Origin: Gammaproteobacteria bacterium
Lineage (GTDB): Bacteria; Pseudomonadota; Gammaproteobacteria; UBA4575
Reading direction: 5' to 3'
NCBI GenBank assembly: GCA_965222615.1
Contig: CBDCUI010000009.1
Span: 608,001 to 672,000 of the forward strand
Length of the DNA: 64,000 bases
Part shown: one piece after another, positions 1 through 64,000 of the stretch
Layout of the letters: every line of letters starts with the position of its first letter
How positions within the stretch are numbered: the first letter of the stretch is position 1
Notes under the pieces: model-generated
What the model was told of the DNA's origin: nothing
The model's input: only the letters and a program-made list of their open reading frames with translations
Databases searched by the model: none
Position numbers and translations under genes: made by a program

Positions 1-1
1 A

Positions 2-853
2 GACAAAGGTGCTTCAGAAAAGATGGGGATAGCCTTAAGCAAAATGGTTGCAGAAGATCCTTCTTTTCATGTTGCGACCGATGAAGACAGCGGTGAAACT
101 ATTCTTAAAGGCATGGGCGAACTGCACTTAGATATCAAAATCGATATTCTAAAACGCACACATAATGTAGAAGTAATTGCAGGGGCACCTCAAGTCGCAT
201 ACCGTGAAACCATCACGCAACGTATCGAAGACAGTTACACACATAAGAAACAATCTGGTGGTGCAGGACAATTCGGAAAAATTGACTATGTGCTTGAGCC
301 TGGAGAAGTGGGCAGTGGTTATCAATTTGAATCTAAAGTTACAGGCGGTAATGTACCGCGCGAATATTGGCCAGCTATCGAAAAAGGCTTTGGCAATATG
401 ATGGAAGTCGGTGTCCTGGCGGGCTACCCCTGTCTTGATGTTAAAGTTACTTTAATGGATGGAGCGTTTCATGCAGTGGACTCCTCAGCGATTGCATTTG
501 AACTTGCTTCCAAAGCGGCTTATCGGCAATCCATGCCCAAAGCAGCCCCACAAATTCTAGAACCTATTATGAAAGTGGATGTATTTACTCCGGAAGATCA
601 TGTCGGTGATGTGATCGGTGACCTCAATCGACGCCGTGGCATGATCAAATCCCAGGATGCCGGTACAACTGGCACGCGAGTAAAAGCGGATGTGCCTTTA
701 GCCGAAATGTTTGGTTATATTGGTGACCTGCGCACGATGACTTCAGGACGCGGACAGTTTTCTATGGAATTTTCACATTATCTACCCTGCCCTAAAAATG
801 TAGCTGATGAAGTAATCAAAGAAGCAAAAGAGCGCGCAGAAGCGAAATCATAA
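2..853 (+). CDS. fusA: Elongation factor G, C-terminal part (5' truncated by window edge)
   Basis: [50 protein letters not shown] motifs; frame open from position 2; no tuf follows, so probably a stand-alone EF-G paralog. Confidence 0.95.
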
Positions 854-955
854 TAAAGACTAAGCTTTCAGCATCGATACCAAGAGTTCATGAGCATTCT
901 CTAAAGATTGCACAAGTTTATGTTTTAGCTTAGAAAACTAAATGCAAATAGAGCA

Positions 956-1285
956 GTGCAGCCGCCTTTTGGTGCATTTAGTAAGAAGCAAATATTTTTT
1001 GTAACCAACTGGCATATGGTTTCGGACAGAAATTTTGAAACCAACAAACCCGTAAATACCGAAACCTGTGCCCTGACTGGTGAATTCATTATTCTCGGTC
1101 ATAGCAAACAGAGTCATATTTCACACCAGCCTTATGAATTCTCCACTGATCTTTATGATAAAAGCGGCAATAACACTTGGTGGGAACATTCCGTTTATGG
1201 AAGCAAAGTGGACGTAGTTGCCATCCTAGAAACTAAAATAAGTAATCGCTCTTATTCTTCTTCATCCAGCACACCAAAAAGTTGA
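956..1285 (+). CDS. Hypothetical protein (doubtful)
   Basis: 109-aa ORF with GTG start, no recognisable motif, overlaps convergent cytochrome b561 gene. Confidence 0.3.
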   Translation: MQPPFGAFSKKQIFFVTNWHMVSDRNFETNKPVNTETCALTGEFIILGHSKQSHISHQPYEFSTDLYDKSGNNTWWEHSVYGSKVDVVAILETKISNRSYSSSSSTPKS

Positions 1286-1785
1286 TGATATATGGCCACG
1301 CTAATATGTATTGCAAATAATGGATAGATGATGATTGATAGGGCGTAGTGAATTCCATTAGATGCTTCATATAAGAATTCATTATTATCCATAAACGCCG
1401 GAATCTTAAAGAAACTGAAAAATGGGATATCATGCCCCGCAAAGAATAAATTACACAACCCACAGAGACTCTGTGTTACAACCACAAAGTAAATCATTCT
1501 GTGCAAGAATATCGCTGCAAATTTTTGCCAATCAGGAAGACTGTAGGATGGAACGGGATTCAGATTCGTAGCACGCCAGCAGACCCTGAAAGACATCACT
1601 AACAGGAATAGTAAACCCCAGGAGGCGTGCTGCTCTATAAGGGTAGTTTTGTTTGAGCCTTCCTGAAGACCTTCAAAGTCATTGGCAGTAACTATCAATA
1701 TCACCAACAATATAACACTTGTCCAGTGTAAAATGCGGCCACCAAGCCCGTACTGGGTTCGGGTATTTCTGAACTTGATTGGCAT
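1252..1785 (-). CDS. Cytochrome b561 (CybB/YceJ family)
   Basis: RNTRTQYG..RILHW, HASWG, LHRMIY, H..AIYHQL heme-ligand His in four TM helices; start placed at ATG 1785. Confidence 0.85.
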   Translation of the reverse strand: MPIKFRNTRTQYGLGGRILHWTSVILLVILIVTANDFEGLQEGSNKTTLIEQHASWGLLFLLVMSFRVCWRATNLNPVPSYSLPDWQKFAAIFLHRMIYFVVVTQSLCGLCNLFFAGHDIPFFSFFKIPAFMDNNEFLYEASNGIHYALSIIIYPLFAIHISVAIYHQLFGVLDEEE

Positions 1786-1899
1786 ACAATATGAAAGCAC
1801 TCAGAGATTAGAGCTAAAATTTCACTCAGCCTGTTTCTTTTAATTACTCAAATTCTCTGCAATAAACTACTGATACTTTCTTGCAAGATCCCTACTCAT

Positions 1900-2358
1900 T
1901 TAATTACTGTGTTTGATAGTCGATCTTAAAATCAATATAGATCCCCTCCCAAACCCATAAGTAGTTACTATAAGACTAGTATACAAATACACATCGAATA
2001 CTGAATTGCCGATTGAATCAGGTGCAAAAGACTCTGATAAAGGATCAGTGGAGGGAAAAACTGCGAATATAAAAAACAAACTGGAATTGGTGAAGGCACC
2101 AACGACCATGGCCCAACGCACATGCCATGGTAAGGGAACGCGTGTCGCAAAGAAACCAAGGATTAATGCACTCATCAGTAAAAAATCGATATGTGCCTGT
2201 AATACACGACGAGGACTGCCTGAAAAAATCTCTTTTAGAAATCCGATATCATTATAAATACCAACCAGACTCCAGGCCAAAATCAAAGCCATCAATATCC
2301 ACAAACAGGCACCTCGAAGCATAACGACATTGCCGTTATTATTATCGCTCTGTAGCAT
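1900..2358 (-). CDS. Four-TM membrane protein, weakly StyC (styrene oxide isomerase)-like
   Basis: Four hydrophobic segments; GSPRRVLQAH resembles the GSPxxWxxAH segment of StyC as recalled. Confidence 0.5.
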   Translation of the reverse strand: MLQSDNNNGNVVMLRGACLWILMALILAWSLVGIYNDIGFLKEIFSGSPRRVLQAHIDFLLMSALILGFFATRVPLPWHVRWAMVVGAFTNSSLFFIFAVFPSTDPLSESFAPDSIGNSVFDVYLYTSLIVTTYGFGRGSILILRSTIKHSN

Positions 2359-2461
2359 AATTTCCCCATACTATTGCTGTGGTGTGACATATTATCCTGC
2401 AATAAGGCAAACCAAACTTTGCTTGGTAGGTGGTATTTTTTGACAAGATAGGTGATTAATA

Positions 2462-3481
2462 ATGAAACAATCGACATTGGCCAATGCAACCGGCTTTAAG
2501 ATCGATCCAACGGATAACTTGAGACGACTGGGCGGGCTGCGCTATACAACACAGGATCATCCAGCAGAACATCGCTTGGAATGGTTAACAGAAGTAATTG
2601 GAAAAGAATGGGCCGATGTTGAGATTATACCGCCCAAAGATAACAATATATTTAACGACATTTTGATTTATCCTTGGCGAAATGGGATGCGCCTGTCACC
2701 CATCCGTTCTAACCCAGTTTGTCTTTCTCGTATGCGTGAACCTATTAAGTCAACACATGATTGTTATAACGTGATCTTACTAACATCAGGCCAATACAAA
2801 CTGGAGCAAAGTGGACGCGAAGTTTTTCTGAAGCCAGGTGAATTAACACTATACGATGTCACTCAACCTCATCGCATTACCATACCAGACCAATTTTCTA
2901 AAATATTGATTTCGATACCACGATCTATATTGCGACATAGAGTTACAAATATAAATGATCTGAAGGCAACTCGTATTTCTACGAATCAAGGTATTGGTGC
3001 TGTTGTCGCATCCTTTATTTACTCAGTAGTCAATCAGTTGCATATGCTTGATCAAGGTCAATACATGGAATTAGCGGATCATGTTGTGGAATTATTTGCC
3101 TTGTCAACCACTTCACTTAATGATCAGTGTGGGTCAATTAGACTACACAGTAGTTTGGTATTAATGCGTGTGAAAGCGTACATCCATCATCATCTGGGTG
3201 ATTCTGAGCTTGATTCTTCTAGAATTGCTGGTGGTGTTGGCTTATCTGTCAGATATCTTAACAACTTGTTTAGTAAAGAAAGTACCTCATTAATGCAATA
3301 TGTAACGCAACAACGACTGGAATTAAGTCGACGATATTTAGCAAAGCGTATTTATGAAAAAGAATCGATAACGACTATCGCTATGCGCTGTGGATTTAAT
3401 AACATGGCACATTTCAGTCGTGTTTTTAAACAGGCCTATGGACTATCACCACGCGCGTATCGTCAAGCAAAAATGGATTAA
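2462..3481 (+). CDS. AraC-family regulator (FeaR/NitR-like)
   Basis: N-terminal cupin-type domain (LEQSGREVFLKPGELTLYD); C-terminal HTH (ITTIAMRCGFNNMAHFSRVFKQAYGLSPRAYR). Confidence 0.9.
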   Translation: MKQSTLANATGFKIDPTDNLRRLGGLRYTTQDHPAEHRLEWLTEVIGKEWADVEIIPPKDNNIFNDILIYPWRNGMRLSPIRSNPVCLSRMREPIKSTHDCYNVILLTSGQYKLEQSGREVFLKPGELTLYDVTQPHRITIPDQFSKILISIPRSILRHRVTNINDLKATRISTNQGIGAVVASFIYSVVNQLHMLDQGQYMELADHVVELFALSTTSLNDQCGSIRLHSSLVLMRVKAYIHHHLGDSELDSSRIAGGVGLSVRYLNNLFSKESTSLMQYVTQQRLELSRRYLAKRIYEKESITTIAMRCGFNNMAHFSRVFKQAYGLSPRAYRQAKMD

Positions 3482-3610
3482 TTTAATGAAATTAATGCGC
3501 TCGTTAAACTGAGCACACTTCAAAGATTCAATTTCACTAGCAGTAATATTGCCATCTGCATGTATTACATCTATGGCAGTCCGAGTACAAGCACCCTTTT
3601 TTATGTCTTA

Positions 3611-4219
3611 CTACTTGACCAATCCGTTTATCTTCGCAAAAGGATCCCAATTAGCTTCACTATGCCACTCATATTCGGTCCAAATTGCAATTTCTTCTGC
3701 AGCTTCGCGCCCCAAAATTTTTGCAATCACCGCTAATGACATATCTATGCCTGCAGACACGCCAGAAGATGTAAAAAACTTACCGTCCTCTACCCAACGT
3801 GCTTCCTTCTTCCATTTAACTTTGTCGCTTTGCGAAGTAGCCCACTCATATGCCCGTTTGTTCGTTGTCGCATGAATCCCATCCAATATCCCGGCTTTTG
3901 CTAGAAGTGCACTACCTGTACACACCGATGTGACATATTCTGATTTCGCTGACTGGATCCGAAGCCAATCGAGCAATATTTCATTATCAACTTCTGCGCG
4001 TGTACCTTTCCCCCCGGGTACAAGCAAGATGTCAAACTCATGTTCGTCATCCAATTTATAATCGGCGACCGACTTAGGCCCTTGACGGCTTGCTACTTCG
4101 CCTAATTTTTCTGCGATCATGCAAATTTCAAAACTCTCGGGAACCACTCCGTACATCTCCAGCGGTCCGAACACATCTAATAGCTCAAATTCATGGAAGA
4201 GGATGACACCTATTTTCAT
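3611..4219 (-). CDS. DJ-1/PfpI family protein (isonitrile hydratase-like)
   Basis: FELLDVFGP, LVPGG, SVCTGS catalytic Cys, TSSGVSAGIDM. Confidence 0.9.
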   Translation of the reverse strand: MKIGVILFHEFELLDVFGPLEMYGVVPESFEICMIAEKLGEVASRQGPKSVADYKLDDEHEFDILLVPGGKGTRAEVDNEILLDWLRIQSAKSEYVTSVCTGSALLAKAGILDGIHATTNKRAYEWATSQSDKVKWKKEARWVEDGKFFTSSGVSAGIDMSLAVIAKILGREAAEEIAIWTEYEWHSEANWDPFAKINGLVK

Positions 4220-4313
4220 TTAAAAATATTTATATCGTTAGTTAAATCTTTATCTTCACATATACGCAATTTCTCATTTAAACTAGCAGGCACTTTTCAC
4301 ACTAAGGCAAAAC

Positions 4314-4337
4314 GTCTAACAAAGTAAGTTGTTAGCA
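4314..4337 (-). repeat. Collapsed attC-like remnant (core sites only)
   Basis: Minus strand TGCTAAC-N10-GTTAGAC; both cores present but too short to be a complete attC. Confidence 0.35.
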
Positions 4338-4425
4338 CAATAGTGAATCATGGTCTTAATATTCTCCATGTTCTTCACAATGCAAGCAGTTTAAAAACAG
4401 ATGCTTTCTTCCATAATTCAAATAC

Positions 4426-4483
4426 ACCTAACGGTTGAATTCAGCGGGGTGCATTAGCGACCCACTGCGGTGGCTTGTTATAA
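4426..4483 (-). mobile_element. Integron attC site (58 bp)
   Basis: Minus strand TTATAAC-aagccaccgcag...gctgaattcaacc-GTTAGGT; imperfect palindrome downstream of the M23 gene; shares gctgaattcaaccgtta with the next attC. Confidence 0.8.
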
Positions 4484-4529
4484 GCCATTTTCACTATTAC
4501 CCGCACACTTAATTTAATTTTTCTTTTAA

Positions 4530-5273
4530 TCATTGGCTTCTTTGGTTGTTCTTAATAATTTCTCCCTGAATTGGCTCACCACGTTCGACAAATTTTCCAT
4601 TAGCATAGTAATTCTGAAACTGCGCAGGAAGTCCTTCGCCATCGAGCCAATTAGGGGTAGTTTGTAAATGATAATGTAGGTGGGGTAAGTTGGAATGCCC
4701 ACTATTGCCGCATTGTCCAATGGGATCTCCAGCCCTCACTTTGTCACCTTGCTTTACTAAAACTGAATCTTTCTTGAAATGTGCAAGCATAGAGAACTCC
4801 CCATTGAGATGATCAATGACGACATAATTACCTGGAATATCTTTTGTATTCTTTTTCCCAGGTATATTATCGAAAACTCCATCCTTTGTATCGACTACGA
4901 CTCCATCTCCTGGAGCAATGATCTGTCTGCCAAAGCAATAGTGATTTTCGTTCTTTTTATAATCATTACCTCGGTAAATTTCTAATTTTCCGGAAAGTGC
5001 TTTTTCAACTATTCCTTCAAGCTCAGGCGGAGAAGCGCCGGGAGCCGGCGCTACAATATCGATTGCGAACCTTTGGTCAACAACGTAAATATGATTCGGG
5101 TTTTGTTCTATTGTTCTCCCCCCGGTGCCTATGAGAGATTCACCCGTTAACGGAAAAATTAAATCTGTTTTTGTTTGGTAGTCGAGATAGCTGGTTGGTG
5201 CAGGCTTAATTACGCAGCCAAAAAAAGCTATGCTACCAATCAATAACCCCAATCGTTCAATTAACTTTTTCAT
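4530..5273 (-). CDS. M23-family metallopeptidase lipoprotein (gene cassette)
   Basis: Lipobox-like FFGC; GNYVVIDH, LAHF, GQCGNSGHSNLPHLHY. Confidence 0.85.
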   Translation of the reverse strand: MKKLIERLGLLIGSIAFFGCVIKPAPTSYLDYQTKTDLIFPLTGESLIGTGGRTIEQNPNHIYVVDQRFAIDIVAPAPGASPPELEGIVEKALSGKLEIYRGNDYKKNENHYCFGRQIIAPGDGVVVDTKDGVFDNIPGKKNTKDIPGNYVVIDHLNGEFSMLAHFKKDSVLVKQGDKVRAGDPIGQCGNSGHSNLPHLHYHLQTTPNWLDGEGLPAQFQNYYANGKFVERGEPIQGEIIKNNQRSQ

Positions 5274-5288
5274 TGTGTTACATTTTAC

Positions 5289-5346
5289 GTATAACGGTTG
5301 AATTCAGCCGGCTGCGTTAACGGTCGGCTAGAATGATTTGTTAGGC
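5289..5346 (-). mobile_element. Integron attC site (58 bp)
   Basis: Minus strand GCCTAAC-aaatcattctag...ctgaattcaacc-GTTATAC; VOC gene stop TAA lies inside the R'' core. Confidence 0.85.
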
Positions 5347-5700
5347 ATTACTACCAAGAAGTTGATAAAACGAAAGTAGATTGCCAAACGGGTCACTAAA
5401 CTCAAAATAATGGATTGTTTCTGGCACCGTTTCTATTTGCCCAGCATCTCTTCCAAGACTCAAAACTAACTCATGACTAAGCTCGATATTTTCGGTTTCA
5501 AGATTTAAACTTTTAGAACTGGATTCCTTAGTTTCCACCTCAAAAAGCTGTAACCAGAATGAAGGCATTACTTTCATTTCTATAATACCCTCCATTGGGC
5601 TTACTTCCTCAAGCTCGCCCAGTAGTTTACGATACCACTCAACAGCTCGATTTAGATCGGTGACAGGTAAGCCGATAGTTATACTATTAATTTTCATCAT
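5341..5700 (-). CDS. VOC/glyoxalase family protein (gene cassette)
   Basis: LPVTDLNRAVEWY and FEFSDPFGNLL motifs. Confidence 0.85.
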   Translation of the reverse strand: MMKINSITIGLPVTDLNRAVEWYRKLLGELEEVSPMEGIIEMKVMPSFWLQLFEVETKESSSKSLNLETENIELSHELVLSLGRDAGQIETVPETIHYFEFSDPFGNLLSFYQLLGSNA

Positions 5701-5722
5701 TAGTCCCCCTAGAGAAATTGAT

Positions 5723-5779
5723 GCCTAATGGCTGAGCTAACGGGTGTTGAGTACTATCGCGTGAAGTGTCAGATTAGGT
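5723..5779 (-). mobile_element. Degenerate attC site
   Basis: Minus strand ACCTAAT...ATTAGGC (57 bp), cores one base off RYYYAAC/GTTRRRY; TTAGGC complements the GCCTAA that ends the VOC cassette. Confidence 0.55.
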
Positions 5780-5913
5780 GATTTTAATAAAATCATATTT
5801 ATTTTTTTGGAATTAATAAACTACCTTAGGTATAAACATCCTAAGTATACCAGTCATCAGATATTGTCATATTAGTAAAGACATCAAATTAGTATTTAAG
5901 TATTGTAACTACA

Positions 5914-6438
5914 ATGAATAATCAGCCTGTAACAATGATGGGTGTACTTGCTTTTTTGTGGGGTATAGCTGGATTAATTTTATTACTCGGTTTTGCCAGT
6001 TGGCGCTTGTCTGCGTATACGATTGAATCTTTTTCAATGCCTTTAAATTGGATACATTGGATTGTATTCTTAGGCTTTAGCATTTTCATGGCGCATAGTG
6101 AAGGTTATAAAGGATTTCAAAAAAAGTTTTCGCCTCGCTTTGCCGCCCGCTGCAAATATTTGTTGCACAACACCAACCTATTACAACTGTTATTGGCTCC
6201 ACTTTTTTGCATGGGCTTCTTCCATGCACCAAAAAAGCGTGTCATCGCAACATTTGCTTTGACCATTATGATTATTATTTTCATTCTCACCTTTCGCTTA
6301 ATTCCTCAACCATGGAAAGGACTTCTCGATGCCGGCGTTGTAATTGGACTCATTTGGGGAATACTTTCTAGTTTATACTATTGTTTTAAAGCATTTACCG
6401 ACAATAATTTTGAATGGGATGCAGAAATTTCTGTCTAA
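5914..6438 (+). CDS. Membrane protein of unknown function
   Basis: Multi-TM ORF with MAHSEGYKGFQKKFSPR loop. Confidence 0.75.
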   Translation: MNNQPVTMMGVLAFLWGIAGLILLLGFASWRLSAYTIESFSMPLNWIHWIVFLGFSIFMAHSEGYKGFQKKFSPRFAARCKYLLHNTNLLQLLLAPLFCMGFFHAPKKRVIATFALTIMIIIFILTFRLIPQPWKGLLDAGVVIGLIWGILSSLYYCFKAFTDNNFEWDAEISV

Positions 6439-6470
6439 ATAAAAACTAATTTCTTGACGGAGGATACTTT

Positions 6471-6773
6471 ATGTTCATCGCAATGAATCGATTTAAAATC
6501 ATACCTGGATGCGAAGATGATTTTTTAGAAATTTGGAAAAATCGAGAAACCTTTCTTGATGAAGTACAGGGGTTTAAGGAATTCCATCTTTTAAGTGGGC
6601 CTACAACAGACGAATATAGTCTATTTGCTTCACACTCCATTTGGGAATCCAAACAAGCTTTTGAAAACTGGACTAAATCTGAAGCATTTCGCAAAGCCCA
6701 TGCTAATGCTGGAGATGCTAAGCCTGTTTATTTGGGTAAACCAGAATTTGAAGGCTTTGAGGTAGTTCTTTAA
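6471..6773 (+). CDS. ABM-family monooxygenase (heme-degrading HmoA/IsdG-like)
   Basis: MFIAMNRF, WESKQAFENWTKSEAFRKAH; GGAG SD. Confidence 0.85.
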   Translation: MFIAMNRFKIIPGCEDDFLEIWKNRETFLDEVQGFKEFHLLSGPTTDEYSLFASHSIWESKQAFENWTKSEAFRKAHANAGDAKPVYLGKPEFEGFEVVL

Positions 6774-6787
6774 TTTAAATCTGCACG

Positions 6788-7966
6788 ATGTTTTTAAAGA
6801 AATTAGTTTATTTATGCATACTTTTTATTGTATGCCAAATAAGCTTAGGCGCTAGCTCGCTTGAAAACTTAAAATCATTACCCTCTTCATCGCTTTTAGT
6901 TATCGATGAGAAAAAACAAACTATCCACGCTAAAGATATTCATAAACTGTATATACCGGCTTCGACTGTAAAGATCCTAACCGCATTAGTTGCATTAGAA
7001 CACTGGGGCAAGGAGCATCGATTTACAACTGATTTTTTCACCGATACAAAAGCTAATCATTTATGGGTTCGTGGTTATGGAGATCCATATTTAATTTCCG
7101 AAGAGTTAGACGTAATTGTCGAAAAACTAAAACAGGCAGACATTAGTGAATTAGAAGGGATTGGCGTTGATAGCACCTACTTTAGCAAAACAATTAAAAT
7201 AGATGGACAAGGAAAATCACTCAACCCCTATGACGCATCACTGAGTGCGGTAGCAGCAAACTTTAATACTATAAACGTAAGTGTCTATACCGATTCAATC
7301 AGCAGTAGTGAACCGCAAACACCATTAACACCACTTGCCGAAGAACTTGCACAAGGGTTATCTGTTGGTACACATCGAATAAATCTTGGCGATGTAGAAT
7401 ATGGCCCTAAGTATTTCGCTGAATTACTCAAGTCGAAACTGAACCGTGCTGGAATTCCCACTAATGATGTTTTTATAAGTGGTCAAATTTCAAATGACTT
7501 GCAACTATTATTCAAGCATCAAAATACTCATACATTAGAACAAGTCATTGCATCAATGCTGAAATTTTCGAATAATTTTATTGCTAATCAACTTTATTTA
7601 ATGCTTGGGGCTGAAGTCCACGATGCCCCAGCTACTATTGAAAAATCACAACTCGTTTTCGCAGATTATATTAAGCAAAATTTTTCTTGGAGCAAGTATA
7701 TGCTTGTTGAAGGAGCAGGACTATCAAGGTTAAATCAATTAAGCTCCAAACAATTGATTGATATATTAGAACGCTTTAAAACTTATCGTAATTTATTACC
7801 TACTCAATCTGAAAAGATTTTTGCGAAATCAGGAACGCTCAAAGATGTAAGTACCTATGCAGGCTATTTAAATCATCAAAATGAATGGCATAGTTTTGCA
7901 TTGATGATTAATCAAAAAGTACCATTTCACTTTAGAGAACAAGTTGCGGTTGAACTGCTTGAGTGA
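6788..7966 (+). CDS. dacB: D-alanyl-D-alanine carboxypeptidase/endopeptidase (PBP4, S13)
   Basis: PASTVK (SxxK), GYGDP, SNN, GAGLSR, KSGTL. Confidence 0.88.
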   Translation: MFLKKLVYLCILFIVCQISLGASSLENLKSLPSSSLLVIDEKKQTIHAKDIHKLYIPASTVKILTALVALEHWGKEHRFTTDFFTDTKANHLWVRGYGDPYLISEELDVIVEKLKQADISELEGIGVDSTYFSKTIKIDGQGKSLNPYDASLSAVAANFNTINVSVYTDSISSSEPQTPLTPLAEELAQGLSVGTHRINLGDVEYGPKYFAELLKSKLNRAGIPTNDVFISGQISNDLQLLFKHQNTHTLEQVIASMLKFSNNFIANQLYLMLGAEVHDAPATIEKSQLVFADYIKQNFSWSKYMLVEGAGLSRLNQLSSKQLIDILERFKTYRNLLPTQSEKIFAKSGTLKDVSTYAGYLNHQNEWHSFALMINQKVPFHFREQVAVELLE

Positions 7967-7973
7967 TTTATTT

Positions 7974-8567
7974 TTAAGCTACCCATTGTGCAAGATACGA
8001 ATCAATTAGATCATCGATAAGTATTTTATGATTTTTTTGGCTATCACTAAGACGCTGCTGGGCACCTAAAACTGTTATGCCATGTACACCACTCCATAAA
8101 ACTTGACCGGCTCTTTCTATTTCACTCGCGGACTTATTCGAATCAAGTTCCGCTAACAATGCGTTTAACAAATCAAATAACCTCTGAACTTTTTCTTCTA
8201 CCCAATCATAATCTTTCGTTATATCTAATTGAGAAGAAAACATCATTTCCCATACATGTGGTTGCTTATAAGCAAGCTTTAAATAAGTGTGCCCACAAAC
8301 ACGAATCTTTTCCAGAGGGCTATCGATATTTTTTATTGCCACTACGCAAGCTTTATACAGCTGATCTAAGGTTCGTGCATATATATGCATAAACAAATCA
8401 TTCACGTTGATATATAAGGTGTATAAAGTACCCACGGTATAGCCCATTTCTTTGGCAATTTGCCTGGCACTGATGTTTGCCATGGGCTTTTTAGCCAATA
8501 ACTGCTCGGTTTTATCTAAGGCCATGGCCAATAGTTCTTCCCTGCTGTGGTCATTTCTTCGTGCCAT
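7974..8567 (-). CDS. TetR-family regulator (WHG-like C-terminus)
   Basis: MARRNDHSREEL, ISARQIAKEMGYTVGTLY, LWSGVHGI; start moved to ATG 8567. Confidence 0.88.
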   Translation of the reverse strand: MARRNDHSREELLAMALDKTEQLLAKKPMANISARQIAKEMGYTVGTLYTLYINVNDLFMHIYARTLDQLYKACVVAIKNIDSPLEKIRVCGHTYLKLAYKQPHVWEMMFSSQLDITKDYDWVEEKVQRLFDLLNALLAELDSNKSASEIERAGQVLWSGVHGITVLGAQQRLSDSQKNHKILIDDLIDSYLAQWVA

Positions 8568-8611
8568 TGAGAACTTCATCAAAAAAAATCTTAAAGCCAT
8601 ATTGACATTTA

Positions 8612-8701
8612 ATTGAACATTGTTCAATATAGTATTTATTGAATGGTGTTCAATTAAGAGGCCGTTCATTTTTAAAGACATTTAATTAAACAATGTTCAA
8701 T
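8612..8701. promoter_or_regulatory. Three 17-bp palindromic operators (putative TetR sites)
   Basis: ATTGAACAtTGTTCAAT 8612-8628 (perfect), ATTGAATGgTGTTCAAT 8638-8654, ATTAAACAaTGTTCAAT 8685-8701 in the divergent intergenic region. Confidence 0.75.
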
Positions 8702-8716
8702 TAAAAGGAGCTCAAA

Positions 8717-10795
8717 ATGAAATTTTTAAACACTTTCAATAAGTTACGAAATATTAGCTTGGGATTTTTGCTTTTGGTGTGTAGTTCTAATGCCTTTTCA
8801 GCAGGCCTAATGACCCCTGCTACGGGACAATTGCCGGAACTTAAAATCAAACAACACCACGTAAAGGTGGTGGTAGAAGACGGATATGCGATTACGCACA
8901 TCGACCAGACCTTTCACAATCCTCACGACAAAGATTTGGAAGCCATTTATTCCTTTCCCATTCCATCCAAAGCGGCTGTGGGTGAATTTACCTATTGGAT
9001 CGATGGCAACCCCGTGACGGGAGAGGTATTAGAAAAACAAACTGCCAGAGACCTGTACGAACAAGAGAAACAAGCGGGTCGTGAAACGGCTTTAACAGAG
9101 CAAGACAGCTATAAAACTTTTGACACCTCTGTTTACCCAGTGCGTGCTCAACAAGATGTGAAAATTCGCTTGGTATACATACAACCTGCTCACACTGACA
9201 CAGGCATTGGGCAATATACTTATCCGTTAGAAGAAGGTGGCGTAGACGAAGAAAAATTGGCTTTTTGGACATATAACGATGAGGTAACTGAATCGTTCAG
9301 TTTCGATATGCAAATACGCTCTTCTTATCCAATTGATAATGTTCGTTTGCCAAAACACCCGCAAGCCATTATTCAATCTACTTCGAATAAAGAATGGTCC
9401 GCATCTTTAACGAATCAAGCAACAGCTAACATTAATGTTGATGATGCTGAAATAAGTAACACCACAACAGCGCAAGCACAAAGTAGTAATCCTGTGGTTC
9501 ATCGCTTAGACCAGGATATTGTTGTGTATTGGCGCCATCAAGAAGGCTTGCTAGGAAGTGTTGATATGGTGACATACAAAGAAGATCCGAATAGTCGCGG
9601 TACTTTCATGATGACGATTACTCCTGGAGAAGATCTTCCACCCATCACACAAGGACGTGATTGGATATTTGTGCTTGATCTCTCGGGCTCCATGCAAGGT
9701 AAATTTCAAAGTCTAGTTGAAGGTGTAACGAAAGGATTAAATAAATTGAATACCAACGATCGCTTTCGAATCATTTTATTTAATAATTCTGCACGTGAAG
9801 TTACACAGGGCTTTGTTAATGTAACACCGGAAAACATTTCACATTATTCAAATGTGTTGACTAACACTGCGCCTAACGGAAGCACAAATTTATACGCAGG
9901 CTTAGAAATGGGTTTTAACCGCTTAGATAGTGATCGACCCAGTGCAGTAATATTAGTCACAGACGGTGTAGCGAACGTTGGTCTTACTCAAAAGAAAGAT
10001 TTCTTAAAACTGGTTGAAAAGCATGATGTTCGCTTATTTACGTTCGTGATGGGTAACAGTGCAAATCGCCCGTTGCTTGAAGGTATGACAAAGGTATCTA
10101 ATGGTTTTTCTGAAAATATCTCTAACAGCGGTGATATTGTTGGAATATTGCTACTCACTCAATCCAAGCTCAATTATGAGGCTTTACGAGATATCGACAT
10201 CAAAATAAGCGGGGTTAAAGTTAAAGATTTAACTCCTGAGCATGTCGGCAGCTTGTACCGCGGCCAACAACTTATCGTTTTTGGACATTATTGGGATGGT
10301 GGAACAGCAAATGTTGCTATAAATGGCAAAATTTCAGGTCAAGAAAAAACGTACTCTTCTCAGCTTGAGTTTCCTGATAAAGCCGTTTTGCACCCTGAGC
10401 TTGAACGCCTATGGGCTTACGCGACGATAGAAAATATACAAAAACAAATAGACTATCTTGGTGAAGATGCAGACAGTAAAAAGGCGATTATAGATGTAGC
10501 TTTAGAACACAGTTTAGTTACCGATTACACCTCTCTGGTAGTCGTTCGTGATGAAGTTTTTCAAAGCGAAAACATTGCACGCAACAATGCAGTGAGAGTA
10601 GCTAAGGAAGAGCAAGCGCGTGCACAACGTACAACAGGTTCAGTGCGAAATAATCGTCAAGACACCTCACAACCAATGTATAACAACTCTCGTCCTAGCT
10701 TAGGAGGCAGTGGAGGTGGAGCTACTGGCCCATGGATGTTGCTCATTTTATTGTTACCGTTATTAACCAAGAGATTTAAAAAGATTTTGCATTGA
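8717..10795 (+). CDS. Secreted VIT + vWA domain protein with GlyGly-CTERM anchor
   Basis: Signal peptide; VIT domain; DLSGSM MIDAS and TDG; C-terminal GGSGGGATG-TM-basic tail (rhombosortase target). Confidence 0.88.
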   Translation: MKFLNTFNKLRNISLGFLLLVCSSNAFSAGLMTPATGQLPELKIKQHHVKVVVEDGYAITHIDQTFHNPHDKDLEAIYSFPIPSKAAVGEFTYWIDGNPVTGEVLEKQTARDLYEQEKQAGRETALTEQDSYKTFDTSVYPVRAQQDVKIRLVYIQPAHTDTGIGQYTYPLEEGGVDEEKLAFWTYNDEVTESFSFDMQIRSSYPIDNVRLPKHPQAIIQSTSNKEWSASLTNQATANINVDDAEISNTTTAQAQSSNPVVHRLDQDIVVYWRHQEGLLGSVDMVTYKEDPNSRGTFMMTITPGEDLPPITQGRDWIFVLDLSGSMQGKFQSLVEGVTKGLNKLNTNDRFRIILFNNSAREVTQGFVNVTPENISHYSNVLTNTAPNGSTNLYAGLEMGFNRLDSDRPSAVILVTDGVANVGLTQKKDFLKLVEKHDVRLFTFVMGNSANRPLLEGMTKVSNGFSENISNSGDIVGILLLTQSKLNYEALRDIDIKISGVKVKDLTPEHVGSLYRGQQLIVFGHYWDGGTANVAINGKISGQEKTYSSQLEFPDKAVLHPELERLWAYATIENIQKQIDYLGEDADSKKAIIDVALEHSLVTDYTSLVVVRDEVFQSENIARNNAVRVAKEEQARAQRTTGSVRNNRQDTSQPMYNNSRPSLGGSGGGATGPWMLLILLLPLLTKRFKKILH

Positions 10796-10813
10796 TCGCT
10801 AATAGTAACAAAT

Positions 10814-10853
10814 AAGCGAGCTGTAACGTTTCATTCTTGCAGCTCGCTTTTTT
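10814..10853 (+). terminator. Rho-independent terminator
   Basis: aagcgagctgtaa...ttgcagctcgctt stem followed by a T tract. Confidence 0.75.
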
Positions 10854-10867
10854 ATTATAAGAGAATA

Positions 10868-11713
10868 TTAGCTAAGCAGTCGTTCGATATCTCTTGCCAA
10901 AGGGTTTAATACATCATTATCGGACCAATAGGTAGTATGACTTAGTGGATTCCAGCTCTTAATGAAGTTACCTGTATTAATGGCATTGTCTTCGTTTACC
11001 TCAAATTTATAGCTTTGCTTTTCGTTTTTCACGCTCAAATTTTTCAGTGGCCAGCCTAATGGATCATCGGGATCGTAAAAGTTCTTCCATTTAAACGAAT
11101 ATCCTTTGCTGGTAGAGGCAATTGCCTTGATTTTATTTTGTGGAATACCGGCTACAAAAACCGGAATACTGCAACCAGTAAAATATAAATACTTTAGTGT
11201 CTTTAACCGACGGAATTTATCCAAAACTGAACCGGGTAGTGAATCATCAAAGCCACCATATCGCCAAGCACCTTGTTGTGGCTCTTTCGCTTGGGCATCC
11301 CAAATAAAATTTGAGATTACATCGCAACCTAAAGATTGGGTAATTAGCACAATATTTGCTTCACCGCCTACCGCGTCATAAGCACGATCGAGTGTATTGA
11401 GAACAATTTCTTGAACCTCTTCGTAAGGACTGCCTGGCTCATTTGCTTTGCGCAAAAATCCTGCGGCATCAGAGAACCCAAATAATAAAAATCTCCTAAG
11501 CGCTATCCAATCAATATCATCCTTGGCTTTAATACGATCAAAAATTCTAGTTTGATTATTTTGGAAAACGTTTGCATAGTAGATTGTGTCAAAATACACA
11601 TTTGACCACGCGCTACCGAGTTTTTTTGCTAGTTTGCCTTGTAATTTTTCAGCAAAATTCGGTGGAGTGTTCCCCATCCCATGAACCGCTAACACGACAA
11701 CTTCTTCTGACAC
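10868..11713 (-). CDS. Alpha/beta-hydrolase-like protein
   Basis: VHGMG, TQSLG nucleophile-elbow-like, NFYDPDDPLGWPL, SHTTYW. Confidence 0.75.
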   Translation of the reverse strand: MSEEVVVLAVHGMGNTPPNFAEKLQGKLAKKLGSAWSNVYFDTIYYANVFQNNQTRIFDRIKAKDDIDWIALRRFLLFGFSDAAGFLRKANEPGSPYEEVQEIVLNTLDRAYDAVGGEANIVLITQSLGCDVISNFIWDAQAKEPQQGAWRYGGFDDSLPGSVLDKFRRLKTLKYLYFTGCSIPVFVAGIPQNKIKAIASTSKGYSFKWKNFYDPDDPLGWPLKNLSVKNEKQSYKFEVNEDNAINTGNFIKSWNPLSHTTYWSDNDVLNPLARDIERLLS

Positions 11714-11997
11714 TACAACACCCCCTTAGTATTTAAAAAATTGTTTTCTATTATAGTAGGTAAAATAAAATGCCCCAATATTGTGGAATGTTTTTTACCT
11801 ACGCACTTCATCAAAATCGATATTGACTACATGCTATTTAATTATCAATATCTTTATACATTGCTTTAACTCTATCATCTAAGCTATTAAATGAACTTCA
11901 TGATTGATACAGAAAATATAATGACTAAGGGTGCTCGATATTTAATTAATTAAAGAATAATTTTTTGGATATGCAGGAAAATCTCAAAAGTTTAAAT

Positions 11998-12023
11998 AAA
12001 AAAGCCCGGCTTTAACCGGGCTT
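11998..12023 (-). terminator. Rho-independent terminator of small ORF
   Basis: Minus strand aagcccgg-ttaaag-ccgggctt then T tract. Confidence 0.75.
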
Positions 12024-12050
12024 GCCTTGCATCAGGATCACTACTATGTC

Positions 12051-12173
12051 TTAGTGATGGCGTCTAATTTCAGTATCGTGGAAGTAATCTCGATCTTTTA
12101 ATAATCGCCACATCCCTAAAAGGGTGACACCAACTACTGCTAATTGCAGTCCTATGATAAATAATGTTTCCAT
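12051..12173 (-). CDS. Unannotated 40-aa single-TM protein
   Basis: METLFIIGLQLAVVGVTLLGMWRLLKDRDYFHDTEIRRHH; AGGGAG SD; own terminator. Confidence 0.65.
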   Translation of the reverse strand: METLFIIGLQLAVVGVTLLGMWRLLKDRDYFHDTEIRRHH

Positions 12174-12228
12174 GTCCAACTCCCTATATATAAGTTATCA
12201 GATCTTCTCTAAGAGAAAACGCATTGTC

Positions 12229-12250
12229 TAATGTGAACTGGTTCACATTT
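12229..12250. promoter_or_regulatory. CRP-type binding site
   Basis: taaTGTGAactggtTCACAttt, exact TGTGA-N6-TCACA. Confidence 0.7.
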
Positions 12251-12305
12251 TCGTATAAATGATCACTGGTAGATATCTAAGGACGAATGGTAATTTTTTA
12301 CATTG

Positions 12306-12896
12306 CTAACGTTTATACCAAACCAAGCTTCTGTTATTAATTGGCATGGCATAATCTTGGGCCAGCTCAAGACCCTGCTGCTGTGCTAAATGATTTACAT
12401 CGACAAAATCTCTAACACCACTTTGTGGATCGCGTTGTTTGAGGTATTGGTCAAATCTCGCATTGCTTAGACTAGTGTGTGCACCGTTATAAGAAAATGG
12501 TCCATAAATAAATAAAACTCCGTGCTCATCTAGAACGTTACCTATACCTAAAAAAAATTGTTCGATCATTTCCCAAGACATAATGTGCAAAGTGTTTGCT
12601 GTAAAAATTGCATCTGTTTTGACAATATTCCAAGGATGATCACACACATCTAGTTCGATTGGCGGATCAACATTTAGCAATCGTGCTTCATTCACCCAAG
12701 CCTGAATACCAGAAAGATTCTCATGTAAATCGCTTGGCTGCCATATTAGATGCGGAAGATGTTCTGCAAAATACACTGCGTGTTGGCCTGTACCACTACC
12801 AATCTCAAGCACATGGTGACAATCCTGAAATACCTCTATTAAAACCTTAAGAATTGGGTCTTTGTTTTGTTCACATGCTTCAGAATATCTTTGCAT
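12306..12896 (-). CDS. DUF938 SAM-dependent methyltransferase
   Basis: SEACEQNKDPIL, LEIGSGTGQHA, YGPF, MPINN. Confidence 0.9.
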   Translation of the reverse strand: MQRYSEACEQNKDPILKVLIEVFQDCHHVLEIGSGTGQHAVYFAEHLPHLIWQPSDLHENLSGIQAWVNEARLLNVDPPIELDVCDHPWNIVKTDAIFTANTLHIMSWEMIEQFFLGIGNVLDEHGVLFIYGPFSYNGAHTSLSNARFDQYLKQRDPQSGVRDFVDVNHLAQQQGLELAQDYAMPINNRSLVWYKR

Positions 12897-12906
12897 GATT
12901 AAAAAT

Positions 12907-13257
12907 TTAATTAGATCGGTTTTTTAGTGCAGTATGTTCGTATTTTATTCCACCCCACCCTGTTTTCATAAAACTACGTATATTCTGATGACCTGTGCCA
13001 TTTGGATTATCTAGGACATCTTTTCGATAGAACTCGCCAAAACAAGCCAGTGTTTCTGCCTTACTTAAATTATGTAATTTTGCAAATGCAAATATCTTAC
13101 AGGACCCTTCATTTTCACCTGCATTATTGTATAAGTCGCCATTTCTAAACGAAGTTGGGAAATATGTATAATTTGCATCAATTAATGCAATGGTTTGTTT
13201 GAAATTAATCTTTTCAGGATCTTGAATGAGTAGATGCAAAAACTCTGAAAGCTGCAT
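12907..13257 (-). CDS. HopJ-family protein
   Basis: NNAGENEGSCKIFAFA, CFGEFYR, HQNIRSFMKTGW. Confidence 0.88.
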   Translation of the reverse strand: MQLSEFLHLLIQDPEKINFKQTIALIDANYTYFPTSFRNGDLYNNAGENEGSCKIFAFAKLHNLSKAETLACFGEFYRKDVLDNPNGTGHQNIRSFMKTGWGGIKYEHTALKNRSN

Positions 13258-13275
13258 GAAGGACTAAAGGTGTTA

Positions 13276-13404
13276 TCACCTACCAATTACACCTTGTGGT
13301 GGTTCGTTCGAAGTAACATTTGGATCAATTTCGCCTGTCTCAAACAGGTATATAGCAATCGCAAAGATAGCGATCATGGTACCGATGGTTACTATTTTCT
13401 TCAT
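13276..13404 (-). CDS. Unannotated 42-aa protein with N-terminal TM/signal
   Basis: MKKIVTIGTMIAIFAIAIYLFETGEIDPNVTSNEPPQGVIGR; packed between neighbouring ORFs. Confidence 0.5.
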   Translation of the reverse strand: MKKIVTIGTMIAIFAIAIYLFETGEIDPNVTSNEPPQGVIGR

Positions 13405-13407
13405 AGA

Positions 13408-13581
13408 TTAATGCAATACACTCATTGCCTGCATGTCGAGGTTTACTAGTTTCCATTTGCCATCAGGCTGTTTTTGTTCATCTGCCTCACAATAAAACAC
13501 CTGGCCAAATTCATTGATTACCGTACAGTATAAATTCGTAGCCTCATGCTTTTCAAAATATAATAGCTGATTAATATCCAT
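13408..13581 (-). CDS. Unannotated 57-aa protein
   Basis: MDINQLLYFEKHEATNLYCTVINEFGQVFYCEADEQKQPDGKWKLVNLDMQAMSVLH; AAGGA SD; 3-nt gap to next ORF. Confidence 0.55.
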   Translation of the reverse strand: MDINQLLYFEKHEATNLYCTVINEFGQVFYCEADEQKQPDGKWKLVNLDMQAMSVLH

Positions 13582-13969
13582 ATATATATCCTTTGACCGT
13601 TGGTTATTAGCTATATGGGGCCATTTGGCTAAATTTCAAGTATAAAACCAGTAATTTACCTACTTTAACCAGCATATAGATTGCTCTTAATTTAATTAAA
13701 AATAGATTCATTTGAGAACAGTTTCAAAATTAACCAAAGCCTTTGTTCTTAATCTGCATTATTATTAGTTTGATCTATTAATTAGTAAGAGAAAAACTAT
13801 ACATAGCGCTATGGATCCACAATAACCCAAATATTTACATAATGATAAAGAATTGAATTTCTGTAATTTTTTAATTTTCCTTCTGCATGACTATATTTAA
13901 TAGTTTAGATCTGTGTGGAAATTGCTATGCTATACAGGTCGTAACACTCATAGAGCTGTCGAGAAAATA

Positions 13970-14308
13970 ATGGAAGAAGAAAAAGGCTACAGCGTAAATG
14001 TCAAAGTTAATGACAAATACTTAGAAAATGTAGATGATAATGTTTTCATCTCTATGAAGCTTCTATACAAAGAAGGAAAAGTAGATGGACTAAGCTTCGG
14101 ATCCAATCATGATTTCGTCAATCAGGAACTTTTTACTGCACTTGATCAATTCCAAACTTGGCTTAAATTAAAATTACCCCCTACCGAAATCATCTCAAAA
14201 CTGCAAGAGCTTGACAGTTTACAGTATGGACACGAACTCGCGTGTGATCGAATTGGACAAGCTATTGCGGAACTTTATTACACATTCTTAATGGATAAGA
14301 ACAAGTAA
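13970..14308 (+). CDS. Hypothetical protein
   Basis: ORF from ATG 13970 (MEEEKGY), no motif recognised. Confidence 0.65.
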   Translation: MEEEKGYSVNVKVNDKYLENVDDNVFISMKLLYKEGKVDGLSFGSNHDFVNQELFTALDQFQTWLKLKLPPTEIISKLQELDSLQYGHELACDRIGQAIAELYYTFLMDKNK

Positions 14309-14333
14309 TAAAGAATCATTTAACTTCTACACA

Positions 14334-15152
14334 TCAACAACGATGAATCGCCCATGCAACATCTAAGGCTTGGCGATTTTGCCAAATATCATGGACACGA
14401 AAAATTTTTACCCCAGCTAACACACCGAGTGCTGAAGTTGCACAGGTTGCTGGCATTCTCTCACGTGGGTCTTGTTGGTTTGCTATTTCTCCCATAAAAC
14501 GCTTACGACTGGTCCCAATTAAAACTGGGTAACCTAAAGATGTTATATCAGTGAGATCCCGTAATAATTCTAAATTATGTTGAGTACGCTTTCCGAAGCC
14601 AATACCAGGATCAAGAATAATATTTTCTTTTTTAATACCTAGGTCTTGAGCATTTGTCGCTTGGTTAATCAGAAACTCTGATACCTCTTTAGTAACATTC
14701 TCATAATTAGGACTATCTTGCATGTTTCCAGGATCTCCCTGCATATGCATGAGGCAAATTGGCACATCATTATCTGCTGCAAGTTTTAAAACAGACTTAT
14801 CTTCACGTCCTGCACTAATGTCGTTAAGCATCGTCGCCCCAGCATCTAATGAAGCTTCAGCGACCTCAGACAAAGTCGTATCAATACTTATATGTGTTTG
14901 TGCTGGTAATTCTTTGCGTAAACCTGCGATAACATCAAGTACTCTTCTCTTTTGCTCTTTTGCATCTATACGTTGTGCTCCTGGGCGTGTAGATTCTCCG
15001 CCAACATCAATGATGTCAGCACCCTGCTCTACCATTTCAATACCACGTGTTATTGCATCCTTAGAAGATGGATACATCCCACCATCAGAAAAGCTATCTG
15101 GCGTTACGTTTAATACTCCCATCAGGAGTGGCTTAGAATAATCAAGCTGCAT
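14334..15152 (-). CDS. folP: Dihydropteroate synthase
   Basis: MGVLNVTPDSFSDGG, DVGGESTRPG, DPGIGFGK, SRKRF, RVHD. Confidence 0.96.
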   Translation of the reverse strand: MQLDYSKPLLMGVLNVTPDSFSDGGMYPSSKDAITRGIEMVEQGADIIDVGGESTRPGAQRIDAKEQKRRVLDVIAGLRKELPAQTHISIDTTLSEVAEASLDAGATMLNDISAGREDKSVLKLAADNDVPICLMHMQGDPGNMQDSPNYENVTKEVSEFLINQATNAQDLGIKKENIILDPGIGFGKRTQHNLELLRDLTDITSLGYPVLIGTSRKRFMGEIANQQDPRERMPATCATSALGVLAGVKIFRVHDIWQNRQALDVAWAIHRC

Positions 15153-15178
15153 ATATGTATAAGTTTACAATGTATTTA

Positions 15179-16111
15179 TCAATGTGTTATCACTTGTTTA
15201 AATGGTTCTACTTTTATCTTGCTTCCAACTCTTACCACCATTAAATCTTCACCTAGATGAATTTCACCAGAATAGTTATCTTCAATATCTTTCATGAGCG
15301 AGTCCTCATCAATCCCTAAAATAATGGCATGAGTCAGAACTGCTACACGTGGTTTCACTTCATTTAATATTTGTGTTAACTGACCAGGGTTAGTGTGATA
15401 TTGCTCTATCTTTTGTAAACGTGGATTTTTTTCAAGCAAGCTCTCTTTAGCAGCAAAAATTTCATGAATCAACACATCTATGTCTTTTGAGTGATCAATT
15501 AAATTTTTTGAATATGTTGTATCACCTGATACAACAATAGATCGCTCACCAAAATCAATTCTATATCCATAAGCAGGATCCACTGGTTTGTGATTTACTA
15601 AAAATGCGGTTACCTTAACATTGCTATCTGTATAAATCACACCAGGTTTAATCTCAACTGCCATCAGCTTTGCTGCATTGGGATCTAGTCCAGCATGTTG
15701 GTGCCGTAATGAAGCATCGTAGGCATATGCTTGCTGCAAATGTTGCACAAAGGATGCTGTTCCACTGGGACCAAAAACCGTAAGAGCTTGAGGCCGTTGA
15801 TAAATCCACCCCGTTAACCATAAGTCATCAAGCGCAGAAATATGATCCGAGTGCAAATGTGTAAGAAAGACCTGGTGAATCTTAGTTATTGGAATGTCTA
15901 ACTGCTCTAATCTCTGTACCACGGTACGCCCTGCATCAAATAATAGATGCTTACCACCTGCTTCAATTAATACGGCAGGACCTGCTCGCCGAACATCAGG
16001 TCTAGGACTGCCAGTACCCAATAATGTTACTTGCACGAAATCAGCAAAAAGTAAGGAGGGGACCAATAATAATATAGCCAATATAAAAAACTTATTAAAT
16101 AACTTCTGCAT
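15179..16111 (-). CDS. Exported MBL-fold hydrolase (RNase Z/arylsulfatase-like)
   Basis: Signal peptide; LLGTGSP, THLHSDH, SGDT, YHT. Confidence 0.85.
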   Translation of the reverse strand: MQKLFNKFFILAILLLVPSLLFADFVQVTLLGTGSPRPDVRRAGPAVLIEAGGKHLLFDAGRTVVQRLEQLDIPITKIHQVFLTHLHSDHISALDDLWLTGWIYQRPQALTVFGPSGTASFVQHLQQAYAYDASLRHQHAGLDPNAAKLMAVEIKPGVIYTDSNVKVTAFLVNHKPVDPAYGYRIDFGERSIVVSGDTTYSKNLIDHSKDIDVLIHEIFAAKESLLEKNPRLQKIEQYHTNPGQLTQILNEVKPRVAVLTHAIILGIDEDSLMKDIEDNYSGEIHLGEDLMVVRVGSKIKVEPFKQVITH

Positions 16112-16126
16112 ATATCTTAAATATAG

Positions 16127-17923
16127 CTAATTACCTTTATCTACTCGCAATACGGCTAAAAACGCTTCTTGAGGGATTTCCACTTTACCAATTTGCTTCA
16201 TTCGTTTTTTACCTGCTTTTTGCTTTTCAAGCAGTTTCTTCTTTCGGGTTACATCACCACCATAACATTTTGCAGTAACATTCTTCCGCAATGCCTTAGT
16301 AGTGGTGCGCGCAATTATTTTTGAACCAATAGCTGCTTGAATCGCTACATCGTACATTTGCCTTGGTATTATCTCTTTCATCTTCACCGCCAGATCTCTC
16401 CCATACGATTGTGCTTGATCCCTATGTACGATTACGGATAGTGCATCGACGCGCTCAGAATTGATTAATATATCTAGCTTTACTAACGGCGCTTCTGAAA
16501 AATGAGATTGATAGTAATCAAATGATGCATAACCGCGACTTACTGATTTCAATTTATCAAAAAAGTCCAATACTACTTCACTTAGTGGTAACTCGAATAC
16601 AACAGAAACTTGCTTGCCGTGATAATGTAAACTTTTTTGAATTCCACGTTTTTCAATACATAACGTGATTACATTTCCAACATAATCATGCGGAACTAAA
16701 ATCGTAGCACGAATGATTGGTTCACGTATCTCCTTAACTTTATTCGTTGGAGGTAAATTAGAAGGATTGTGAATATAAGTTATTTCGCCATCTGTTGTAT
16801 GTACTTCGTGTACTACGGTAGGCGCAGTTGTAATTAAATCTAATGCGTACTCACGTTCCAATCTTTCTTGTACAATTTCCATATGTAGCATGCCCAAAAA
16901 TCCGCAGCGAAACCCAAACCCCAATGCATCGGAGGTTTCAGGTTCATATGTAAATGCAGAATCATTTAAACTAAGCTTTTCCAGAGCATCGCGAAATGAC
17001 TCATAGTCATCTGAGCTAACAGGAAAAACTCCTGCAAAAACGTTTGGCTGAACCTCTTTAAATCCTTCCAGTGGTTGTTCAGCGGGATGTGAAGTTAATG
17101 TATAAGTGTCACCTACTTTTGCGGCAGAAATATCTTTTATTCCACAAATGACGTAGCCAACTTGTCCCGTTTGTAGTGCTTCTTTTTCTGTACGCTTTGG
17201 TGTGAACACTCCTAACTTTTCAACTTGGTAATTGCGACCCGATGACATCGCAGTAATCTTTTGCTTCGGCTTAATGGTTCCATCGATGACTCGTACTAAC
17301 GATATCACGCCTACATAATTATCAAACCAAGAATCTACGATAAGTGCCTTGAGGGTTCCCGCACTATTGCCAGTAGGCGCTGGAAATCGATTCACAATCG
17401 CTTCGAGAACATCTTCTACCCCTTCTCCGGTTTTAGCGCTTGCCAATAAAGGTTCAGATGCATCAATACCAATAACTTCTTCAATCTCCGTGATGACTCT
17501 ATCTGGATCTGCTGAGGGGAGATCTATTTTATTTAATACTGGAATAATTTCTAAACCAAGATCAATAGCGGTATAGCAGTTTGCAACACTTTGTGCCTCA
17601 ACACCTTGAGATGCATCCACAATCAACAAAGCCCCTTCACAGGCCGCTAAAGATCGTGATACTTCATAGGAAAAATCAACATGGCCGGGGGTATCGATGA
17701 GGTTTAACTGGTAGGTTTCCCCATCTTCAGCCTTATACTCTAGTGAAACACTTTGCGCCTTAATCGTGATTCCACGCTCTTTTTCAAGATCCATAGAATC
17801 TAACACCTGAGCACTCATCTCACGCTCAGATAAGCCACCACAGTATTGAATAAAGCGATCCGCTAAAGTGGATTTCCCATGATCAATATGCGCAATAATA
17901 GAGAAGTTGCGAATGCGCTCCAT
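16127..17923 (-). CDS. lepA: Elongation factor 4
   Basis: [45 protein letters not shown]. Confidence 0.98.
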
Positions 17924-18008
17924 AATAGGTATTTAGGAGTTAACTCTAAAGCCAATTTGTAACAGCCCTGATTATGGCCTAGTTTGACTTACTTTTGCTA
18001 ACTTTCCG

Positions 18009-19454
18009 TTATTCTTCTTCAGGTATGCGCATCGCTATAAATTCTGGACCATGAGGGCGCTGCACCAATAACGAGACAAATTTTCCTGCAGGCAAACTTT
18101 CGACTTGGTCTTTAAAGTCATTCACTTCATCAACAGGTTCACCATTGATCATCTGAATCACATCCCCCTTTCGAACACCTGCTGATTTTGCCGAACCTGT
18201 ACCTACATCTAATACTAAAAGTCCGCCATTATCTAATTCCATTGTTTTCATTTCATCTTCTGTCAGCGCGCGCAAGGCGAGTCCTAATACTGTATCTTTT
18301 GGTTGCTCTTCTGGAGCTTTAATATTACCTGCAATAACCTGATCTTTATCTGGTAGTTGACCAATTTTTAACTTAACAGTTTTGGTTGCACCATCCCGCA
18401 TGACTTTCAACTTAACAACCTCACCTACTCTTGTTCTTCCTACCATGGGCGGCAAAGCTGCTGAGTTTTTAATTTCCTTTCCATCATAAGTAAGTATGAC
18501 GTCACCGACTTCTATATCAGATCCCTCAGCAGGACTATTTGGTAAAATTTTTGCCACTAAAGCACCCACCGGCTTGTTCATCCCAAATGACTCCGCCAGC
18601 TCACGAGTGACTTCTTGTATATACACACCCAACCATCCTCTAGATACATAACCATGCTTTTTAAGCTGCTCTACTACATCCATAGCATCTTCCATTGGTA
18701 TCGCAAAGGATAAGCCCATAAAGCCGCCCGAACGCGTATAGATTTGTGAATTGATTCCTACAACATTGCCATCCAAATCAAACAATGGACCACCAGAGTT
18801 ACCCGGATTGATAGCAACATCAGTTTGAATAAAGGGCACATAGTTTTCACTTGGTAAGCTACGGCCCTTGGCACTAACTATTCCTGCTGTAACTGAGGCG
18901 TCAAATCCAAATGGCGAACCTATAGCTAACACCCATTGGCCGACTTTTACATCATTTGATGACCCTATTCTTACGGTAGGTAAGTTAGTAGCATCTAGTT
19001 TTAAAAGCGCAATATCACTACGTGGATCACTACCTACAATTTCTGCAACAAGTTCTCTACGATCATTTAGTTTGACGATAATTTCATCCGCGCCTTTTAC
19101 AACATGATGATTAGTAATTACGTAACCGTCCTTAGAAATGATAAAACCGGAGCCAAGTGAACGTGAATTAAAAAATTCTTCCCCGTCTCCGCCATGTTCA
19201 CCAAAGAATCTTCGTAGTAAATCACCAAATGGGTTGTCTTCCGGGATATCGGGCATCTCCATACCCGGTGGTAGCCCTCTTTTGATCTCGGTTTGTTTGC
19301 TTGTGCTGATATTTACAACGGCGGGGGCGTTTTCTTCAACTAATTCAGTAAAATTAGGAAGATTATAACGAGCATATGATTGTGAAACTGTTAAAAATAA
19401 TAGCGACATTAACGCTAAAATTTTAATAGGGAAAACACTCCTGCTTTTCATCAT
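18009..19454 (-). CDS. mucD: HtrA/DegQ (MucD-like) serine protease with two PDZ domains
   Basis: TNHHV, DIAL, QTDVAINPGNSGGPL; position after rseB. Confidence 0.9.
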   Translation of the reverse strand: MMKSRSVFPIKILALMSLLFLTVSQSYARYNLPNFTELVEENAPAVVNISTSKQTEIKRGLPPGMEMPDIPEDNPFGDLLRRFFGEHGGDGEEFFNSRSLGSGFIISKDGYVITNHHVVKGADEIIVKLNDRRELVAEIVGSDPRSDIALLKLDATNLPTVRIGSSNDVKVGQWVLAIGSPFGFDASVTAGIVSAKGRSLPSENYVPFIQTDVAINPGNSGGPLFDLDGNVVGINSQIYTRSGGFMGLSFAIPMEDAMDVVEQLKKHGYVSRGWLGVYIQEVTRELAESFGMNKPVGALVAKILPNSPAEGSDIEVGDVILTYDGKEIKNSAALPPMVGRTRVGEVVKLKVMRDGATKTVKLKIGQLPDKDQVIAGNIKAPEEQPKDTVLGLALRALTEDEMKTMELDNGGLLVLDVGTGSAKSAGVRKGDVIQMINGEPVDEVNDFKDQVESLPAGKFVSLLVQRPHGPEFIAMRIPEEE

Positions 19455-19542
19455 CTCTAAATTCTCCTCTTCAGCACAAACAATTCTAGTAAATCATACA
19501 GTCTATTTTTAGATGTCCACTGTACATGGACTTATAACTTTC

Positions 19543-19570
19543 TATGACCCACATAGAAAACAAAAAGTTC
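19543..19570 (-). promoter_or_regulatory. Putative sigmaE-dependent promoter of mucD/degQ
   Basis: Minus strand GAACTT-N16-GTCATA. Confidence 0.6.
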
Positions 19571-19584
19571 TACATATATAGTTA

Positions 19585-20598
19585 TTACGGGTTTGAATAA
19601 TAAATCGATTCACCAATCGACTTCACCGTTCCTTCTGGAACTTCACCAACTACTGTGATCTGATGTTGATTAAGATCGCGAGCATACGCATTGATGACAC
19701 CTTTATTATGTGCACCTTTATACACATGTTGAGCATCATCAATCTTACTTATAAATACAGAGACTGAAGCCAATCCATCGGTTATCACCATATGCTGAAC
19801 TGGTTTTTTACTAGCACTCATCAACCGCCTAGTAACGCTACTCAGGGAAAATCCAGGAGGTAAATTTTGAACCTGCCAAGCACGATCCGGCTGAAGCTCG
19901 CCGTTTAACTCTACGCTTGCAGTTCTCCATGTGTAGTCGTTTAACCTAACACTCGGTTCAAACAATTCGTCTGGAACAGATTTCAACATACGAAAACTGG
20001 TAAACATCATATTTTCAATGACTTTGCCATTTACTCCAAACGTCTTGGATTTGAGTAACATGCCAATCTTAGGGTTAACACATAGTTCATGCCCGTAACG
20101 AAATTCATCTAACGGTTCAAAACGAATAATTTTACAACTAAAGCCTGCGATTCGATCTGAACCGACGGCGGTCATTTTGTAATGAAACGCTAGTTCATTG
20201 AGATTTTCAGGCAAAGATGAAGGCAGGCCATGGGGTGCCCTGGCAGTTTCAATAACGACCAATTTATCTCGTGGCCAAATACAGGTTAGTACATCGTGAT
20301 CGCGAATTACTTCACGCGCATCTCCAGTTAAAGAGACTAGTTTTTCTTTGATGCCAGAAGGTGTGTGAGCATGAATGATGCGCATGGTTTCAACACTACC
20401 ATTATGCATAAAAACGAAAGTACCTCGGTAATTACCCATTTCCAAGGTGTTATTCATATCGTTTAACAGCTTTTTAACATCATCTTCTGCAAATGCAAAA
20501 GAAAAGCTGCCAGCCAAAAAAGCTATGCAAAGAAAACGAATAAAGGATATGTAAGGATTATTTGACGCTCTCATGGAATTCTTGATCATAACCGACAA
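19585..20598 (-). CDS. rseB: Anti-sigmaE regulator RseB/MucB
   Basis: NYRGTFV, TDGLASVSVFI, ITVVGEVP; operon position; start uncertain. Confidence 0.9.
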   Translation of the reverse strand: MSVMIKNSMRASNNPYISFIRFLCIAFLAGSFSFAFAEDDVKKLLNDMNNTLEMGNYRGTFVFMHNGSVETMRIIHAHTPSGIKEKLVSLTGDAREVIRDHDVLTCIWPRDKLVVIETARAPHGLPSSLPENLNELAFHYKMTAVGSDRIAGFSCKIIRFEPLDEFRYGHELCVNPKIGMLLKSKTFGVNGKVIENMMFTSFRMLKSVPDELFEPSVRLNDYTWRTASVELNGELQPDRAWQVQNLPPGFSLSSVTRRLMSASKKPVQHMVITDGLASVSVFISKIDDAQHVYKGAHNKGVINAYARDLNQHQITVVGEVPEGTVKSIGESIYYSNP

Positions 20599-21151
20599 TT
20601 CTTACATGTGGCATTGAAACTCTCGGTGACGCATACTCTGCATGATTTACAATATAGCTATTAAACTCTGCAGCAGCCTTAGGATTAGAATAAATGCTTT
20701 GCAATTCCTCCGCACTTACACGCTGTATATCACTCTCTTCAATTACTCGTTCCGCAACAACTGGTGTATTTTCTGTAACTGTGCTCGGTTGCATAAAATT
20801 TTGCACTGCAATAAAGGATAAAATAGCTACTGAAGCCGCAATGGCTAGACCTATAGGAGTTGTATATTTTTTTGAACTTTCGACAGCAATGGCTGGTGCA
20901 GGAGCAATATCTGTTATATCAGGATCAAATACATCTTCATTTGATAATTTATCCATTACCTCTGCCGTAAAATTTGCATTTAGTTTAGTAGGTAATTCAT
21001 TACGCAGCGCATGACCAATTATATTATAGCGTTTAAACACTGCTTGAAGTTCCGAGTTTGATTTATACTCTTTTAAAATTTTTTGTGTTTCAAACTCAGA
21101 AACATCTTCATCTAGTATTCTTGATAAGAGTTCCAGATCTTTATCCTTCAT
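20558..21151 (-). CDS. rseA: Anti-sigmaE factor RseA/MucA
   Basis: LSRILDE, RYNIIGHALR, TM LAIAASVA, YIVNH. Confidence 0.88.
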   Translation of the reverse strand: MKDKDLELLSRILDEDVSEFETQKILKEYKSNSELQAVFKRYNIIGHALRNELPTKLNANFTAEVMDKLSNEDVFDPDITDIAPAPAIAVESSKKYTTPIGLAIAASVAILSFIAVQNFMQPSTVTENTPVVAERVIEESDIQRVSAEELQSIYSNPKAAAEFNSYIVNHAEYASPRVSMPHVRIVGYDQEFHESVK

Positions 21152-21171
21152 AATGTGTTCATTCCATGTAA

Positions 21172-21747
21172 TTAATCTAATAACGGCTTTAGATGTTTAT
21201 CAATTGCTTCACGTGCACGAAATATTCTAGATCTAACTGTTCCAATTGGACATTCCATTACCGTTGCAATTTCATCATATGTCATACCTTCAAGCTCTCG
21301 TAGCGTTATCGCTGTCTTTAAGTCTTCCGGCAACTCCTTTATTGCATTGTATACCGTTGTCTCAATTTCACACGTAAGCATACGTCCTTCAGGGGTATCA
21401 AACTCTTTTAACGCAGTAGCCGATTCTATATGTTCGGCATCTTCTACATCTACTGCATAGGCTGGAGTTTTCCTACTTTGCGATACCAAATAATTCTTAG
21501 CCGAATTGATCGCAATTCTATACAGCCATGTATAAAAAGCACTATCTCCACGAAACTTTGCTAGGCCTCGATAGGCTTTTATAAATGCTTCCTGCGCTAC
21601 GTCCTGAGCTTCATCAGCATCCTTTACAAACCGAGTCACCAAATTGATCACTTTATACTGATACTTATTAACTAGCGCATCAAAAGCGACCTTATCCCCT
21701 TTTTGAGCTTTTTTTACTAGCTCCTTATCGTTATTATTCTCGCCCAT
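21172..21747 (-). CDS. rpoE: ECF sigma factor RpoE/AlgU
   Basis: DVAQEAFIKAYR, FRGDSAFYTWLYRIAIN, CPIGTVRSRIFRAR; start set at ATG 21747 behind AAGGAG. Confidence 0.96.
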   Translation of the reverse strand: MGENNNDKELVKKAQKGDKVAFDALVNKYQYKVINLVTRFVKDADEAQDVAQEAFIKAYRGLAKFRGDSAFYTWLYRIAINSAKNYLVSQSRKTPAYAVDVEDAEHIESATALKEFDTPEGRMLTCEIETTVYNAIKELPEDLKTAITLRELEGMTYDEIATVMECPIGTVRSRIFRAREAIDKHLKPLLD

Positions 21748-21795
21748 ATGGGCCTGACTCCTTGTATCACGGATACCCATAGACACCCGTAGCTG

Positions 21796-21822
21796 TATGA
21801 CAATTTTATCGTGTAAGAGTTC
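21796..21822 (-). promoter_or_regulatory. Putative autoregulatory sigmaE promoter of rpoE
   Basis: Minus strand GAACTC-N15-GTCATA, same -10 as the mucD promoter. Confidence 0.55.
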
Positions 21823-21930
21823 TTGTTTACGGTCTCCGAGCGGATTCTACCGCTAAGTGGTGCCATTTTGTTAACTTGATCACCCCAACTATGACACAAT
21901 GCGTCTAAATTACGGCAATTTCATCTATCT

Positions 21931-23577
21931 ATGCATGACTTCGACATACTAATAATCGGCAGTGGTGCGGCTGGTTTAAGCCTCGCTTTACGGCTTGATC
22001 CGAGCTTTCAAATCGCGGTGATTTCTAAAGGACCTCTTGATGATGGCAGCACGGCCTGGGCTCAAGGTGGTATTTCTGCAGTCATCGATGAAGGCGATTC
22101 TATCGACCAGCATATGGCAGATACTATCGATGCCGGTGCCGGCCTATGCGATGAAGAGGCAGTACAACATACTGTTTCTCATGGCAAAGAAATGATCACT
22201 TGGCTGACAGAGCTCGGTGTTAAATTCACACGTGAAACCGGTCTTGATGGCAAATCCTATCTACATTTAACACGGGAGGGCGGGCATACGCATAGAAGGG
22301 TTGTACACGCAGCAGATGCAACCGGCTGGGCAGTGGAAAATGCGCTTATTAAAAATGTATTTGAGCGAAATAATATCAATATCTTTGAACATTATATTGC
22401 TATTGATTTAATTACTACCGGTAAACTCTATAATGAGCGAAAGCAACATAAGAAAAATAAATGTGTTGGCGCTTATGTTCTAGATACAAGTAAACAACAT
22501 GTAGATACTTTTCGTACCAAGTACGTAATATTGGCAACCGGCGGCGCTAGCAAAGTATACTTATATACTAGTAACCCAGATGGCGCCTCTGGTGATGGCA
22601 TTGCCATGGCATGGCGGGCTGGTTGTCGCATAGCCAATATGGAATTTATGCAATTCCATCCAACATGTCTTTATCATCCTAGTGCTAAATCATATTTAAT
22701 TACCGAGGCAGTGCGTGGTGAAGGCGGCAAATTATTATTACCTGATGGTTCAGAGTTTGCGCATGAATTCGATCCTCGAGGTGTATTAGCGCCTCGAGAT
22801 ATCGTAGCACGTGCAATCGACTATAAAATGAAGCAACTCGGTATCGATTGCGTATACCTAGACATCAGTCATAAACCGAAAAAATTTATTGAATCTCATT
22901 TTCCAAATGTATACGCGCGTTGCTTGAAACTCGGCTATGACATGTCAAAAGAACCCGTGCCTGTCGTACCTGCTGCACATTATACATGCGGCGGTGTGAT
23001 GACTGACTTACGTGGCAGAACCGATGTAAAAAATTTATATGCAGTTGGAGAAACAACTCATACGGGTCTACACGGCGCAAATCGAATGGCGAGTAATTCA
23101 TTATTAGAATGTTTGGTGTTTGCTGATTCTGCCAGTAAAGATATCAATTCACGTCAAGACCAAGAATTGATTAATAAAGACATCCCACCTTGGGATGAAA
23201 GTCGTGTGACCGAACCTGATGAGGAAATCGTGGTAGCACATAACTGGGATGAGTTGAGAAGATTTATGTGGGACTATGTAGGTATCGTGCGCACAGACAA
23301 ACGCTTACAACGCGCTAAACACCGTGTTGATCTGCTCTCTTCGGAAATAGATGAATACTATAGTAACTTCCGTGTAAGTGGCGACCTGATTGAGCTAAGA
23401 AACTTAACTTTAGTGGCTGACTTAATTATTCGAAGTGCTCTATCAAGAAAAGAAAGCCGCGGTTTACATTATACGTTAAATTACCCAACACCAGACCTCT
23501 CATTAGAAAGTGTAGATACCATCCTCGACCCAAAAAAAGAGCTTGCTTCGACGAAACCTGTGTACGCAGCCTCTTAA
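21931..23577 (+). CDS. nadB: L-aspartate oxidase
   Basis: GSGAAG, AQGGI, REGGH, QFHPT, HGANRMASNSL; divergent from rpoE. Confidence 0.96.
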   Translation: MHDFDILIIGSGAAGLSLALRLDPSFQIAVISKGPLDDGSTAWAQGGISAVIDEGDSIDQHMADTIDAGAGLCDEEAVQHTVSHGKEMITWLTELGVKFTRETGLDGKSYLHLTREGGHTHRRVVHAADATGWAVENALIKNVFERNNINIFEHYIAIDLITTGKLYNERKQHKKNKCVGAYVLDTSKQHVDTFRTKYVILATGGASKVYLYTSNPDGASGDGIAMAWRAGCRIANMEFMQFHPTCLYHPSAKSYLITEAVRGEGGKLLLPDGSEFAHEFDPRGVLAPRDIVARAIDYKMKQLGIDCVYLDISHKPKKFIESHFPNVYARCLKLGYDMSKEPVPVVPAAHYTCGGVMTDLRGRTDVKNLYAVGETTHTGLHGANRMASNSLLECLVFADSASKDINSRQDQELINKDIPPWDESRVTEPDEEIVVAHNWDELRRFMWDYVGIVRTDKRLQRAKHRVDLLSSEIDEYYSNFRVSGDLIELRNLTLVADLIIRSALSRKESRGLHYTLNYPTPDLSLESVDTILDPKKELASTKPVYAAS

Positions 23578-23647
23578 ATGTAAAAGTTTAGCTTTAATCA
23601 ACCAGGCACTGTAAGACACAATTACAAGCAGGCTAAGATTAAGGAAA

Positions 23648-23890
23648 GCATCATCCCTGATGCAACTCTCATTCACACATCCCGGTGCTCACCATTATTT
23701 ACTTGACGAGCAAACAGAATAGACGGCTGGCAAATGAACAGGGAGGTTCATTTGAGGCAGGCTGAGCAGGATGTGAATCCTGCCGGCAGCCATGTCTTTC
23801 TGTGTAGCGAGTGTGCCCCGTAAGGGGCAAGGATATTAGGCTGCATTTTCTTGGTGACTTCTTTGTTGCCACAAAGAAGTCTCTCGCTCT
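23648..23890. repeat. Structured intergenic repeat (multi-hairpin, MITE/REP-like)
   Basis: Series of short hairpins; 23648-23682 matches 56116-56150 at 32/35 nt. Confidence 0.55.
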
Positions 23891-23996
23891 CTTGGCAGAA
23901 GATTTAAAAAATAATAGAAGTATTGGGAGAGCGAATAAGTTTCCTAGAGGTTTCTAACTGGATTGCCACGTCGTAGCGCTCATCGATAAGAATAAA

Positions 23997-24563
23997 TCAG
24001 AGCTTTCTATTAGGTTTTATTAAAAATTTGTCTCGATAGTACTTTAATTCTTCTATCGAATCACGAATATCATCTAATGCAAGGTGTTTGGACTCTTTAG
24101 TAAAACCATTCGCCACTTCAGGCTGCCAGCGCAATGCCAATTCTTTTAATGTACTGACATCCAAGTTTCTATAGTGAAAGTAATTTTCTAACTCTGGCAT
24201 GTGACGCGCAAGAAACCTTCGATCCTGGCAAATACTATTACCACACATTGGTGAACGATTCTGGGGCACATAGTCTTGCAAAAATTCCAATGTTACTTTT
24301 TCAGCTTCTTGTTCCGTGACAGAACTTGCCTTTACACGTTCAGTTAATCCCGATTTCGCATGCTGCTCAGTATTCCATTCATCCATTGAGTCTAAAATCG
24401 AGATTTCTTGGCGAATCGCTAATACAGGTCCTACAGCCACTTCTTGAAGATCCTTATCAGTAACAATCGTAGCAATTTCAATAATACGATCTTCAAAAGG
24501 ATTCAAGCCCGTCATTTCTAAGTCTATCCATATTAGATTATCTGGACCACTTGACATTAGCAT
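23997..24563 (-). CDS. orn: Oligoribonuclease
   Basis: [39 protein letters not shown]. Confidence 0.97.
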
Positions 24564-24632
24564 TTCCTTATCTGTTTTGTATATGATACACAGATGATGA
24601 ACAAATTATTATATAAGTCTTGTAATTACTAT

Positions 24633-24923
24633 ATGAAAATTTCAATCAATACTATATTTTTATTCTTACTAACCTGCATAATTAATACTGCAAATGCCGA
24701 AGCAGGTAGTCAACTGCATCAAGATAATTGCATAGCCTGTCATGCTGCAATGACTGGTGGTGATGGATCTGTCTTATATACAAGAAAAAATCGTCGTGTA
24801 ACTTCAATGGAGTCTCTAGGGAAACAAGTCAACCGCTGTCAATCTAGCCTTGGACTTAATTGGTCCACAAATCAGCAACAAAAAGTTCAACAATATTTAA
24901 ACCATTCGTTTTATAAATTCTAA
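24633..24923 (+). CDS. Monoheme c-type cytochrome
   Basis: Signal peptide, CIACH, additional Cys in VNRCQ; start set at ATG 24633. Confidence 0.85.
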   Translation: MKISINTIFLFLLTCIINTANAEAGSQLHQDNCIACHAAMTGGDGSVLYTRKNRRVTSMESLGKQVNRCQSSLGLNWSTNQQQKVQQYLNHSFYKF

Positions 24924-25011
24924 TTTTCAGCAGCTTACCGTTATCGAAGAGTATCAAGCAAAAGTCGTTAGCCGTCATGGAGCCCATCTAACCGTAAAAG
25001 ATGAGAAGGGT

Positions 25012-25818
25012 ATGCTGCATGGCTGCATCTCTGCAAAAAAGTTTAGTCACGTAGTCTGTGGTGACCTTGTACGATGTAAAATAATTGACCAAGACCGCGA
25101 CCAATTGACCAGGCTATTGCCACGAAAAAATGAGTTGTTAAGACAAACTGAGTTTGCAATTAAAGTAGTTGCAGCTAATATCGACACTATTGCAATCGTT
25201 TGTGCAATAGAGCCAGAGCCATCATTAGAATTGATTGATCATTACATCGTTGCAGCAGAAAATATGCCTGCATCAGTAATTATTGTGGCAAACAAAACAG
25301 ACCTGCCTAATTCACTTACCATTACTCAAGTCTTGACCGATAAATATCAAAATCTTTCTTATCCTATTATTGAAACAACTGCAAAAGACTCACAAAGCTT
25401 GAATAAGCTAATAGAACAATTTAAAAACAGTACTGTTGTGTTTGTTGGACAATCTGGTGTCGGTAAATCTACATTAATTAGCAAAATTATTCCGTCAGTC
25501 AATATAGATACACAATCAATATCTGCAGGTATACAACAGGGTAGGCATACTACCAGTGTCACTACTTTATATGACCTTCCCCAAGGTAGTGAATTAATTG
25601 ATTCACCTGGTGTGAGAGATTTTTTATTACCGAAACTAGACAAAGACAAAATAGAAAAAGGATTTTGTGAAATTTATAAACTTAGCAAAAAGTGTAAGTT
25701 TCATGATTGTTCCCACCTCACCGAACCCGATTGTGCGGTTAAACGTGCTTTAGAAAATGGCGAGTTGCACAAATTACGTTATTTATCTTATAAAAAGATG
25801 ATAGAACAACTTAGTTAA
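25012..25818 (+). CDS. rsgA: Ribosome small subunit-dependent GTPase A (true start probably upstream)
   Basis: NKTD, GQSGVGKST, GRHTT, DSPG, CKFHDCSHLTEPDC zinc finger. Confidence 0.93.
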   Translation: MLHGCISAKKFSHVVCGDLVRCKIIDQDRDQLTRLLPRKNELLRQTEFAIKVVAANIDTIAIVCAIEPEPSLELIDHYIVAAENMPASVIIVANKTDLPNSLTITQVLTDKYQNLSYPIIETTAKDSQSLNKLIEQFKNSTVVFVGQSGVGKSTLISKIIPSVNIDTQSISAGIQQGRHTTSVTTLYDLPQGSELIDSPGVRDFLLPKLDKDKIEKGFCEIYKLSKKCKFHDCSHLTEPDCAVKRALENGELHKLRYLSYKKMIEQLS

Positions 25819-25820
25819 AA

Positions 25821-25998
25821 GGAGCTGTGATTTATTCTGCCATGGTTAAATTTTTTTGGTCGTTAAAAAATTTCTCAAAATGCGGGGTGGTGGAGCCACA
25901 AACTCACTTGTAAACTCCGCTTCTTCAAAATTTTTTGCCTCATCTCAGCCGCCTATTTTAAATTCTTAAATAAATATAGGCTAATAAATCACAGCTCC
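25821..25998. repeat. MITE-like element with 16-bp perfect terminal inverted repeats
   Basis: GGAGCTGTGATTTATT ... AATAAATCACAGCTCC; internal region homologous (inverted) to 26645-26777. Confidence 0.75.
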
Positions 25999-26008
25999 CT
26001 TTGTTTTT

Positions 26009-26632
26009 TTAGTAGCTTTTTCGACTGGAAAATGCTTCAGCGATCGTATTTTGGTCTACATAGTCAAGTTCTCCACCTACAGGCACCCCTTGTGCAAGCC
26101 TGGTGGTAGTAATGCCGTATTTTTTTGCCATTTCACTTAATACATGAGCGGTAACTTCACCTTCAACCGTTGAGTTTGTCGCCAAAATTAATTCCTTAAC
26201 CGAGTCTCTAACCAAGCGATTTTCTAGCAATTCAAGCCCCAATTCTGTGGGGCCTATCCCATCCAAGGGTGAAAGACGACCCATTAAGACAAAATAAAGA
26301 CCTCGATAATCTGTACTTTTTTCTATAGTAAATACGTCTGTCGGATTCTCTACCACACAAATTTGAAAAGTTTGTCGAGATTTATCTGTACATATAGAAC
26401 ACAATTCTTGTTCAGTAAAAATTCGACAATTATTACAGTGTCCTATTTCTTTAACTGCCTTGAGTAATGTTTCAGCAAGTTGCCTTGCACCGCTACGGTC
26501 ACGCTGTAATAAATGAAATGCCATACGTTGTGCCGACTTTGGTCCAACACCTGGCAGACACTTCAAGGAATCAATTAGAGAATCCAATAGTGAAATAGAC
26601 TTTGCCCCATTACCTTTATTCATCAATGACAC
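26009..26632 (-). CDS. recR: Recombination protein RecR
   Basis: LPGVGPKSAQRMA, C4 zinc finger, TOPRIM ATNSTVEGE. Confidence 0.96.
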   Translation of the reverse strand: MSLMNKGNGAKSISLLDSLIDSLKCLPGVGPKSAQRMAFHLLQRDRSGARQLAETLLKAVKEIGHCNNCRIFTEQELCSICTDKSRQTFQICVVENPTDVFTIEKSTDYRGLYFVLMGRLSPLDGIGPTELGLELLENRLVRDSVKELILATNSTVEGEVTAHVLSEMAKKYGITTTRLAQGVPVGGELDYVDQNTIAEAFSSRKSY

Positions 26633-26644
26633 ACCAAAATTCTG

Positions 26645-26777
26645 GGGAAGCTCCTGATTTATTAGTGTAACGACTGAGACTAGGCAAAAAATGTCGAGAA
26701 AGCGGAGTTTACACGTAAGTAAATGAGCATTTTAAGACATTTTTTAACGAAGTATCAGAATAAATCAGGAATTTCCC
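26645..26777. repeat. MITE-like element, same family as 25821-25998
   Basis: GGGAAGCTCCTGATTTATT ... AATAAATCAGGAATTTCCC; core aaagcggagtttacac-gtaaatgagcatttt. Confidence 0.75.
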
Positions 26778-27100
26778 TAAAAAGGCAATTTCATACCCGC
26801 AGGCAGATTCAACCCACTAGTCAAATTAGACATATGATCTTTAGTAAGCTGCTCAACTTTATTGGAAGCATCATTAATAGCTGCGGCAATTAGATCTTCT
26901 AACATATCTTTATCATCATTTAATAAACTCTCATCGATATGTACTTTGCGAACTTCATGTTTTCCGGTCATGGTAACTTTCACCAAACTGCCCCCTGCCT
27001 GCCCTTTTACCTCTAAATTTTTTAATTCTTCTTGCGCCTTTTGCATATCTTCTTGCATTTTTTGCGCTTGTTTCATTAAATTTCCTAATCCACCTTTCAT
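26777..27100 (-). CDS. ybaB: Nucleoid-associated protein YbaB/EbfC
   Basis: [32 protein letters not shown]; dnaX-ybaB-recR order. Confidence 0.95.
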
Positions 27101-27153
27101 ATTATTCTCCTAGGTCTTACTCATTTTCTATTATCCTATGTAATCGAAAAACT

Positions 27154-28734
27154 TTAATCATTGATCGGTTTTATCGACCCTTCGATAACTTCCGCTCCAA
27201 AACTAGATTTGAATGCTTTAACTACTTCATCTTCTTCAACATATTTCTCGGCACGAGAACGTTTCTTAGCATCTGCACGATCTTTTTCCTTTGCGGGCGT
27301 CTCTATTTCTTTTGCAGAAATTTCTATTACCAATGATAAGTCTTTATCAAAATATAACTGCAGTGCTTTTTCTAACTTTTGTTTAACATTTGTCGTTGCT
27401 ATTCCTTCATGCTGCGGTGCAAGATTAAGCACTATCCTATCGTCAGTTGTTTCTTTTAGACTACAATTTGAAGCAAGTGAATATGCCACACCTTGTAAGT
27501 TAAGATTTTCAATTATTTTTGGCCAGGATTGTTTATTTTCATTTAAGTCCTGTAAATTTTGATCCGCTTTTTTTTCATCAGGATTATTTGCGACTTTTTT
27601 TTTCGTTTCGATATTTTTCTCTATGCTACTCGGGACATAGTTACTTTTATTTGCTGGCTTAAAGGAAAGCATGCGCAATAATGTCATTTCTAATGCGCAC
27701 TGCGAAGAAGTAGACAGATACAAGTCACGCTTGCCTATTAATGCAATTTGATAAAAAAGCTGAACATCTTCAGGGCTGATACGTTTACTTAAATCATCAA
27801 CTAAACTTTTATCGTAATCTATTGTGTTTAAAATATTTGGCACAGCCTGCACCAATGCGACTTGATGTAAAGTAGTAATAATATCTTCAAAGAAACTCTC
27901 AAAATCTGCAGATAATTTTGCTAACTCATGTGTGCATTGCATAATCTCTGCTGCATCTTCGTCAGCTAAGGCTTGTAATAACTTTTGCAAATACTCCCTT
28001 GGCACTGTGCCTAACATTTCGTGAATAGCAGAATCCGTAACATTACCGTCACTATATGCAATGGCTTGATCTAACAAGCTTAACGCATCACGCATGCTGC
28101 CATCGGCACTACGTGCCAATGAGTGTAGCGCCGATGTTTCAAATGATATTTCTTCAGCTTGTATAAGTTTTTCTAATTGCTGACTTATCATGTCATCTGA
28201 TAATTTTTTTAAATTAAACTGCAAACATCTGGAGAGCACCGTAATCGGTAACTTTTGAGAATCCGTAGTTGCTAAAAGAAACTTAACATGAGGTGGCGGC
28301 TCTTCTAGGGTCTTGAGCAAGGCATTAAAACTATGGCCCGAAAGCATATGTACTTCGTCGATTAAGTAGACCTTATAGTTGCCACGGCTGGGACTATATT
28401 GAACATTATCGAGTAGCTCACGTGTATCTTCCACTTTAGTTCGCGAGGCTGCATCTACTTCAATTAGATCGATAAAACGACCTTCGTCGATCTCAAGACA
28501 AGCCCCGCATTTACCACAAGGAGTTGAATTAACACCTTGTTCACAATTTAGGCATTTGGCAAAAATCCTTGCTAGGGTGGTCTTACCTACCCCCCGAGTA
28601 CCTGTGAATAAATACGCATGATGCAAACGTTCTTGATCAAGTGCATTCGCCAATGCCTTAACGACATGGCTTTGTCCAACTACCTCAGTAAAATTTTTAG
28701 GTCGCCATTTTCTGGCTAACGCTTGATAACTCAT
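27154..28734 (-). CDS. dnaX: DNA polymerase III subunits tau/gamma
   Basis: MSYQALARKWRP, GTRGVGKTT, IDEVHML, SRC; start corrected to ATG 28734. Confidence 0.97.
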   Translation of the reverse strand: MSYQALARKWRPKNFTEVVGQSHVVKALANALDQERLHHAYLFTGTRGVGKTTLARIFAKCLNCEQGVNSTPCGKCGACLEIDEGRFIDLIEVDAASRTKVEDTRELLDNVQYSPSRGNYKVYLIDEVHMLSGHSFNALLKTLEEPPPHVKFLLATTDSQKLPITVLSRCLQFNLKKLSDDMISQQLEKLIQAEEISFETSALHSLARSADGSMRDALSLLDQAIAYSDGNVTDSAIHEMLGTVPREYLQKLLQALADEDAAEIMQCTHELAKLSADFESFFEDIITTLHQVALVQAVPNILNTIDYDKSLVDDLSKRISPEDVQLFYQIALIGKRDLYLSTSSQCALEMTLLRMLSFKPANKSNYVPSSIEKNIETKKKVANNPDEKKADQNLQDLNENKQSWPKIIENLNLQGVAYSLASNCSLKETTDDRIVLNLAPQHEGIATTNVKQKLEKALQLYFDKDLSLVIEISAKEIETPAKEKDRADAKKRSRAEKYVEEDEVVKAFKSSFGAEVIEGSIKPIND

Positions 28735-28772
28735 TCCTGGATTATACGAGATTATAATATTTCTAAACTTAA

Positions 28773-28884
28773 ACGACCTGTGCCAGCGATCCCTTTGCAC
28801 CCGAAGTATACTGTTACCGTTGCTCCCTTCCGGGCCTGGCGGGGTTCACAGCATTTCGTCGCAAGGGTACTGACACAGACCGCC
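28773..28884 (-). ncRNA. ffs: Signal recognition particle 4.5S RNA
   Basis: Minus strand gaaccccgccaggcccGGAAgggagcaacgg helix-8 motif inside a long hairpin; upstream of dnaX. Confidence 0.92.
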
Positions 28885-28994
28885 ATAAGACTATAGCCTA
28901 GAGCTTAAGTTTTTAAAATACAGCAAAAATTTGATTAAAGCATGATCAAACTAATTAGGGAAATTTGATCTTGAAAGCCACACTTTTATAAGGA

Positions 28995-29584
28995 GTGTTT
29001 ATGTCCTTTTTTTCTTTACTCTCGCCTTCAAAACTGTTCTCAAAAACAAAATCACAAATCCGTGGTGCAAATTGGGAATTTTGGATTGGAAACTTTTTTG
29101 TTGTCTTTTCAACTGTCTTAGGTGTGTATCTAGCTGCTCACGCAGCATTAGAAACTGCTATCAAATATGATGCGGTCCGCACTGATCGAGATAATTACTA
29201 TATGAGATCATCTTTATATAACGAACTCAATCATAATATTAGTGCCTTAGAAAAAATCATTGAAAATTTAAGAGAGGGGCGTAGATACCGTATACAAGAT
29301 CAATATACTATTCATCCCCGATATTTTGTATGGGAGTCATTAAAATCTTCTCCATCTGCACTTACTACACCTCCTAAGATTTTAGCAGGCGTAAGTGAGT
29401 TCTATGGGAACTCACAAATTGTGCTAAATAAAGTCAGTGGGAGAAGAGATTTTAAAATGGGAATATCTGCTAATGATTTAGAGAAACAAGTTGAAAAACT
29501 AAAAAAACAACCCTACCCCCTTTAGAACAAAACTTAAAAGAGCTTAGAGAAGAATTGATTGAAAGTGAGATTGAGTTTGAGTAG
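28995..29584 (+). CDS. Membrane-anchored hypothetical protein, probable frameshift near 3' end
   Basis: ORF 28995-29525 with one TM; the -1 frame after the A7 run (29501-29507) continues TTLPPLEQNLKELREELIESEIEFE to TAG 29584. Confidence 0.6.
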
Positions 29585-29765
29585 TAATTACAAACGTCTT
29601 TAATCAATTATACACATAATAAGGAGACTATTGATCTACTTTACTATTGTGTATTAGACAAAAACTCTGTACCGACTGTATTGATTATCAAGGAAAGAGT
29701 GGATGGAAGGGGGCGGAGTGATCATACCCTGGTTTGGTGGAGTCCAAGAAAGAGGATGGTTTAGT

Positions 29766-30629
29766 TTAACTGCTTGCATGTTGTCGTTCAAATTGTACAG
29801 GTGTTAAGTAATTCAAGTAACTGTGTCTACGCTGTCGATTGTAAAAAATCTCTATATATTCAAAGATACTGCGTTTAGCTTGTTCGCGTGTTTTATACTG
29901 ACAATGATGAGTCAGCTCTGTCTTTAGTGTATGAAAGAAACTCTCCATCGCTGCATTATCTAAACAATTGCCTTTACGGCTCATACTACAAGTCATGCGA
30001 TGGTCTTTCAGTAGTTGATGATATTCAGAGGTGCGATATTCCATGCCTTGATCCGAGTGAATCAGTAAGTCTCGTTTGCGTGAGCGTTGACTTAAAGCCA
30101 TCCTAAGCGCATCCAACGTTAAGTGTTTATTACGTTTGTCTGACATCGACCAACCAATGATTTTTCTAGAAAATAAATCCATAATCACTGCGACATATAA
30201 CCAACCGGCCCGAGTGGGCACATAGGTGTAATCGGATACCCAGCGTTGATTCGTGTGTTGCGCAGAGAAGTCACGTTGCAATTGATTGGTTTCTATATGT
30301 TCAAACGTCTTACCTCGCTTGCTTCGCTCCCATAAACATTTCATGCGCGTCTTTAACCCGGCTTGCTTCATCAAGCGTGCCACACGATGTTTGCCACATG
30401 GAACACCTGAGGCGTTCAGCTCAGCATGAATTCTAGGATAACCGTATGTCTGTCTTGAAGATTGATGAATATCGATAATCAGCTTCAGCAATTGTCGATT
30501 GGCTTTAGTACGCGCACTCATCGGCCGATCTCGCCATGCATAGTAACCACTCTCAGAGACTTGCAGTGCACGACATATCCAAGCAATTGGATAATCATGG
30601 CGATGCTGATGAACCCACTCAAACTTCAT
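29766..30629 (-). CDS. IS3 transposase OrfB (DDE)
   Basis: WVSDYTY, HSDQG, GNCLDNAAMESFF. Confidence 0.95.
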   Translation of the reverse strand: MKFEWVHQHRHDYPIAWICRALQVSESGYYAWRDRPMSARTKANRQLLKLIIDIHQSSRQTYGYPRIHAELNASGVPCGKHRVARLMKQAGLKTRMKCLWERSKRGKTFEHIETNQLQRDFSAQHTNQRWVSDYTYVPTRAGWLYVAVIMDLFSRKIIGWSMSDKRNKHLTLDALRMALSQRSRKRDLLIHSDQGMEYRTSEYHQLLKDHRMTCSMSRKGNCLDNAAMESFFHTLKTELTHHCQYKTREQAKRSIFEYIEIFYNRQRRHSYLNYLTPVQFERQHASS

Positions 30630-30922
30630 TCCGATAGCTTGGTGAAGTGGTGGGTCGCTTTTTTTAAAATCTCATTCTCTGCACGCAAACGTTCGTTCTC
30701 TTTACGCAGTTTCGTTAATTGCGCAGCTTCACCACTTTGTTGACCTTTACCAGGAAAGGAATCTTCGCCTTTAATGGCCAATTGCTCTTTCCATTTGTAT
30801 ATTTGATTGACGCGAATACCAAGTTCACGCGCCACTTGAGTGACTGATTGGTCACTTTCTTCCGCTAATCGAATCGCTTCTAACTTAAATTCTTTTGTGT
30901 ATTGACGATATTGTCGTGGCAT
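30626..30922 (-). CDS. IS3 transposase OrfA
   Basis: YTKEFKLEAI, HTH, ENEILKKA with A7 slippery run at 30659-30665; ATGA overlap with orfB. Confidence 0.93.
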   Translation of the reverse strand: MPRQYRQYTKEFKLEAIRLAEESDQSVTQVARELGIRVNQIYKWKEQLAIKGEDSFPGKGQQSGEAAQLTKLRKENERLRAENEILKKATHHFTKLSE

Positions 30923-31068
30923 TGAGTTCTCCTTATCAGGGTAGTTTAACCCCTTTCAAGAACTCCATTAAACCGGGGGAAGATCAGAGCACGTTACCCC
31001 CTTGCTTTTTCCGACTAAGATCGTACTGATGAATAAAACTTTTCGGACTGTACCTCCATTAATCCCAT

Positions 31069-32655
31069 TTATTTATATGTGTATTGGAGCATTAACCAGA
31101 ATTTTTCGGTATCGACGCAAAATAGAGGATCGCTACCAGCGCCAGTACCACAGTCTTCACTGTAATCCGCGTATTTTATTACTCCAAGTAAACCCTTCTT
31201 GCCAAAGAGATCCGGTTTACCCCATAGCAGATTCCATTCTTTACCATAGTCCGAAATTCTGCCATTAGGGCCCGTGAAAGTTTTATCTGTTTCAAAGTCA
31301 TGATAAGAGACAACAATCTTGTTTTTACCAATTACATTACCGAAAAGGCCCAAAATTGTAAGATTGACACTAGTATCTTCGATACCTCCTACAGGGGTTG
31401 CTGAACCGCCAGTGGGTCCAATGAATTTGTCTGCCCAACCCTGGAATGCATGAAATGTGGCAAGAGGAGTTTGCAAGGCATTCCCTCCATCACCCTGACC
31501 TTCCAGGACTTCCTTTCCTACTGTAATTTGGAATGTAGGCTCACCAATAGGCATGAGACCTAAACCATCGACCCGGGTGCCACCAAATCTCACACCTAGC
31601 TCAATGTTGTAATAATCATTGTCGTCAAAATCGACGACTTCTACACCTGCACCGTTCTCACCTGCATCACCCTTTGGATCTTGGTTGGCCCATTCGAACT
31701 CAGTTAATAAATCAAGTGAGTCACCCAAAGCATGTTTGCCCGTCCATCTGGCACCAATAGTATCGGAATCAAATACAACGGGTGGCACAGGGCCTAGTGC
31801 AAATGGCACTCCTCCACCCTCTTGAAATGGTGTTCTATCATTATCTTCGAAATCGAGTAAATAACCATATGCTACAAGCTTACCGATATCCGGGAAAGTA
31901 TAGGAAGCATTTATAAGATGTGCGTCATCCATTTTCCATTCATTAAAAACGGATTTCTCACCAAAAGTACGCTTAACCTTATTGAGATAGGAATAGGATA
32001 GACTAAGGTTTTTGATTGATGTGTTGTCTATACGCAAAGCATCAATGGACACAAAATTATTGCGCCAAAGAATGTTACCCACCCAGCGATGATTATCATA
32101 TATGATTTCTTGGCGTCCTAGTTTGAATGAGGTGTTACCACTACAAGGGTCTGGCGAATTTGGACAACCTCCTGTATGGCTGCGCCAGCCAAGGTAGAAT
32201 TCGTTTATTTCTTCATATTCATTGTCAGGAATAATGGAATGGCCTGCTGCTATACGAGATCCGACTGGACCTGGTGGAATCCTGAAATCGTCATCGAGAT
32301 TGAGAGCATTGTCATCACCTAAAGGTCTACCTGCTTCAAACTCACCACGAAGATAAAAGCCGTGGTAACGGGCCGTAGTCCACCCCCCCACAACACGAGC
32401 AGTTAACTGTTCCGCTGTATCCGCACTGGCAATGGGTGATCCTGCCGATATGTCATCATCCACCTCTTCGTGTCGAAGCCTTAACCTCATATGCGGTTCG
32501 CCATGAACGAGTGCCCTACCTAAAGAATCAGCGGCCGGTAAAAATTTTCCTCGATGTGTATTAGGAATATCAGTCAGGCCCACTGCTGAAACTCCCTGAG
32601 CGATTAAAAAGATGGTGGTTGCCACCAGATAAGAAAGGGGTGTAAATTTGGCCAT
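31069..32655 (-). CDS. Outer-membrane beta-barrel porin (alginate-export-like family)
   Basis: Signal peptide; KLGRQEI, QTPLATFHAFQGWADKF, C-terminal KFWLMLQYTYK beta-signal-like. Confidence 0.8.
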   Translation of the reverse strand: MAKFTPLSYLVATTIFLIAQGVSAVGLTDIPNTHRGKFLPAADSLGRALVHGEPHMRLRLRHEEVDDDISAGSPIASADTAEQLTARVVGGWTTARYHGFYLRGEFEAGRPLGDDNALNLDDDFRIPPGPVGSRIAAGHSIIPDNEYEEINEFYLGWRSHTGGCPNSPDPCSGNTSFKLGRQEIIYDNHRWVGNILWRNNFVSIDALRIDNTSIKNLSLSYSYLNKVKRTFGEKSVFNEWKMDDAHLINASYTFPDIGKLVAYGYLLDFEDNDRTPFQEGGGVPFALGPVPPVVFDSDTIGARWTGKHALGDSLDLLTEFEWANQDPKGDAGENGAGVEVVDFDDNDYYNIELGVRFGGTRVDGLGLMPIGEPTFQITVGKEVLEGQGDGGNALQTPLATFHAFQGWADKFIGPTGGSATPVGGIEDTSVNLTILGLFGNVIGKNKIVVSYHDFETDKTFTGPNGRISDYGKEWNLLWGKPDLFGKKGLLGVIKYADYSEDCGTGAGSDPLFCVDTEKFWLMLQYTYK

Positions 32656-32816
32656 GAATGCTTCTCCTCCCTTGAAGATTTAAGCCGGATCTTTCACGTA
32701 TTTACCCGGCCACGTACAGTCGATTGAATCTGATTTTTTTATATTTTTTATATACTGACTTTATGGGTCATAACATTTACTTAATGATCAATATAAAAGA
32801 ATAGCGCGTTATTCGT

Positions 32817-32856
32817 CCAAGACTTTGTTGTTATTGAACCCATAGGAGTTGACTAT
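32817..32856 (-). promoter_or_regulatory. LysR/CynR-type operator upstream of porin
   Basis: Gene strand ATAG-N7-CTAT-gggttca-ATAA-ca-ACAAAGTCTT. Confidence 0.75.
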
Positions 32857-33055
32857 AGTTCTAAGGAATGCACTGCAGATTTGATGACGGCAGCCAGGAT
32901 TTAAATGTAATTACAGCTTTTTCATCATTAGGGCATCATACTCATAATTTATGTGCCTAAATATAAAATTTACAATCAAATGAAGTCGATACTTCTGAAT
33001 CAATAACTCAATTTTGCAACTAACTTAAAAATTTAATCTACGGAAACACGCCAAT

Positions 33056-33940
33056 ATGACGCACCGTTTTTATATAGTTGATGTGTTTACTGAACAACCT
33101 TACACCGGAAACCCGCTTGCGGTTGTTGTTATGGCAAAATCACTATCAGACGAAACCATGCAAAAAATTGCAGCGGAGATGAATTTTTCTGAAACCACTT
33201 TCGTGGCAACAACACCAGAAGATAATGGTGGATATCGTGTGCGAATATTTACACCTGCACGAGAAATTGATTTTGCTGGACACCCAATTCTCGGTACAGC
33301 ACAAGTCATTCGCCAATATCTTACTAATGAATCAAGTTCACAAATATTATTAAATCTCTCTAAGAGTCTGATACCAGTTAACTTTGAACATTTCAGCAAT
33401 GAGAGTGAAGTTGCCTGGTTTCTTGCACCACCAATGAAACTTGGCAAGGAATCTGCTCGCGAGCCTGTCGCAACTGCACTTGATTTAGCACCTGATGACA
33501 TTGATATCAGAACACCAATACAAGTAGTTTCTGCAGGTACTTCGGCGATGATTGTTCCACTAAATACTATGCAAGCACTACAGCATAGCCAACTAAATTT
33601 AGAAAAATTTGCCGTTTTAGCTGCTGAAGGTTTTCCACCTTTAATATATCTTTTTTGCCAACAAACACATCACCCCGAGAATGATTTATGTGCAAGATTT
33701 TTCTTTGAGGCGCATGGAGTACGTGAAGATCCAGCAACCGGAAATGGCGCAGCCTTTCTTGGAGCATATCTGTTGAAACATCGTTATTTCTCTAAATCCG
33801 ATTTATCACTACGAATTGAACAAGGTTATGAAATTCACCGGCCATCGTTGGTGAGGTTACGTGCACGAATACAAAATGGAAGTAGTGATATACAGGTTGG
33901 CGGTCATGTCATTCCAACAGTGCAAGGTCAACTTCTTTAA
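33056..33940 (+). CDS. PhzF-family isomerase
   Basis: VDVFT..GNPLAV, NFSETTF, FAGHP, EDPATG. Confidence 0.92.
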   Translation: MTHRFYIVDVFTEQPYTGNPLAVVVMAKSLSDETMQKIAAEMNFSETTFVATTPEDNGGYRVRIFTPAREIDFAGHPILGTAQVIRQYLTNESSSQILLNLSKSLIPVNFEHFSNESEVAWFLAPPMKLGKESAREPVATALDLAPDDIDIRTPIQVVSAGTSAMIVPLNTMQALQHSQLNLEKFAVLAAEGFPPLIYLFCQQTHHPENDLCARFFFEAHGVREDPATGNGAAFLGAYLLKHRYFSKSDLSLRIEQGYEIHRPSLVRLRARIQNGSSDIQVGGHVIPTVQGQLL

Positions 33941-34208
33941 CACCGTTTTGAATACCAAGCAATGTCAAACACGATAAGAACCTATAGTACTTATACACAA
34001 CTTTACCTTATGCTAAATTTCATATTAATTGGAGTTTTACATACGCTAATTAAAATATATTTATTAAAGAATAAGTGCATGTATGACTCTTGACTGGTAA
34101 AATTTAACCTAGTTCAGATAGCAATTAGTAACTTAGAGTACAACCTATTTTTTTAGGTACTTTGATAAAATCAAGAGTAACGAGCAAGATAATATCTTGT
34201 AATAACTT

Positions 34209-35225
34209 GTGCTCATTTTAGGTTGGGAGATGATAGGAGGTGTAAGAATGTTTAAAAATAAAACGAACGGGTCCACCTTTTTTCTTGCATTAGGATTAAT
34301 TTTTCTTGTCCTCCCTTCAACTGGGCAAACTGGAGATAAGAATTTTGCGCCAACTATCGCATACCAAATGGTCGAGTTAGTACACGATGAAATTGAGCTA
34401 ATACGAAAACACAAACAAACGCCTGTTGATACACGTGCTAGTTTTCCTGTAGAACATGTTTTCCCCAGAGAAGTGTATTTCCAAGCCCTTACCTTACGAC
34501 AAAAGGCAGGGCGCCTTTGTCATGAAACCACTCAATTTTTATTAGCGCCTCCCGCTGCTGTACAGTTTTCGATTCCAAAAACAATCACTCCTGAAGACGT
34601 ATACGATATTGTCAATGACGCGTGGAGCCAAATTCGTTGTGCTAAGGCTGGCCTAAACATAAGTGAAGAAATCCAGCAATCGGCAAAACAAGGCACGGCT
34701 AAGACACTCACAGATGTGTTTAAGTCAATTGTTCAAGCGAATCGGCAGTTAAATTTAATATTAGAACAACCTATTGAACCAGGAGATGTATATGCCGTCG
34801 TTCAACATGCGAATGCGTATATAGTTGATATACTTGACAAATTAGCACCGGTGTGGAGTTTAACCGCACCCACACTTCCAGAGTATCAAGCAGGTAAAAG
34901 GCCCATCGATATCTACAAACAAATGCTAAAGAACTTCAGGATTATCGAACAAATATCAAAGGATTCTGGAATCGATATGCTGAGTTTAGGACCAGAAATA
35001 CAAACACCGATTACAACTACAGATGTTTTTGATTTGAGTTCTCTTATCCTTTCTGAACTAAGTTATTTTGCAACACAACTTGGCATAAATCGGATTTACA
35101 GATTGGAATCTCATCCTGACAAAGTTCCTTCTGATGTGTATCAGCAAGCACAAATTGTAGAGGCTCATCTAGAAATATTGGAGGGTTTTACCAAGAAGTA
35201 TCCGACTTGGACTAAATTAGAGTAA
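34209..35225 (+). CDS. Exported hypothetical protein with internal PxDVY helical repeats
   Basis: Signal-like TM; seven PxDVY/TDVF-type motifs; start uncertain. Confidence 0.7.
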   Translation: MLILGWEMIGGVRMFKNKTNGSTFFLALGLIFLVLPSTGQTGDKNFAPTIAYQMVELVHDEIELIRKHKQTPVDTRASFPVEHVFPREVYFQALTLRQKAGRLCHETTQFLLAPPAAVQFSIPKTITPEDVYDIVNDAWSQIRCAKAGLNISEEIQQSAKQGTAKTLTDVFKSIVQANRQLNLILEQPIEPGDVYAVVQHANAYIVDILDKLAPVWSLTAPTLPEYQAGKRPIDIYKQMLKNFRIIEQISKDSGIDMLSLGPEIQTPITTTDVFDLSSLILSELSYFATQLGINRIYRLESHPDKVPSDVYQQAQIVEAHLEILEGFTKKYPTWTKLE

Positions 35226-35358
35226 TATAACTTTTAGTTAAACAACAATTTAATTTTACTTTTGTATAAGAAAGCTTAATGCCATAAATCTAATTAGCTG
35301 ATAGTAAGCATGCGTGACTGAATATCTATCCATAGGGATCTAAACTAAAATCAGGTAT

Positions 35359-35739
35359 ATGGACAGCTATACCGTCTTAAAAAATATTCATATCGCGACT
35401 GTATTGATTTCAATTGCAGGATTTTTTTTACGCGGAATTTGGATGATGCAATCTTCTTCCAAACTACTACATCGTTGGACAAAAATTGCACCACATATTA
35501 ACGATACAATTTTACTATTATCTGCAATTGCCTTAGTTTTTATTACAGCTCAATATCCAGGGCCAACAACGTGGCTAAATACAAAAATTATAGCTTTAGT
35601 AGTCTATATAATATTAGGAACAATTGCTCTTAAGCGCGGCAAGACGATGAGAACACGTGTTATTGCATGGTGTCTAGCATTGATGACGTTTATATATATT
35701 ATTATGGTAGCAATCAACAAAAACTCTTTGCCAATTTAA
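35359..35739 (+). CDS. SirB2-family membrane protein
   Basis: LKNIH, IAPHINDTILLLSA, WLNTKIIALVVYIILG. Confidence 0.9.
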   Translation: MDSYTVLKNIHIATVLISIAGFFLRGIWMMQSSSKLLHRWTKIAPHINDTILLLSAIALVFITAQYPGPTTWLNTKIIALVVYIILGTIALKRGKTMRTRVIAWCLALMTFIYIIMVAINKNSLPI

Positions 35740-35870
35740 ACGTCGACAAAAACAGCGTATAACAAACTCGATAGATAGCTTGTACTAAACCTCCAGAAAA
35801 GTTTTTCGTAAAACTTGCTCTTATTACAACCTTTACAGCATCCCGTTAAGAAACTGTAACTATAAAAGCT

Positions 35871-36053
35871 TTAGTGACAAGGAAAACCTTGCGAATGGCG
35901 AATATCATGTGCCGCATTATGCATAGCTGCTGTGTTTACAAAACCCGCACCATACAAAATGACACAGCCAAGTAAAAACGCACATGCAATCTGCAACGGT
36001 TTCGAAATCGACCTTGTATGCAAAATAGTTTCAGTTGTAGTCTGATTCTGCAT
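35871..36053 (-). CDS. cbtB: Cobalt transporter subunit CbtB (copy at end of scn operon)
   Basis: TM followed by HNAAHDIRHSQGFPCH. Confidence 0.9.
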   Translation of the reverse strand: MQNQTTTETILHTRSISKPLQIACAFLLGCVILYGAGFVNTAAMHNAAHDIRHSQGFPCH

Positions 36054-36103
36054 ATTTACTCCTTACTTAAAAAAATTAAAAAATTCGATACACTTGTTGG
36101 ACA

Positions 36104-36946
36104 TCACGTATGGTGCCAACTAAAACGTTTAATGAGCATTGAACACGAACTATCTAAAATGTAACCCATTATTCCAATGGTTAGCACCATTGCGGTGAGG
36201 TGGTCATAGGATAAAGTTTCACGCGCATCTGCGATAGAGTAGCCTAGGCCTGAAGTCACACCCAAAAATTCTGCTGGGACAAGTACAATCCAAGCAACAC
36301 CAAGCGCAAGACGTACACCTGTCAGAATATCGAACATAATTGCAGGCAAAATAATTTGCGTGACCATATGCCAAGGCTTAGCCCCTAAATTACGCGCAAC
36401 TTTGAACCACGCAGGATCTACCTTGGCGAGCCCTGCAGCAGTTGCAAACACGATTGGCCATACTGCTGCAATTGCAATAAGAAATACGATTGCGCCATTC
36501 CAGGTAGTAAACACAATTACCGCAATCGGCTCCCAGGAAAGCGGGCTGATCATACGAATCAATTGAAATGGGGAGTTGCTTAGTTCTCGGAATATTTTGC
36601 TACGCCCTAGGAGAATACCGATCGGTACTCCAACGATGATAGCAATAAGTAATCCAATACCTAGTCGATAACCACTAGTTTTAACTGCTGCTTGGATCTT
36701 ACCTTCTGCCAATAATTCCGGAAATGCTTGGAACGTTGGAATAGGCCCGAAATCTTTAAAGTTTGTAGTATTGGGATTTATCTCAATTAAATAACCACCA
36801 ATCCACCAAAGCACAAATAAAATCGCAAGGCCCGCAGCCCAATTAAACAAGCTCCTACCCATCGACTTGGCAATAGCCGAGCTTTGAACAGCATTTATAG
36901 ATTCAATAGCACCTATTTCAGCTGTTTTATCAGTTCCATTACTCAA
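36104..36946 (-). CDS. Nitrate/sulfonate/cyanate-type ABC permease
   Basis: RMISPLSW, VARNLGA, GVAWIVLVPAE. Confidence 0.9.
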   Translation of the reverse strand: MSNGTDKTAEIGAIESINAVQSSAIAKSMGRSLFNWAAGLAILFVLWWIGGYLIEINPNTTNFKDFGPIPTFQAFPELLAEGKIQAAVKTSGYRLGIGLLIAIIVGVPIGILLGRSKIFRELSNSPFQLIRMISPLSWEPIAVIVFTTWNGAIVFLIAIAAVWPIVFATAAGLAKVDPAWFKVARNLGAKPWHMVTQIILPAIMFDILTGVRLALGVAWIVLVPAEFLGVTSGLGYSIADARETLSYDHLTAMVLTIGIMGYILDSSCSMLIKRFSWHHT

Positions 36947-38238
36947 AGCTCAAATACCTCGGTACGAATGTATGGATCACCTTCTTTGGGTACGCTAGCG
37001 TCGTTTCTCCATTTTGGATTCGCTTCAAGAGCGGTCTTGATAAAATCATAATTAACCAAGTCATCCGAAACATGTTCTGGAGTAAGCGTATCAAGAAACT
37101 TAGCGTCACCTGTAACCACAGTCTCTTTTAAGTCACTAACCACTAACTCGGTAGCAGATCTATATGGCCATGCTTGAAAATCGATGCGGTTTTGATCCCA
37201 TTCAGGATGTTTAATCGCAAGAGGATTTTGATAGTAAGCAGGATCGTAAAACATCATAGCCCTTTTCACTACTTCTTTCGGAACTGGCAAATACCCTTTA
37301 CCATCTTTAGAAAGTCGTTCAGCCATTGCCTCTCTATTTTCAGCAAGATGAATCTGAGCTTTTACTACAGCATTATGCACACCTTGTGCCCATGCAGCAC
37401 GATCAGGATCCATTGCATCTTCCTCATGCATAACAACGACACAACATGGATGTCCTTTCCATGCATCACCAGTGAAACGTAAAACTTTACCACCGGCTTT
37501 AAGCTCACCTAAAGCATTGAATGGTTCTGCCACGCAATAACCATCAATGGTTCCTGCTGCAAGCGCGGGTGGCATAGACGGTGGCGCCAATACTAAGAAA
37601 TTACACTCGTCGGGTTCGAGCTTGGCACTTTGCGGTTTAATCACCGGTTTAATCCCAGCCGCTTTCATAATTCTTTGGGATACGATGTTATGAATCGAAT
37701 ACCAATACGGTACTGCAAACTGTTTACCACCAAAATCTTTTGGCTCATTAATGCCGCTATTCTTACCGACAAGGACCGCAGAACCATTAGTATGATCCCA
37801 CGCCGTAATCTTAATTGGATATTTGTTGTTATAACGCATCCAAACTGGAATAGGGATTAACATGTGCGTAAGGTTGAAACGATGCGCGGCAAAGGCCTCT
37901 ACCAAAGGTGACCAACCACGAATAAGTGTAGGCTTAACCGACTCAAGACCTTCATCTTTAAAATAACCTTGGTCATGCGCGATCAACAAAGCTGCCGCAT
38001 CGGTAATGGGTATGTAACCGATTTTAATCACCGGATCCCATTTTTTCTTTGCTGCAAAAATAGGCATAGGCAATGAGCTCGCACCTCCCGCCAGTGCCGC
38101 GAGACCTCCTACTTGTAACAGTTCACGCCGGTTAATACCGGTACCTAAAACACCTTTAAAAAGTGGATCAAATTCTATAGCAAGTTTAGGATCATCATTT
38201 TGGATCCCATCACCATGTTTCTGGTAAATTTTCTTCAT
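36943..38238 (-). CDS. NrtA/CmpA/CynA-type ABC substrate-binding protein (Tat-like signal)
   Basis: INRRELL twin-Arg; IGYIPITDA, AVPYWYSIHN, VAEPFNA, HPCCV. Confidence 0.9.
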   Translation of the reverse strand: MKKIYQKHGDGIQNDDPKLAIEFDPLFKGVLGTGINRRELLQVGGLAALAGGASSLPMPIFAAKKKWDPVIKIGYIPITDAAALLIAHDQGYFKDEGLESVKPTLIRGWSPLVEAFAAHRFNLTHMLIPIPVWMRYNNKYPIKITAWDHTNGSAVLVGKNSGINEPKDFGGKQFAVPYWYSIHNIVSQRIMKAAGIKPVIKPQSAKLEPDECNFLVLAPPSMPPALAAGTIDGYCVAEPFNALGELKAGGKVLRFTGDAWKGHPCCVVVMHEEDAMDPDRAAWAQGVHNAVVKAQIHLAENREAMAERLSKDGKGYLPVPKEVVKRAMMFYDPAYYQNPLAIKHPEWDQNRIDFQAWPYRSATELVVSDLKETVVTGDAKFLDTLTPEHVSDDLVNYDFIKTALEANPKWRNDASVPKEGDPYIRTEVFEL

Positions 38239-38338
38239 AGCGGAATTCCTCTCATCGTTACTCTAAATAGTAGTTTCTCTTATCTAGTTTCTATCAACGT
38301 TAAAAAATCAAATGTACACTTAACTATCATTTTTTTAA

Positions 38339-39169
38339 TCAATTGCCAGCAAACTCGGCATTTGATGCAGAAGTATCCCCATTATCCATCTGGGCATTTT
38401 CTTTTGGCGCCCCCGCTGCATCGTGAAAAATTTGCATAAGGTGAGTACGCATTTTCTGAACTGCAGGATCTTGTCGATCACGTGGATCTGGAAGATCCAC
38501 TCTGAGATCATGAACCATCTTGCCGGGCGAACCGGCCATCACTAGCGCACGATCTGCCATGATTACTGCTTCGTCTATATCATGTGTCACCATGACTAAG
38601 TTAAAACCTAGCTGTTTAGAAATTGCGCGAACATCTTTTTGCAAAGATGCACGAGTAAACGCATCTAATGCAGAAAACGGTTCATCCAAAAGAAGCATTT
38701 CAGGCTCCATTACTAAAGAACGTGCTAAAGCTACTCGTTGTTGTTGCCCACCTGAGAGATCTTGAGTATTTTTTTTCGTATACTCTTCCATGTTAACCAA
38801 ACTAATTGCTTCGTTAACACGATCACGAATTTTATTTTTTGACCAACCAGCAAAACGTAATCCGGTACCGACATTTTGTTCAACCGTCATCCAGGGAAAT
38901 AGATGTGGAGCCTGAAACATCATCACCCATTTTGATGAAGGGTCTTTAACATCTTTATTATTTAACTGCACGGTACCACTGTAATTTCCCAACAAACCAG
39001 CGACGATGTGAAGTAAAGTGGACTTACCGCACCCGGAGCGACCGATAATGACAAGTGACTCACCGGGTTGTGCCTCCATATCCACTTTGTCAAAAGTAAG
39101 TGGACACTTTGAGTTATATCGGTGGGTAAGATCCTTTACATTAATATGTACACCATTGCGTTCTGCCAT
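38339..39169 (-). CDS. ABC transporter ATP-binding subunit
   Basis: GRSGCGKST, LSGGQQQR, LLLDEPFSALD; start set at ATG 39169. Confidence 0.92.
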   Translation of the reverse strand: MAERNGVHINVKDLTHRYNSKCPLTFDKVDMEAQPGESLVIIGRSGCGKSTLLHIVAGLLGNYSGTVQLNNKDVKDPSSKWVMMFQAPHLFPWMTVEQNVGTGLRFAGWSKNKIRDRVNEAISLVNMEEYTKKNTQDLSGGQQQRVALARSLVMEPEMLLLDEPFSALDAFTRASLQKDVRAISKQLGFNLVMVTHDIDEAVIMADRALVMAGSPGKMVHDLRVDLPDPRDRQDPAVQKMRTHLMQIFHDAAGAPKENAQMDNGDTSASNAEFAGN

Positions 39170-39334
39170 GTGTAATCCCTTCTGTAATATCGTAGTTTCG
39201 GACTGCCAACTACCTGGTTCAACGCTTAACCGGGAATTGAGCGCTCCCTTCAAACTGTGTTGATACATCAAGTAAGCTGCTCCATTCGACCTGTGTGGAT
39301 ATACTTGTTAATAAGACCGCTCTTTTTCATGAAA

Positions 39335-39697
39335 TTATTCAGCAATAATCTTGTCAGACCATTCAACGTCTTCAACAAAAGTATCAGGATTACCTGGTTG
39401 TGCACCTGCTTTTGCCATATCATCTTCTGTAACACCTCGTGCTCTTGAACATGCACCGCAACATTCAATTCGTACACCATTCTCAATAGCTTCATTCCAC
39501 TGCTCAGCCACCGAGGGCCACCCAAGTGGAACCATATTCTCACGAACCACTGGCCGTGCAAGACATACTGCTTCGCCTAGCAGAAATATTCGAATCTCAT
39601 GGCCCTTACCAGCCAATGCGTTAGCATGTCCAAACACCATCGCTGCTCGTGTTGGATCATCACTCCCCCATGATGACTTCATAAAAATCTTTGCCAT
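39335..39697 (-). CDS. DsrE/DsrF-like family protein
   Basis: DDPTRA, IFLLGEAV, CCGACSRARG (CxxC). Confidence 0.85.
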   Translation of the reverse strand: MAKIFMKSSWGSDDPTRAAMVFGHANALAGKGHEIRIFLLGEAVCLARPVVRENMVPLGWPSVAEQWNEAIENGVRIECCGACSRARGVTEDDMAKAGAQPGNPDTFVEDVEWSDKIIAE

Positions 39698-39791
39698 GAC
39701 TCCTTCCTAATTTTCACTACTTAGTTATTATTTTTTTATTAACCAAAACTTTTTTCTGGTCTGTCGATACAAATTCGAAGCAGGTTTTGTA

Positions 39792-40193
39792 TCACACCAT
39801 ATTGAGACGTTTATCAACCTCCTTTATACGACGCTTGAGTTCATCTTCATCAATAAGGCCTCTACGAATCATGGAATGGACCAGTGCTAATAGTTGCCGT
39901 TCTGGAAATGGGACATCTGCATAGTGATCTTCAGATAATTCATCTTCTTCCCAACGACGTTCTAGTGCCGGTAATGCACAAGCAACTTCAGATAAAACAT
40001 CACAGGTCGCTTCTAGCGTAATCTTCCAAGGTGGGTCAGGATTATCCACGCCATATTGTTCACATAAATCGCCCCAGACTCTTCCTTCCTTTTTAATTTC
40101 TTCAAGTAACGAAATTGGAGATTTATCCAAATTCCGATTTGTCATTTCTTCATCTAGTTTGATTTTCTCAGGATTGATTTCGACCATCATCAT
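39792..40193 (-). CDS. Thiocyanate hydrolase accessory/activator protein (P15K-like)
   Basis: Directly after scnC; LERRWEEDEL..Y..PFPERQLLALVHSMIRRGLIDEDEL resembles NHase beta-type accessory proteins. Confidence 0.75.
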   Translation of the reverse strand: MMMVEINPEKIKLDEEMTNRNLDKSPISLLEEIKKEGRVWGDLCEQYGVDNPDPPWKITLEATCDVLSEVACALPALERRWEEDELSEDHYADVPFPERQLLALVHSMIRRGLIDEDELKRRIKEVDKRLNMV

Positions 40194-40195
40194 TC

Positions 40196-40891
40196 CTAGT
40201 GTTTGTAAGGCTTAATGGCTTTTCGAATCGGTCGTGGGTCGTTTGTAGTCTTACCTGGTTTCGGTAACGCTACGCCAATTAAACAATCCCGTGTAACAAT
40301 TTCGGTTAATTGATCTTCAGTCCAACCCTCTGTTCCCTCAGGACGTACTGGCATCACAATAAACCGAGACTTCTGATTCGAGTCTTCAACTCTCACTTCA
40401 ACGTCTGCTGGAAGCTGCAAACCAAACTCTGCAAGTACTTGGCGCGGCCAGCGTACTAAGCGTCGTCGATAGTTCGGTGTTCGATACCACTCTGGAGATT
40501 GACCAAGAATCGGTCGTGGGTAACAGGAACACAGTGTACACACCACCACGTGATGTAGCTTCGGTGTATCCTCAAGAACACGTAAATTGCAATAATCACT
40601 AGGTGTACCAAACTTAGTAGGCATTTGATTAACCCAGTCGATACCTACTTCCAGACTGGCTTTAACACCGTCTTCCACAGCCAACTTTTTGAATTCAGGA
40701 TCCAACCATGCTTTGGCAACTAGACGCGCAGCAGGTGTTGGCCCCAGTGTGTGCATATATTCTGTCCACGCCTGATGATCTTCCGCAGTGAACAGACCTT
40801 TCTCAATAGCAAGTTCGCGAACCGCAATTTCAAGTATCTCAAACTCACTGACTTCATCCACCATTGGTGCGGGTTTATGCTTCTCTGCCAT
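40196..40891 (-). CDS. scnC: Thiocyanate hydrolase gamma subunit (Co-binding)
   Basis: VVCTLCSCYP Co-type claw motif; LGQSPEWYRTPNYRRRLVRWPR. Confidence 0.95.
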   Translation of the reverse strand: MAEKHKPAPMVDEVSEFEILEIAVRELAIEKGLFTAEDHQAWTEYMHTLGPTPAARLVAKAWLDPEFKKLAVEDGVKASLEVGIDWVNQMPTKFGTPSDYCNLRVLEDTPKLHHVVVCTLCSCYPRPILGQSPEWYRTPNYRRRLVRWPRQVLAEFGLQLPADVEVRVEDSNQKSRFIVMPVRPEGTEGWTEDQLTEIVTRDCLIGVALPKPGKTTNDPRPIRKAIKPYKH

Positions 40892-40949
40892 TTGTTCTTC
40901 CTCTTCTAATAATTAAGTTCTGATTGTTCTGCTGTATCGCTGTTGTTTT

Positions 40950-41318
40950 TTAAAGAGGCTCTAGCCATCGCTCGGGTAACTCAGTCTCTAAAGTATCGTT
41001 TGCAAATGTATCTGGATAATCCGGCCAAAGATCCTTTTGCTTGAATACCAAACTATAAAACCATTCAGGATTTTCCGTGTTATCCCAAGCCTCATCTTCT
41101 GCAGGAGGGCTTTCATAGACCAATGCAACAACAACTGCAGGAGCGCCACGTGTATAAGCTTGAGTGCGGGTATAAAAAATATCTGGCAGATCTCTGATAC
41201 GTACTTTATCGCCTACTTTAAATTTAGGTTTGCTAGCTTCACCTTTAAAGCATTGTGGATCACCTATTCCAGTAGCTTTTTTGACATGATGCTCTCTATC
41301 GTAATGTGGCTTACTCAT
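40950..41318 (-). CDS. scnA: Thiocyanate hydrolase alpha subunit
   Basis: ATGIGDPQCFKG, DLPDIFYTRT, FANDTLETELPERWLE resemble Thiobacillus ScnA as recalled; start at ATG 41318. Confidence 0.93.
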   Translation of the reverse strand: MSKPHYDREHHVKKATGIGDPQCFKGEASKPKFKVGDKVRIRDLPDIFYTRTQAYTRGAPAVVVALVYESPPAEDEAWDNTENPEWFYSLVFKQKDLWPDYPDTFANDTLETELPERWLEPL

Positions 41319-41742
41319 AACGTTTTTTAACCTCGTCAATCTTGTCCTGAAGTTCAGTAAGTGTGACGTATTGCTTATCAACTAATATCAATGCAGCGGT
41401 AAGCAACCACCGACCATAATAAGGAAGACCCAAATATTGCGTCTGACCTACATCTACGTTTTGGCGACGCCGTCTTTCCTCTGCATTCCAAACACCGCGC
41501 CAAGCTAAAACTTCACAAGTTACAAAGGTATTGTGTTCCCACACTTCCTCTTCCTTTTCTTCCCAAGGAATGGGCACATCTCGTTCACCGCCTACGTCAT
41601 GTGCTGCTCGTGTATAGGCACGATATTGTTCGTTAGTAACCTCATCGGGAGATGGGGCATGTGTTTCTTGATGCAACGCTGGCTGTAACAGACCGACAAG
41701 ATTAAGATGGCTTAGAACTCGATCTCTAGTAGAAGATGACAT
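41311..41742 (-). CDS. scnB: Thiocyanate hydrolase beta subunit
   Basis: QPALHQETHAP, HDVGGE, LAWRGVWNAEERRR, DVGQTQYLGLPYYGRWL resemble Thiobacillus ScnB as recalled. Confidence 0.93.
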   Translation of the reverse strand: MSSSTRDRVLSHLNLVGLLQPALHQETHAPSPDEVTNEQYRAYTRAAHDVGGERDVPIPWEEKEEEVWEHNTFVTCEVLAWRGVWNAEERRRRQNVDVGQTQYLGLPYYGRWLLTAALILVDKQYVTLTELQDKIDEVKKRYE

Positions 41743-41901
41743 GGCCTTGTACTCCTTCTTCCGATTATTTTTTTAAATAATTTTTGGCAAGTTGTCTTGC
41801 AGCTCAAGCGATACGCACTGTTTTAGAATTTGGTTATATACTTATTTTATAAGGTATTCACTTGACCTGATGACAAGTCTAATGGAGATGTGTTATTAAT
41901 C

Positions 41902-41941
41902 CCAAGACTTTGTATTTATAAATCCTATAGGAGTTACCTAT
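41902..41941 (-). promoter_or_regulatory. LysR/CynR-type operator between scnB and the LysR gene
   Basis: ATAG-N7-CTAT at 41927-41941 overlaps the LysR SD and start codon; followed on the scn strand by ATAA-at-ACAAAGTCTT. Confidence 0.8.
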
Positions 41942-42980
41942 GGATAGACGACATATCTTCCCGCGATCTCTTCAATATTTGATCGCAATTGCTGAACATG
42001 GCAGCTATACCCGTGCCGCCGAGGTATTACACGTCTCTCAGCCAACTTTATCGCAACAAATTAAGCAATTAGAAGGATCATTGGGATCGCCGCTATTAGA
42101 CCGTTCCGGTAGAACAGTACGCTTAACTGATGCCGGAAAAATTTATCTACATCATGTGCGTCGTGCTTGGGGCGAACTCGATGCAGGAACTCGCGCAATT
42201 AACGATGTGCAAGATTTAACCCGTGGCTTTTTGCGTTTGGGATGGACTCCAATCACCGACTACATGACTTGTTCCTTATTGGAAAACTTTAACAGTCGCT
42301 ATCCCGGCATCACATTAAGCACTTTGGAAATGCCTCAAGATGATATTGAAGTGGCCGTATCTGAAGCCCATATCGATGTCGGTATTGTTTTCAGTAAACC
42401 ATTTTCGCCTGAAGCAAGACCAACCGAAATTGTTACTGACATGTTGTTTAAAGAACCACTATGCGTTGCCGTAGGTAATGCACATCCTCTTGCTGGAAAG
42501 CAGGAAACCATGAGTGTAGAAGAACTTGGCGAAGAATCTTTGGTTTTACTCAATACTCACTTCGCGATGCGGCGCCACCTTGATCTGTATTGCCGCAATC
42601 AAGACATTTCACCGCGCATTGCAATCGAAACAAATTCTCTTAGCGTAATTATAGAACTGATTCAGCTCGGTGCACTTGCGACTATACTACCTATCAGTAT
42701 CATTCATTCACAGTATGGTCTTTATGCAATTAATGTTTCACCCGAAATACCACCTAAAGCAATCACCTTAATTTACCGTAAAGGTGCTTACAGAAGTCCA
42801 GCCTGTCTAGCTTTTTCAGAATTGGCTGCAGATTGGTCTGCGCGCAGACTTCAGGAAATTCCGATTCGAAGACGACTACCTTATCCACTACCTGAAAAAT
42901 ATTATCAAAACAAAAATCAACAAAATCCTAAAGAAGAGCCGTTGGCAAAGAAGGTGCAAAACATTATGAAAATAGATTGA
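41940..42980 (+). CDS. cynR: CynR-like LysR regulator
   Basis: AEHGSYTRAAEVLHVSQPTLSQQIKQLE, LDRSGRTVRLTDAG; divergent from scn, near cynS. Confidence 0.85.
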   Translation: MDRRHIFPRSLQYLIAIAEHGSYTRAAEVLHVSQPTLSQQIKQLEGSLGSPLLDRSGRTVRLTDAGKIYLHHVRRAWGELDAGTRAINDVQDLTRGFLRLGWTPITDYMTCSLLENFNSRYPGITLSTLEMPQDDIEVAVSEAHIDVGIVFSKPFSPEARPTEIVTDMLFKEPLCVAVGNAHPLAGKQETMSVEELGEESLVLLNTHFAMRRHLDLYCRNQDISPRIAIETNSLSVIIELIQLGALATILPISIIHSQYGLYAINVSPEIPPKAITLIYRKGAYRSPACLAFSELAADWSARRLQEIPIRRRLPYPLPEKYYQNKNQQNPKEEPLAKKVQNIMKID

Positions 42981-43014
42981 GATAATTGTTAGATACGCTA
43001 AACATTACACATGA

Positions 43015-44328
43015 TTATTTATTTGTAACCGCTACGTGAACTTCACCCTCTAAGACAGGCGGTAATGGCCCGCCCGTTGCCCAATCTAATAATTCAACAG
43101 TATGCACCACCGGTATTTTCGTAGCAGAGCCAATCTGTAACATACACCCTATATTACCTGCAGCAATGACATGTGGCGCACCAAGCTGCAGTGACTCAAC
43201 TTTACGCGCTCTTAACTGCTTTGAAATTTCGGGCTGCAAAAGGTTATAGGTACCAGCAGAACCACAACATGTGTGTGGATCTTTTGGTTCGAGTACAGTA
43301 AAACCCGCTGCTTTTAATAGCTTTTTTGGTGTAAACCTAATTCGCTGCCCAAATTGTAGTGAGCATGTGGCATGATAAGCCACGCGTAAATTGGGCATTG
43401 CCTTATAGTCCAAGTCGATTTTCGACAAAACTTCGGTAATGTCTTGAGCTAACGCAGAAATCGTCGCAGCATCTTGTGATAAATCACTATTTCGAAATAT
43501 CTCGACATAGTTTTTCACCATGACTCCACAGCCGCTAGCGTTGATCACCACTGCATCCAATCCTGCATCATTTACTTCTTTCATCCAGGCGCGAATGTTT
43601 TTCGCCGCCATCGCAAGACTTGGTTGAGACTTGCCCATATGGTAAGTCAACGCACCACAACAACTAGCGCCATCAGCAACGACCACTTCGCATCCATGAC
43701 GACGTAAAATGCGAATGGTTGCATTATTGATATTCGTATTCAGTGCCTTTTGCGCACAACCAGTCATCAAGACTACGCGACGCTTACATTCACCTTTTGC
43801 TGGAACAACTTGTGGTTCATCATTTGGGTTTGATGGCGATAACGTATTGGGCACCAACTCCAGCATTGCGCGCATTCTCTTGGGCAACGGACTGCTCGGC
43901 AATGACTTAGCTAATTGCCCCAAACGCATCATTATTCGCAAGCGTTTCGAGTAGGGCAAAATTTGTGCCAGGACCCAACGTTGGATGCGGTCAAATAGTG
44001 GGCGGTCATAGTTGTCCTCGATATATTCTCGGGCATGATCCACTAAATGCATATAGTTCACACTCGACGGACAGGTAGACATACACACTAAACAAGACAA
44101 GCAACGATCAATATGGTTGACGGTCTTTTTACTTGGCTCACCCCCATTCTCTAACATTTCCTTAATAAGATAAATGCGCCCACGTGGGCTATCAAATTCG
44201 TCTCCCAATAACTGATAAGTCGGACAGTTATTAATACAGTAACCACATTGCAAGCAGGCACTTAGCTCCACGTTAGACTGGGCCATAATAGGATTAGCCA
44301 GTTGTTCGGAAGTAAAATTGGTTTGCAT
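43015..44328 (-). CDS. glcF: Glycolate oxidase iron-sulfur subunit GlcF-like
   Basis: Two CxxCxxCxxxCP clusters, DSPRGRI, two CCG domains, GNIGC. Confidence 0.88.
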   Translation of the reverse strand: MQTNFTSEQLANPIMAQSNVELSACLQCGYCINNCPTYQLLGDEFDSPRGRIYLIKEMLENGGEPSKKTVNHIDRCLSCLVCMSTCPSSVNYMHLVDHAREYIEDNYDRPLFDRIQRWVLAQILPYSKRLRIMMRLGQLAKSLPSSPLPKRMRAMLELVPNTLSPSNPNDEPQVVPAKGECKRRVVLMTGCAQKALNTNINNATIRILRRHGCEVVVADGASCCGALTYHMGKSQPSLAMAAKNIRAWMKEVNDAGLDAVVINASGCGVMVKNYVEIFRNSDLSQDAATISALAQDITEVLSKIDLDYKAMPNLRVAYHATCSLQFGQRIRFTPKKLLKAAGFTVLEPKDPHTCCGSAGTYNLLQPEISKQLRARKVESLQLGAPHVIAAGNIGCMLQIGSATKIPVVHTVELLDWATGGPLPPVLEGEVHVAVTNK

Positions 44329-44526
44329 TGACCTATTCCATTTACTTATCAGAAAAACTTAACTTAACTATGAATTGTATTTTATAGCGCCACTTTAAAA
44401 AACTCATTTGACAAAATTTACAATCTATTTTTTCAACATTATTTAAAACTTTAAGAACAGATTCAAACCTATTAGCTATCGCTTAGGAAATAGAAACATT
44501 GGAGGAAACAACTAACTTTACACCCT

Positions 44527-44564
44527 ATTGTTAATCTCTATAGAGCTAATAAGAACAAAGTCTT
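44527..44564 (+). promoter_or_regulatory. LysR/CynR-type operator upstream of cynS
   Basis: ATTG-N7-CTAT-agagcta-ATAA-ga-ACAAAGTCTT. Confidence 0.75.
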
Positions 44565-44712
44565 TGATTTATACAGCCGTATCCCTAAAACTAGAATTAC
44601 CTGGCAAATTAGATTACTCAAATTTATTTAAATTTCCTCAAAAATAAATATTGGGATTGAGTTGCTATGTGATACCTGGCTATTGAAGATTACTTTTCAG
44701 CGAGGAGTCGAT

Positions 44713-45153
44713 ATGAATAAAGAAGAAATGACCGACTGCATTATTGCAGCAAAAAAAGCTAAAGGTCTCACCTGGGAAACCATTGCTCACAAAGTTGGTA
44801 AAGGCACAACCTGGGTAACCTCTGCTTGTTTAGGAATGAACAGCACCACTGAGGAAGTCGCAAAAAGCTTATGCGAAATTCTTGGGCTCGATGAAGATGT
44901 TTGTACAACATTACAAGAATATCCACACAAGGCATGGGACAAAACGATACCGCAAGATCCAGTAGTCTATCGATTTTATGAAATCGTTGGTGTCTATGGC
45001 GATACTATTAAAGAAATTATAGCTGAGAAGTTTGGGGATGGAATTATGAGTGCTATCGATTTTTCTATGGATATTGACAAAGAAGAAAACCCTAAAGGCG
45101 ATCGAGTGGTAATCACCATGAATGGTAAATTCTTAAAATATACTTCGTGGTAA
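44713..45153 (+). CDS. cynS: Cyanate hydratase (cyanase)
   Basis: DPVVYRFYE, EKFGDGIMSAIDF, GDRVVITMNGKFL; ATG 44713 behind GAGGAG. Confidence 0.96.
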   Translation: MNKEEMTDCIIAAKKAKGLTWETIAHKVGKGTTWVTSACLGMNSTTEEVAKSLCEILGLDEDVCTTLQEYPHKAWDKTIPQDPVVYRFYEIVGVYGDTIKEIIAEKFGDGIMSAIDFSMDIDKEENPKGDRVVITMNGKFLKYTSW

Positions 45154-45467
45154 TTGAACAAACGCTGATTTCTTTTTTTGAGCAAGTAGCTCAAAAAGAT
45201 ACAAGTCAATTAAACAAATTAAAACAAAATAAGTATTTCAGTGTAGAAAAGGAGCGCTGGTGTTTTACTTTGCCTGATTTATATGCCTTTCTGCGATTAC
45301 AAAATGATGACTTAAACGACATTGATTACCAACAATTTCGAAAATTAATTTTTAACAGTCCTATTAATCAAACCATTAAATCATATGGAGCTGAAATTAC
45401 GATTACAGACAATCAAACCAATGTCGATAAATCAAGCTATGCACTAGTCTGGAAAAGTATGAAATAA
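45147..45467 (+). CDS. Hypothetical protein overlapping cynS stop
   Basis: 106-aa ORF whose GTG start overlaps the cynS 3' end. Confidence 0.6.
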   Translation: MVIEQTLISFFEQVAQKDTSQLNKLKQNKYFSVEKERWCFTLPDLYAFLRLQNDDLNDIDYQQFRKLIFNSPINQTIKSYGAEITITDNQTNVDKSSYALVWKSMK

Positions 45468-45538
45468 GTTTTTATTTAATCTTAAGAATAAGTGAATTAA
45501 GCTCAAATTAATATTTTTCTCAGAACAGTTGACTATCA

Positions 45539-45808
45539 TTAATCCTCAGTACGACGTCGTTTGCTAGCATCTGCAAGATGCACAATTCCGTAAGAAATAC
45601 CAAAACCAATAAACAAAGATATTATAATCAAGACAATATTTGCTAAATTGATATCCCCGCCAAGTTTCGTATTCACATCAAAAATATTGGCTAAAATATT
45701 CATAGTCAGCAAAGCAATAAAAATACCTCCAAAAAAGAAAATGCGGAACGGCCTAGTGCCTGTTGTTATCACATCGACGACTATATCCCGCATTTTTCGT
45801 TTCATCAC
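45539..45808 (-). CDS. Small two-TM membrane protein
   Basis: Two hydrophobic segments with basic termini. Confidence 0.6.
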   Translation of the reverse strand: MMKRKMRDIVVDVITTGTRPFRIFFFGGIFIALLTMNILANIFDVNTKLGGDINLANIVLIIISLFIGFGISYGIVHLADASKRRRTED

Positions 45809-45923
45809 GTGTTTCGCTTTAACTCAAAAAACGTCTCCCGAAATATTATATTTATATTTACATGGTACAGTAATCGCTTATAAACCACATTTAGTAATCT
45901 AACAAGCGGCACTATTTTTACAT

Positions 45924-46706
45924 ATGTCCAACAAATTACAGAATACTAAAACTGATGTTCTACAGTTTGTTCATATCACAGATACTCATCTGCTGAATCA
46001 AGCAAATGAAACTTTTCATGGTTTAAATACAAAAAAAAATTTAGAGGCGGTTTTAAACCATTGTCAAATACGCTATCCAAACATAGATTTTTTGCTGTTT
46101 ACGGGTGATATTTCTCAAACAGGCGATGAGGCAAGTTATACAATCTTCAACTCAATAATACGCCAATATAAAATCCCCATTTACTGTATTCCAGGCAATC
46201 ACGACATCCCAAAATTTTTACAGCATATTATTCCAAGTTGTCCAAAGGAGACAATTAGAACGATTCAATTCGGTAAGTTTTCACTAATTTTATTAAACAG
46301 CTGGGTAGAAAACCAACACCACGGAATGATCTCTCAACATTGTCTGTTGGAATTAAAAAGTTTCCTGCAAAAAAATAGTGGACAATTTAATATTATAGCG
46401 ATTCATCACCCGCCCATAATAATTAACAGTAAGTGGCTTGATGAAATTGGCTTACAGAATAAAGCGGATTTTTTACAAGTCATTCATAAATATGCGCCAA
46501 ATTCATTACTGATATTTGGACATATTCATCAAGAAATCGACCAGCAGCAAGACTCACTGCGTTTCCTTTCTACACCATCTACCTGTCATCAATACAAAGC
46601 GAATTCTGAGTGCATGCAGTGTATTTTCACACCACCGCCTACATATCGATTTATAAAGCTAAACCCAACACATCATATTGAAACAAATCTTCATTATATT
46701 GAATAA
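45924..46706 (+). CDS. cpdA: CpdA-like cyclic-nucleotide phosphodiesterase
   Basis: ITDTHL, TGDISQ, PGNHD, HHPP, GHIHQ, TPSTCHQ. Confidence 0.85.
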   Translation: MSNKLQNTKTDVLQFVHITDTHLLNQANETFHGLNTKKNLEAVLNHCQIRYPNIDFLLFTGDISQTGDEASYTIFNSIIRQYKIPIYCIPGNHDIPKFLQHIIPSCPKETIRTIQFGKFSLILLNSWVENQHHGMISQHCLLELKSFLQKNSGQFNIIAIHHPPIIINSKWLDEIGLQNKADFLQVIHKYAPNSLLIFGHIHQEIDQQQDSLRFLSTPSTCHQYKANSECMQCIFTPPPTYRFIKLNPTHHIETNLHYIE

Positions 46707-46836
46707 GATAACCGCATGATTTAAACCAGAATCCTAACCCGTCTTCTACTGCCCACCATTAAAAACTTCTTGTCATAGCAGTCATTGACAAGACCTAGCA
46801 TATTTATGATCACAAGTAATAACGTAATTTCGATCT

Positions 46837-46874
46837 ATAGCCAATACCTATAGGTTTAATAAATACAAAGTATT
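46837..46874 (+). promoter_or_regulatory. LysR/CynR-type operator upstream of cbtBA
   Basis: ATAG-N7-CTAT-aggttta-ATAA-at-ACAAAGTATT. Confidence 0.75.
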
Positions 46875-47064
46875 CGGATTAATAAAACTTCTCCTTTAGA
46901 CTTAACCATTAGCTCAATTGAACAATCGATTAAATAAGTATATAAGCGAATTCTTAAATTTAACAGACAGCTCTTGATCTCAAAAAGTAAACAGATCTGC
47001 ATTTAGATTCGCGCCAAGATTTGTTTTAGATAATTTTAAGAATCAGAAGGAAGGAGAATTAGCG

Positions 47065-47262
47065 ATGAGTACAGTCAAAGAGGCAACCAGCTTGCTAACT
47101 CAAATCCAAACTGGTGAGATACCTTGGTCAACTATATATGCCGTTAGTGCAGCCATTCTCACTGGTGTATTCATTATTGCAGCCGTAGGTTTTGCTGGAC
47201 CAGAAGTTTTGCATAATGCTGCTCATGACATTCGTCATGGATTAGCTTTTCCTTGTCACTAA
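47065..47262 (+). CDS. cbtB: Cobalt transporter subunit CbtB
   Basis: TM followed by HNAAHDIRHGLAFPCH. Confidence 0.92.
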   Translation: MSTVKEATSLLTQIQTGEIPWSTIYAVSAAILTGVFIIAAVGFAGPEVLHNAAHDIRHGLAFPCH

Positions 47263-47283
47263 ACTTTTACAACCTCAATAACA

Positions 47284-47991
47284 ATGAAAACCTTTAATAG
47301 GATTTTTTTGTCGGCGCTATTTTCTGGTGTACTAGCCGGTCTAGTACTCGCAGGAATCCAACACTTTACCGTCATCCCAATGATTCTAGAAGCCGAAACC
47401 TATGAGACAACCGATACAAATGAAAATACAACTGCAATGAATCAAGAGGAAGAAGCCTGGGCACCTGAAGATGGTGCTGAAAGAACTTTTTATACGGCTA
47501 CGAATAGTATGATTGTTGGTATCGGGTTTGGTCTACTATTAGCAGCATGCTATGCATTTCGAGGCAGTGTTACTTGGGGCAAGGGCCTGTTATGGGGGCT
47601 TGCTGGTTTTGCCACATTTCACCTCGCGCCTTCTTTTGGTTTACCTCCAGAACTTCCTGGAGATGCTGCCGCTGGTTTGGAACAAAGACAAATTTGGTGG
47701 TTATTAACCGTAATTGTTACAGCAATGGGGCTTTGGATCATTGCTTTTCAACCAAAACATTATCTTAAATTATTCGGTGTAGCATTAATCATATTGCCGC
47801 ATATATTTGGTGCACCACAACCTGAAGTGCATGGAGGCTTAGCTCCGGAAGAGCTTAGAAATACTTTTATGTATACCTCTCTTGCTACAAACGCAATTTT
47901 CTGGATTGTGTTAGGAATGCTTAGCGCCTATTTTTACAATAGATTTGATAAACCTATAGAAAATACAGCAGTGAACGCTGCATTGAGTTAA
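47284..47991 (+). CDS. cbtA: Cobalt transporter subunit CbtA
   Basis: PMILEAETYE, WAPEDGAER, APSFGLPPELPG, PHIFGAP. Confidence 0.93.
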   Translation: MKTFNRIFLSALFSGVLAGLVLAGIQHFTVIPMILEAETYETTDTNENTTAMNQEEEAWAPEDGAERTFYTATNSMIVGIGFGLLLAACYAFRGSVTWGKGLLWGLAGFATFHLAPSFGLPPELPGDAAAGLEQRQIWWLLTVIVTAMGLWIIAFQPKHYLKLFGVALIILPHIFGAPQPEVHGGLAPEELRNTFMYTSLATNAIFWIVLGMLSAYFYNRFDKPIENTAVNAALS

Positions 47992-48213
47992 CTGAAAAAG
48001 AGTAATAAGAACAGATTTGAGTAGCTAGGTCTTTTATCTATTCAAGAATAAGAATATTCATTAGAGAACTAAATCTAGCTTTTTAAAATATTTGAAGAAA
48101 AATTATTTTCCCAATACTCAGAGCGTACTTGGTCTAAGTACGCATACGCACGCTAATTAAACAAAGGAGTTTAGTGTGGTAACAACTAGACTTCTTCATT
48201 AGCGAGAATAACT

Positions 48214-48228
48214 ATAGATAATAACTAT
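48214..48228. promoter_or_regulatory. Possible fifth LysR core site upstream of TonB receptor
   Basis: ATAG-ataataa-CTAT, lacking the downstream ACAAAGT box. Confidence 0.4.
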
Positions 48229-48337
48229 GGGAACATATTGAATAATAGGTAAAAACTAATAAAAAATACGCGCAAAAACTTAACAAATGTTTCTGCGGTG
48301 AGTATCACGACCACTTAAATGGTATGAGGAACTATAC

Positions 48338-50671
48338 ATGCCTTTGGAAAATAACAATAAATTAAAATTTAATTTTTTAAAATTCGTCATCGCTATATTT
48401 TTTAAACGAAAAAAAATATTAGTAGTTCATAATACTTACATTAAAAACGTATCTTTTTTTTCTGTAGTCATAATTTTTTCATTTGTAAGTTTAAGCACAG
48501 TCGCAATTGCAGAAGAAAGTGTCCAACTAGAAGATATGATAGTTGAAGACACTAAAATCCTAGAGTTCGACCAGCCAGGTGAGTTGCATCTTGTAACTCC
48601 AAGTGAAACAGGGACAAGGTTAGGCTTAACTCCATTAGAAACACCAGCTTCTGTTGAAATAATTGATCAAACAAACATAGAACGAATAGGTGCGCAGAGT
48701 ATCGGGGATGCATTAATTACGCTTCCAGGAGTGACGGTGGGTGAATCTCCCGCAGCACCTTCAAGCTTTTCTATGCGTGGATTTACTAGAAGCCAAATTA
48801 CTTTATTACGAGATGGAATATGGTTAGGGCCCGCAAATATGGTAAGTAGGCCACAGAACGCATGTAATTTGGATCGTCTTGAATTAATCCGAGGTCCAGC
48901 ATCTGGTTTACACGGACAAGGATCAGTTGCAGGTGCTATAAATTCGGTAACGAAAAAGGCACGTGAAACAGATAATTATAATCATGGTGCGCAATTGTTC
49001 TATGGTCGGTGGGACACTTACCAAGTGTGTGGTGGTAGTGCAGGACCAGTTGCGGATTCTCTTTGGTATCAATTTGATATTAGTCAAAATGGGGCTGATG
49101 GCTTTGTTGATGATATGGATCCTGAATCGACAAATATTAATGGCAGTTTATTGTGGAAACCTAAAAATAATCTTTCTGTCAGATTTAGTGCGGACTACTT
49201 AGATGATGAATTAGCAAACTACTGGGGTACACCTCTAGTGCCTGCAAGTGTCGGCACAGATCGAATAAGTGGTGTCATCGAAACGGCTGCGGGTGAAGTA
49301 TTAGATGAGCGCACTCGTGATGAAAATTACAATGTGTCTGATTATGAAGCTGAGTCCGATCAAATATTGATGCGCACAGATTTGGAATGGATGCCACTAA
49401 GCAATGTTCGTGTAAGAAACACGCTGTACTACTTTGATGCGGATCGCGATTGGTTTAACGCAGAAGGATTTATTTATAATGATTTGACTGACTTGATTGA
49501 CCGAACGAATGGATTTTTCTTTGTTCAACATGAACAAGAAATGTGGGGTGGCAAGCTAGATATCACCACTGATCACCAATTATTTGGCAAAGATAATCAA
49601 TTTGTATTTGGTGTTGATTATCAGGATCTTGATTTTGAACGCACACGTGGGTTTCGTTTCTCTGCAGTACCAGGTGACTCTGTCGATCTATTTGATCCGG
49701 TTCAAGGTGTCTATGGACCGGTGGAACCAAGAGGGGTTAGTCCTACAGATATAAATACCTGGGGAGTGTTTTTTGAAGATGCATTGCAAGTAACTGATAG
49801 ATTCAGTTTAGTCACCGGGCTACGTTATGAGCAACTACATTTACGACGGCAAAATTTTGATTTACGCCCGGGGAATGTCGGAAATGATGAGGGAAGTGGA
49901 TTTACACGCAACTTTGATTCTGTGGGTTGGCGTGTTGGTGGTGTGTTTTCTTTAACACCTAATATAAATGTTTATGCACAATACAGTAATGCACAAGACC
50001 CAGTGAATTCTAATATTTTTCTTGTGAATGATGGTGAAGATTTTGATCTCACTGATGCTGAGCAGTGGGAAGTCGGATTAAAAGCGAGGAATATTGATAA
50101 TTCATTAAATTTTACAATCGCATACTTTGACATTGAGCGAGATGATGTCTCTGAACTCATTGGTGTTGATAGTGCAGTGAATGTGGGTGGCAGAAAATCC
50201 AAAGGATTTGAAGCAGCAATTAATTATGCACCAACTTCCTATCTAGATGTGGCTGCGAATATCGCCTATGTTGATGCGGAATTCGAAGACTCTGTGAACT
50301 TTGTAACATTTGCTGGTAATACACCACCCAACGTACCGGATTGGACAGCAAATGCCTGGGTCAATGTCCGGCCCTTTCAAACGTTTCCAATAGAATTTGG
50401 TGCATGGTATCGCTATGTGGATGATCGCTATGGTACAAATGATAATACTGCAATTTTGAAAGATTATTCATTACTAGATCTGTCTGCAACCTACAGGTTT
50501 CGAGATAATTTAGATATCACAGCTCGTGTGCGAAATGCCATGGATGAAGATTATGTTGCTTGGGCTGATGTATTTTATTTTCAACAGACTGATCCTGGTT
50601 TTCCATTTGCCAATCAAGTCTTGTTGGGCGAACCAAGAAGTTATGAGTTAAATCTTGTGTTACGGTATTAG
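48338..50671 (+). CDS. TonB-dependent outer-membrane receptor
   Basis: ETPASVEII, SMRGF, LELIRGPASGLHG plug motifs; C-terminal GEPRSYELNLVLRY. Confidence 0.93.
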   Translation: MPLENNNKLKFNFLKFVIAIFFKRKKILVVHNTYIKNVSFFSVVIIFSFVSLSTVAIAEESVQLEDMIVEDTKILEFDQPGELHLVTPSETGTRLGLTPLETPASVEIIDQTNIERIGAQSIGDALITLPGVTVGESPAAPSSFSMRGFTRSQITLLRDGIWLGPANMVSRPQNACNLDRLELIRGPASGLHGQGSVAGAINSVTKKARETDNYNHGAQLFYGRWDTYQVCGGSAGPVADSLWYQFDISQNGADGFVDDMDPESTNINGSLLWKPKNNLSVRFSADYLDDELANYWGTPLVPASVGTDRISGVIETAAGEVLDERTRDENYNVSDYEAESDQILMRTDLEWMPLSNVRVRNTLYYFDADRDWFNAEGFIYNDLTDLIDRTNGFFFVQHEQEMWGGKLDITTDHQLFGKDNQFVFGVDYQDLDFERTRGFRFSAVPGDSVDLFDPVQGVYGPVEPRGVSPTDINTWGVFFEDALQVTDRFSLVTGLRYEQLHLRRQNFDLRPGNVGNDEGSGFTRNFDSVGWRVGGVFSLTPNINVYAQYSNAQDPVNSNIFLVNDGEDFDLTDAEQWEVGLKARNIDNSLNFTIAYFDIERDDVSELIGVDSAVNVGGRKSKGFEAAINYAPTSYLDVAANIAYVDAEFEDSVNFVTFAGNTPPNVPDWTANAWVNVRPFQTFPIEFGAWYRYVDDRYGTNDNTAILKDYSLLDLSATYRFRDNLDITARVRNAMDEDYVAWADVFYFQQTDPGFPFANQVLLGEPRSYELNLVLRY

Positions 50672-50679
50672 TATGCAAA

Positions 50680-52119
50680 ATGCAGTATTTTATACTCATT
50701 CATCGCTGGATCGGGGTAGGATTATGTTTATTTTTTTCTGCTTGGTTTTTGAGTGGTATGGTTATGATATTTCAACCATACCCCTCGCTAAGTGAAGCCG
50801 AAAGACTTAAACGCAGTGAAGTAACCCAGTATTCGAAAGACTTATTATCGATATCTGAACTAAAGTCTTTTCAACAAGAAAGCCCATCTAAGGTTACGCT
50901 GATCAGTAAGCTCGATGAGCCTTATTTTTGGTGGAAAAGCGAAGCAAATTCGCGAATTACTGTGGTTAATGCGATCACAGGTGATACGCCCAATTTTAAA
51001 CCAGATCAAATACATAAGATAGCAAATAACTTTTATCCAGACAAAACCGTTGAAACAATTAATGTTGGAATTGAATATGATCAATGGATTGTTAGCAACC
51101 GTTTTGATCCTTACCGGCCTTTTTATCGAGTTGAGTTTGATGATGTAGCGCGTACAAACATTTATATCTCAAGCCGCAATGGTCAAATTTTGCAAGAAAC
51201 TAATCGATCGCAGCGCATATGGAATTATTTTGGAGCCGTTGTTCATTGGATTTATCCTACTGTCATACGTAAAAACTGGATCCTGTGGGATCAACTTGTA
51301 TGGTGGTTAGCTTTAGCAGGTATTGTCAGTGCAATTACAGGGTTAACGTTGGGATTGATTAAATCTATTCGTGCACAAAGTGGATGGTCAGATTATAGCG
51401 GTTGGCTATATTGGCACCATTTAGGCGGGCTTATTGTTGGATTGTTAGTTTTAAGCTGGATATTTAGTGGTTGGTTATCCATGGATCATGGACGCATATT
51501 TTCAAAACCGAATCCAACAACTGAACAAATACAGGCATTCCACGGTGTACCGCTGAGTGGAGTGGTAAATAGTTTGCCGGAATTTGAACCAGCTTATTCT
51601 TCCAATATTAATGAAATTGAATTGCGAGTCATTGCAGGAGAACCTTATTTATTGAGCAAGTCTTACACTGAAGGTAACCAAACCTGGTTGTTAAATTCAG
51701 AAGGTCATTGGCAGCAGCAAGACCAAGGATTGCCATATCAATTATTACGCAAAGCTGTTATGTCTACATGGCCTGATTTAGAAATAGCTGGATTCTTTAA
51801 AATCGAAAATGATGATGTCTATGCTCATCTACGCGAAAGTCAAATGTCATCAAATGTTCTACGAGTCGTATTAAGTGATCCTGAAAAAACCTGGGTCCAT
51901 GTTGACAGTATTTCGGGCGAAATAATCTCAATAATGGATTCTGGACGTAGAACTTATAGATGGTTATTCAATGGACTGCACAGTCTTGATTTCCCTAGTT
52001 TAATTTCGCGGCCTGCGTTGTGGTACTGCGTAATATTGAGTTTACTCGGGCTGGGCACATTATTCAGTTTTACTGGTGCAATAGTTGGTATCCGCCGCCT
52101 ATTAAAAGGCAGATTCTAG
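50680..52119 (+). CDS. PepSY-associated TM helix protein
   Basis: HRWIG, GAVVHWIY, WHHLGG, WLFNGLHSLDF; last 3 codons and stop come from the IS30 end. Confidence 0.88.
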   Translation: MQYFILIHRWIGVGLCLFFSAWFLSGMVMIFQPYPSLSEAERLKRSEVTQYSKDLLSISELKSFQQESPSKVTLISKLDEPYFWWKSEANSRITVVNAITGDTPNFKPDQIHKIANNFYPDKTVETINVGIEYDQWIVSNRFDPYRPFYRVEFDDVARTNIYISSRNGQILQETNRSQRIWNYFGAVVHWIYPTVIRKNWILWDQLVWWLALAGIVSAITGLTLGLIKSIRAQSGWSDYSGWLYWHHLGGLIVGLLVLSWIFSGWLSMDHGRIFSKPNPTTEQIQAFHGVPLSGVVNSLPEFEPAYSSNINEIELRVIAGEPYLLSKSYTEGNQTWLLNSEGHWQQQDQGLPYQLLRKAVMSTWPDLEIAGFFKIENDDVYAHLRESQMSSNVLRVVLSDPEKTWVHVDSISGEIISIMDSGRRTYRWLFNGLHSLDFPSLISRPALWYCVILSLLGLGTLFSFTGAIVGIRRLLKGRF

Positions 52120-53211
52120 ATCCAAGTGCACCACTAACTTAAGTGGCAGGACATGAATTCTTATCCAAGTAAAATGAGGTTTTCGAGATCTTATTTTAGC
52201 AGGAGGGATTCATGTCCTACGTACATGTTAGCGCAAAAGAACGTCATACATTAATGTATTTGTTGCATCTTCGTTTCAGTTATCGAGAGATTGGACGTCG
52301 ATTAGGCCGTCATCACAGCACCATCTCAAGAGAAGTCAAACGTAATGGTCGCAGGTCTGGTTGGAGTTATTGGGATGAATACGCGCAGTGCCAAGCGCAA
52401 CAGCGTAAACGTCAGCCTCGTCATCGGAGAAGACGAGATCATCAAACACTCTATAACAAGGTCATCGCGTACTTACGCCAAGGCTGGTCCCCGGATGCCA
52501 TCAGTGGCTGGTTGCGCAGACATTACAAGAAGCGTTCTCGCGTACAGGTCTGCACAGAAACGATTTATCAGTGGATCTATTGTGATGCCCAAACAGGCGG
52601 CACGTTATATCACTATTTAGCCTCGCAGCATAAGAAGCGCAAACGACAGCCTTTGAATAGGCTCAAAACGATCGGCATTTCACATCGAGTAGGGATTGAA
52701 CATCGTCCTGATCATATTGAAAAAAGACAACGACTAGGCCATTGGGAAGGCGATACGGTGGAAGGGGCCAAAGGCTGTGGCGGTGTGGTGACCTTAGTCG
52801 AACGTAAAAGCCGGTTTCTTCTTGCAGGTTTGCTTAAAGACAAACAAGCCCTCACCTTTAGTCAAGTTTCACAACAAGCACTTAAAAACATTCCAAGTAC
52901 ACTATGCAAAACATTGACCTTGGACAATGGGAAAGAAAATGTCCTGCATCAACAAATCAGCCAATCAAAAAAGATGAAGATCTATTTCACCGATCCGTAT
53001 TCACCTTGGCAACGCGGTACCAATGAACAAACCAATGGTTTATTGAGAAGAACCTTTCCTAAAGGAACTGATTTTCGTAAAGTATCTAAACAACAACTTA
53101 AAAAAGCCGTTAAACGCATTAATCAACGACCTCGTAAAATACTCAACTACTTAACACCTGAGGAAGTTTTTATGAATGCCGTGAATGGTGCACTTTGAAT
53201 TGGAACTCGCC
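52108..53211 (+). mobile_element. IS30-family insertion sequence
   Basis: 26-bp imperfect IRs GGCAGATTCTAGATCCAAGTGCACCA / GGCGAGTTCCAATTCAAAGTGCACCA; 2-bp AA duplication. Confidence 0.93.
52212..53198 (+). CDS. IS30 transposase
   Basis: STISREVKRN, GHWEGDTV, DNGKE, PWQRGTNEQTNGLLR. Confidence 0.95.
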   Translation: MSYVHVSAKERHTLMYLLHLRFSYREIGRRLGRHHSTISREVKRNGRRSGWSYWDEYAQCQAQQRKRQPRHRRRRDHQTLYNKVIAYLRQGWSPDAISGWLRRHYKKRSRVQVCTETIYQWIYCDAQTGGTLYHYLASQHKKRKRQPLNRLKTIGISHRVGIEHRPDHIEKRQRLGHWEGDTVEGAKGCGGVVTLVERKSRFLLAGLLKDKQALTFSQVSQQALKNIPSTLCKTLTLDNGKENVLHQQISQSKKMKIYFTDPYSPWQRGTNEQTNGLLRRTFPKGTDFRKVSKQQLKKAVKRINQRPRKILNYLTPEEVFMNAVNGAL

Positions 53212-53284
53212 AAATAACTATTTGACTAGATAGCAAAATAAAACTTAACAATGAGAAAAAGAACCGTATGAAAAGATCAGTAAA

Positions 53285-53728
53285 TTATATAAATGTCTGC
53301 AAACACTTAGCTACCCCCTTGAATTTGCCATTTTCAAACTGATGCCACTTACAACGAATATGATTATATTTCCAGCGCGATACATACTTTATATCATCAC
53401 CCCAACCAGGTTCTTTCCAATATTTCCCATCTATAAAACCAAATTTATTATCACCCGTTCCATCAATATATTGGCATTCCCAGTTTTTTTTGTTGAGTAT
53501 TGTACAATCCTCATACTCATCTACCAAACTAGCTACTTCACTGATAACTTTGTTCTTACCTACTCTGAAAGTTACTCGCATCACTGGACGCCATTCGCTT
53601 ACATCGTTTTGTTCAGGCACAGGTTTTACAACAACATATGCATATATAATCTGGCCATCATCACAGCTAGTAATACCAGCAAATGTTAATAAGGTTATTA
53701 AAAAGATGCGTATGTTCATTTCTACCAA
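53285..53728 (-). CDS. Hypothetical lipoprotein
   Basis: FAGITSC lipobox-like; no family recognised. Confidence 0.65.
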   Translation of the reverse strand: MVEMNIRIFLITLLTFAGITSCDDGQIIYAYVVVKPVPEQNDVSEWRPVMRVTFRVGKNKVISEVASLVDEYEDCTILNKKNWECQYIDGTGDNKFGFIDGKYWKEPGWGDDIKYVSRWKYNHIRCKWHQFENGKFKGVAKCLQTFI

Positions 53729-53785
53729 CTATTAGTAAATATGTAGTTTTTTATTTTATCACTAAATCATTAGCTCGCAGGATGG

Positions 53786-54199
53786 TTGAAAATGTCTTCA
53801 AATAACAACTCTGATTTTATTCTTTTATCCACGCTAATTAATAAACTAAAAGATAATAACTATTATCGTACATTTGCTAAATCATTACTACGAGCAAACA
53901 TCGAAGAACATAATTTACCATCTGATAATGAGCTTGTCGCAGAGATGTTTCGTTATTTTATCAAGGAAAATGAGCTATATATGTTTCACAATAGTTCAAA
54001 AGTATCTGCAGATTATATTGAGTCCGAAGCAAACCGAAGAATTTTAGAGAAAACTAAAGAAAAAAAAGATATAGAACTTATGAAGGAATTAGAACAAAAA
54101 TTAATTTGGGAGAAAGAAATTTACATAAACATAAAAGATTTAAAGAAATTATATGCGAATAAATGTATCGTGTTTCCGAAGTCATTGTTAAATGGCTAA
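53786..54199 (+). CDS. Hypothetical protein
   Basis: AT-rich 137-aa ORF, no motif. Confidence 0.55.
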   Translation: MKMSSNNNSDFILLSTLINKLKDNNYYRTFAKSLLRANIEEHNLPSDNELVAEMFRYFIKENELYMFHNSSKVSADYIESEANRRILEKTKEKKDIELMKELEQKLIWEKEIYINIKDLKKLYANKCIVFPKSLLNG

Positions 54200-54588
54200 C
54201 CTTTAGCTTCAAAATCATCTTCTCTAAGTTTTGCTGTCCCATCTTCTTGCAATATCCAGAGCTCTTTATAAATAACACCACTGGCCTTATTCATTTTCCA
54301 ATTTGAAGTTAATATCGCACTTTTGTCATCAACTACTTCAATTTTTGGACCCACATATTCAACATCTGAAAATCCCTGGTCTATGAGATTTTGCCAAAAT
54401 CCTTGAATCTCCACTGTTCCTGTAAACGTACCAAATGGCCTAGCGTTCATTACTGCATCTTCTTCATATTGGGATACACAACCCACCGCATCACCTGAAT
54501 TAAAGGACTTTTTCCATAATTCGCTTGCTGTGTTAATTGCATTCAAAACCATAGCTTTTTGCTCATCAGTAACCATATGCTTTCTCAC
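54196..54588 (-). CDS. NTF2/SnoaL-like (DUF4440-type) protein
   Basis: FNSGDAVGCVSQYEEDAVM, GTVEIQGFW, ELWILQEDG. Confidence 0.8.
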   Translation of the reverse strand: MRKHMVTDEQKAMVLNAINTASELWKKSFNSGDAVGCVSQYEEDAVMNARPFGTFTGTVEIQGFWQNLIDQGFSDVEYVGPKIEVVDDKSAILTSNWKMNKASGVIYKELWILQEDGTAKLREDDFEAKG

Positions 54589-54637
54589 TTCATAAGTTAA
54601 ATTGCCCGCAAATTAATTACCGCGAAGCGATTCCTTA

Positions 54638-54667
54638 GGGTTCGGCTCCACTTTTCACGTTCAATTA
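54638..54667. repeat. Partial third copy of tRNA-linked repeat
   Basis: gggttcggctccacttttcacgttcaatta matches 55690-55719 at 28/30 nt. Confidence 0.8.
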
Positions 54668-55501
54668 CTCAAATAATTTAAACCGTACCCAAGTTAGATC
54701 AACTTTATCAAAATCTAAGTTAGGAACTACACTCAAATTTAAATCAGTAAATAATTCATGTTTTGTTATTTTATTAATGCTTTGGTCAAATGATAACAAC
54801 TTGTTAATCGAAACTGCTAATTGTGTGTGGTGTGCTACTAAAGCAACCATATTACGCGTCAAAACAGGTTGATTATCTATATCTATTCTTAAAGTTCCAC
54901 CTTTATGTTTAATTAGCCGCAGATGCAATAGTTGATGAAATTCTTGACAGTTATCAGATATATTTTTAACAATATTTTTCCACTCATTACTACTTAAATA
55001 TGGATCTTCAAACTTCTCAAAATTAACTTTTGCAGTAATAAAAAAATTTTCTATTTCATCAACTAATTTTTTAGAAATATCATATGACCCATTTTTTGAA
55101 TCTGGAAAAAGTTTAGAATGAAGTTCACGTACATTATCAAAATGCAAATGACTATTTTCAATATTTATCATAGAACTAACATAGTCTTCAAATTCTTCAA
55201 CATGCCTATAATAATTAGAAAATATATTTTGACTTTTTGATTCATGAATCTGTGCTTTTGTTTGCTCTGACCGATGATTTGATGCTAGTAGTGCAATTGT
55301 TGGAATTAATAATGCTAAAATACCAAGAGGTAATTTGTAATATGAAAATAGATTATTGAAACATTCAACTTCGGGACAAAATCTAAATTCATTCAAAAGT
55401 AATATTGCAATCGCAGATATCAGTGCAAATAATAGTATTATCCATACAACATATTTGAAAACTGCAAGTTCAAATAAACTTTTATTCGGATCGAACATCA
55501 T
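54665..55501 (-). CDS. Hypothetical two-TM protein
   Basis: Very AT-rich; two N-terminal TMs then ASNHRSEQTKAQI..QNIFSNYYRH. Confidence 0.75.
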   Translation of the reverse strand: MMFDPNKSLFELAVFKYVVWIILLFALISAIAILLLNEFRFCPEVECFNNLFSYYKLPLGILALLIPTIALLASNHRSEQTKAQIHESKSQNIFSNYYRHVEEFEDYVSSMINIENSHLHFDNVRELHSKLFPDSKNGSYDISKKLVDEIENFFITAKVNFEKFEDPYLSSNEWKNIVKNISDNCQEFHQLLHLRLIKHKGGTLRIDIDNQPVLTRNMVALVAHHTQLAVSINKLLSFDQSINKITKHELFTDLNLSVVPNLDFDKVDLTWVRFKLFE

Positions 55502-55579
55502 ATGTTTATTATTATTAAACTTTGCTAGTCATATTAGCCAGATTTTCTGTTCCCCAATAGCAATAGAATCATAGGCCTA

Positions 55580-55928
55580 TGGTGGAAAGAGGGATTACAA
55601 AATACTTCCTTGTATTTTGCCCTTCGGGCCGGTGTCGCTACGCTCCCCCGTTCAAATTTGTTCCAGACAAATTTGTCGACCCTCTCCTCGGGTTCGACTC
55701 CACTTTTCACCTTCAATTATCAAAGACGGGATAAATACCGTCTTTGATAATTGTGGCGGAGAGAGAGGGATTACAAAATACTTCCTGTATTTTGCCCTTC
55801 GGGCCATCGCCTACGGCGATGTTCAAAATCGTTCCTGACGATTTTGTCGAACCTTATTATTTATTCCGAGGGTTCGAACACAATCATCAATAATTATTTG
55901 GGGGAGCGTAGCTCCCCCAAATAATTAT
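55580..55928 (-). repeat. Two tandem about 175-bp tRNA-linked repeat units
   Basis: Units 55754-55928 and 55580-55753 each end (minus strand) in a copy of the tRNA-Ser 3' end; perfect hairpins 55888-55930 and 55714-55753. Confidence 0.88.
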
Positions 55929-56020
55929 TGGCGGAGAGAGAGGGATTCGAACCCTCGGTGCCCCGTTGAGGACACACTCACTTTCCAGGCGAGCCCGTTC
56001 GACCACTCCGGCATCTCTCC
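55929..56020 (-). tRNA. tRNA-Ser (GGA)
   Basis: GGAGAGATGCCGGAGTGG...cctGGAaa...long variable arm...GGTTCGAATCC...CCA. Confidence 0.96.
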
Positions 56021-56115
56021 AAATAAAAACATTTACTACGAGCACTTATAATAGATTAAGTGCTTAAAATTGTAGTACTCAGCACCTTTTAAGTTTACCT
56101 AACTTTAATCTGTTT

Positions 56116-56176
56116 GCATCGTCCCTGATGCAACTCTTACTCACACATCCATGTGTTCGCTACCGGCATCTCTCCA
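56116..56176 (-). repeat. Copy of tRNA 5' end fused to a hairpin repeat
   Basis: ccggcatctctcca at 56163-56176 duplicates the tRNA 5' end; 56116-56150 matches 23648-23682. Confidence 0.65.
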
Positions 56177-56380
56177 CACTTGTGAGCGGGTATTGCTCGC
56201 AAATTAATTATCGCGTAGCGATTCAATACTCTATCTTATGCAAATTAAGTATATCGCAGCTACTCCACTTTAATAATAGTTATTGGAGGATTGCAAAACA
56301 TTCCCACGAAAATTACTCAACAGTCGTGCACATCATCCATGATGCGATCTTTCTCGTGAATCCATTCACTTGTAATTGAG

Positions 56381-56719
56381 TCAGGAACTTTTGCCTTTGT
56401 CGTTGCTTGGATTATATATAGAAGATGGGAAATGAGCGACATTTTCACCGGCGTCAGATATTTTTGCGACACCTTGCTTGTCGACTTCATCAATTCGAAT
56501 AATGGCATGCATCGGAACAAAAAAACGTTTAACCTGATCAAATTCAGACTTGAGCTTTTCTTCACTAGGATCAACTACAACACTAGTCCGTTCGTCAAAT
56601 GTCAGACCTTCTATGGTAATGAAACCATACAAATCTGATTGATACACTTGCTGTGCGTAAATCTCAAAAACTTTGTTTTGATTATAAAAACTTATTTTAT
56701 AGATCGTCTTTTTTGGCAT
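56381..56719 (-). CDS. DUF1820 family protein
   Basis: IYKISFYNQNKVFEIYA, VVVDPSEEKLKSEF, PMHAIIRIDEV. Confidence 0.88.
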   Translation of the reverse strand: MPKKTIYKISFYNQNKVFEIYAQQVYQSDLYGFITIEGLTFDERTSVVVDPSEEKLKSEFDQVKRFFVPMHAIIRIDEVDKQGVAKISDAGENVAHFPSSIYNPSNDKGKSS

Positions 56720-56755
56720 AAGAAATATTAAGCACTCATTTTTTCTAAAAGACTA

Positions 56756-57487
56756 TTAAACCGCAATTGTCTTCTTAGGATCAAATCTCTTAACTAATTG
56801 ATAGCCTTTATAACCGCGTGGATTACATACTACACGGACCCCATGTTTTGTATAGTCACAGGAGCGGTGTATATGTCCATGCACCCATAAATCTATTTGT
56901 TTATCCTTTAACATTGGTTCTAATTCATTGCAATAAGCATATTTTATATAATCATCTTCTTCTGATTCCCAACTTTTCAATGAAGGGGCATGGTGTGTAA
57001 CGACTACTGTGGATCCTTGATGTGGTTTACTCAGCTCTCTTTCTAACCATTTTTTTGAGCTTTGATTTAATTTCATTAGCTGTTGTGGCGTAACGAGGTC
57101 TTCATCCAAAAAAATATAGCGAAAGTCATTCATTACACTTTGAAGTTCTTCTAACTGTTCTTTATCACCACATTCATTAAAATCTGCCCAAAGTGTACAG
57201 CCAATAAACCTAACACCATCAATTTCCACACTATCTTTTTCTAGATAATGTACATTACTGCCTTTGCTACTATTAATTAGGACATTATTTAAGTCTTTAA
57301 TTTCAAATCCCCAATATTCATGATTTCCCGCCACATAAATAATCGGCACATTCAAGGTTTGCAACCATTCTAAGCCTTCTGTACCGACACCTATGTCACC
57401 TGCTGCAATTACCACATCACACCCATTGATTGGTAATTCAAACTTACCAAATTCCAGATGAACATCAGAAATAACCTGTATTTTCAT
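56756..57487 (-). CDS. Metallophosphoesterase
   Basis: SDVHLE, AGDIG, AGNHEY, THHAP, HGHIH, CNPRGY. Confidence 0.9.
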   Translation of the reverse strand: MKIQVISDVHLEFGKFELPINGCDVVIAAGDIGVGTEGLEWLQTLNVPIIYVAGNHEYWGFEIKDLNNVLINSSKGSNVHYLEKDSVEIDGVRFIGCTLWADFNECGDKEQLEELQSVMNDFRYIFLDEDLVTPQQLMKLNQSSKKWLERELSKPHQGSTVVVTHHAPSLKSWESEEDDYIKYAYCNELEPMLKDKQIDLWVHGHIHRSCDYTKHGVRVVCNPRGYKGYQLVKRFDPKKTIAV

Positions 57488-57660
57488 TAATACTAGTGAT
57501 TTAAGTAGCTATTGTTTGGATAAAACAAATTAGTTGATAATCAATGTCTTATTGATGCCTGAGAGCATATATTAAAACAGATATCGTGGGCTTGAGGAGA
57601 AAAAAAACACTAACTGAGGGATAAGCCAGACTAAGTGCTTAATTATCCTTATCTGCAAAG

Positions 57661-57692
57661 AAAAAACGCCACGCAAAAGCGTGGCGTTTTTT
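57661..57692 (-). terminator. Rho-independent terminator (symmetric)
   Basis: aaaaaacgccacgc-aaaa-gcgtggcgtttttt. Confidence 0.85.
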
Positions 57693-57714
57693 CTAGAAAA
57701 TATTTAATAATCGC

Positions 57715-58779
57715 TTAGAACTTCAGACCCAAGGCGTTAATAGTCTCCAAAGTCACAAAGTTAGTGCCATATGCAAGGCCCTTACGTTTAGCAAAACATT
57801 GTGCGCCTCTAAAAGTACATGGTCCCATAATTCCATCGACTTCACACTGGTAACAACCATGTTTCTTCAAAGCTCTTTGTAATTGAGTTACATTTTGGGT
57901 AGTCATGTTAACCTGACACAGTACTGGCGCCCAGGTTAACTGTTCTTGCCGAACCATTTCAGTACGTGTAACGGTTCCATATTCTTCTGGAACTTTAATG
58001 CGCTTTTCTTGTGCAGCTGTAACTAACTCAGTTACCTCTACTGTTTTATATTCCGCAGGTGTAGTTACCTTTTTAGTAGTAGCAGGACTAACCAAAACAG
58101 TCTTTGTAACAGTCTTGTACTCAGCAGGAATTTCAACAAGACACATTAATTCACCGGTATCAGTCACCCTGGTACCGACAACTTTTTGGTTTCCAAATCG
58201 ACTTTGTATCGCAGCAGCACTATCACCACCTGCTGCGCCTACTCCTGCACCTGCAGCATCAATGCCAGCACCTTTCTTCCAGACAGTACGCGCAGGCGAA
58301 ACTTGTACACGTTCAGTTTTGGTTCCATATTTAGCTGGCACCTGTACCAGTTTTGTTGTTTCCGGTTTCACCATAACTCGTTTAGTAACGGTCCTATAGG
58401 TAGCAGGAATAATCTGTATTTTTTCTGATGCTTCTTTTTTAACAACTTTTTCTGTCACAGTACGATGTTCAGCAGGAACTAGCATACGTGCATAACATTC
58501 ACCCGGGCGCGCATTCGGTGGATATAAATCCCCAGATGCAGCAGCAGGTGCAGTTTCTTGTGATCCAGCGCTTTGCTCTGCCATCATTCTTTCTTTTTTT
58601 GCAAGCTCATGCTCTCGCATATTGAGCTCACGTTCACGTTCCATCATTTCAGCTTCAGAAGCTGTCATTTCTGCATCGCCTTCCGCTTCCATTGATTCAG
58701 CTGTTTCAGTGGTAGTCTGACAAGATGCTAGGAACAAAGCAGCTAATAATGCTGCAATTAGCATGCTAATTCGTTTCAT
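57715..58779 (-). CDS. Lipoprotein with PAxYxTV repeats and C-terminal peptidoglycan-binding-like domain
   Basis: LASC lipobox; six [VIT]PAxYxTV-type repeats; LQRALKKHG...VDGIMGPCT. Confidence 0.8.
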   Translation of the reverse strand: MKRISMLIAALLAALFLASCQTTTETAESMEAEGDAEMTASEAEMMERERELNMREHELAKKERMMAEQSAGSQETAPAAASGDLYPPNARPGECYARMLVPAEHRTVTEKVVKKEASEKIQIIPATYRTVTKRVMVKPETTKLVQVPAKYGTKTERVQVSPARTVWKKGAGIDAAGAGVGAAGGDSAAAIQSRFGNQKVVGTRVTDTGELMCLVEIPAEYKTVTKTVLVSPATTKKVTTPAEYKTVEVTELVTAAQEKRIKVPEEYGTVTRTEMVRQEQLTWAPVLCQVNMTTQNVTQLQRALKKHGCYQCEVDGIMGPCTFRGAQCFAKRKGLAYGTNFVTLETINALGLKF

Positions 58780-59070
58780 AGTTAGTAGTCTCCCTAGGGA
58801 TTAATTATTGAATTTTCTATTGTTTTAGAAATATATCATTCAAGAAATATTTTTAAGATCCAGCTATTGTAAACTAAAGTTAAAACTTATTTAATAACAA
58901 AATTAATCATTGCCACAAAATTATTTACTGTGAATACATGATGTTAGACAATTTATGCAGAATTAGCAGAAAATAAATATAAGACATAATATCATTCAAA
59001 CGCGTTGCTAGAGTATGAGGTTAGCCGGAAAAGGAAAGTAATTAAACAACCAAACTATTTATGATTATAA

Positions 59071-59418
59071 TCATTTACTGGTCTGCCTGACCAATACCAC
59101 TAGTTTCTGATAGCAGGGACCGATACTTTTAATTATCTCCTGCTGAGTCTTTGTCGACCGTAATATTTCCAGACATAACTCTTCCAAACTTCGCGCAGTA
59201 TTGGATATTTTATCTAAACCATAAGAACCTGCCGAACCGGCTAGTTTATGACTGTGAGTACGTAACAACTCTAAATGAGTCATTTCAAATGATCCATCAA
59301 TAATCTTTTGCCAATTTTCATCTAAAATAGCCAACTTTTTCGGTAACGAAGCAACATATTCTCGCTTGAGCTGGGAAATTTTTTGTTGCGCATCTGGTGA
59401 TAAGTTAGGCATTTTCAA
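59071..59418 (-). CDS. Hpt phosphotransfer protein
   Basis: HKLAGSAGSYG. Confidence 0.9.
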   Translation of the reverse strand: MKMPNLSPDAQQKISQLKREYVASLPKKLAILDENWQKIIDGSFEMTHLELLRTHSHKLAGSAGSYGLDKISNTARSLEELCLEILRSTKTQQEIIKSIGPCYQKLVVLVRQTSK

Positions 59419-60937
59419 CTAGCAATTTATTGATAGCATTAAACAATGATGTCGCTTGTATAGGTTTTACAATGAAGTCATCACAACCTGCTGCGAGAGC
59501 ATTTACTTTGTCTTCGCCATTGGTTGATGCAGTCATGCCGATTATCGGGATCTTAGTCTCTGACTTACTCAACTGCTTCGCGACATCAATACCATTTAAC
59601 TTTGGCAACTGCAGATCTAATAGCATTAGATTAAAGTTTCCAGTTTTACATTGCTCCAATGCATCATCCCCATCAAAAACTGCAAAACTAGAATACCCAA
59701 ATTCATGCAAATAAATTTTTAACAGCTCAACTAAATCTTCATCGTCTTCAACAACTAAAATTTTAATTTCATTATTTGCTGAAAGCTTACTAACCTGTTC
59801 AGATACTACCGTAGATACTTGTTTAGCCGGTATCGAAATTGTAAAAACCGAACCTACTCCAACCTCAGACTGCAATTCAAGCTCGCCACCTAATTTTTCA
59901 ACCAGTTGTTTACTAATGGAAAGTCCTAATCCTGCCCCCTTTTGTCCACTAGATTGAATTCGACTGAATGCTTCAAATACTGATTGTTTATATTCATCTG
60001 AAATGCCTGGACCGGTGTCTACAATACTTACAATAAGCTTATTATCGACCCAATCGACTTTTACACTGACTGAACCTTCTCTTGTATATTTAATCGCATT
60101 GCTGAAAATATTTATTAATACTTGTTGCAGTCTAATGCGGTCAGATTCTATAACTTTAGGCAATTCGTCAACTACTTCAAAAACAAAATTTAATTCTGCT
60201 TCTTTTGCCTGTGCTGCAAACATCACCTTAAGGTCATCAAGCAATTCCTCTAAATGAAACGGAGCAATATTGAGAACTAAGTTATCTGTTTCCAACTGCG
60301 CATGCTCCAGCACATTATCAATCAAAGATAACAAATATTTTGTATTTCTTTCTATTGCTCTTGCATAGCGATATTCATTATCTTTTTCAGAATATTGTTT
60401 CGCTAATATATTTGAATATCCCAAAATCGATGAAATAGGTGTTCGAAATTCATGTGACATACCTGAAATAAAGCGAGACTTAGCACGGTTTACTAGCTGT
60501 AATTGCTCGTTATAGTTTTTAAGCTCTGACTGCGCTTCTTTCAATTGCTCTGTCAATTGCCTCAACTTCACGTTTAGTAATTTAGTATCGTTAGAGGCTT
60601 GGGTTGTGTCTTGTTGACGATGATGCTCGGATGTTGCATCTAACATGATTACAAACCGACTTTGGTTAATCTTTATAATGTCGATACTAGCTACCATATC
60701 ACTATTTAAACTGACCAGTGGTAAAGTAATATAGGACTCATCTTCTAACCCTACTAAAAAAGGAAGATCGTCAACACAGCTATCGCCAGCAGTAAAATCG
60801 GGAAGTTGATAATTAGTTAGATTGCCGTAATGTGAAACATAGTTGTTATCGTTATCGACAACAACAACAAGTGGCTTCAATCTTTCTGCAGATAATACAT
60901 AAAGATTTTCAGCAATTTTGTTTATATGTTGACTCAT
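59405..60937 (-). CDS. Hybrid sensor histidine kinase
   Basis: SHEFRTP, NAIKYT, DTGPG, GAGLGL, C-terminal receiver domain; no TM seen. Confidence 0.93.
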   Translation of the reverse strand: MSQHINKIAENLYVLSAERLKPLVVVVDNDNNYVSHYGNLTNYQLPDFTAGDSCVDDLPFLVGLEDESYITLPLVSLNSDMVASIDIIKINQSRFVIMLDATSEHHRQQDTTQASNDTKLLNVKLRQLTEQLKEAQSELKNYNEQLQLVNRAKSRFISGMSHEFRTPISSILGYSNILAKQYSEKDNEYRYARAIERNTKYLLSLIDNVLEHAQLETDNLVLNIAPFHLEELLDDLKVMFAAQAKEAELNFVFEVVDELPKVIESDRIRLQQVLINIFSNAIKYTREGSVSVKVDWVDNKLIVSIVDTGPGISDEYKQSVFEAFSRIQSSGQKGAGLGLSISKQLVEKLGGELELQSEVGVGSVFTISIPAKQVSTVVSEQVSKLSANNEIKILVVEDDEDLVELLKIYLHEFGYSSFAVFDGDDALEQCKTGNFNLMLLDLQLPKLNGIDVAKQLSKSETKIPIIGMTASTNGEDKVNALAAGCDDFIVKPIQATSLFNAINKLLVENA

Positions 60938-61437
60938 GAAAGTACTTTTTCAGCGAGTTCCTGAAAAGCTTTTTCTACATTTTCACCTGACTTCGCACTG
61001 GTTTCAAAAAATAACCAACTATGATCTTTAATCTTTTTTACAGCTGATTCCGGACAATCCCACTGCCCTTTTAAGTCATTTTTATTTATTAGCATACAAA
61101 ACGGCACGTCACCGCATTTCTTGCTCATTTGTTCTTGAAGTTTAAATGCAGCCTCTAAAGTGTCTTTACGTGTACCATCTGCTACTAACATATAGCCCGC
61201 TGACCCTTTAATATAGTTTTCGTCTAATGTAGTGAACGTGTCTTTGCCAGCAATATCCCAAATTAAAAACTTCAACAAAGTCTCTTCATTTACTTTGATC
61301 TCCTTGGAATCTACTTTTACACCAACGGTGCTGAGATATTTTTCCGAGAATATGTTATTCACAAAGCGAGAAACAAGACTGGTTTTTCCAACTGAAAAAT
61401 CGCCAATCATACAAATTTTCTTATTGATGACATTCAT
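60934..61437 (-). CDS. Rab/Ras-like small GTPase
   Basis: GDFSVGKTS, STVGV, WDIAG, NKND, TSAKSG. Confidence 0.92.
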   Translation of the reverse strand: MNVINKKICMIGDFSVGKTSLVSRFVNNIFSEKYLSTVGVKVDSKEIKVNEETLLKFLIWDIAGKDTFTTLDENYIKGSAGYMLVADGTRKDTLEAAFKLQEQMSKKCGDVPFCMLINKNDLKGQWDCPESAVKKIKDHSWLFFETSAKSGENVEKAFQELAEKVLS

Positions 61438-61519
61438 CTAAATACAAAATTATTTATTATGGAGTTATCAAAAAGAATGCATATTGCTAGGATTTGAGTA
61501 CATATGACAACAAATAATT

Positions 61520-61676
61520 TAGGGGATCCCTGATTAACTCAGAGGTTCCAGTAACACAAGGAGGTACCACTAAAATTGATGGCCACAGGCTATTGATTTT
61601 GAATGCAAAGTGAAAATCACATTTTTTACTTTGCGCACACTGGAAATTCATGGATGGATTATTCAGAGTGTCCTTA
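61520..61676. repeat. Degenerate MITE-like element
   Basis: Imperfect terminal IRs TAGGGGATCCCTGATTAA / TAAGGACACTCTGAATAA. Confidence 0.4.
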
Positions 61677-61685
61677 GAATTTAAC

Positions 61686-62375
61686 TCAGTCAAGAGCTGG
61701 CTCTAAACGGTAGCCGTGTTGATAAACCGATGTGAGTTTCCATCCATTTTCATCAGTAATATTAAGTTTGCGCCTTAACCGACTTATATGGGTATCTACA
61801 GTGCGCGTATTGATATCGGGATTTTTCCCCCAGACCATTTCAAGAATGTAACCTCTTGATAAAACTCTCCCAATATTTCTAAATATAAATAACGTTAGCT
61901 CATATTCTTTTTGCGTCAGCTCAATATTTGTACCATTACAAATAACAGTTCGTTTTTTTAAATCCAATGAGTACGGGGGAAAATCTAAAACCGTTTCATT
62001 ATCATTTTGAGGATAACTTCTTCTAGAAATTGCACCGACACGAGCCAACATTTCAGCCCGTTTGATAGGTTTTGCCATGTAATCATCTGCACCAGCCTCT
62101 AAGGCCATAACCACATCTTGCTCTTGATCACGCTGGGTTATAAACAAAACGGGCGGCTGCCAATCAAGATTCTCCCGCACCCACCTTAATACCTCCAAAC
62201 CGCTCATATCTGGAATTTCCCAATCGAGAATGATCACATCAAAGCTTTCTTTATTTAGTGATTGCACAATATGACCGCCAGACTGAAACACATAGCAATT
62301 GTGCCCAGCATCCGTGAGCCATACTTCCACCAGTTTGGCTTGATCGATATCGTCTTCTAGATAGGCAATTCTCAT
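61686..62375 (-). CDS. OmpR-family response regulator
   Basis: LEDD, LDW, GADDYMAKP, TRTVDTHISRLR, GYRL. Confidence 0.94.
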   Translation of the reverse strand: MRIAYLEDDIDQAKLVEVWLTDAGHNCYVFQSGGHIVQSLNKESFDVIILDWEIPDMSGLEVLRWVRENLDWQPPVLFITQRDQEQDVVMALEAGADDYMAKPIKRAEMLARVGAISRRSYPQNDNETVLDFPPYSLDLKKRTVICNGTNIELTQKEYELTLFIFRNIGRVLSRGYILEMVWGKNPDINTRTVDTHISRLRRKLNITDENGWKLTSVYQHGYRLEPALD

Positions 62376-62571
62376 CCTAGACCCTTTTTATCGAATTGCT
62401 AAATTAAGACAGCCAATTGAAAACTATAATCTTAACGATTAACAATATTTAAGTATAAAACAATTAGTTACTTGATGTTCTTTAAGAAGTTCTAAGGAAA
62501 ATACTAGAAAAATCAGTATTTAACTATGCATAGTTATGAAATTTTCTAGTATTTAATACAAGACACGATTT

Positions 62572-63915
62572 TTACATGGACATATTTTTAATAATTTCTT
62601 CACCAAAGCCAGAGGTACTGACTAAGGTCGCGCCAGGCATCAATCTCTCTAAATCTTCTTGGACTTCCTTGGATGTCCCCGGTCGTCTACCTTTAGCTTG
62701 AAACCCTGCTCGTGCTCGCGCTAAATCATAAGTTACAGTTCTTGCAGCAATTGCCCCAGAGAGACCTGCAATTACTAGATCAGCGGCTTCAGGCCAGCCC
62801 ATAAACCGTAACATCATTTCAGCAGATAAAATAATTGAACCTGGATTAACCCGATTCTTACCCGCATGTCCTGGAGCTGTACCATGGGTTGCTTCAAAGC
62901 ATGCGACATCATCTGAAATATTTGCACCTGGAGCGATCCCAATGCCTCCCACTTGTGCTGCCAAGGCATCAGAAATGTAATCACCATTTAAATTAAGTGT
63001 TGCAATGACATCATAATCTTCCGGCTTCAATAAAATTTGCTGTAAAAAATTATCTGCAATTACGTCTTTAATGACGATCTCATTTCCATTATTTGGATTG
63101 GTTATTTTGCACCAAGGACCTTCACCAATCACTTCTGCATTAAATTCCTGCATTGCGAGTTCATAACCCCAATTTCGAAACGCACCTTCAGTAAATTTCA
63201 TAATATTCCCTTTGTGTACCAAGGAAACTGAATGACGGTCGTTATCAATAGCGTACTGTATGGCTTTTCGTATTAGACGCACTGAACCTTCTTTTGAAAC
63301 AGGCTTAATTCCTATACCTGAAGTGTCTGGGAATCGTATTTTAGTTACGCCCATCTCTTCTCGTAAAAATTTGATGATCTTTTTCGCCTCTTCACTTTGT
63401 GCTTCCCACTCAATACCTGCATAAATGTCTTCTGTATTTTCACGGAAAATTACCATATCCGTAGTACCTGAGTCTTTAAGTGGTGTGGGTGTGCCCGAGA
63501 AATAACGAATAGGGCGAACGCAAGCAAATAAATCCAACTTTTGACGAATCGCTACATTCAATGAACGCATGCCCTCTCCCACGGGTGTTGCAAGGGGCCC
63601 CTTGATCGACACAATATATTTTTTCATCACTTCAAGAGTTTCATCAGGCAAAAAATCATGCTCACCATATAAACGAGCTGCTTTTTCGCCCGCATAAATT
63701 TCCATCCAACTTATTCGTCGTTTACCACCATAGGCTTTTTTGACTGCAGCCGAGACAATACGGCGCATTACCGGAGTTACATCTATACCGATGCCATCGC
63801 CCTCGATGTAAGGAATGATTGGAACATCCGGAACATCTAGACTTTTATCCGGATTAAGCTTAATTGCCTCACCTTCTGCTGGGACCTGAACGTGTTCGTA
63901 GGGCTTGTGCGCCAT
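62572..63915 (-). CDS. icd: NADP-dependent isocitrate dehydrogenase
   Basis: [41 protein letters not shown]. Confidence 0.96.
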
Positions 63916-64000
63916 AAGTTAAACCTCTAATTGAATAAATAATGAGAAATTAAATAAATTATAGTTTAAATACATAAGCTTTTACTTACAAAAATAAAAA

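Follow-up and report, generated by a model that had tools for sequence, protein, structure and literature searches.

The locus described here raises the question of whether an ABC transporter encoded in one unit with a thiocyanate hydrolase serves to import the substrate of that enzyme, and which of the surrounding genes belong to the same system. The window, as we call the whole stretch of DNA that was analysed, comprises 64,000 nucleotides of a low-GC genome (about 0.36-0.44) from a member of the Gammaproteobacteria, and its nearest relatives are records of uncultured Gammaproteobacteria and of Thiotrichales. An initial annotation had listed scn, ABC, cyn, porin, cbt and TonB/PepSY genes, and all of these were found at or near the positions it gave when we searched the window with open reading frames (ORFs) and profiles. 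One long unit on the minus strand contains scnB, scnA, scnC, a candidate activator gene, a dsrE-like gene, the genes for an ABC ATPase, a binding protein and a permease, and cbtB. The sequences show what enzyme is encoded, to which family each component belongs and that the linkage of the genes is conserved; on this basis, the locus is an operon for a cobalt-dependent thiocyanate hydrolase and for an ABC uptake system of its own, whose substrate we infer. Several neighbours had been overlooked: genes for PhzF, a 338-aa protein and SirB (33056-35739, plus strand) between the porin gene and the operon, a lone gene for a GlcF-like Fe-S protein between cynR and cynS, and a 106-aa gene overlapping the cynS stop codon. 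To call the module complete, as had been done, is too strong: a scan of ORFs in the window, with a minimum of 70 aa within 28-55 kb and of 110 aa elsewhere, found no gene for a COS hydrolase, a beta-carbonic anhydrase or sulfide oxidation. Both COS hydrolysis and sulfide oxidation must depend on genes in other parts of the genome.

The enzyme is encoded by three minus-strand genes. The beta subunit gene scnB (41311..41742; PF21006, E 4e-18) matches chain 2dd4_B of the solved Thiobacillus thioparus enzyme over residues 1-141 (228.3 bits, E 2.6e-67), the alpha subunit gene scnA (40950..41318; PF02211, E 5.1e-21) matches 2dd4_A (204.3 bits), and scnC (40196..40891), for the catalytic gamma subunit with its motif VCTLCSC, matches 2dd4_C (430.9 bits, E 1.1e-128). 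The scnA ORF extends over 40950-41381, with a likely ATG start at 41318 that overlaps the end of scnB, and its alignment to 2dd4_A begins at ORF residue 23. ScnB and ScnA are the counterparts of the N-terminal and C-terminal halves, respectively, of the nitrile hydratase beta subunit, and the presence of NHase_beta_N and NHase_beta_C on separate adjacent ORFs, each matching its own 2dd4 chain, indicates a three-gene split enzyme. ScnC exceeds the cut-off of the thiocyanate hydrolase gamma model (TIGR03887, 392.7 bits against 291.45) and, as a candidate nitrile hydratase alpha subunit, was rejected (TIGR01323, 207.6 under a cut-off of 249.85); its VCTLCSC motif is identical in the alignment with 2dd4_C and invariant across 22 aligned homologues. 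With the curated cut-off exceeded and all three 2dd4 chains matched, the earlier designation of scnBAC as a true thiocyanate hydrolase holds at the level of sequence.

The ABC genes follow on the same strand and encode an ATPase (38339..39271; PF00005, 122 bits; start codon uncertain), a periplasmic binding protein of the NrtA/CmpA clade that is a candidate for thiocyanate binding (36943..38238; PF13379, NMT1_2, 128 bits) and a permease (36104..36946; PF00528, 78.9 bits), the start of which overlaps the binding-protein stop by 4 nt. The binding protein carries a twin-arginine motif, preceded by an N-terminal extension that is conserved and roughly 35 residues long, and has more than 120 homologues at 71-95% identity; in the tree, binding proteins linked to scn group in a single clade (support 100/100). 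A profile of the family matched NrtC (8wm7_C, E 1.3e-51), NrtA (2g29, E 2.2e-46) and CmpA (2i48, E 7.8e-42), the matches to NrtC, CmpC, NrtA and CmpA, all binders of small planar anions, falling at E 1e-51 to 1e-42, and was far weaker on TauA (E 5e-19) and SsuA (E 4e-11). Membership in the SsuA and TauA equivalogs was rejected at the NCBIfam cut-offs (SsuA_fam 83.2 against 163.5, TauA 30.3 against 304), as was assignment of the permease to the ntrB equivalog (123 against 209). Lys269 of NrtA and Lys480 of NrtC have been described as residues that may determine nitrate specificity (PMC10945777). K480 of 8wm7_C aligns with C266 of the window protein, the second cysteine of an H(P/A)CC motif, and we rejected its assignment as a nitrate-binding NrtA proper. 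This lysine-to-cysteine change extends throughout the wider family, even to members at 22% identity, and is therefore no signature of thiocyanate. A structure model of the binding protein (pLDDT 48) was too poor for use. We found no paper characterising the transporter, in agreement with the earlier statement that such a function is not known to be biochemically defined, and thiocyanate import would be the best reading of the system.

To assess how firmly these genes are linked, we compared the loci of the best 80 of 196 public relatives of the binding protein, chosen by binding-protein similarity and all at least 71% identical. scnC lies within 10 kb in 76 of these 80 loci; for the 53 whose flanks extend the full 10 kb, the count is 52. 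A contiguous order of scnC, activator, ATPase and binding protein is seen in 75, and because this co-directional order recurs in so many loci of other genomes, the arrangement is far beyond chance and the ABC genes are, as had been proposed, integral to the scn operon. The ATPase gene is found in 79 loci, each time just upstream of the binding-protein gene, and the permease gene likewise in 79. The gene for the DsrE-like protein (39335..39697, minus strand; PF02635, E 8.9e-15) is a lineage-specific insert between the activator and the ABC genes, with homologues in 19 of the 80 loci, chiefly those of the closest relatives. Of the four loci without scnC, three lie on short contigs (2.7-6.3 kb). 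The fourth, L032, has been broken up by insertion sequences, with transposases immediately adjoining its ABC genes, and encodes a binding protein that differs very little from the one of a Thiodiazotropha locus in which scn is linked. In a plasmid collection, neither of the two scnC loci has such an ABC system within 9 kb, and hence the transporter is not obligatory for scn loci; both have a fused scnBA gene with TauE/SafE genes nearby, and one also has a ClcA gene.

Directly after scnC lies the gene for a 133-aa accessory protein (39792..40193, minus strand), which occurs in 76 of the 80 loci and in both plasmid scn loci. The protein gives a weak match to NHase_beta_N (E 0.0036) and an atlas score of 0.95 to clusters automatically named thiocyanate hydrolase beta family. 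Complex prediction with ScnC gave 0.90 against 0.50 for the best control; of 80 solved complexes, 58 attained the mark, as did 2 of 110 mismatched pairs. This score may come from structures that the predictor has memorised, since the partner is similar to the beta subunit and a solved beta-gamma complex exists. The runs agree in at least 87% of contacts, the partner has a pLDDT of at least 85, and the predicted interface takes in ScnC residues 119-123, which form the metal site. The accessory gene had already been grouped with scn, and its beta-subunit-like product, predicted to lie over the metal site of the gamma subunit, is likely a P15K-type activator or cobalt-loading chaperone of that subunit.

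Divergent from scnB is the gene for a CynR-type LysR regulator (41940..42980, plus strand; NF008416, 356.6 bits against a cut-off of 277), which is present in 66 of the 80 loci and both divergent from and adjacent to scnB in 56. The intergenic region between the two genes (197 bp) contains a conserved 10-mer at 41900..41909, AGTCTTGGGA on the scn strand, that is a candidate regulator-binding element; GTCTTGGA is matched with at most one mismatch in 47 of 57 scnB-cynR intergenic regions, mostly at the same distance from cynR. The cyanase gene cynS (44662..45153, plus strand; TIGR00673, 176 bits against 113.3) is overlapped at its stop codon by the start of the 106-aa gene (45147..45467, plus strand), whose product lies outside the known families, with zero matches in a search of Pfam and NCBIfam, and has homologues in 31 of the 80 loci, usually adjoining cynS. 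The GlcF-like protein (43015..44328, minus strand; NF008434, 426.7 bits against 333), with two CCG domains and two 4Fe-4S motifs, is a recurrent neighbour, found in 25 loci and in 19 of them at 60% identity or more. In three loci (L028, L036, L047), its gene closes a cyanase/methyltransferase gene unit without GlcD or GlcE. Because GlcD and GlcE are missing from the window ORFs scanned, as well as upstream of the homologue in these three loci, we do not file the gene as part of a glycolate oxidase GlcDEF.

The initial annotation had ascribed metal loading to Cbt proteins and an activator, and had noted a TonB receptor with a PepSY protein nearby. A lone cbtB is the last gene of the operon (35871..36053, minus strand; PF09489, 69.9 bits), and a second cbtB (47065..47262, plus strand; PF09489, 59.6 bits) is paired with cbtA (47284..47991, plus strand; TIGR02458, 252 bits against 182.9), which encodes a putative cobalt transporter subunit, although cobalt transport by CbtAB is a proposal even for the family, its model being a hypothetical equivalog. 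Some Cbt gene recurs in 42 of the 80 loci, and in other loci cbtB and cbtA stand directly behind the permease gene; no cobalamin riboswitch was found upstream of cbtBA in the window. Homologues of the TonB-dependent receptor (48338-50671, plus strand; TIGR01783, siderophore receptor, 233 against 223.5) and of the PepSY_TM protein (50680-52119, plus strand) occur near the operon in none of the 80 loci. For that reason, and because the receptor scores as a siderophore receptor, a role of this pair in cobalt supply is unsupported, and we do not count the two genes as parts of the module. At the other end of the region, a 528-aa outer-membrane protein with a signal peptide (31069..32655, minus strand) is a candidate beta-barrel channel of the AlgE/OprD type (18-strand specific channels). 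It has an atlas score of 0.98 to Alginate_exp clusters; the Pfam Alginate_exp match is below the cut-off (E 0.0046, 16.2 against 25.2), and that of the L032 homologue is above it (26.9). A structure model of moderate confidence (mean pLDDT 57, pTM 0.62) best matched OccAB2 (5dl6, E 6.7e-9) and AlgE (3rbh, E 1.1e-7), with query-normalised TM-scores of 0.43-0.50 to the Occ, OprD and AlgE families. The co-occurrence of binding protein and porin with scn, proposed earlier as a check, is seen for the former among the best 80 of 196, whereas porin homologues are linked in only 23 of these loci, directly after cbtB in two of them (L011 and L015).

We consider it fairly probable that the locus serves thiocyanate catabolism by the carbonyl sulfide pathway, as an operon that combines import, cobalt loading and hydrolysis. 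Under the control of the divergent CynR-type regulator, whose signal we infer, as we do the substrate of the transporter, the path taken by cobalt and the part played by the porin, thiocyanate would cross the outer membrane, in this lineage probably via the AlgE/OprD-like channel, and would be captured in the periplasm by the Tat-exported binding protein. The ABC system would then pump it into the cytoplasm, where the cobalt enzyme ScnABC would convert it to COS and ammonia, while the 133-aa protein would dock on the gamma subunit and load cobalt brought by CbtAB, and the adjoining cyanase would remove cyanate. Import would be needed because no signal peptide is apparent by eye on any Scn subunit and the binding protein has the RR motif. 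This need, with no other candidate importer in the operon, argues against the unlikely alternative that the transporter imports cyanate in the manner of CynABD, or else both cyanate and thiocyanate or bicarbonate, feeding cyanase under CynR and sharing only a regulon with scn. The CynR equivalog score and the cyanase within 10 kb in 41 of the 80 loci fit a cyanate importer equally well, the NrtA/CmpA clade, to which the binding protein belongs, binds nitrate and bicarbonate, and some related ABC cassettes stand beside cynS in Marinobacter and Burkholderia. However, it is with scnBAC and not with cynS that the ABC genes share a unit in 75 of the 80 loci, and in 39 cyanase is missing within 10 kb.

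The nearest sisters of the scn-linked binding proteins (41-59% identity) bear on a second alternative. They are always encoded beside a gene of the acyl-CoA-dehydrogenase family, usually with an OsmC-like or CMD-like gene, as on plasmid pANL of Synechococcus elongatus PCC 7942 and in a Marinobacter cassette that ends in cyanase. This family includes desulfonating flavoenzymes, and in NCBIfam the window binding protein scores best with the SsuA family, its 83 bits lying under the cut-off, as would suit a transporter for a different small molecule containing sulfur or nitrogen, such as a sulfonate, a nitrile or an organic thiocyanate, on which the Scn-like enzyme of this lineage would act in place of inorganic thiocyanate. 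We regard this as quite improbable, given that the subunits align at 204-431 bits with the T. thioparus enzyme, whose biochemistry is defined, that the gamma subunit scores above the cut-off of the curated model for thiocyanate hydrolase and that the profile groups the binding protein with NrtA/CmpA and well apart from TauA and SsuA. The same sisters allow a speculation, to which we give little weight, that they and the scn-linked clade are all importers for thiocyanate or other pseudohalides and that the sister cassettes mark an undescribed flavoenzyme route in which thiocyanate is stripped of its sulfur to yield cyanate; if so, this route would be older than the use of the importer by the scn operon, which would have recruited it from there. 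Finally, the linkage might be meaningless, with the ABC genes riding along with scn as one horizontally moving cassette: in the tree, alpha-, beta- and gammaproteobacterial binding proteins are interspersed, the region is bordered by insertion sequences both in the window and in L032, and the GC content of the region exceeds that of its flanks. Unselected hitch-hiking genes would be lost or shuffled, yet order and orientation are kept in 75 of the 80 loci over three classes while the surrounding genes vary, and the binding protein stays at least 71% identical among the best 80 of 196, so that we hold this last explanation to be extremely improbable.

The reading as a thiocyanate catabolic operon can be set against several known systems. 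Like the thiocyanate hydrolase of T. thioparus THI115 (PDB 2dd4, 2dd5 and others), the window enzyme has three subunits, encoded in the order beta, alpha, gamma, and conserves CTLCSC, a likeness at the level of sequence. The E. coli cyanate system is cynR-cynTSX, and the window likewise has a CynR equivalog and a cyanase, both above curated cut-offs; however, its regulator is divergent from scnB rather than from a cynT-cynS operon, and the window contains no carbonic anhydrase or CynX gene. With the NrtABCD and CmpABCD importers (NrtA 2g29, CmpA 2i48 and the regulatory domains of NrtC and CmpC), the binding protein shares a fold family, and a Trp within GWSPL, together with the motifs SxHN and EPFN, aligns with the NrtC/CmpC domains. 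It differs in having a cysteine in place of the lysine that may determine nitrate specificity. A further difference is its twin-arginine motif, whereas NrtA is anchored as a lipoprotein. Unlike the cyanobacterial systems, the window transporter has one ATPase gene and one permease gene, which belong to the scn operon and not to a nitrate or carbon-concentrating regulon.

For the 133-aa protein, the comparison is with the P15K activator of thiocyanate hydrolase, for which Kataoka et al. 2006 is reportedly the source, and with the activator proteins of cobalt nitrile hydratases (PMC3511329). An activator of this type is a small, beta-subunit-like protein that is encoded after the metal-binding subunit and binds it; the window protein may be likened to P15K by gene position, by its beta likeness and by its predicted docking on gamma. 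The layout as a whole is not new. For two cultured thiocyanate oxidisers, T. thioparus DSM 505 and Thioalkalivibrio thiocyanodenitrificans, scnABC has been described with a hypothetical gene behind it, then ABC transporter genes of the NitT/TauT family and a DsrE-like gene, and with cyanase and a cobalt uptake gene nearby (Berben et al. 2017, PMC5328954), and the operon has been called conserved, with the earlier description credited to Kantor et al. 2015 (PMC5458468). Compared with these two loci, as given there, the window has no tusA or sqr downstream, uses CbtAB as its putative cobalt system with an extra lone cbtB that ends the operon, and adds the AlgE/OprD-like porin, the lone GlcF-like gene and the 106-aa gene coupled to cynS, in a genome of low GC content whose nearest relatives are the Gammaproteobacteria and Thiotrichales records named above.

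The initial annotation had described a complete thiocyanate-utilisation module at 31069-52119, consisting of a cobalt-type thiocyanate hydrolase, cyanase, a porin, an ABC importer and cobalt supply, and every gene that it named was found to be present by ORF listing together with Pfam and NCBIfam scans. A co-directional run on the minus strand starts with the hydrolase genes scnB (41311-41742), scnA (ORF 40950-41381, with a likely ATG at 41318 that overlaps the scnB end) and scnC (40196-40891), encoding the beta, alpha and gamma subunits, and continues with a 133-aa gene (39792-40193), a DsrE-like gene (39335-39697), an ABC ATPase (38339-39271), an NMT1_2 substrate-binding protein (36943-38238), a permease whose start overlaps the binding-protein stop (36104-36946) and a lone cbtB (35871-36053). 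Divergent from scnB is a CynR-type regulator (41940-42980, +), with a lone GlcF-like gene (43015-44328, -), cynS (44662-45153, +), a 106-aa gene whose start overlaps the stop of cynS (45147-45467, +), a CpdA-like phosphoesterase and cbtB-cbtA (47065-47991, +) beyond it, and a TonB-dependent receptor and a PepSY_TM protein after these. Between the operon and a gene for a 528-aa secreted protein, the putative porin (31069-32655, -), lie three plus-strand genes: PhzF (33056-33940), a 338-aa gene and SirB. A scan for promoter-like sites (32 vs 49.2 expected) and terminator-like sites (20 vs 14.2 expected) was uninformative.

For ScnC, the curated model of the thiocyanate hydrolase gamma subunit gives a score above its cut-off (392.7 vs 291.45) and the nitrile hydratase alpha model a score below its own (207.6 vs 249.85). 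Each of the three subunits matches its counterpart in the solved structure of the Thiobacillus thioparus enzyme (2dd4; gamma 430.9, alpha 204.3 and beta 228.3 bits), with the VCTLCSC motif kept in ScnC. The beta subunit is split into two genes here, the feature that separates thiocyanate hydrolase from the nitrile hydratases. No signal peptide was seen by eye on any Scn subunit, from which we infer that the ScnABC enzyme should be cytoplasmic.

The 133-aa gene follows scnC in 76 of the best 80 of 196 related genome loci and in both of the plasmid scn loci considered below. Its product matches NHase_beta_N weakly (E 0.0036) and has a protein atlas score of 0.95 to clusters that carry the automatic name thiocyanate hydrolase beta family. 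A complex of ScnC with this protein was predicted at 0.90 (best control 0.50), passing a mark that was reached by 58 of 80 solved complexes and 2 of 110 mismatched pairs, with at least 87% contact agreement between runs, a partner pLDDT of at least 85 and an interface that includes the metal site (ScnC residues 119-123). This pass may reflect likeness only, because a solved complex exists of gamma with the beta subunit, to which the 133-aa protein is similar. The protein would fit the activator model of the cobalt nitrile hydratases, as outlined in PMC3511329, and the P15K activator; we refer to it below as the activator.

To describe the linkage of the ABC genes to scn, a profile of the binding protein was scanned across one genome per species, giving 196 relatives, and the 80 loci most similar to the binding protein were compared with all window proteins by tblastn (E ≤ 1e-5, at least half of the query aligned), so that the counts refer to these 80 and the other 116 stand outside them. 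More than 120 homologues share 71-95% identity with the binding protein. Among the best 80, scnC and the activator each occur in 76 loci, with the contiguous order scnC, activator, ATPase, binding protein in 75; scnC is present in 52 of the 53 loci having full 10-kb flanks. From four loci scnC is missing: three are contigs of 2.7-6.3 kb, and the fourth, a Thiodiazotropha record (L032, 2597-16358), is the sole full-length locus among the 80 that lacks scn genes. In L032 the porin, ABC, DsrE-like and SQR-like genes are surrounded by transposase genes, five in all (two of them IS4-like, two IS1595 and one an IS3-like fragment), with IS4-like and IS1595 transposases immediately flanking the ABC genes, and in the tree its binding protein is nearly identical to one from a scn-linked Thiodiazotropha locus. 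The median identity of the binding protein is 76.5% vs 69.4% for the ATPase, a difference that we set aside as evidence of unusual conservation because the loci were selected by similarity to the binding protein.

The CynR regulator is found in 66 of the 80 loci and is adjacent and divergent to scnB in 56. A 10-mer (AGTCTTGG[A/G]A[C/T]-like) at 41900-41909, in the scnB-cynR intergenic region, is kept in 47 of 57 such regions across three proteobacterial classes, mostly at a fixed distance to cynR, and is a candidate operator of the CynR homologue. Any Cbt gene occurs in 42/80 loci, cyanase in 41, the 106-aa gene in 31, the GlcF-like gene in 25, the porin in 23, and the DsrE-like gene and PhzF in 19 each.

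With regard to substrate, the wider-family profile matches solved nitrate and bicarbonate binders (NrtC, E 1.3e-51; CmpC, E 4e-50; NrtA, E 2.2e-46; CmpA, E 7.8e-42) far better than TauA (E 5e-19) or SsuA (E 4e-11). A single lysine may set specificity in the nitrate proteins, Lys269 of NrtA and Lys480 of NrtC, according to PMC10945777, and in the binding-protein family Lys480 of 8wm7_C aligns to the latter of the two cysteines in an H(P/A)CC motif. The motif in place of the lysine argues against nitrate as the substrate. We rejected the exchange of lysine to cysteine as a signature of thiocyanate, since H(P/A)CC is nearly invariant throughout the broader family, in relatives with identities as low as 22%. 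What is restricted to the scn-linked proteins is a conserved N-terminal extension of about 35 residues (DP.L...DP.F..LG.G; 38134-38238, -, the first ~35 codons of the gene) before the twin-arginine motif, unusual for a Tat signal, which the sisters at 22-47% identity lack. The AlphaFold model of the binding protein was unusable (mean pLDDT 48).

The six sister loci examined, at 41-59% identity and on plasmids of Pseudosulfitobacter, Methylocystis, Marinobacter, S. elongatus (pANL), Agrobacterium and Bartonella (L083-L088), all have ATPase, binding protein and permease adjoining an acyl-CoA-dehydrogenase-family gene, five of the six with an OsmC, CMD or DUF4242 gene and the Marinobacter locus also with cyanase. 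A Burkholderia plasmid (L089) carries the same enzyme set and cyanase around a different NrtA-type binding protein. These cassettes may encode a so far undescribed route by which a small sulfur/nitrogen anion is processed. It is because of them that one could read scn-linked proteins and sisters jointly as thiocyanate/pseudohalide importers, with the sister cassettes forming a flavoenzyme route from SCN- to cyanate, a reading that we consider unlikely. Whether scn loci can lack the ABC system was checked in the plasmid collection. Two scnC loci there, from Roseomonas marmotae (L081) and Azospirillum ramasamyi (L082) at 66-67% identity, represent a second scn architecture, in which a fused scnB-scnA (annotated as SH3-like domain-containing protein) is followed by scnC, a homologue of the activator that lacks annotation, and CbtBA or HupE/UreJ. 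No ABC system of this type lies within 9 kb in either plasmid locus; TauE/SafE genes are near both, a ClcA gene is near the Roseomonas locus, and insertion sequences surround both.

The scn-linked binding proteins form one clade with 100/100 support in an unrooted maximum-likelihood tree. Within this clade, records labelled as alpha-, beta- or gammaproteobacterial do not separate by class, a pattern consistent with cassette transfer between these classes. In the window, transposase genes of the IS3 family (29766-30922, -) and of IS30 (52212-53198, +) flank the 21-kb region, whose core (36-44 kb) has a GC content of 0.42-0.44 vs 0.34-0.41 across most of the window. Taken together, the flanking transposases, the raised GC and the mixing of classes suggest that the scn block is mobile or located in a plastic region.

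Housekeeping genes fill the remainder of the window. A bacterial small SRP RNA (28778-28875, -) overlaps the annotated dnaX ORF start, so that dnaX probably begins downstream of the annotated GTG at 28800; apart from this RNA, a tRNA gene (55932-56020, -) is the sole Rfam match in the window at gathering threshold. A Ras/Roc-type small GTPase gene (60934-61437, within 59071-62375, -) has a hybrid histidine kinase and an Hpt protein on one side and a PhoB-type response regulator on the other, a signalling setting uncommon in bacteria. In a family scan, a HopJ type III effector domain (PF08888, 164 bits) was assigned to an ORF adjoining a DUF938 methyltransferase-like gene (12306-13257, -).

Among the peripheral gene products, the 528-aa protein starts with a signal peptide, as judged by eye, and has an atlas score of 0.98 to Alginate_exp clusters; it is under the Pfam cut-off, and its L032 homologue is over it. 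Its model, of moderate confidence (pLDDT 57, pTM 0.62), matches 18-strand specific channels (OccAB2, E 6.7e-9; the OprD family; AlgE, E 1.1e-7) with query-normalised TM-scores of 0.43-0.50. A porin homologue stands immediately after cbtB in two of the related loci (L011 and L015). The GlcF-like Fe-S protein, with two CCG domains, is over the NCBI GlcF cut-off; its assignment to glycolate oxidase was rejected, there being no GlcD or GlcE partner. The lone gene stands beside cynR or cynS in the 25 scn loci that have it, and in three other loci (L028, 4063-5376; L036, 4086-5396; L047, 5377-6678) a homologue is last in a unit with a methyltransferase and a hydrolase or porin, with cyanase in two of the three and cbiM as first gene in two. 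The L028 cluster includes an OprD-type fragment unrelated to the window porin. The 106-aa protein belongs to no known family and its homologues mostly adjoin cynS; because its start lies inside the cynS stop region, the two genes are probably translationally coupled. PhzF lies at most 10 kb from the scn operon in the 19 loci that have it, often between cynS and cynR in betaproteobacterial records.

The core of the initial annotation stands, and two parts of it were overstated. The module is not complete, because no COS hydrolase, beta-carbonic anhydrase or sulfide-oxidation gene was found among window ORFs of at least 70 aa (28-55 kb) or at least 110 aa (elsewhere). The TonB receptor and PepSY protein, counted there as neighbours of the module, were rejected as parts of it, with homologues of each in 0 of the best 80 of 196 loci and the receptor over the cut-off of a siderophore receptor model (233 vs 223.5). 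No cobalamin riboswitch was detected upstream of cbtBA at gathering threshold, nor in 44300-48400 at E up to 1, which fits, weakly, with non-corrin cobalt use.

Thiocyanate is an industrial pollutant, with gold mining and coking among its sources. Many of the related loci come from records labelled clam or sponge symbionts, such as Thiodiazotropha and Poriferihabitaceae, and in a lucinid clam symbiont thiocyanate hydrolase and cyanase are reported to be transcribed (PMC11171427); therefore, thiocyanate may serve as a nitrogen or sulfur source in marine symbioses more often than is usually assumed. A full-text literature search found no paper measuring the substrate of the scn-linked transporter or defining cellular thiocyanate uptake, with one paper mentioning 'the necessary transporters' (PMC8061750). 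With at least 71% identity in 80 species-level records (the best 80 of 196) and a place inside the hydrolase operon in 75 of them, the binding protein is a clear candidate for what would be the first periplasmic receptor specific to thiocyanate, and the main yield of this analysis is a sharply testable hypothesis on that one protein.

The operon itself will not surprise a specialist. According to Berben et al. 2017 (PMC5328954), scnABC at the Thiobacillus thioparus locus is joined by one hypothetical gene, four ABC genes of the NitT/TauT type, a DsrE-like gene, tusA and sqr; upstream lie genes for cyanase, a methylase and a cobalt transporter. The layout in Thioalkalivibrio thiocyanodenitrificans is reported there as similar. 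The operon has also been termed conserved (PMC5458468, citing Kantor et al. 2015). The locus type is already known, and the window locus adds one member to it.

Follow-up and report, generated by a model that had tools for sequence, protein, structure and literature searches.

Gene content of the locus

The window considered here, by which we mean the whole 64-kb stretch of DNA that was analysed, carries on its minus strand a putative scn operon (36104..41742) whose genes are, in transcription order, scnB (41311-41742), scnA (40950-41381 as the ORF is listed, the true start probably being later), scnC (40196-40891), orf133 for a candidate P15K-type activator (39792-40193), a DsrE-like gene (39335-39697), and the genes for the ATPase (38339-39271), binding protein (36943-38238) and permease (36104-36946) of a NitT/TauT-type ABC importer. 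The scn genes gave Pfam matches to NHase_beta_N, NHase_beta_C and NHase_alpha, and the thiocyanate hydrolase gamma model TIGR03887 was matched at 392.7 bits (cut-off 291.45). Their common strand and short gaps suggest a single operon, and the gene order recurs in related loci. On the opposite strand, a divergent gene (41940..42980, +) encodes a 346-aa LysR-type regulator of the CynR family, which scored 356.6 bits against the NCBIfam equivalog model NF008416 (CynR; cut-off 277), is 45% identical to E. coli CynR and has the CynR effector domain as its top PDB match (2hxr/3hfu, E 5.9e-44).

Three further units are relevant. The gene at 31069..32655 (-) encodes an outer-membrane protein (528 aa) of alginate-export type, or AlgE-like, according to Atlas features (score 0.98, with 30/30 matches to Alginate_exp clusters) and Pfam; PF13372 was matched weakly by all eight orthologues of this porin (best E 2.9e-6), the window protein itself being below the cut-off (E 0.0046), and we regard it as a putative anion channel. 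A plus-strand unit, which may extend over 44662..46706, starts with the cyanase gene cynS (44662-45153; NF002773 and TIGR00673 above their cut-offs), followed by the conserved orf106 (45147-45467) and a CpdA-like phosphoesterase gene (45924-46706) that is possibly part of the same unit; the order cynS-orf106(-cpdA) is also found in loci L012, L021 and L032, and neither cynT nor cynX is present in the window. Finally, cbtB (47065-47262, +; Pfam CbtB) and cbtA (47284-47991, +; Pfam CbtA; TIGR02458, 252 bits vs. a cut-off of 182.9) together form a predicted cobalt importer (47065..47991), and neither a cobalamin riboswitch nor any other relevant Rfam family was found in the cbtB leader.

Motif copies and promoter architecture

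The 38-nt pattern ATWG-N7-CTAT-N7-ATAA-N2-ACAAAGTMTT matched exactly at four places, 32819-32856(-), 41904-41941(-), 44527-44564(+) and 46837-46874(+), always in the sense orientation on the coding strand of the downstream gene, compared with no match in 100 dinucleotide-preserving shuffles; allowing up to two mismatches added no further site in the window, whose scan is the scope of all motif counts for the source genome. The initial annotation had described four full motifs with identical spacing and these were recovered where it placed them, except that its minus-strand intervals took in two additional bases (from 32817 and 41902), which correspond to a conserved GG after the motif. The sites lie 164 nt from the gene of the 528-aa outer-membrane protein, 162 nt from scnB, 191 nt from cbtB and 98 nt from the cynS ORF, the true start of which may be further in.

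The first half of the motif, IR1, is ATAG-N7-CTAT, a T-N11-A dyad that is presumably the high-affinity element. After one 7-nt gap it is followed by a weaker, IR2-like ATAA-N7-GTCT that runs into a -35-like TTGGAC/TGGACA, with a -10-like hexamer about 17-19 nt beyond; these hexamers are given only as "-like" elements, as sequence cannot fix the exact ones. At the scn operator (41904..41941, -), IR1 occupies 41927-41941 and the IR2-like element leads into TTGGGA (41900-41905), the -35-like part of a putative core promoter (41870..41903, -) with the -10-like TAGACT at 41876-41881, and transcription would start near 41866-41870. This site scored 42.8 bits with a 46-nt matrix seeded from the window's four sites and, with one from which the window was excluded, 40.0 bits. 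The operator of the outer-membrane channel (32819..32856, -) is followed by TTGGAC and a -10-like TATATT (32790-32795); a promoter-like match was obtained at 32819-32790, and the site is the top one of the window at 54.7 bits. At the cynS operator (44527..44564, +; 40.5 bits) IR1 is degenerate (ATTG-N7-CTAT, 11.5 bits) and the activation-site half (ABS) is strong (25.5 bits). The operator of cbtB-cbtA (46837..46874, +), which carries GTATT, has TTCGGA in place of the TTGGAC block and precedes a -10-like TAGACT, is the weakest of the four, with 34.5 bits, or 29.1 bits when the window is left out of the matrix.

The copy of ATAG-N7-CTAT at 48214..48228 (+), upstream of a TonB-dependent receptor gene (48338-50671), had also been pointed out as a core-only member of the series. 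The sequence is present, but we did not accept it as part of the system: the pattern occurs six times in the window against 1.16 expected, three of these are full sites, and the other three (23347, 48214 and 51395) are within the range of the shuffles. It thus does not rise above chance, since shuffles contained up to four copies and the reversed window reached 16.3 bits with a 17-nt sub-matrix that gave this copy 15.3 and 13.5 bits. A fifth, recognition-site-only regulon member at this position is unlikely, even though recognition sites without the activation half do exist next to cynR in Thiodiazotropha-type loci and mononucleotide shuffles gave a mean of 0.22 matches at the score of the TonB copy against six observed, four of them the full sites. 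The copy is missing the C of the conserved CCTAT, is followed by neither an activation half nor TTGGAC, and has a comparable counterpart of 15.8 bits within a PepSY ORF (51393-51409); the nearest match to the ABS part (48360-48384, 10.9 bits) is inside the receptor ORF and under the decoy maximum of 13.4, and no homologue of the receptor was found in any of the 32 related loci.

LysR promoters generally have a T-N11-A recognition site near -65 and an activation site near -35, and sliding-dimer activation and autorepression are established for the family (summarised in the available text of PMC5002191). The T-N11-A dyad, the weaker second site abutting the -35 element and the divergent regulator gene of the locus conform to this ordinary architecture, and what is particular is the use of one operator type for four to five units per genome. 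The closest known system is the cynR-cynTSX operator of E. coli (Lamblin and Fuchs 1993/1994, summarised in the available text of PMC5002191), with inverted-repeat centres at -66, -44 and -34. When the 46-nt matrix was run over the cyn locus of E. coli K-12, the single match of at least -5 bits (1901-1946, +; 20.0 bits) began at the R1 element of the DNase-footprinted operator as that source presents it. The ungapped alignment keeps A1, T2, A14, T15, G17, A23, T24, A26, A29, G34, T37 and T38 invariant and places the -10 hexamers in equal columns, the E. coli cynT promoter having TAGTCT there. The spacing of the module's elements would place IR1 around -65 and the IR2-like element around -44, which is the geometry of the footprinted operator. 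Both systems share a regulator family by curated model, a divergent regulator gene with its 5' end under the operator, inverted repeats of 15 bp (7-nt gap) that are centred near -66 and -44/-34, and cyanase among the targets. They differ in the half-site (ATAG/CTAT here, ATAA/TTAT in E. coli), in the position of IR1, which covers the start codon here and stands off from it by 10 nt in E. coli, in the separate clade to which the present regulator belongs, and in the number of targets, the single cynTSX operon there contrasting with four units here, among which thiocyanate hydrolase is the main one.

Conservation of the motif in related bacteria

The scan of related loci with a four-site matrix, which had been suggested as a check, covered the window plus 32 loci (653 kb) from several families, including about thirty other sulfur bacteria, and gave 93 matches of at least 18 bits, four in the window and 89 more in the 32 loci; this count comes from a matrix seeded with the window's own sites and its members cannot be treated as independent, given that among the 32 loci 14 carry the name Ca. 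Thiodiazotropha and two more come from lucinid-clam (Ctena) symbionts, which branch within the Thiodiazotropha clade. Random matching, raised earlier as a concern, is not apparent: the reversed sequences of the same set contained no match of at least 18 bits, and none of at least 8 bits was found in 42 unrelated LysR loci (701 kb). Conversely, a matrix from the 89 non-window sites recovered exactly the four sites of the window, at 29-53 bits, with no other match in it reaching 5 bits. When all inverted repeats of 4-mers (gaps of 3-11) were counted without seeding in the 330 nt ahead of scnB in 31 other genomes, ATAG-N7-CTAT ranked first (26/31, the runner-up repeat reaching 12/31); ATAG-N7-CTAT was present in 12 of 310 control windows.

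The matches are distributed by gene class, as 87 of the 93 lie within 460 nt upstream, in the sense orientation, of a mapped gene: scnB (45), cbiM (13), glcF-like (8), the porin (7), cbtB/cbtA (5), an OprD-type porin (4), cynS (3), and DUF1348 and a second cynR (1 each). By locus, the motif precedes scnB in 31/31, the alginate-export-like outer-membrane channel in 6/7 (the seventh being truncated at the end of its locus), stand-alone cbtBA in 4/4, and CbiM, a non-orthologous cobalt importer identified by Pfam PF01891, in 13/14; nine further loci have cbtA at the tail of the scn operon. Two unrelated cobalt importers thereby carry the motif in different lineages. Elsewhere cynS less often has a site directly in front of it (2 of the 15 loci having the gene), and otherwise lies behind another motif-bearing gene (5) or behind cynR (5), has no site (1) or is cut (2). 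Of the 93 sites, 71 have a -10-like TANNNT whose first base falls within motif positions 60-64. At Thiodiazotropha-type sites an extended -10 fits better.

Some sites are recent copies, as illustrated by locus L010, in which the upstream regions of scnB and cbtB are identical at 193/195 positions, and in the window similarity extends beyond the motif, the scn and cbtB leaders being identical at 84/119 positions after it. From this it could be argued that the sites are a duplicated promoter-leader cassette, alike by descent or through RNA polymerase alone and with no shared regulator. We consider this very improbable. Across genera the information sits in the half-sites and the block beside -35, and the 7-nt spacers and leaders vary freely; Thiodiazotropha-type loci keep IR1 alone on the cynR start codon, with no scn promoter after it; and the layout is that of the footprinted E. 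coli operator as available sources describe it. Duplication accounts for the spread of the sites, not for their retention. By sequence comparison, the motif is a conserved operator-promoter module.

The CynR-like regulator and the proposed regulon

At the scn site the divergent cynR-like gene has its Shine-Dalgarno sequence (AGGAG, 41929-41933) and the A and T of its ATG (41940-41942) within IR1, which bears out the overlap with the LysR start reported in the initial annotation, and in the related loci IR1 overlaps the cynR ATG in constant register in 27/31 with at most one mismatch among the eight specified bases (23/31 with none). The motif could in principle be bound by some other transcription factor whose gene lies beyond the window, since the visible portion of the genome is 64 kb, and AraC-, TetR- and OmpR-type regulators are also present within it. 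Such a factor is highly improbable, however, given that the motif co-occurs with the CynR-like gene in all related loci, on its start codon in most of them, is like the operator of the protein's E. coli orthologue and is absent from the 42 loci with unrelated LysR genes. The proposal of a LysR-type operator and promoter serving the CynR-like protein agrees with every computational test run, and is supported by the motif's keeping its sequence, spacing and orientation upstream of like gene classes in 31-32 related loci, by the unseeded count, the cynR start overlap, the collinearity with E. coli and the two cobalt importers. We therefore consider it quite probable that all four sites belong to one regulon, each being an operator-promoter module under the divergent CynR-family regulator (41940-42980).

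The regulator may be an ordinary cyanate sensor like E. coli CynR that does not respond to thiocyanate itself, with the scn genes riding on a cyanate response through the operator and regulator described above, a tentative reading that we hold to be possible: it passes the CynR equivalog model, its identity with E. coli CynR includes the effector domain, cyanase belongs to the regulon and the operator is collinear with a cyanate-responsive one. Nevertheless, all 36 scn-linked regulators form one clade (support 100/99, stem of 0.61 changes per column) to which the CynRs linked with cynT-cynS in E. coli, Streptomyces, Kitasatospora and Pseudomonas do not belong, and scnBAC adjoins the regulator in all 31 loci long enough to judge. 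Moreover, thiocyanate hydrolase yields carbonyl sulfide and ammonia, not cyanate, according to the available text of PMC5328954, so that cyanate would be an indirect signal.

Under the regulon model, extrapolating from the established LysR scheme, a regulator tetramer would occupy IR1 and the activation site, and a pseudohalide effector (thiocyanate and/or cyanate) would lead to recruitment of RNA polymerase by shifting the promoter-proximal dimer. The four units would then be switched on jointly, namely the alginate-export-like channel, the scn operon (scnBAC, the activator-like gene, the DsrE-like gene and the ABC importer), cyanase and CbtBA, which may supply the cobalt needed by thiocyanate hydrolase. 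Occupancy of IR1 at the scn site would at the same time hold down cynR transcription; this autorepression is suggested by site position, because IR1 covers both the ribosome-binding site and the start codon of cynR itself.

The gene for the NhlF cobalt permease is located in the cluster or operon of cobalt nitrile hydratase. Rhodococcus NhlF is a Ni/Co permease (PMC2667541). The present locus is similar in that a cobalt importer would be co-expressed with a non-corrin cobalt enzyme from the superfamily of nitrile hydratase; unlike the NhlF clusters, in which the permease is said to be in the enzyme operon, it has separate promoters that share one operator, and the importer family varies by lineage (CbtBA or CbiM). 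In gene content the locus resembles the scn clusters of Thiobacillus thioparus and Thioalkalivibrio thiocyanodenitrificans, which, in the available text of Berben et al. 2017 (PMC5328954), comprise scnABC and a hypothetical gene together with genes for a NitT/TauT ABC transporter and a DsrE-like protein, and in whose neighbourhood cyanase, a methylase and a gene for cobalt uptake are found, the two species differing in their cobalt uptake systems. The regulators mentioned in that text belong to the thiocyanate dehydrogenase cluster, with neither a regulator nor an operator given for scn, and no published description of this operator or regulon was found in the literature searched. What the present analysis adds to those clusters is a shared cis-element linking separate units and, if the regulon model is true, uptake, hydrolysis, cyanate removal and cobalt import would be tied together by one operator.

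Operator sites in the window and in related loci

The pattern ATWG-N7-CTAT-N7-ATAA-N2-ACAAAGTMTT has exactly four exact matches in the 64-kb window, as the initial annotation had claimed, and no extra copy appeared there when up to two mismatches were allowed, nor did 100 dinucleotide-preserving shuffles return any match. All four sites are in sense orientation relative to the gene that each precedes, namely 32819-32856 (-), 164 nt before the gene of a 528-aa outer-membrane protein; 41904-41941 (-), 162 nt before the thiocyanate hydrolase gene scnB; 44527-44564 (+), 98 nt before the cynS ORF; and 46837-46874 (+), 191 nt before cbtB. Each carries a T-N11-A inverted repeat (IR1); its sequence is ATTG-N7-CTAT at cynS and ATAG-N7-CTAT at the other three. 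With the full weight matrix, nothing else in the window scored at least 5 bits, the decoy maximum being 5.2.

The motif also held beyond the window. Scanning the neighboring CynR-family LysR-type regulator (41940-42980 (+), 346 aa) against genome contigs yielded 80 loci, of which 32 encode proteins of 51-70% identity (70% being the best match in the contigs scanned); these belong to Thioalkalivibrio, Thiogranum, Thioalkalispiraceae, Thiotrichales, Thiobacillaceae, Chromatiaceae, Ca. Thiodiazotropha and unclassified MAGs, and scnBAC, a small ORF and an ABC importer adjoin the regulator in 31/31 loci of sufficient length. The four window sites served as the seed of a 46-nt matrix. After three rounds of refinement, and at a threshold of at least 18 bits, this matrix gave 93 matches in the window and the 32 loci (653 kb) and none in the same sequences reversed, and in the 42 remaining loci with unrelated LysR genes (701 kb) no match reached even 8 bits. 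A matrix derived from the 89 non-window matches recovered the four window sites at 29-53 bits, with nothing else of at least 5 bits in the rest of the window. Since the original seed came from the window, an unseeded count was also performed, covering inverted repeats of each of the 256 possible four-base half-sites, spaced by 3-11 nt, in the 330-nt stretch preceding scnB in 31 other genomes. The commonest inverted repeat was ATAG-N7-CTAT, found in 26/31 genomes (next best, 12/31) and in 12/310 control windows.

A fifth, core-only copy had been proposed upstream of a TonB receptor gene at 48214-48228. The ATAG-N7-CTAT sequence is present at this position, but not above chance: its score with a 17-nt sub-matrix is 15.3 bits, compared to 16.3 bits in the reversed window and 15.8 bits for a copy inside a PepSY ORF, and we rejected it as an operator because its score does not exceed the decoy. 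The window holds six such dyads against 1.16 expected, three of which belong to full sites. A Fur box was considered as another reading of this dyad, which is absent from the 18 window positions matching at least 14/19 of the Fur consensus, so that the Fur-box reading has no support.

The regulator and the probable geometry of its promoters

The regulator passes the NCBI CynR equivalog model NF008416 (356.6 bits vs a cut-off of 277), is 45% identical to E. coli CynR, and its effector domain aligns with 2hxr/3hfu. A 43-row tree groups the 36 scn-linked regulators in a single clade (100/99, stem 0.61), apart from the CynRs of E. coli, Streptomyces, Kitasatospora and Pseudomonas, whose loci have the classical cynR-cynT-cynS layout; as the sample was picked by likeness to the window protein, the tree speaks for the coherence of the scn-linked clade and not for its completeness. 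Two regulators of this clade occur in tandem in three genomes (L018:7609-8496 and 10001-10915; L021:10001-10912 and 11290-12201; L032:9882-10802 and 11114-12028), and in the last two one regulator adjoins scnB and the other precedes a glcF-cynS unit, an arrangement that could reflect a division of labor between two ligands.

The regulator gene is divergent from scnB, and the scn site covers its AGGAG Shine-Dalgarno sequence and the first two bases of its ATG. IR1 lies over the regulator ATG in the same register in 27/31 loci with at most one mismatch in the eight specified bases, 23 of them with none, and the inner AGGRG of the repeat is the Shine-Dalgarno sequence of cynR. The window and these 27/31 loci thus present the layout of LysR-type autoregulation, a divergent regulator gene with its 5' end under the operator. 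In Thiodiazotropha-type loci the cynR-proximal copy retains IR1 but lacks the promoter half; scnB is served by a second, complete site lying about 175 nt further on.

When the scn-derived matrix was applied to the E. coli K-12 cyn locus, a single match of at least -5 bits was obtained (1901-1946(+), 20.0 bits), beginning at the R1 element of the CynR operator known from DNase footprinting. According to PMC5002191, the E. coli inverted repeats ATAA-n7-TTAT are centered at -66, -44 and -34. When the four window sites were aligned without gaps to two Thiodiazotropha sites, one Pseudomonas site and the E. coli operator, A1 T2 A14 T15 G17 A23 T24 A26 A29 G34 T37 T38 remained invariant, and the E. 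coli TAGTCT shared columns with the window TAGACT. Placing IR1 at -66 puts the E. coli start at about motif position 74, and a -10-like TANNNT begins at positions 60-64 in 71/93 sites. From the position of TANNNT and the E. coli alignment, we infer that IR1 would be centered near -65 and ATAA-N7-GTCT near -44, with TTGGAC/TGGACA as the probable -35 element.

Genes and leaders downstream of the operator

A conserved scn operon was reportedly described by Kantor et al. in 2015. In the window, scnB, scnA and scnC are divergent from the LysR gene, and the three-subunit make-up is present, with a gamma subunit of nitrile hydratase (NHase) alpha-like type (TIGR03887, 392.7 bits vs a cut-off of 291.45) and with NHase_beta_N and NHase_beta_C on separate ORFs. 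The small ORF after scnBAC faintly resembles the N-terminus of nitrile hydratase beta and is a candidate P15K-type activator; a DsrE-like gene comes next, and after it a NitT/TauT-type ABC importer. The cynS gene encodes a cyanase, and cbtB and cbtA a predicted cobalt importer. Atlas features assign the 528-aa protein to the alginate-export kind (0.98, 30/30 matches), its orthologues have weak Pfam matches in 8/8 cases, and a profile search of PDB sequences gave nothing meaningful (best E 0.38, Rieske proteins); its porin label therefore derives from the Atlas features and the weak Pfam matches.

Most of the matrix matches (87/93) lie within 460 nt upstream, and in the sense, of a mapped gene: scnB in 45 cases (about a dozen being second, cynR-proximal sites), cbiM in 13, a glcF-like gene in eight, the alginate-export-like porin in seven, cbtB/cbtA in five, an OprD-type porin in four, cynS in three, and DUF1348 and a second cynR in one each. 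The other six comprise three on cynR starts, one at a contig end and two weak matches. Counted by locus, the motif precedes scnB in 31/31 loci, the porin in 6/7 (the seventh runs off the end of its locus), stand-alone cbtBA in 4/4 and CbiM (Pfam PF01891) in 13/14 (the fourteenth is cut), and cbtA stands at the tail of the scn operon in nine further loci. Each cobalt importer gene in these loci is thus either within the scn operon or behind its own operator, and the importers under the operator belong to two unrelated families, CbtBA and CbiM. In the window cynS has its own site, but, against the picture in the initial annotation, a direct site occurs in only 2/15 loci; in the others cynS follows a motif-bearing gene (five), follows cynR (five), has no site (one) or is cut (two).

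A lone CbiM-family gene replaces cbtBA in Thiodiazotropha and Chromatiaceae (L014, L016, L019, L020, L022-L030 and L036; e.g., L014:14144-14845 -), often followed by cynS and a methyltransferase gene. CbiM sites are the highest-scoring operator copies, at 57-68 bits in Thiodiazotropha-type loci, and the one in the Chromatiaceae locus L020 scores 31.3 bits. A GlcF-like iron-sulfur protein with CCG domains (NF008434, 426.7 bits) is encoded in the window between the regulator and cynS (43015-44328 (-)), where no operator points towards it, and also in L016, L019, L021-L023, L025-L029, L032 and L036; its gene has its own operator copy in eight loci and lies behind an operator-bearing OprD-type porin in four. 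A second, diverged scnB-scnA pair (46-52% identity) with its own operator at 33.7 bits was found at L011:13665-14670 (-). The product of orf106 (45147-45467 (+) in the window), whose gene comes after cynS or cynR in 11/32 loci, matches no Pfam or NCBIfam family and is a conserved unknown of the scn system.

The scn-cyn-cbt-TonB block is bordered on the left by an IS3-type transposase pair (HTH_Tnp_1 + rve, 29766-30922 (-)) and on the right by an IS30-like integrase (HTH_38 + rve, 52212-53198 (+)), and G+C is 0.41-0.44 over 30000-44000 compared to 0.33-0.39 in the flanks, which suggests an acquired island. Elsewhere in the window, the stretch 59071-62375 (-) encodes a Ras/Roc-type small GTPase (60934-61437) flanked on one side by an OmpR-type response regulator and on the other by a hybrid histidine kinase and an Hpt protein, a pairing uncommon in bacteria, and a 116-aa ORF of the Pfam HopJ family (12907-13257 (-), E 1.4e-48) adjoins the gene of a DUF938 protein.

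The likeness between promoters continues past the motif, with 84/119 identical positions between the scn and cbtB leaders. In the related locus L010, the upstream regions of scnB (9808-10002 (-)) and cbtB (12879-13157 (+)) are identical at 193/195 positions, and this pair arose by recent duplication of the entire operator-promoter-leader cassette. Both comparisons indicate that copying of entire promoter cassettes accounts for at least part of the spread of the sites. A riboswitch or structured leader behind the shared blocks was rejected on the basis of Rfam and folding energies: no cobalamin riboswitch or other relevant Rfam family was detected in 30500-52500, the cbtBA leader included, where an E-value scan gave two irrelevant weak matches, and the folding energies of the four leaders do not stand out from those of shuffled sequences (z -0.78 to 0.43).

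A second shared block, AAGTATATAA, occurs about 55-70 nt past the motif in the scn (41834-41850 (-)), cbtB (46930-46946 (+)) and porin (32740-32756 (-)) leaders and is missing from that of cynS. In the scn and porin leaders this block is enclosed in ATAA-N7-ATAT, in the cbtB leader in ATTA-N7-ATAT. It has loose relatives in L009, L011 and L012 and corresponds to neither a known RNA family in Rfam nor a stable fold; an additional site for a protein within the transcribed leader is one possibility.

Proposed mechanism and comparison with known systems

The best-supported reading of the four promoters, as far as their sequences indicate, is that a CynR-type LysR activator would occupy IR1 and the activation site at each of them. 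Such an activator would respond to a pseudohalide, either thiocyanate or cyanate, and would co-induce the channel, the importer with the enzyme, the cyanase and cobalt uptake, while IR1 occupancy would hold down the regulator's own gene. We further propose, tentatively and at somewhat less than even confidence, that the scn-linked CynR clade has become a thiocyanate sensor, with one operator type running an entire pathway from the envelope to the cytoplasm, namely the outer-membrane anion channel, the ABC importer, the enzyme and its maturation factor, and the cyanase, and with the cobalt importer switched on by the substrate rather than by metal status. On this proposal, the cobalt coupling would have been selected repeatedly, because different lineages recruited the unrelated importers CbtBA and CbiM into the regulon, partly through the copying of entire promoter cassettes.

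The scn sites share their architecture with the operator of E. coli CynR and with LysR promoters in general. The half-sites are ATAG/CTAT here, whereas the E. coli operator has ATAA/TTAT (G for A at the fourth base), and given the collinear layout and the 20.0-bit score of the E. coli site, we regard the two as operator variants and not as the same operator. In addition, IR1 lies on the start codon here, unlike in E. coli, and the regulator belongs to a separate clade. The targets of E. coli CynR are cynT, cynS and cynX, of which only cynS is common to the window regulon, and no carbonic anhydrase or CynX-type transporter was found among the window ORFs scanned; thiocyanate hydrolase, the ABC importer, porins and cobalt importers take the place of cynTSX. 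The gene content of scn clusters and their differing cobalt uptake systems are described in passages of Berben et al. (2017; PMC5328954) that name no regulator or operator for them. Titles and abstracts in the library searched, and passages of PMC5328954, PMC5458468 and PMC8061750, likewise yielded no regulator or operator of scn genes.

As far as this literature search reaches, the present analysis offers the first concrete and testable model for the regulation of thiocyanate hydrolase clusters, naming a regulator, an operator, likely promoters and members of the regulon. These clusters are central to the removal of thiocyanate from mine and coke-plant effluents and also occur in lucinid-clam symbionts. 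Besides, the regulator-promoter pair may be usable for a thiocyanate or cyanate biosensor, and the model gives a working context to unstudied genes sharing the operator, including those of the alginate-export-like channel, the GlcF-like iron-sulfur protein and orf106. Overall, the occurrence of non-orthologous cobalt importers behind the same operator supports the model in pointing to substrate-driven provisioning of a metal cofactor.

Follow-up and report, generated by a model that had tools for sequence, protein, structure and literature searches.

The question raised by this locus is how a tRNA-Ser gene has come to be followed by repeat units, each headed by a long hairpin, and then by a protein-coding gene that runs into a fragment of a further unit. 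The first-pass annotation had read it as a cassette-like gene-capture array acted on in trans. After analysis of the whole stretch of DNA, 64,000 nucleotides in length and called the window here, the locus is seen as a divergent example of a known element: it is probably a divergent RtT-type tRNA-trailer array which has received one secondary insertion of mobile DNA.

The locus, which has a DUF1820 gene and a SnoaL-like gene on its two sides, lies entirely on the minus strand, to which all of its coordinates refer (Table 1). After tRNA-Ser(GGA) come unit 1 and unit 2, each headed by a long perfect hairpin, then the 278-aa gene and 30 nt of a third unit, left as a stub. Measured from the last base of the tRNA, unit 1 has a period of 175 nt (55928-55754) and unit 2 one of 174 nt (55753-55580), in agreement with the two tandem units first described; complementarity and folding likewise confirm that different perfect hairpins head the units. 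The 20-nt arms of hairpin 1 are 100% complementary (-31.8 kcal/mol, z -9.2). Both hairpins have an outer stem AATTAT/ATAATT in common, while their inner stems differ. Neither was flagged as a terminator by the terminator scan or by the strict rule, and hairpin 1 lacks terminator polarity, since its U run lies 5' and its A run 3' of the G+C core.

Table 1. Features of the tRNA-Ser(GGA) locus, in minus-strand order
Feature	Position	Strand	Evidence or remarks
33-nt direct repeat, left copy	56192..56224	-	upstream of tRNA locus; 30/33 identical to right copy
14-nt exact copy of tRNA-Ser 5' end	56163..56176	-	155 nt upstream of tRNA
tRNA-Ser(GGA), array anchor	55929..56020	-	ARAGORN; Rfam tRNA 55.9 bits
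Spacer hairpin 1	55888..55930	-	20-bp perfect stem, 3-nt loop; overlaps last two bases of tRNA
Unit 1 body	55754..55887	-	Rfam RtT 28.6 bits; model R2; tail 19/19; fold; inverted copy
Spacer hairpin 2	55714..55753	-	16-bp perfect stem; -22.7 kcal/mol, z -9.5
Unit 2 body	55580..55713	-	architecture as unit 1; tail decayed, 13/19; closing stem
278-aa gene	54665..55501	-	ORF; two N-terminal membrane helices
Third-unit stub	54634..54673	-	copy of 55724-55686: end of spacer-hairpin 3' arm and first unit bases
33-nt direct repeat, right copy	54601..54633	-	with small terminator-like hairpin; directly after stub; 13 nt before next gene

At the start of the unit 1 body the T arm of the tRNA recurs as an inverted pseudo-copy (GTTCGAACCCTCGG), followed by GGTTCGAC, a four-hairpin block, GTAATCC and an exact copy of the 19-nt tRNA 3' end. 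This end, AATCCCTCTCTCTCCGCCA, occurs exactly twice in the 64 kb, at the end of the tRNA (55947-55929) and at the end of unit 1 (55772-55754); it was matched in none of 100 shuffled sequences, and a search allowing up to three mismatches revealed no third copy in the window. The regeneration of tRNA 3' ends noted at first is thus perfect in unit 1, the corresponding copy in unit 2 having decayed. In the fold of unit 1 a closing stem is absent; that of unit 2 pairs the 5' strand GGTGAAAAGTGG with the tail (fold -45 kcal/mol, z -3.1). A 12-nt segment, GGCCCGAAGGGC, is present in both units and nearly preserved in those of E. coli, with two occurrences in the window against 0.05 expected. The reverse complement of the 5' part of each unit aligns with the tRNA 3' region, so that a unit contains this region of its tRNA twice, in opposite orientations; the copy that lies downstream is split in the T loop, after A58, by the conserved block of about 85-90 nt with its four hairpins. 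Past the gene, the core of the stub (54667-54638) is identical without gaps to the start of unit 2 (55719-55690) at 28 of 30 positions, and its extension beyond these 30 nt, a few bases with one indel, was read from the alignment. The stop codon of the gene, TAA, falls inside this partial third unit, as had been claimed.

The surroundings add two features that the first-pass annotation did not mention. A 33-nt direct repeat brackets the entire locus, and upstream of the tRNA lies a 14-nt copy of its 5' end. The latter is possibly a remnant of an upstream tRNA copy, as kept in the nearest relative, L005, where a tRNA-Ser 5' part fused to the block occupies this place. From the 5' tRNA fragment up to the tRNA, model R2 (see below), run with filters off, detected nothing left of a block, and the pairwise alignment of this upstream region with L005 is poor and unconvincing, so what speaks for an upstream copy comes down to the 14-nt repeat and synteny. 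No tyrosine or serine recombinase was found among the 67 ORFs of at least 90 aa in the 64-kb window, as expected from the absence of an integrase reported at first, though two DDE transposases carry "integrase core" domains, one IS3-type (29766-30922) and one IS30-type (52212-53198), the latter 1.4 kb past the array. Apart from tRNA and RtT, a search of 54300-56500 against Rfam at E up to 10 returned sub-threshold noise.

The known element that these units recall is RtT RNA, a family curated mainly from enteric bacteria. Rfam RF00391 aligns over its full length with unit 1 at 28.6 bits (E 0.0067), against a gathering score of 45; for unit 2, the same search at E up to 10 did not report RtT. 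With the gathering score as an operational boundary, the units of the window are called RtT-like, not members of the family. R2, a covariance model, is based on three E. coli copies and 29 further sequences, 32 in all; the window and L005 were left out. It scores 93.1 bits on unit 1 (55856-55754) and 91.2 bits on unit 2 (55685-55578), with E about 1e-22 for both, and has no further match of substance in the 64 kb. Model R1 scores 55-63 bits on four E. coli copies. Three of the 35 units in the 24 other loci described below pass the Rfam cut-off, two in L006 and one in L010, and as they also match the pattern derived from the window they bridge the RtT and window sets. On the combined strength of the Rfam alignment, the joint alignment, R1 and R2, the first-pass annotation can be said to have understated the link to the E. 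coli tyrT repeats: the window units are homologous to RtT, not just analogous.

The correspondence with the E. coli units (rttR, the 178-bp repeats behind tyrT and tyrV) extends to their layout. Both arrays begin immediately 3' of a tRNA, on its strand, and repeat in tandem every 175-178 bp or so; in E. coli, where the period is 178 bp, every copy finishes with 19 nt of tRNA-Tyr, just as the proximal unit of the window ends in the last 19 nt of its tRNA, from A58. Motifs and helices follow the same order -- GGTTCGAC, hairpin, GAAC, hairpin, GCCCGAAGGGC, hairpin, GTAATCC -- and the two sets align through AAGGTTCGAC, GAAC, CCCGAAGGG and GTAATCC. Both sets also have a 5' part that copies the tRNA 3' region in inverted orientation, and both are unstable in copy number. 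The window array differs in its anchor, tRNA-Ser(GGA), with the nearest relative compared labelled Thiotrichales, in scores below the Rfam cut-off, in spacers filled by long perfect hairpins, in units that are old paralogues and not near-identical, and in the 278-aa gene inside the array. In the block tree, the closest relative of unit 1 is not unit 2, nor the reverse, so the homogenisation seen in E. coli is not at work in the window array. The E. coli unit contains the short tpr reading frame, and a RefSeq note describes "rtT sRNA, processed from tyrT transcript". A passage in PMC4986893 reports sRNAs of the RtT family adjoining Asn and Lys tRNA genes; a literature search on RtT RNA, rttR and the tyrT operon otherwise yielded passing mentions only.

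A single block-pattern scan of genome contigs gave 24 loci in other genomes, with 35 units, beside tRNAs of eight anticodon types. In 17 of the 24, a unit begins 42-109 nt beyond a tRNA and on its strand; in two, units lie upstream of the tRNA, and four have no tRNA within the stretch of sequence examined; L005 has no ARAGORN tRNA call, yet its unit is fused to tRNA-Ser sequence, with a second copy after it. One match, L022 in a Rhodospirillaceae MAG (20.8 bits, no hairpins, no tRNA), was rejected as a locus of the family, being a chance match to the pattern. Genes flanking the arrays are mostly housekeeping genes, and none in the 24 loci is a recombinase. Of 37 readable unit tails, 13 copy at least 17 of the last 19 bases of the neighbouring tRNA: nine at 19/19 (unit 1 of the window, the four E. 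coli copies, L002, L006, L007 and L018) and four at 17-18/19 (L003, L010, L023 and L026).

The fold of the block is conserved across 35 sequences, 85.7% of cells pairing as against 65.3% when shuffled and 30-40% with the partners slid, and the helices contain 185 double changes where 62 are expected; covariation is seen in three of the four helices, the remaining one being invariant. The closing stem, by contrast with these helices, was rejected as a universal feature, being found in only part of the family, with a mean duplex energy of -12.4 for a unit's own tail and -9.4 for the tails of other units. The idea of the block as an intron-like insert was also dropped, in-silico removal restoring a tRNA call in a single unit of 37 (L009). 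By the strict rule, the spacer between tRNA and first unit is a canonical intrinsic terminator in 10 of 19 relatives. On visual inspection the spacers of L017 and L023 also resemble terminators, with a T run that is base-paired within a longer stem.

Unit number varies among the relatives checked, as the first-pass annotation would have it. Forty E. coli records, evenly drawn from 5442, have four RtT units in 10 cases, three in 6, two in 8, one in 10 and none in 6. Four Kangiella species have one or two units at one tRNA-Arg, in the orientation of the tRNA, and one of these species has an additional, weaker copy on the opposite strand.

The 278-aa gene is foreign by composition and lies between parts of the repeat; this much of the first-pass description holds. 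Its G+C content is 27.2%, the lowest of the 67 ORFs, for which the median is 39.7%. The two membrane helices are followed by a conserved motif, NHRSEQTKAQI...QNIFSNYY.H.EEFE. A likeness to the retron-Ec48 2TM protein was seen in three libraries (PADLOC, NCBIfam and Atlas), in each case under the curated cut-off: PADLOC 2TM_IV matches at E 4.5e-9, NCBIfam NF038235 at 29.2 bits (cut-off 65; E 6e-7, residues 19-152); phrog_17460 matches at E 4e-13. These profile matches weakly suggest a distant kinship with the retron-Ec48 2TM effector family. Part of bioRxiv 10.1101/2020.06.21.156273 describes that effector as needed for defence in retron Ec48, a system of reverse transcriptase, non-coding RNA and 2TM effector. 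The locus differs from such a retron in that its 67 ORFs include no reverse transcriptase domain, and in that the cargo protein is longer, with a C-terminal domain of its own, and has a prophage homologue adjoining a LexA-like repressor instead of a reverse transcriptase.

Twenty-one homologues of the protein, besides itself, were found. The one in Vibrio (35% over 178 aa, E 3e-28) is the product of the final gene in a PM2-like prophage, with a stop codon that directly adjoins the prophage's 15-nt terminal direct repeat. No Pfam domain was detected in the 278-aa protein; its structure model is confident (pLDDT 88, pTM 0.67), and searches of PDB and BFVD with it gave no hit at or below E 0.001. 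An apparent resemblance of the last codons of the gene to hairpin 2 was rejected as an alignment artefact, the C-terminal residues being found as well in homologue P0002, which has 49% identity and comes from a 3-kb contig.

The first-pass reading has the slot after each regenerated tRNA end taking either a hairpin or a gene by way of a site-specific recombinase encoded elsewhere. Consistent with this are the direct repeat of the unit start (28/30) that brackets the gene, the common outer arms and differing insides of the spacer hairpins, the mobile, defence-like kind of gene involved and the variable number of units; on the surface, too, the alternation of hairpins and a gene after a fixed anchor is that of an integron cassette array. 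The tests run, on the 24 loci, the 40 E. coli records and the recombinases of the window, gave it no support, however. None of the 24 loci (35 units) has an ORF of at least 80 aa between units or a unit fragment beyond a gene, none of the 40 sampled E. coli records has a gene annotated between units under an RtT match, and in the E. coli ST131 allele a seven-gene cluster stands in the array's place with an RtT remnant at neither end. The window has no tyrosine or serine recombinase, nor is there an integron integrase or a Phage_integrase-type domain in its 67 ORFs, and the cargo is a single gene. The attC sites of integrons are imperfect hairpins with unpaired bases, whereas the hairpins of the window are perfect palindromes and their equivalents in over half of the relatives examined (10/19) are plain intrinsic terminators. 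Such gene capture, already weakened as a reading, is thus very improbable. Less probable still is that the units are functionless, decaying duplicates of the tRNA 3' half with a superficial likeness to RtT. The decayed tail of unit 2, the missing closing stem of unit 1 and the sub-threshold Rfam score would fit such a history, but it is essentially refuted by the strong covariation of the block helices and by the scores of R2, from which both units had been left out, and the retention of GGCCCGAAGGGC in both units, and nearly so in E. coli, is against it as well.

A different possibility is that the RtT-like block is mainly a mobile insertion at the level of DNA, which targets the T loops of tRNAs and gains host-specific ends as it passes between loci, its hairpins being kept for a recombination enzyme acting on folded single strands, and not for any function as RNA. 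In the block tree there are two well-supported clades, at 96/96, with Tyr, Gln, Glu and Ser types in both, and Alteromonadaceae too; for six types of tRNA, tails identical to the local tRNA occur; in L005, L006 and L009 a tRNA 5' part enters the block at the T loop, beside an intact copy of the same tRNA; terminators separate tRNA and unit in 10 of 19 loci; and the L015 units have the first two hairpins as elsewhere and a wholly different fourth. On the other hand, the 24 loci have no linked transposase or recombinase, deletion between two GGTTCGA repeats, one in a tRNA and one in its neighbouring unit, would account equally well for the interrupted tRNAs, removal of the block leads to a tRNA call in just 1 of 37 units, the E. 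coli unit is a detected RNA (RefSeq note; a passage in PMC4986893) and the tree was built on 95 columns. This is unlikely. A further version, somewhat more doubtful, is that RtT modules are mobile elements specific for the tRNA T loop which rebuild direct and inverted host tRNA 3' ends, the spare pseudo-ends serving as landing sites for tRNA-end integrators; if true, phage and defence genes, that of the retron-Ec48-like protein among them, would accumulate in arrays and leave the tRNA undamaged. The mixing of tRNA types in the block tree, tails equal to the local tRNA and T-loop-interrupted tRNA copies in three loci are all consistent with it, as are the bracketing of the gene by inverted pseudo-copies of the tRNA end and the att repeat abutted by its prophage homologue.

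For the RtT-type trailer array preferred here, the E. coli example suggests that the units would be transcribed in the tRNA operon and excised by tRNA-processing enzymes, which may yield small folded RNAs with a tRNA-like end. Where terminators stand between tRNA and unit, as in 10 of 19 relatives, co-transcription would need read-through. Ordinary homologous recombination between the repeated tails and blocks may be what makes an array grow, shrink and become patched. The 278-aa gene would stand outside this module, as mobile DNA that reached the variable side of the tRNA locus secondarily, and most likely it is all that survives of the genes of an integrated element since decayed; it may have replaced most of the third spacer hairpin, a later deletion having taken the rest of unit 3. 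As in genomic islands and prophages at tRNA ends, a foreign gene of low G+C lies 3' of a tRNA with repeated 3' ends, and its homologue ends a temperate Vibrio phage, abutting the att repeat. The locus differs from tRNA-integrated islands in having no integrase or tyrosine recombinase beside the tRNA and no other element genes, and in that copies of the unit 5' part bound the gene, with no tRNA tail beyond it. No phage or integrase gene survives beside the cargo, and no empty site was seen, the sole close relative, L005, stopping at a contig edge inside its second tRNA. A simple insertion leaves unexplained both the unit-start repeat that brackets the rest of unit 2 plus the gene and the 33-nt repeat around the whole locus.

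For the window itself, the outcome is an annotation with a pair of RtT-like RNAs, a stub and, at a variable tRNA flank, an orphan gene for a defence-like membrane protein. For the family, the folded block is widespread in other Gammaproteobacteria, mostly under the Rfam threshold and usually with the end of a local tRNA, and the wider sample provides a much richer alignment for solving the structure of RtT. The comparison also poses more sharply the question of how a single block could come to lie at so many different tRNAs.

The array consists of a tRNA-Ser(GGA), two tandem units that each open with a long perfect hairpin followed by a conserved body, a 278-aa ORF (the cargo gene) and a partial third unit, the stub, just as the first-pass annotation had described it; its coordinates and repeats were confirmed (see the table). 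The two hairpins have the outer stem AATTAT/ATAATT in common and differ in their inner part. The end of unit 1, its tail, reproduces exactly the 3'-terminal 19 nt of the tRNA, a string that occurs twice in the 64 kb (0 of 100 shuffles), while the tail of unit 2 is a decayed copy (13/19). The stop codon of the cargo gene falls within a 30-nt copy of the start of unit 2 (28/30 identical). Two further elements had been missed: a copy of the tRNA 5' end upstream, and a direct repeat flanking the whole stretch of tRNA, units and gene, with its copies 1591 bp apart and a small terminator-like hairpin in each. This outer repeat was not seen on reading the sequence of L005, the locus nearest to that of the window.

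Features of the tRNA-Ser(GGA) array and of related elements in the window
Feature	Position	Strand	Details
tRNA-Ser(GGA)	56020-55929	minus	
Units 1 and 2	directly 3' of tRNA-Ser(GGA)	minus	175 and 174 nt
Hairpin 1	start of unit 1	minus	20-bp stem, -31.8 kcal/mol, z -9.2
Hairpin 2	start of unit 2	minus	16-bp stem, -22.7 kcal/mol, z -9.5
278-aa ORF (cargo gene)	55501-54665	minus	after unit 2
33-nt direct repeat	56224-56192 and 54633-54601	minus	30/33 identical
33-nt repeat, weaker third copy	56233-56265		
Copy of tRNA-Ser 5' end	155 nt upstream of tRNA	minus	14 nt, exact
137-aa ORF	53786-54199	plus	27.3% G+C, second lowest in window; no family match
IS30-family transposase gene	52212-53198		44% G+C, 1.4 kb beyond array
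IS3-family transposase gene	29766-30922		

RtT repeats and their 19-nt tRNA ends have long been known in E. coli. The Rfam RtT RNA model (RF00391) aligns with unit 1 over its full length at 28.6 bits (E 0.0067, cut-off 45); in the E. coli K-12 tyrT-tyrV locus, used for comparison, four RtT copies, scoring 133-137 bits, repeat every 178 bp, and each finishes with the 3'-terminal 19 nt of tRNA-Tyr. The alignment of window and E. coli units runs through GGTTCGAC, a hairpin, GAAC, a hairpin, GCCCGAAGGGC, a hairpin and GTAATCC. Using a gapped pattern of these motifs, which leaves out the typical enteric variant, 25 stretches were returned from genome contigs and 24 kept, from Kangiella, Alcanivorax, Alteromonas, Aestuariibacter, Arsukibacterium, Pleionea, Rudaea and gammaproteobacterial MAGs; the other, L022, was discarded as a chance match (20.8 bits, with neither hairpins nor tRNA). 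With R1, a covariance model from 35 units, each of the 24 loci has one to three units of at least 38.9 bits (35 in all), and the E. coli copies score 55-63 bits. The control model R2, from 32 sequences excluding the window and L005, gives the window units 93.1 and 91.2 bits (E about 1e-22); apart from these it matches just the T arm of the tRNA (13.9 bits) when the 64 kb is searched at E up to 10. The Rfam cut-off is reached by two units of L006 and one of L010, just three out of 35, and these link the curated family to the kind of unit in the window. We conclude from these sequence comparisons that the window units are homologous to RtT, but outside Rfam's present boundary. A passage of PMC4986893 reports RtT-family sRNAs adjoining Asn and Lys tRNA genes; literature searches found neither the breadth of RtT-like units seen here, nor the inverted-copy anatomy described below, nor a gene within an array in print.

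In the 35-sequence alignment, the four-hairpin structure has 85.7% of its cells paired, against 65.3% in shuffles and 30-40% with slid partners, and 185 cells are changed on both sides where 62 are expected; the GCCC/GGGC helix is invariant and the other three helices covary. The 5' part of each unit, when reverse-complemented, aligns with the T arm and acceptor strand of the tRNA. A unit is thus an inverted pair of tRNA 3'-region copies, the downstream one split after A58 by the block, the conserved hairpin-bearing core. Pairing of the two copies forms a closing stem in unit 2; it is lost in unit 1 and found in just some units across the family. Duplexes with a unit's own tail average -12.4 kcal/mol, those with other units' tails -9.4 (Wilcoxon p 5e-4, on units that are not independent).

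At 17 of the 24 loci a unit begins 42-109 nt 3' of a same-strand tRNA; at two (L009, L019) the units lie 5' of one, and at four the stretch examined contains no tRNA. L005 has no ARAGORN tRNA call, its unit being fused to tRNA-Ser sequence, after which a second copy follows. The partners are Arg-ACG, Glu-TTC, Gln-TTG, Gln-CTG, Lys-TTT, Tyr-GTA, Ser-GGA, Ser-TGA and Ser-GCT. Among 37 units with a readable tail (three others were unreadable), nine match the neighbouring tRNA 3' end at 19/19 (unit 1 of the window, the four E. coli copies, L002, L006, L007 and L018) and four at 17-18/19 (L003, L010, L023 and L026); array-terminal units usually retain just the first five to eight tail bases. A tree of the block, built without tails on 95 columns, has two well-supported clades (96/96), each with Tyr, Gln, Glu and Ser types, which argues that the block switched tRNA partner more than once. 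In the same tree the L005 unit is sister to unit 1 of the window (99/96) and unit 2 is not the nearest relative of unit 1, so this array is old and is not undergoing homogenisation.

Several loci show rearranged forms. At L005 60-252, L006 1672-1828 and L009 about 1930-2105, the 5' part of a tRNA (Ser, Gln and Gln, respectively) is joined at the T loop to an RtT-like block, with that tRNA also present intact alongside in each case; these could be due to deletion between two GGTTCGA repeats or to T-loop insertion, and excision of the block regains a tRNA call in L009 alone of the three. L018 has an extra RtT-like unit (2299-2485, 48.9 bits) 5' of tRNA-Ser(TGA), within a 171-nt tandem duplication containing the first 12 nt of that tRNA. 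The three tandem units a, b and c of L015 (85-509) have their first two hairpins in common, while the fourth is wholly unlike in a and b versus c, whose version is that of the window; the locus looks like a mosaic from recombination between block subfamilies.

The hairpin slot is the 3' flank of the tRNA gene, duplicated together with the tail, since a strict rule classes the spacer between tRNA and first unit as a canonical intrinsic terminator in 10 of 19 relatives (those of L017 and L023 are also terminator-like by eye) and this terminator often recurs 3' of a unit's tail. As far as seen, the slot is not a recombination site. Neither window hairpin was flagged by terminator scans or by the strict rule, and hairpin 1 has its U run 5' of the G+C core. 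The spacer terminators are the main objection to simple co-transcription of tRNA and units.

The annotation had proposed a cassette-like gene-capture array acted on in trans, a reading that finds no support in the comparisons. No ORF of at least 80 aa lies between units in the 24 loci, and none has an array fragment beyond a gene, the window being the sole case in the set. None of the 66 ORFs flanking arrays in these loci has a recombinase domain; most are housekeeping genes, prs, nadA, rmuC, mreB, gltX and lolB among them, and a few arrays precede defence- or toxin-type genes (WYL in L017, HipA in L023). In 40 E. coli rows evenly drawn from 5442 records, RtT is present four times in 10, three times in 6, twice in 8, once in 10 and not at all in 6, and no gene is annotated between RtT units under the match; one strain is without just the copy between tyrT and tyrV. 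In an E. coli ST131 strain (L029, 172-7282), a single tRNA-Tyr is followed directly by a seven-gene cluster extending up to narI, in place of the RtT array and second tRNA-Tyr, its genes including those for desaturases, a PAP2 phosphatase, an F390-synthetase-like protein and a KAS III-like protein; neither an RtT remnant nor an integrase was found at that site. Unit number therefore varies, as expected of tandem repeats, and the tRNA flank is a variable spot; genes in the slot or other cassette behaviour were not seen in the 24 loci and 40 rows. The window was correctly said to be without an integrase: its 67 ORFs include IS3- and IS30-type transposases, and no tyrosine or serine recombinase or reverse transcriptase.

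In the simplest history, the array would once have had three units, mobile DNA would then have entered the third spacer, where the last bases TAATTG alone remain of the hairpin, and most of that DNA and of unit 3 would later have been lost. A distance of 470 bp separates the 137-aa ORF from the cargo gene, and the two may derive from the same foreign DNA; this low-G+C ORF and the nearby IS30 copy fit a decayed island. Such a history does not explain why the unit-start repeat brackets the rest of unit 2 plus the gene, nor the 33-nt outer repeat, whose origin is unexplained. L005, the sole close relative (70% DNA identity across the DUF1820 and phosphoesterase genes), stops at a contig edge within the second tRNA-Ser, so no empty site is visible there.

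Elsewhere in the window, a 167-aa Ras/Roc-type small GTPase (60934-61437, minus strand; Pfam Ras E 2.6e-36) is encoded directly 3' of a hybrid histidine kinase and an Hpt protein. Nitrile-hydratase alpha/beta-like genes at 40196-41742 and 44662-45153, with cyanate lyase and a DsrE-family gene nearby, suggest a sulfur-oxidising gammaproteobacterium that uses thiocyanate or nitriles.

The G+C content of the cargo gene, 27.2%, is the lowest of the 67 ORFs (median 39.7%). Besides itself, just 21 homologues were found in a large protein set, from Thiodiazotropha, Halomonas, Pseudomonas abyssi and others; all have two membrane helices, with H76, R77, S78, Q80, Q91, N92, F94, N96, H100, E102, E103 and F104 invariant. 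Pfam gave no match, and structure searches found no known look-alike of the confident predicted structure (pLDDT 88). Taken together, the matches to PADLOC 2TM_IV (E 4.5e-9), NCBIfam retron_Ec48_2TM (29.2 bits, cut-off 65), the Atlas cluster named for the latter family (ranked fourth, 0.95) and phrog_17460 (E 4e-13) indicate that the cargo protein is distantly related to the membrane effector of retron Ec48, which a passage of bioRxiv 10.1101/2020.06.21.156273 describes as required for that retron's defence; unlike retron Ec48, the cargo gene has no reverse transcriptase with it in the window. Temperate phages of Vibrio, in eight records of 14-15 kb each, encode homologues too. In the phage inspected, PM2-like and assigned to Vinavirales, the homologue (35% identity over 178 aa, E 3e-28) is the last gene, adjoining a LexA-like repressor, and its stop abuts a 15-nt terminal direct repeat. 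In L027 (Vibrio phage PQ189363.1) this repeat, at 2-16 and 14340-14354, resembles the tRNA stretch that leads from T loop into acceptor strand; if it is that part of a tRNA, these phages would integrate at the tRNA position where RtT tails begin.
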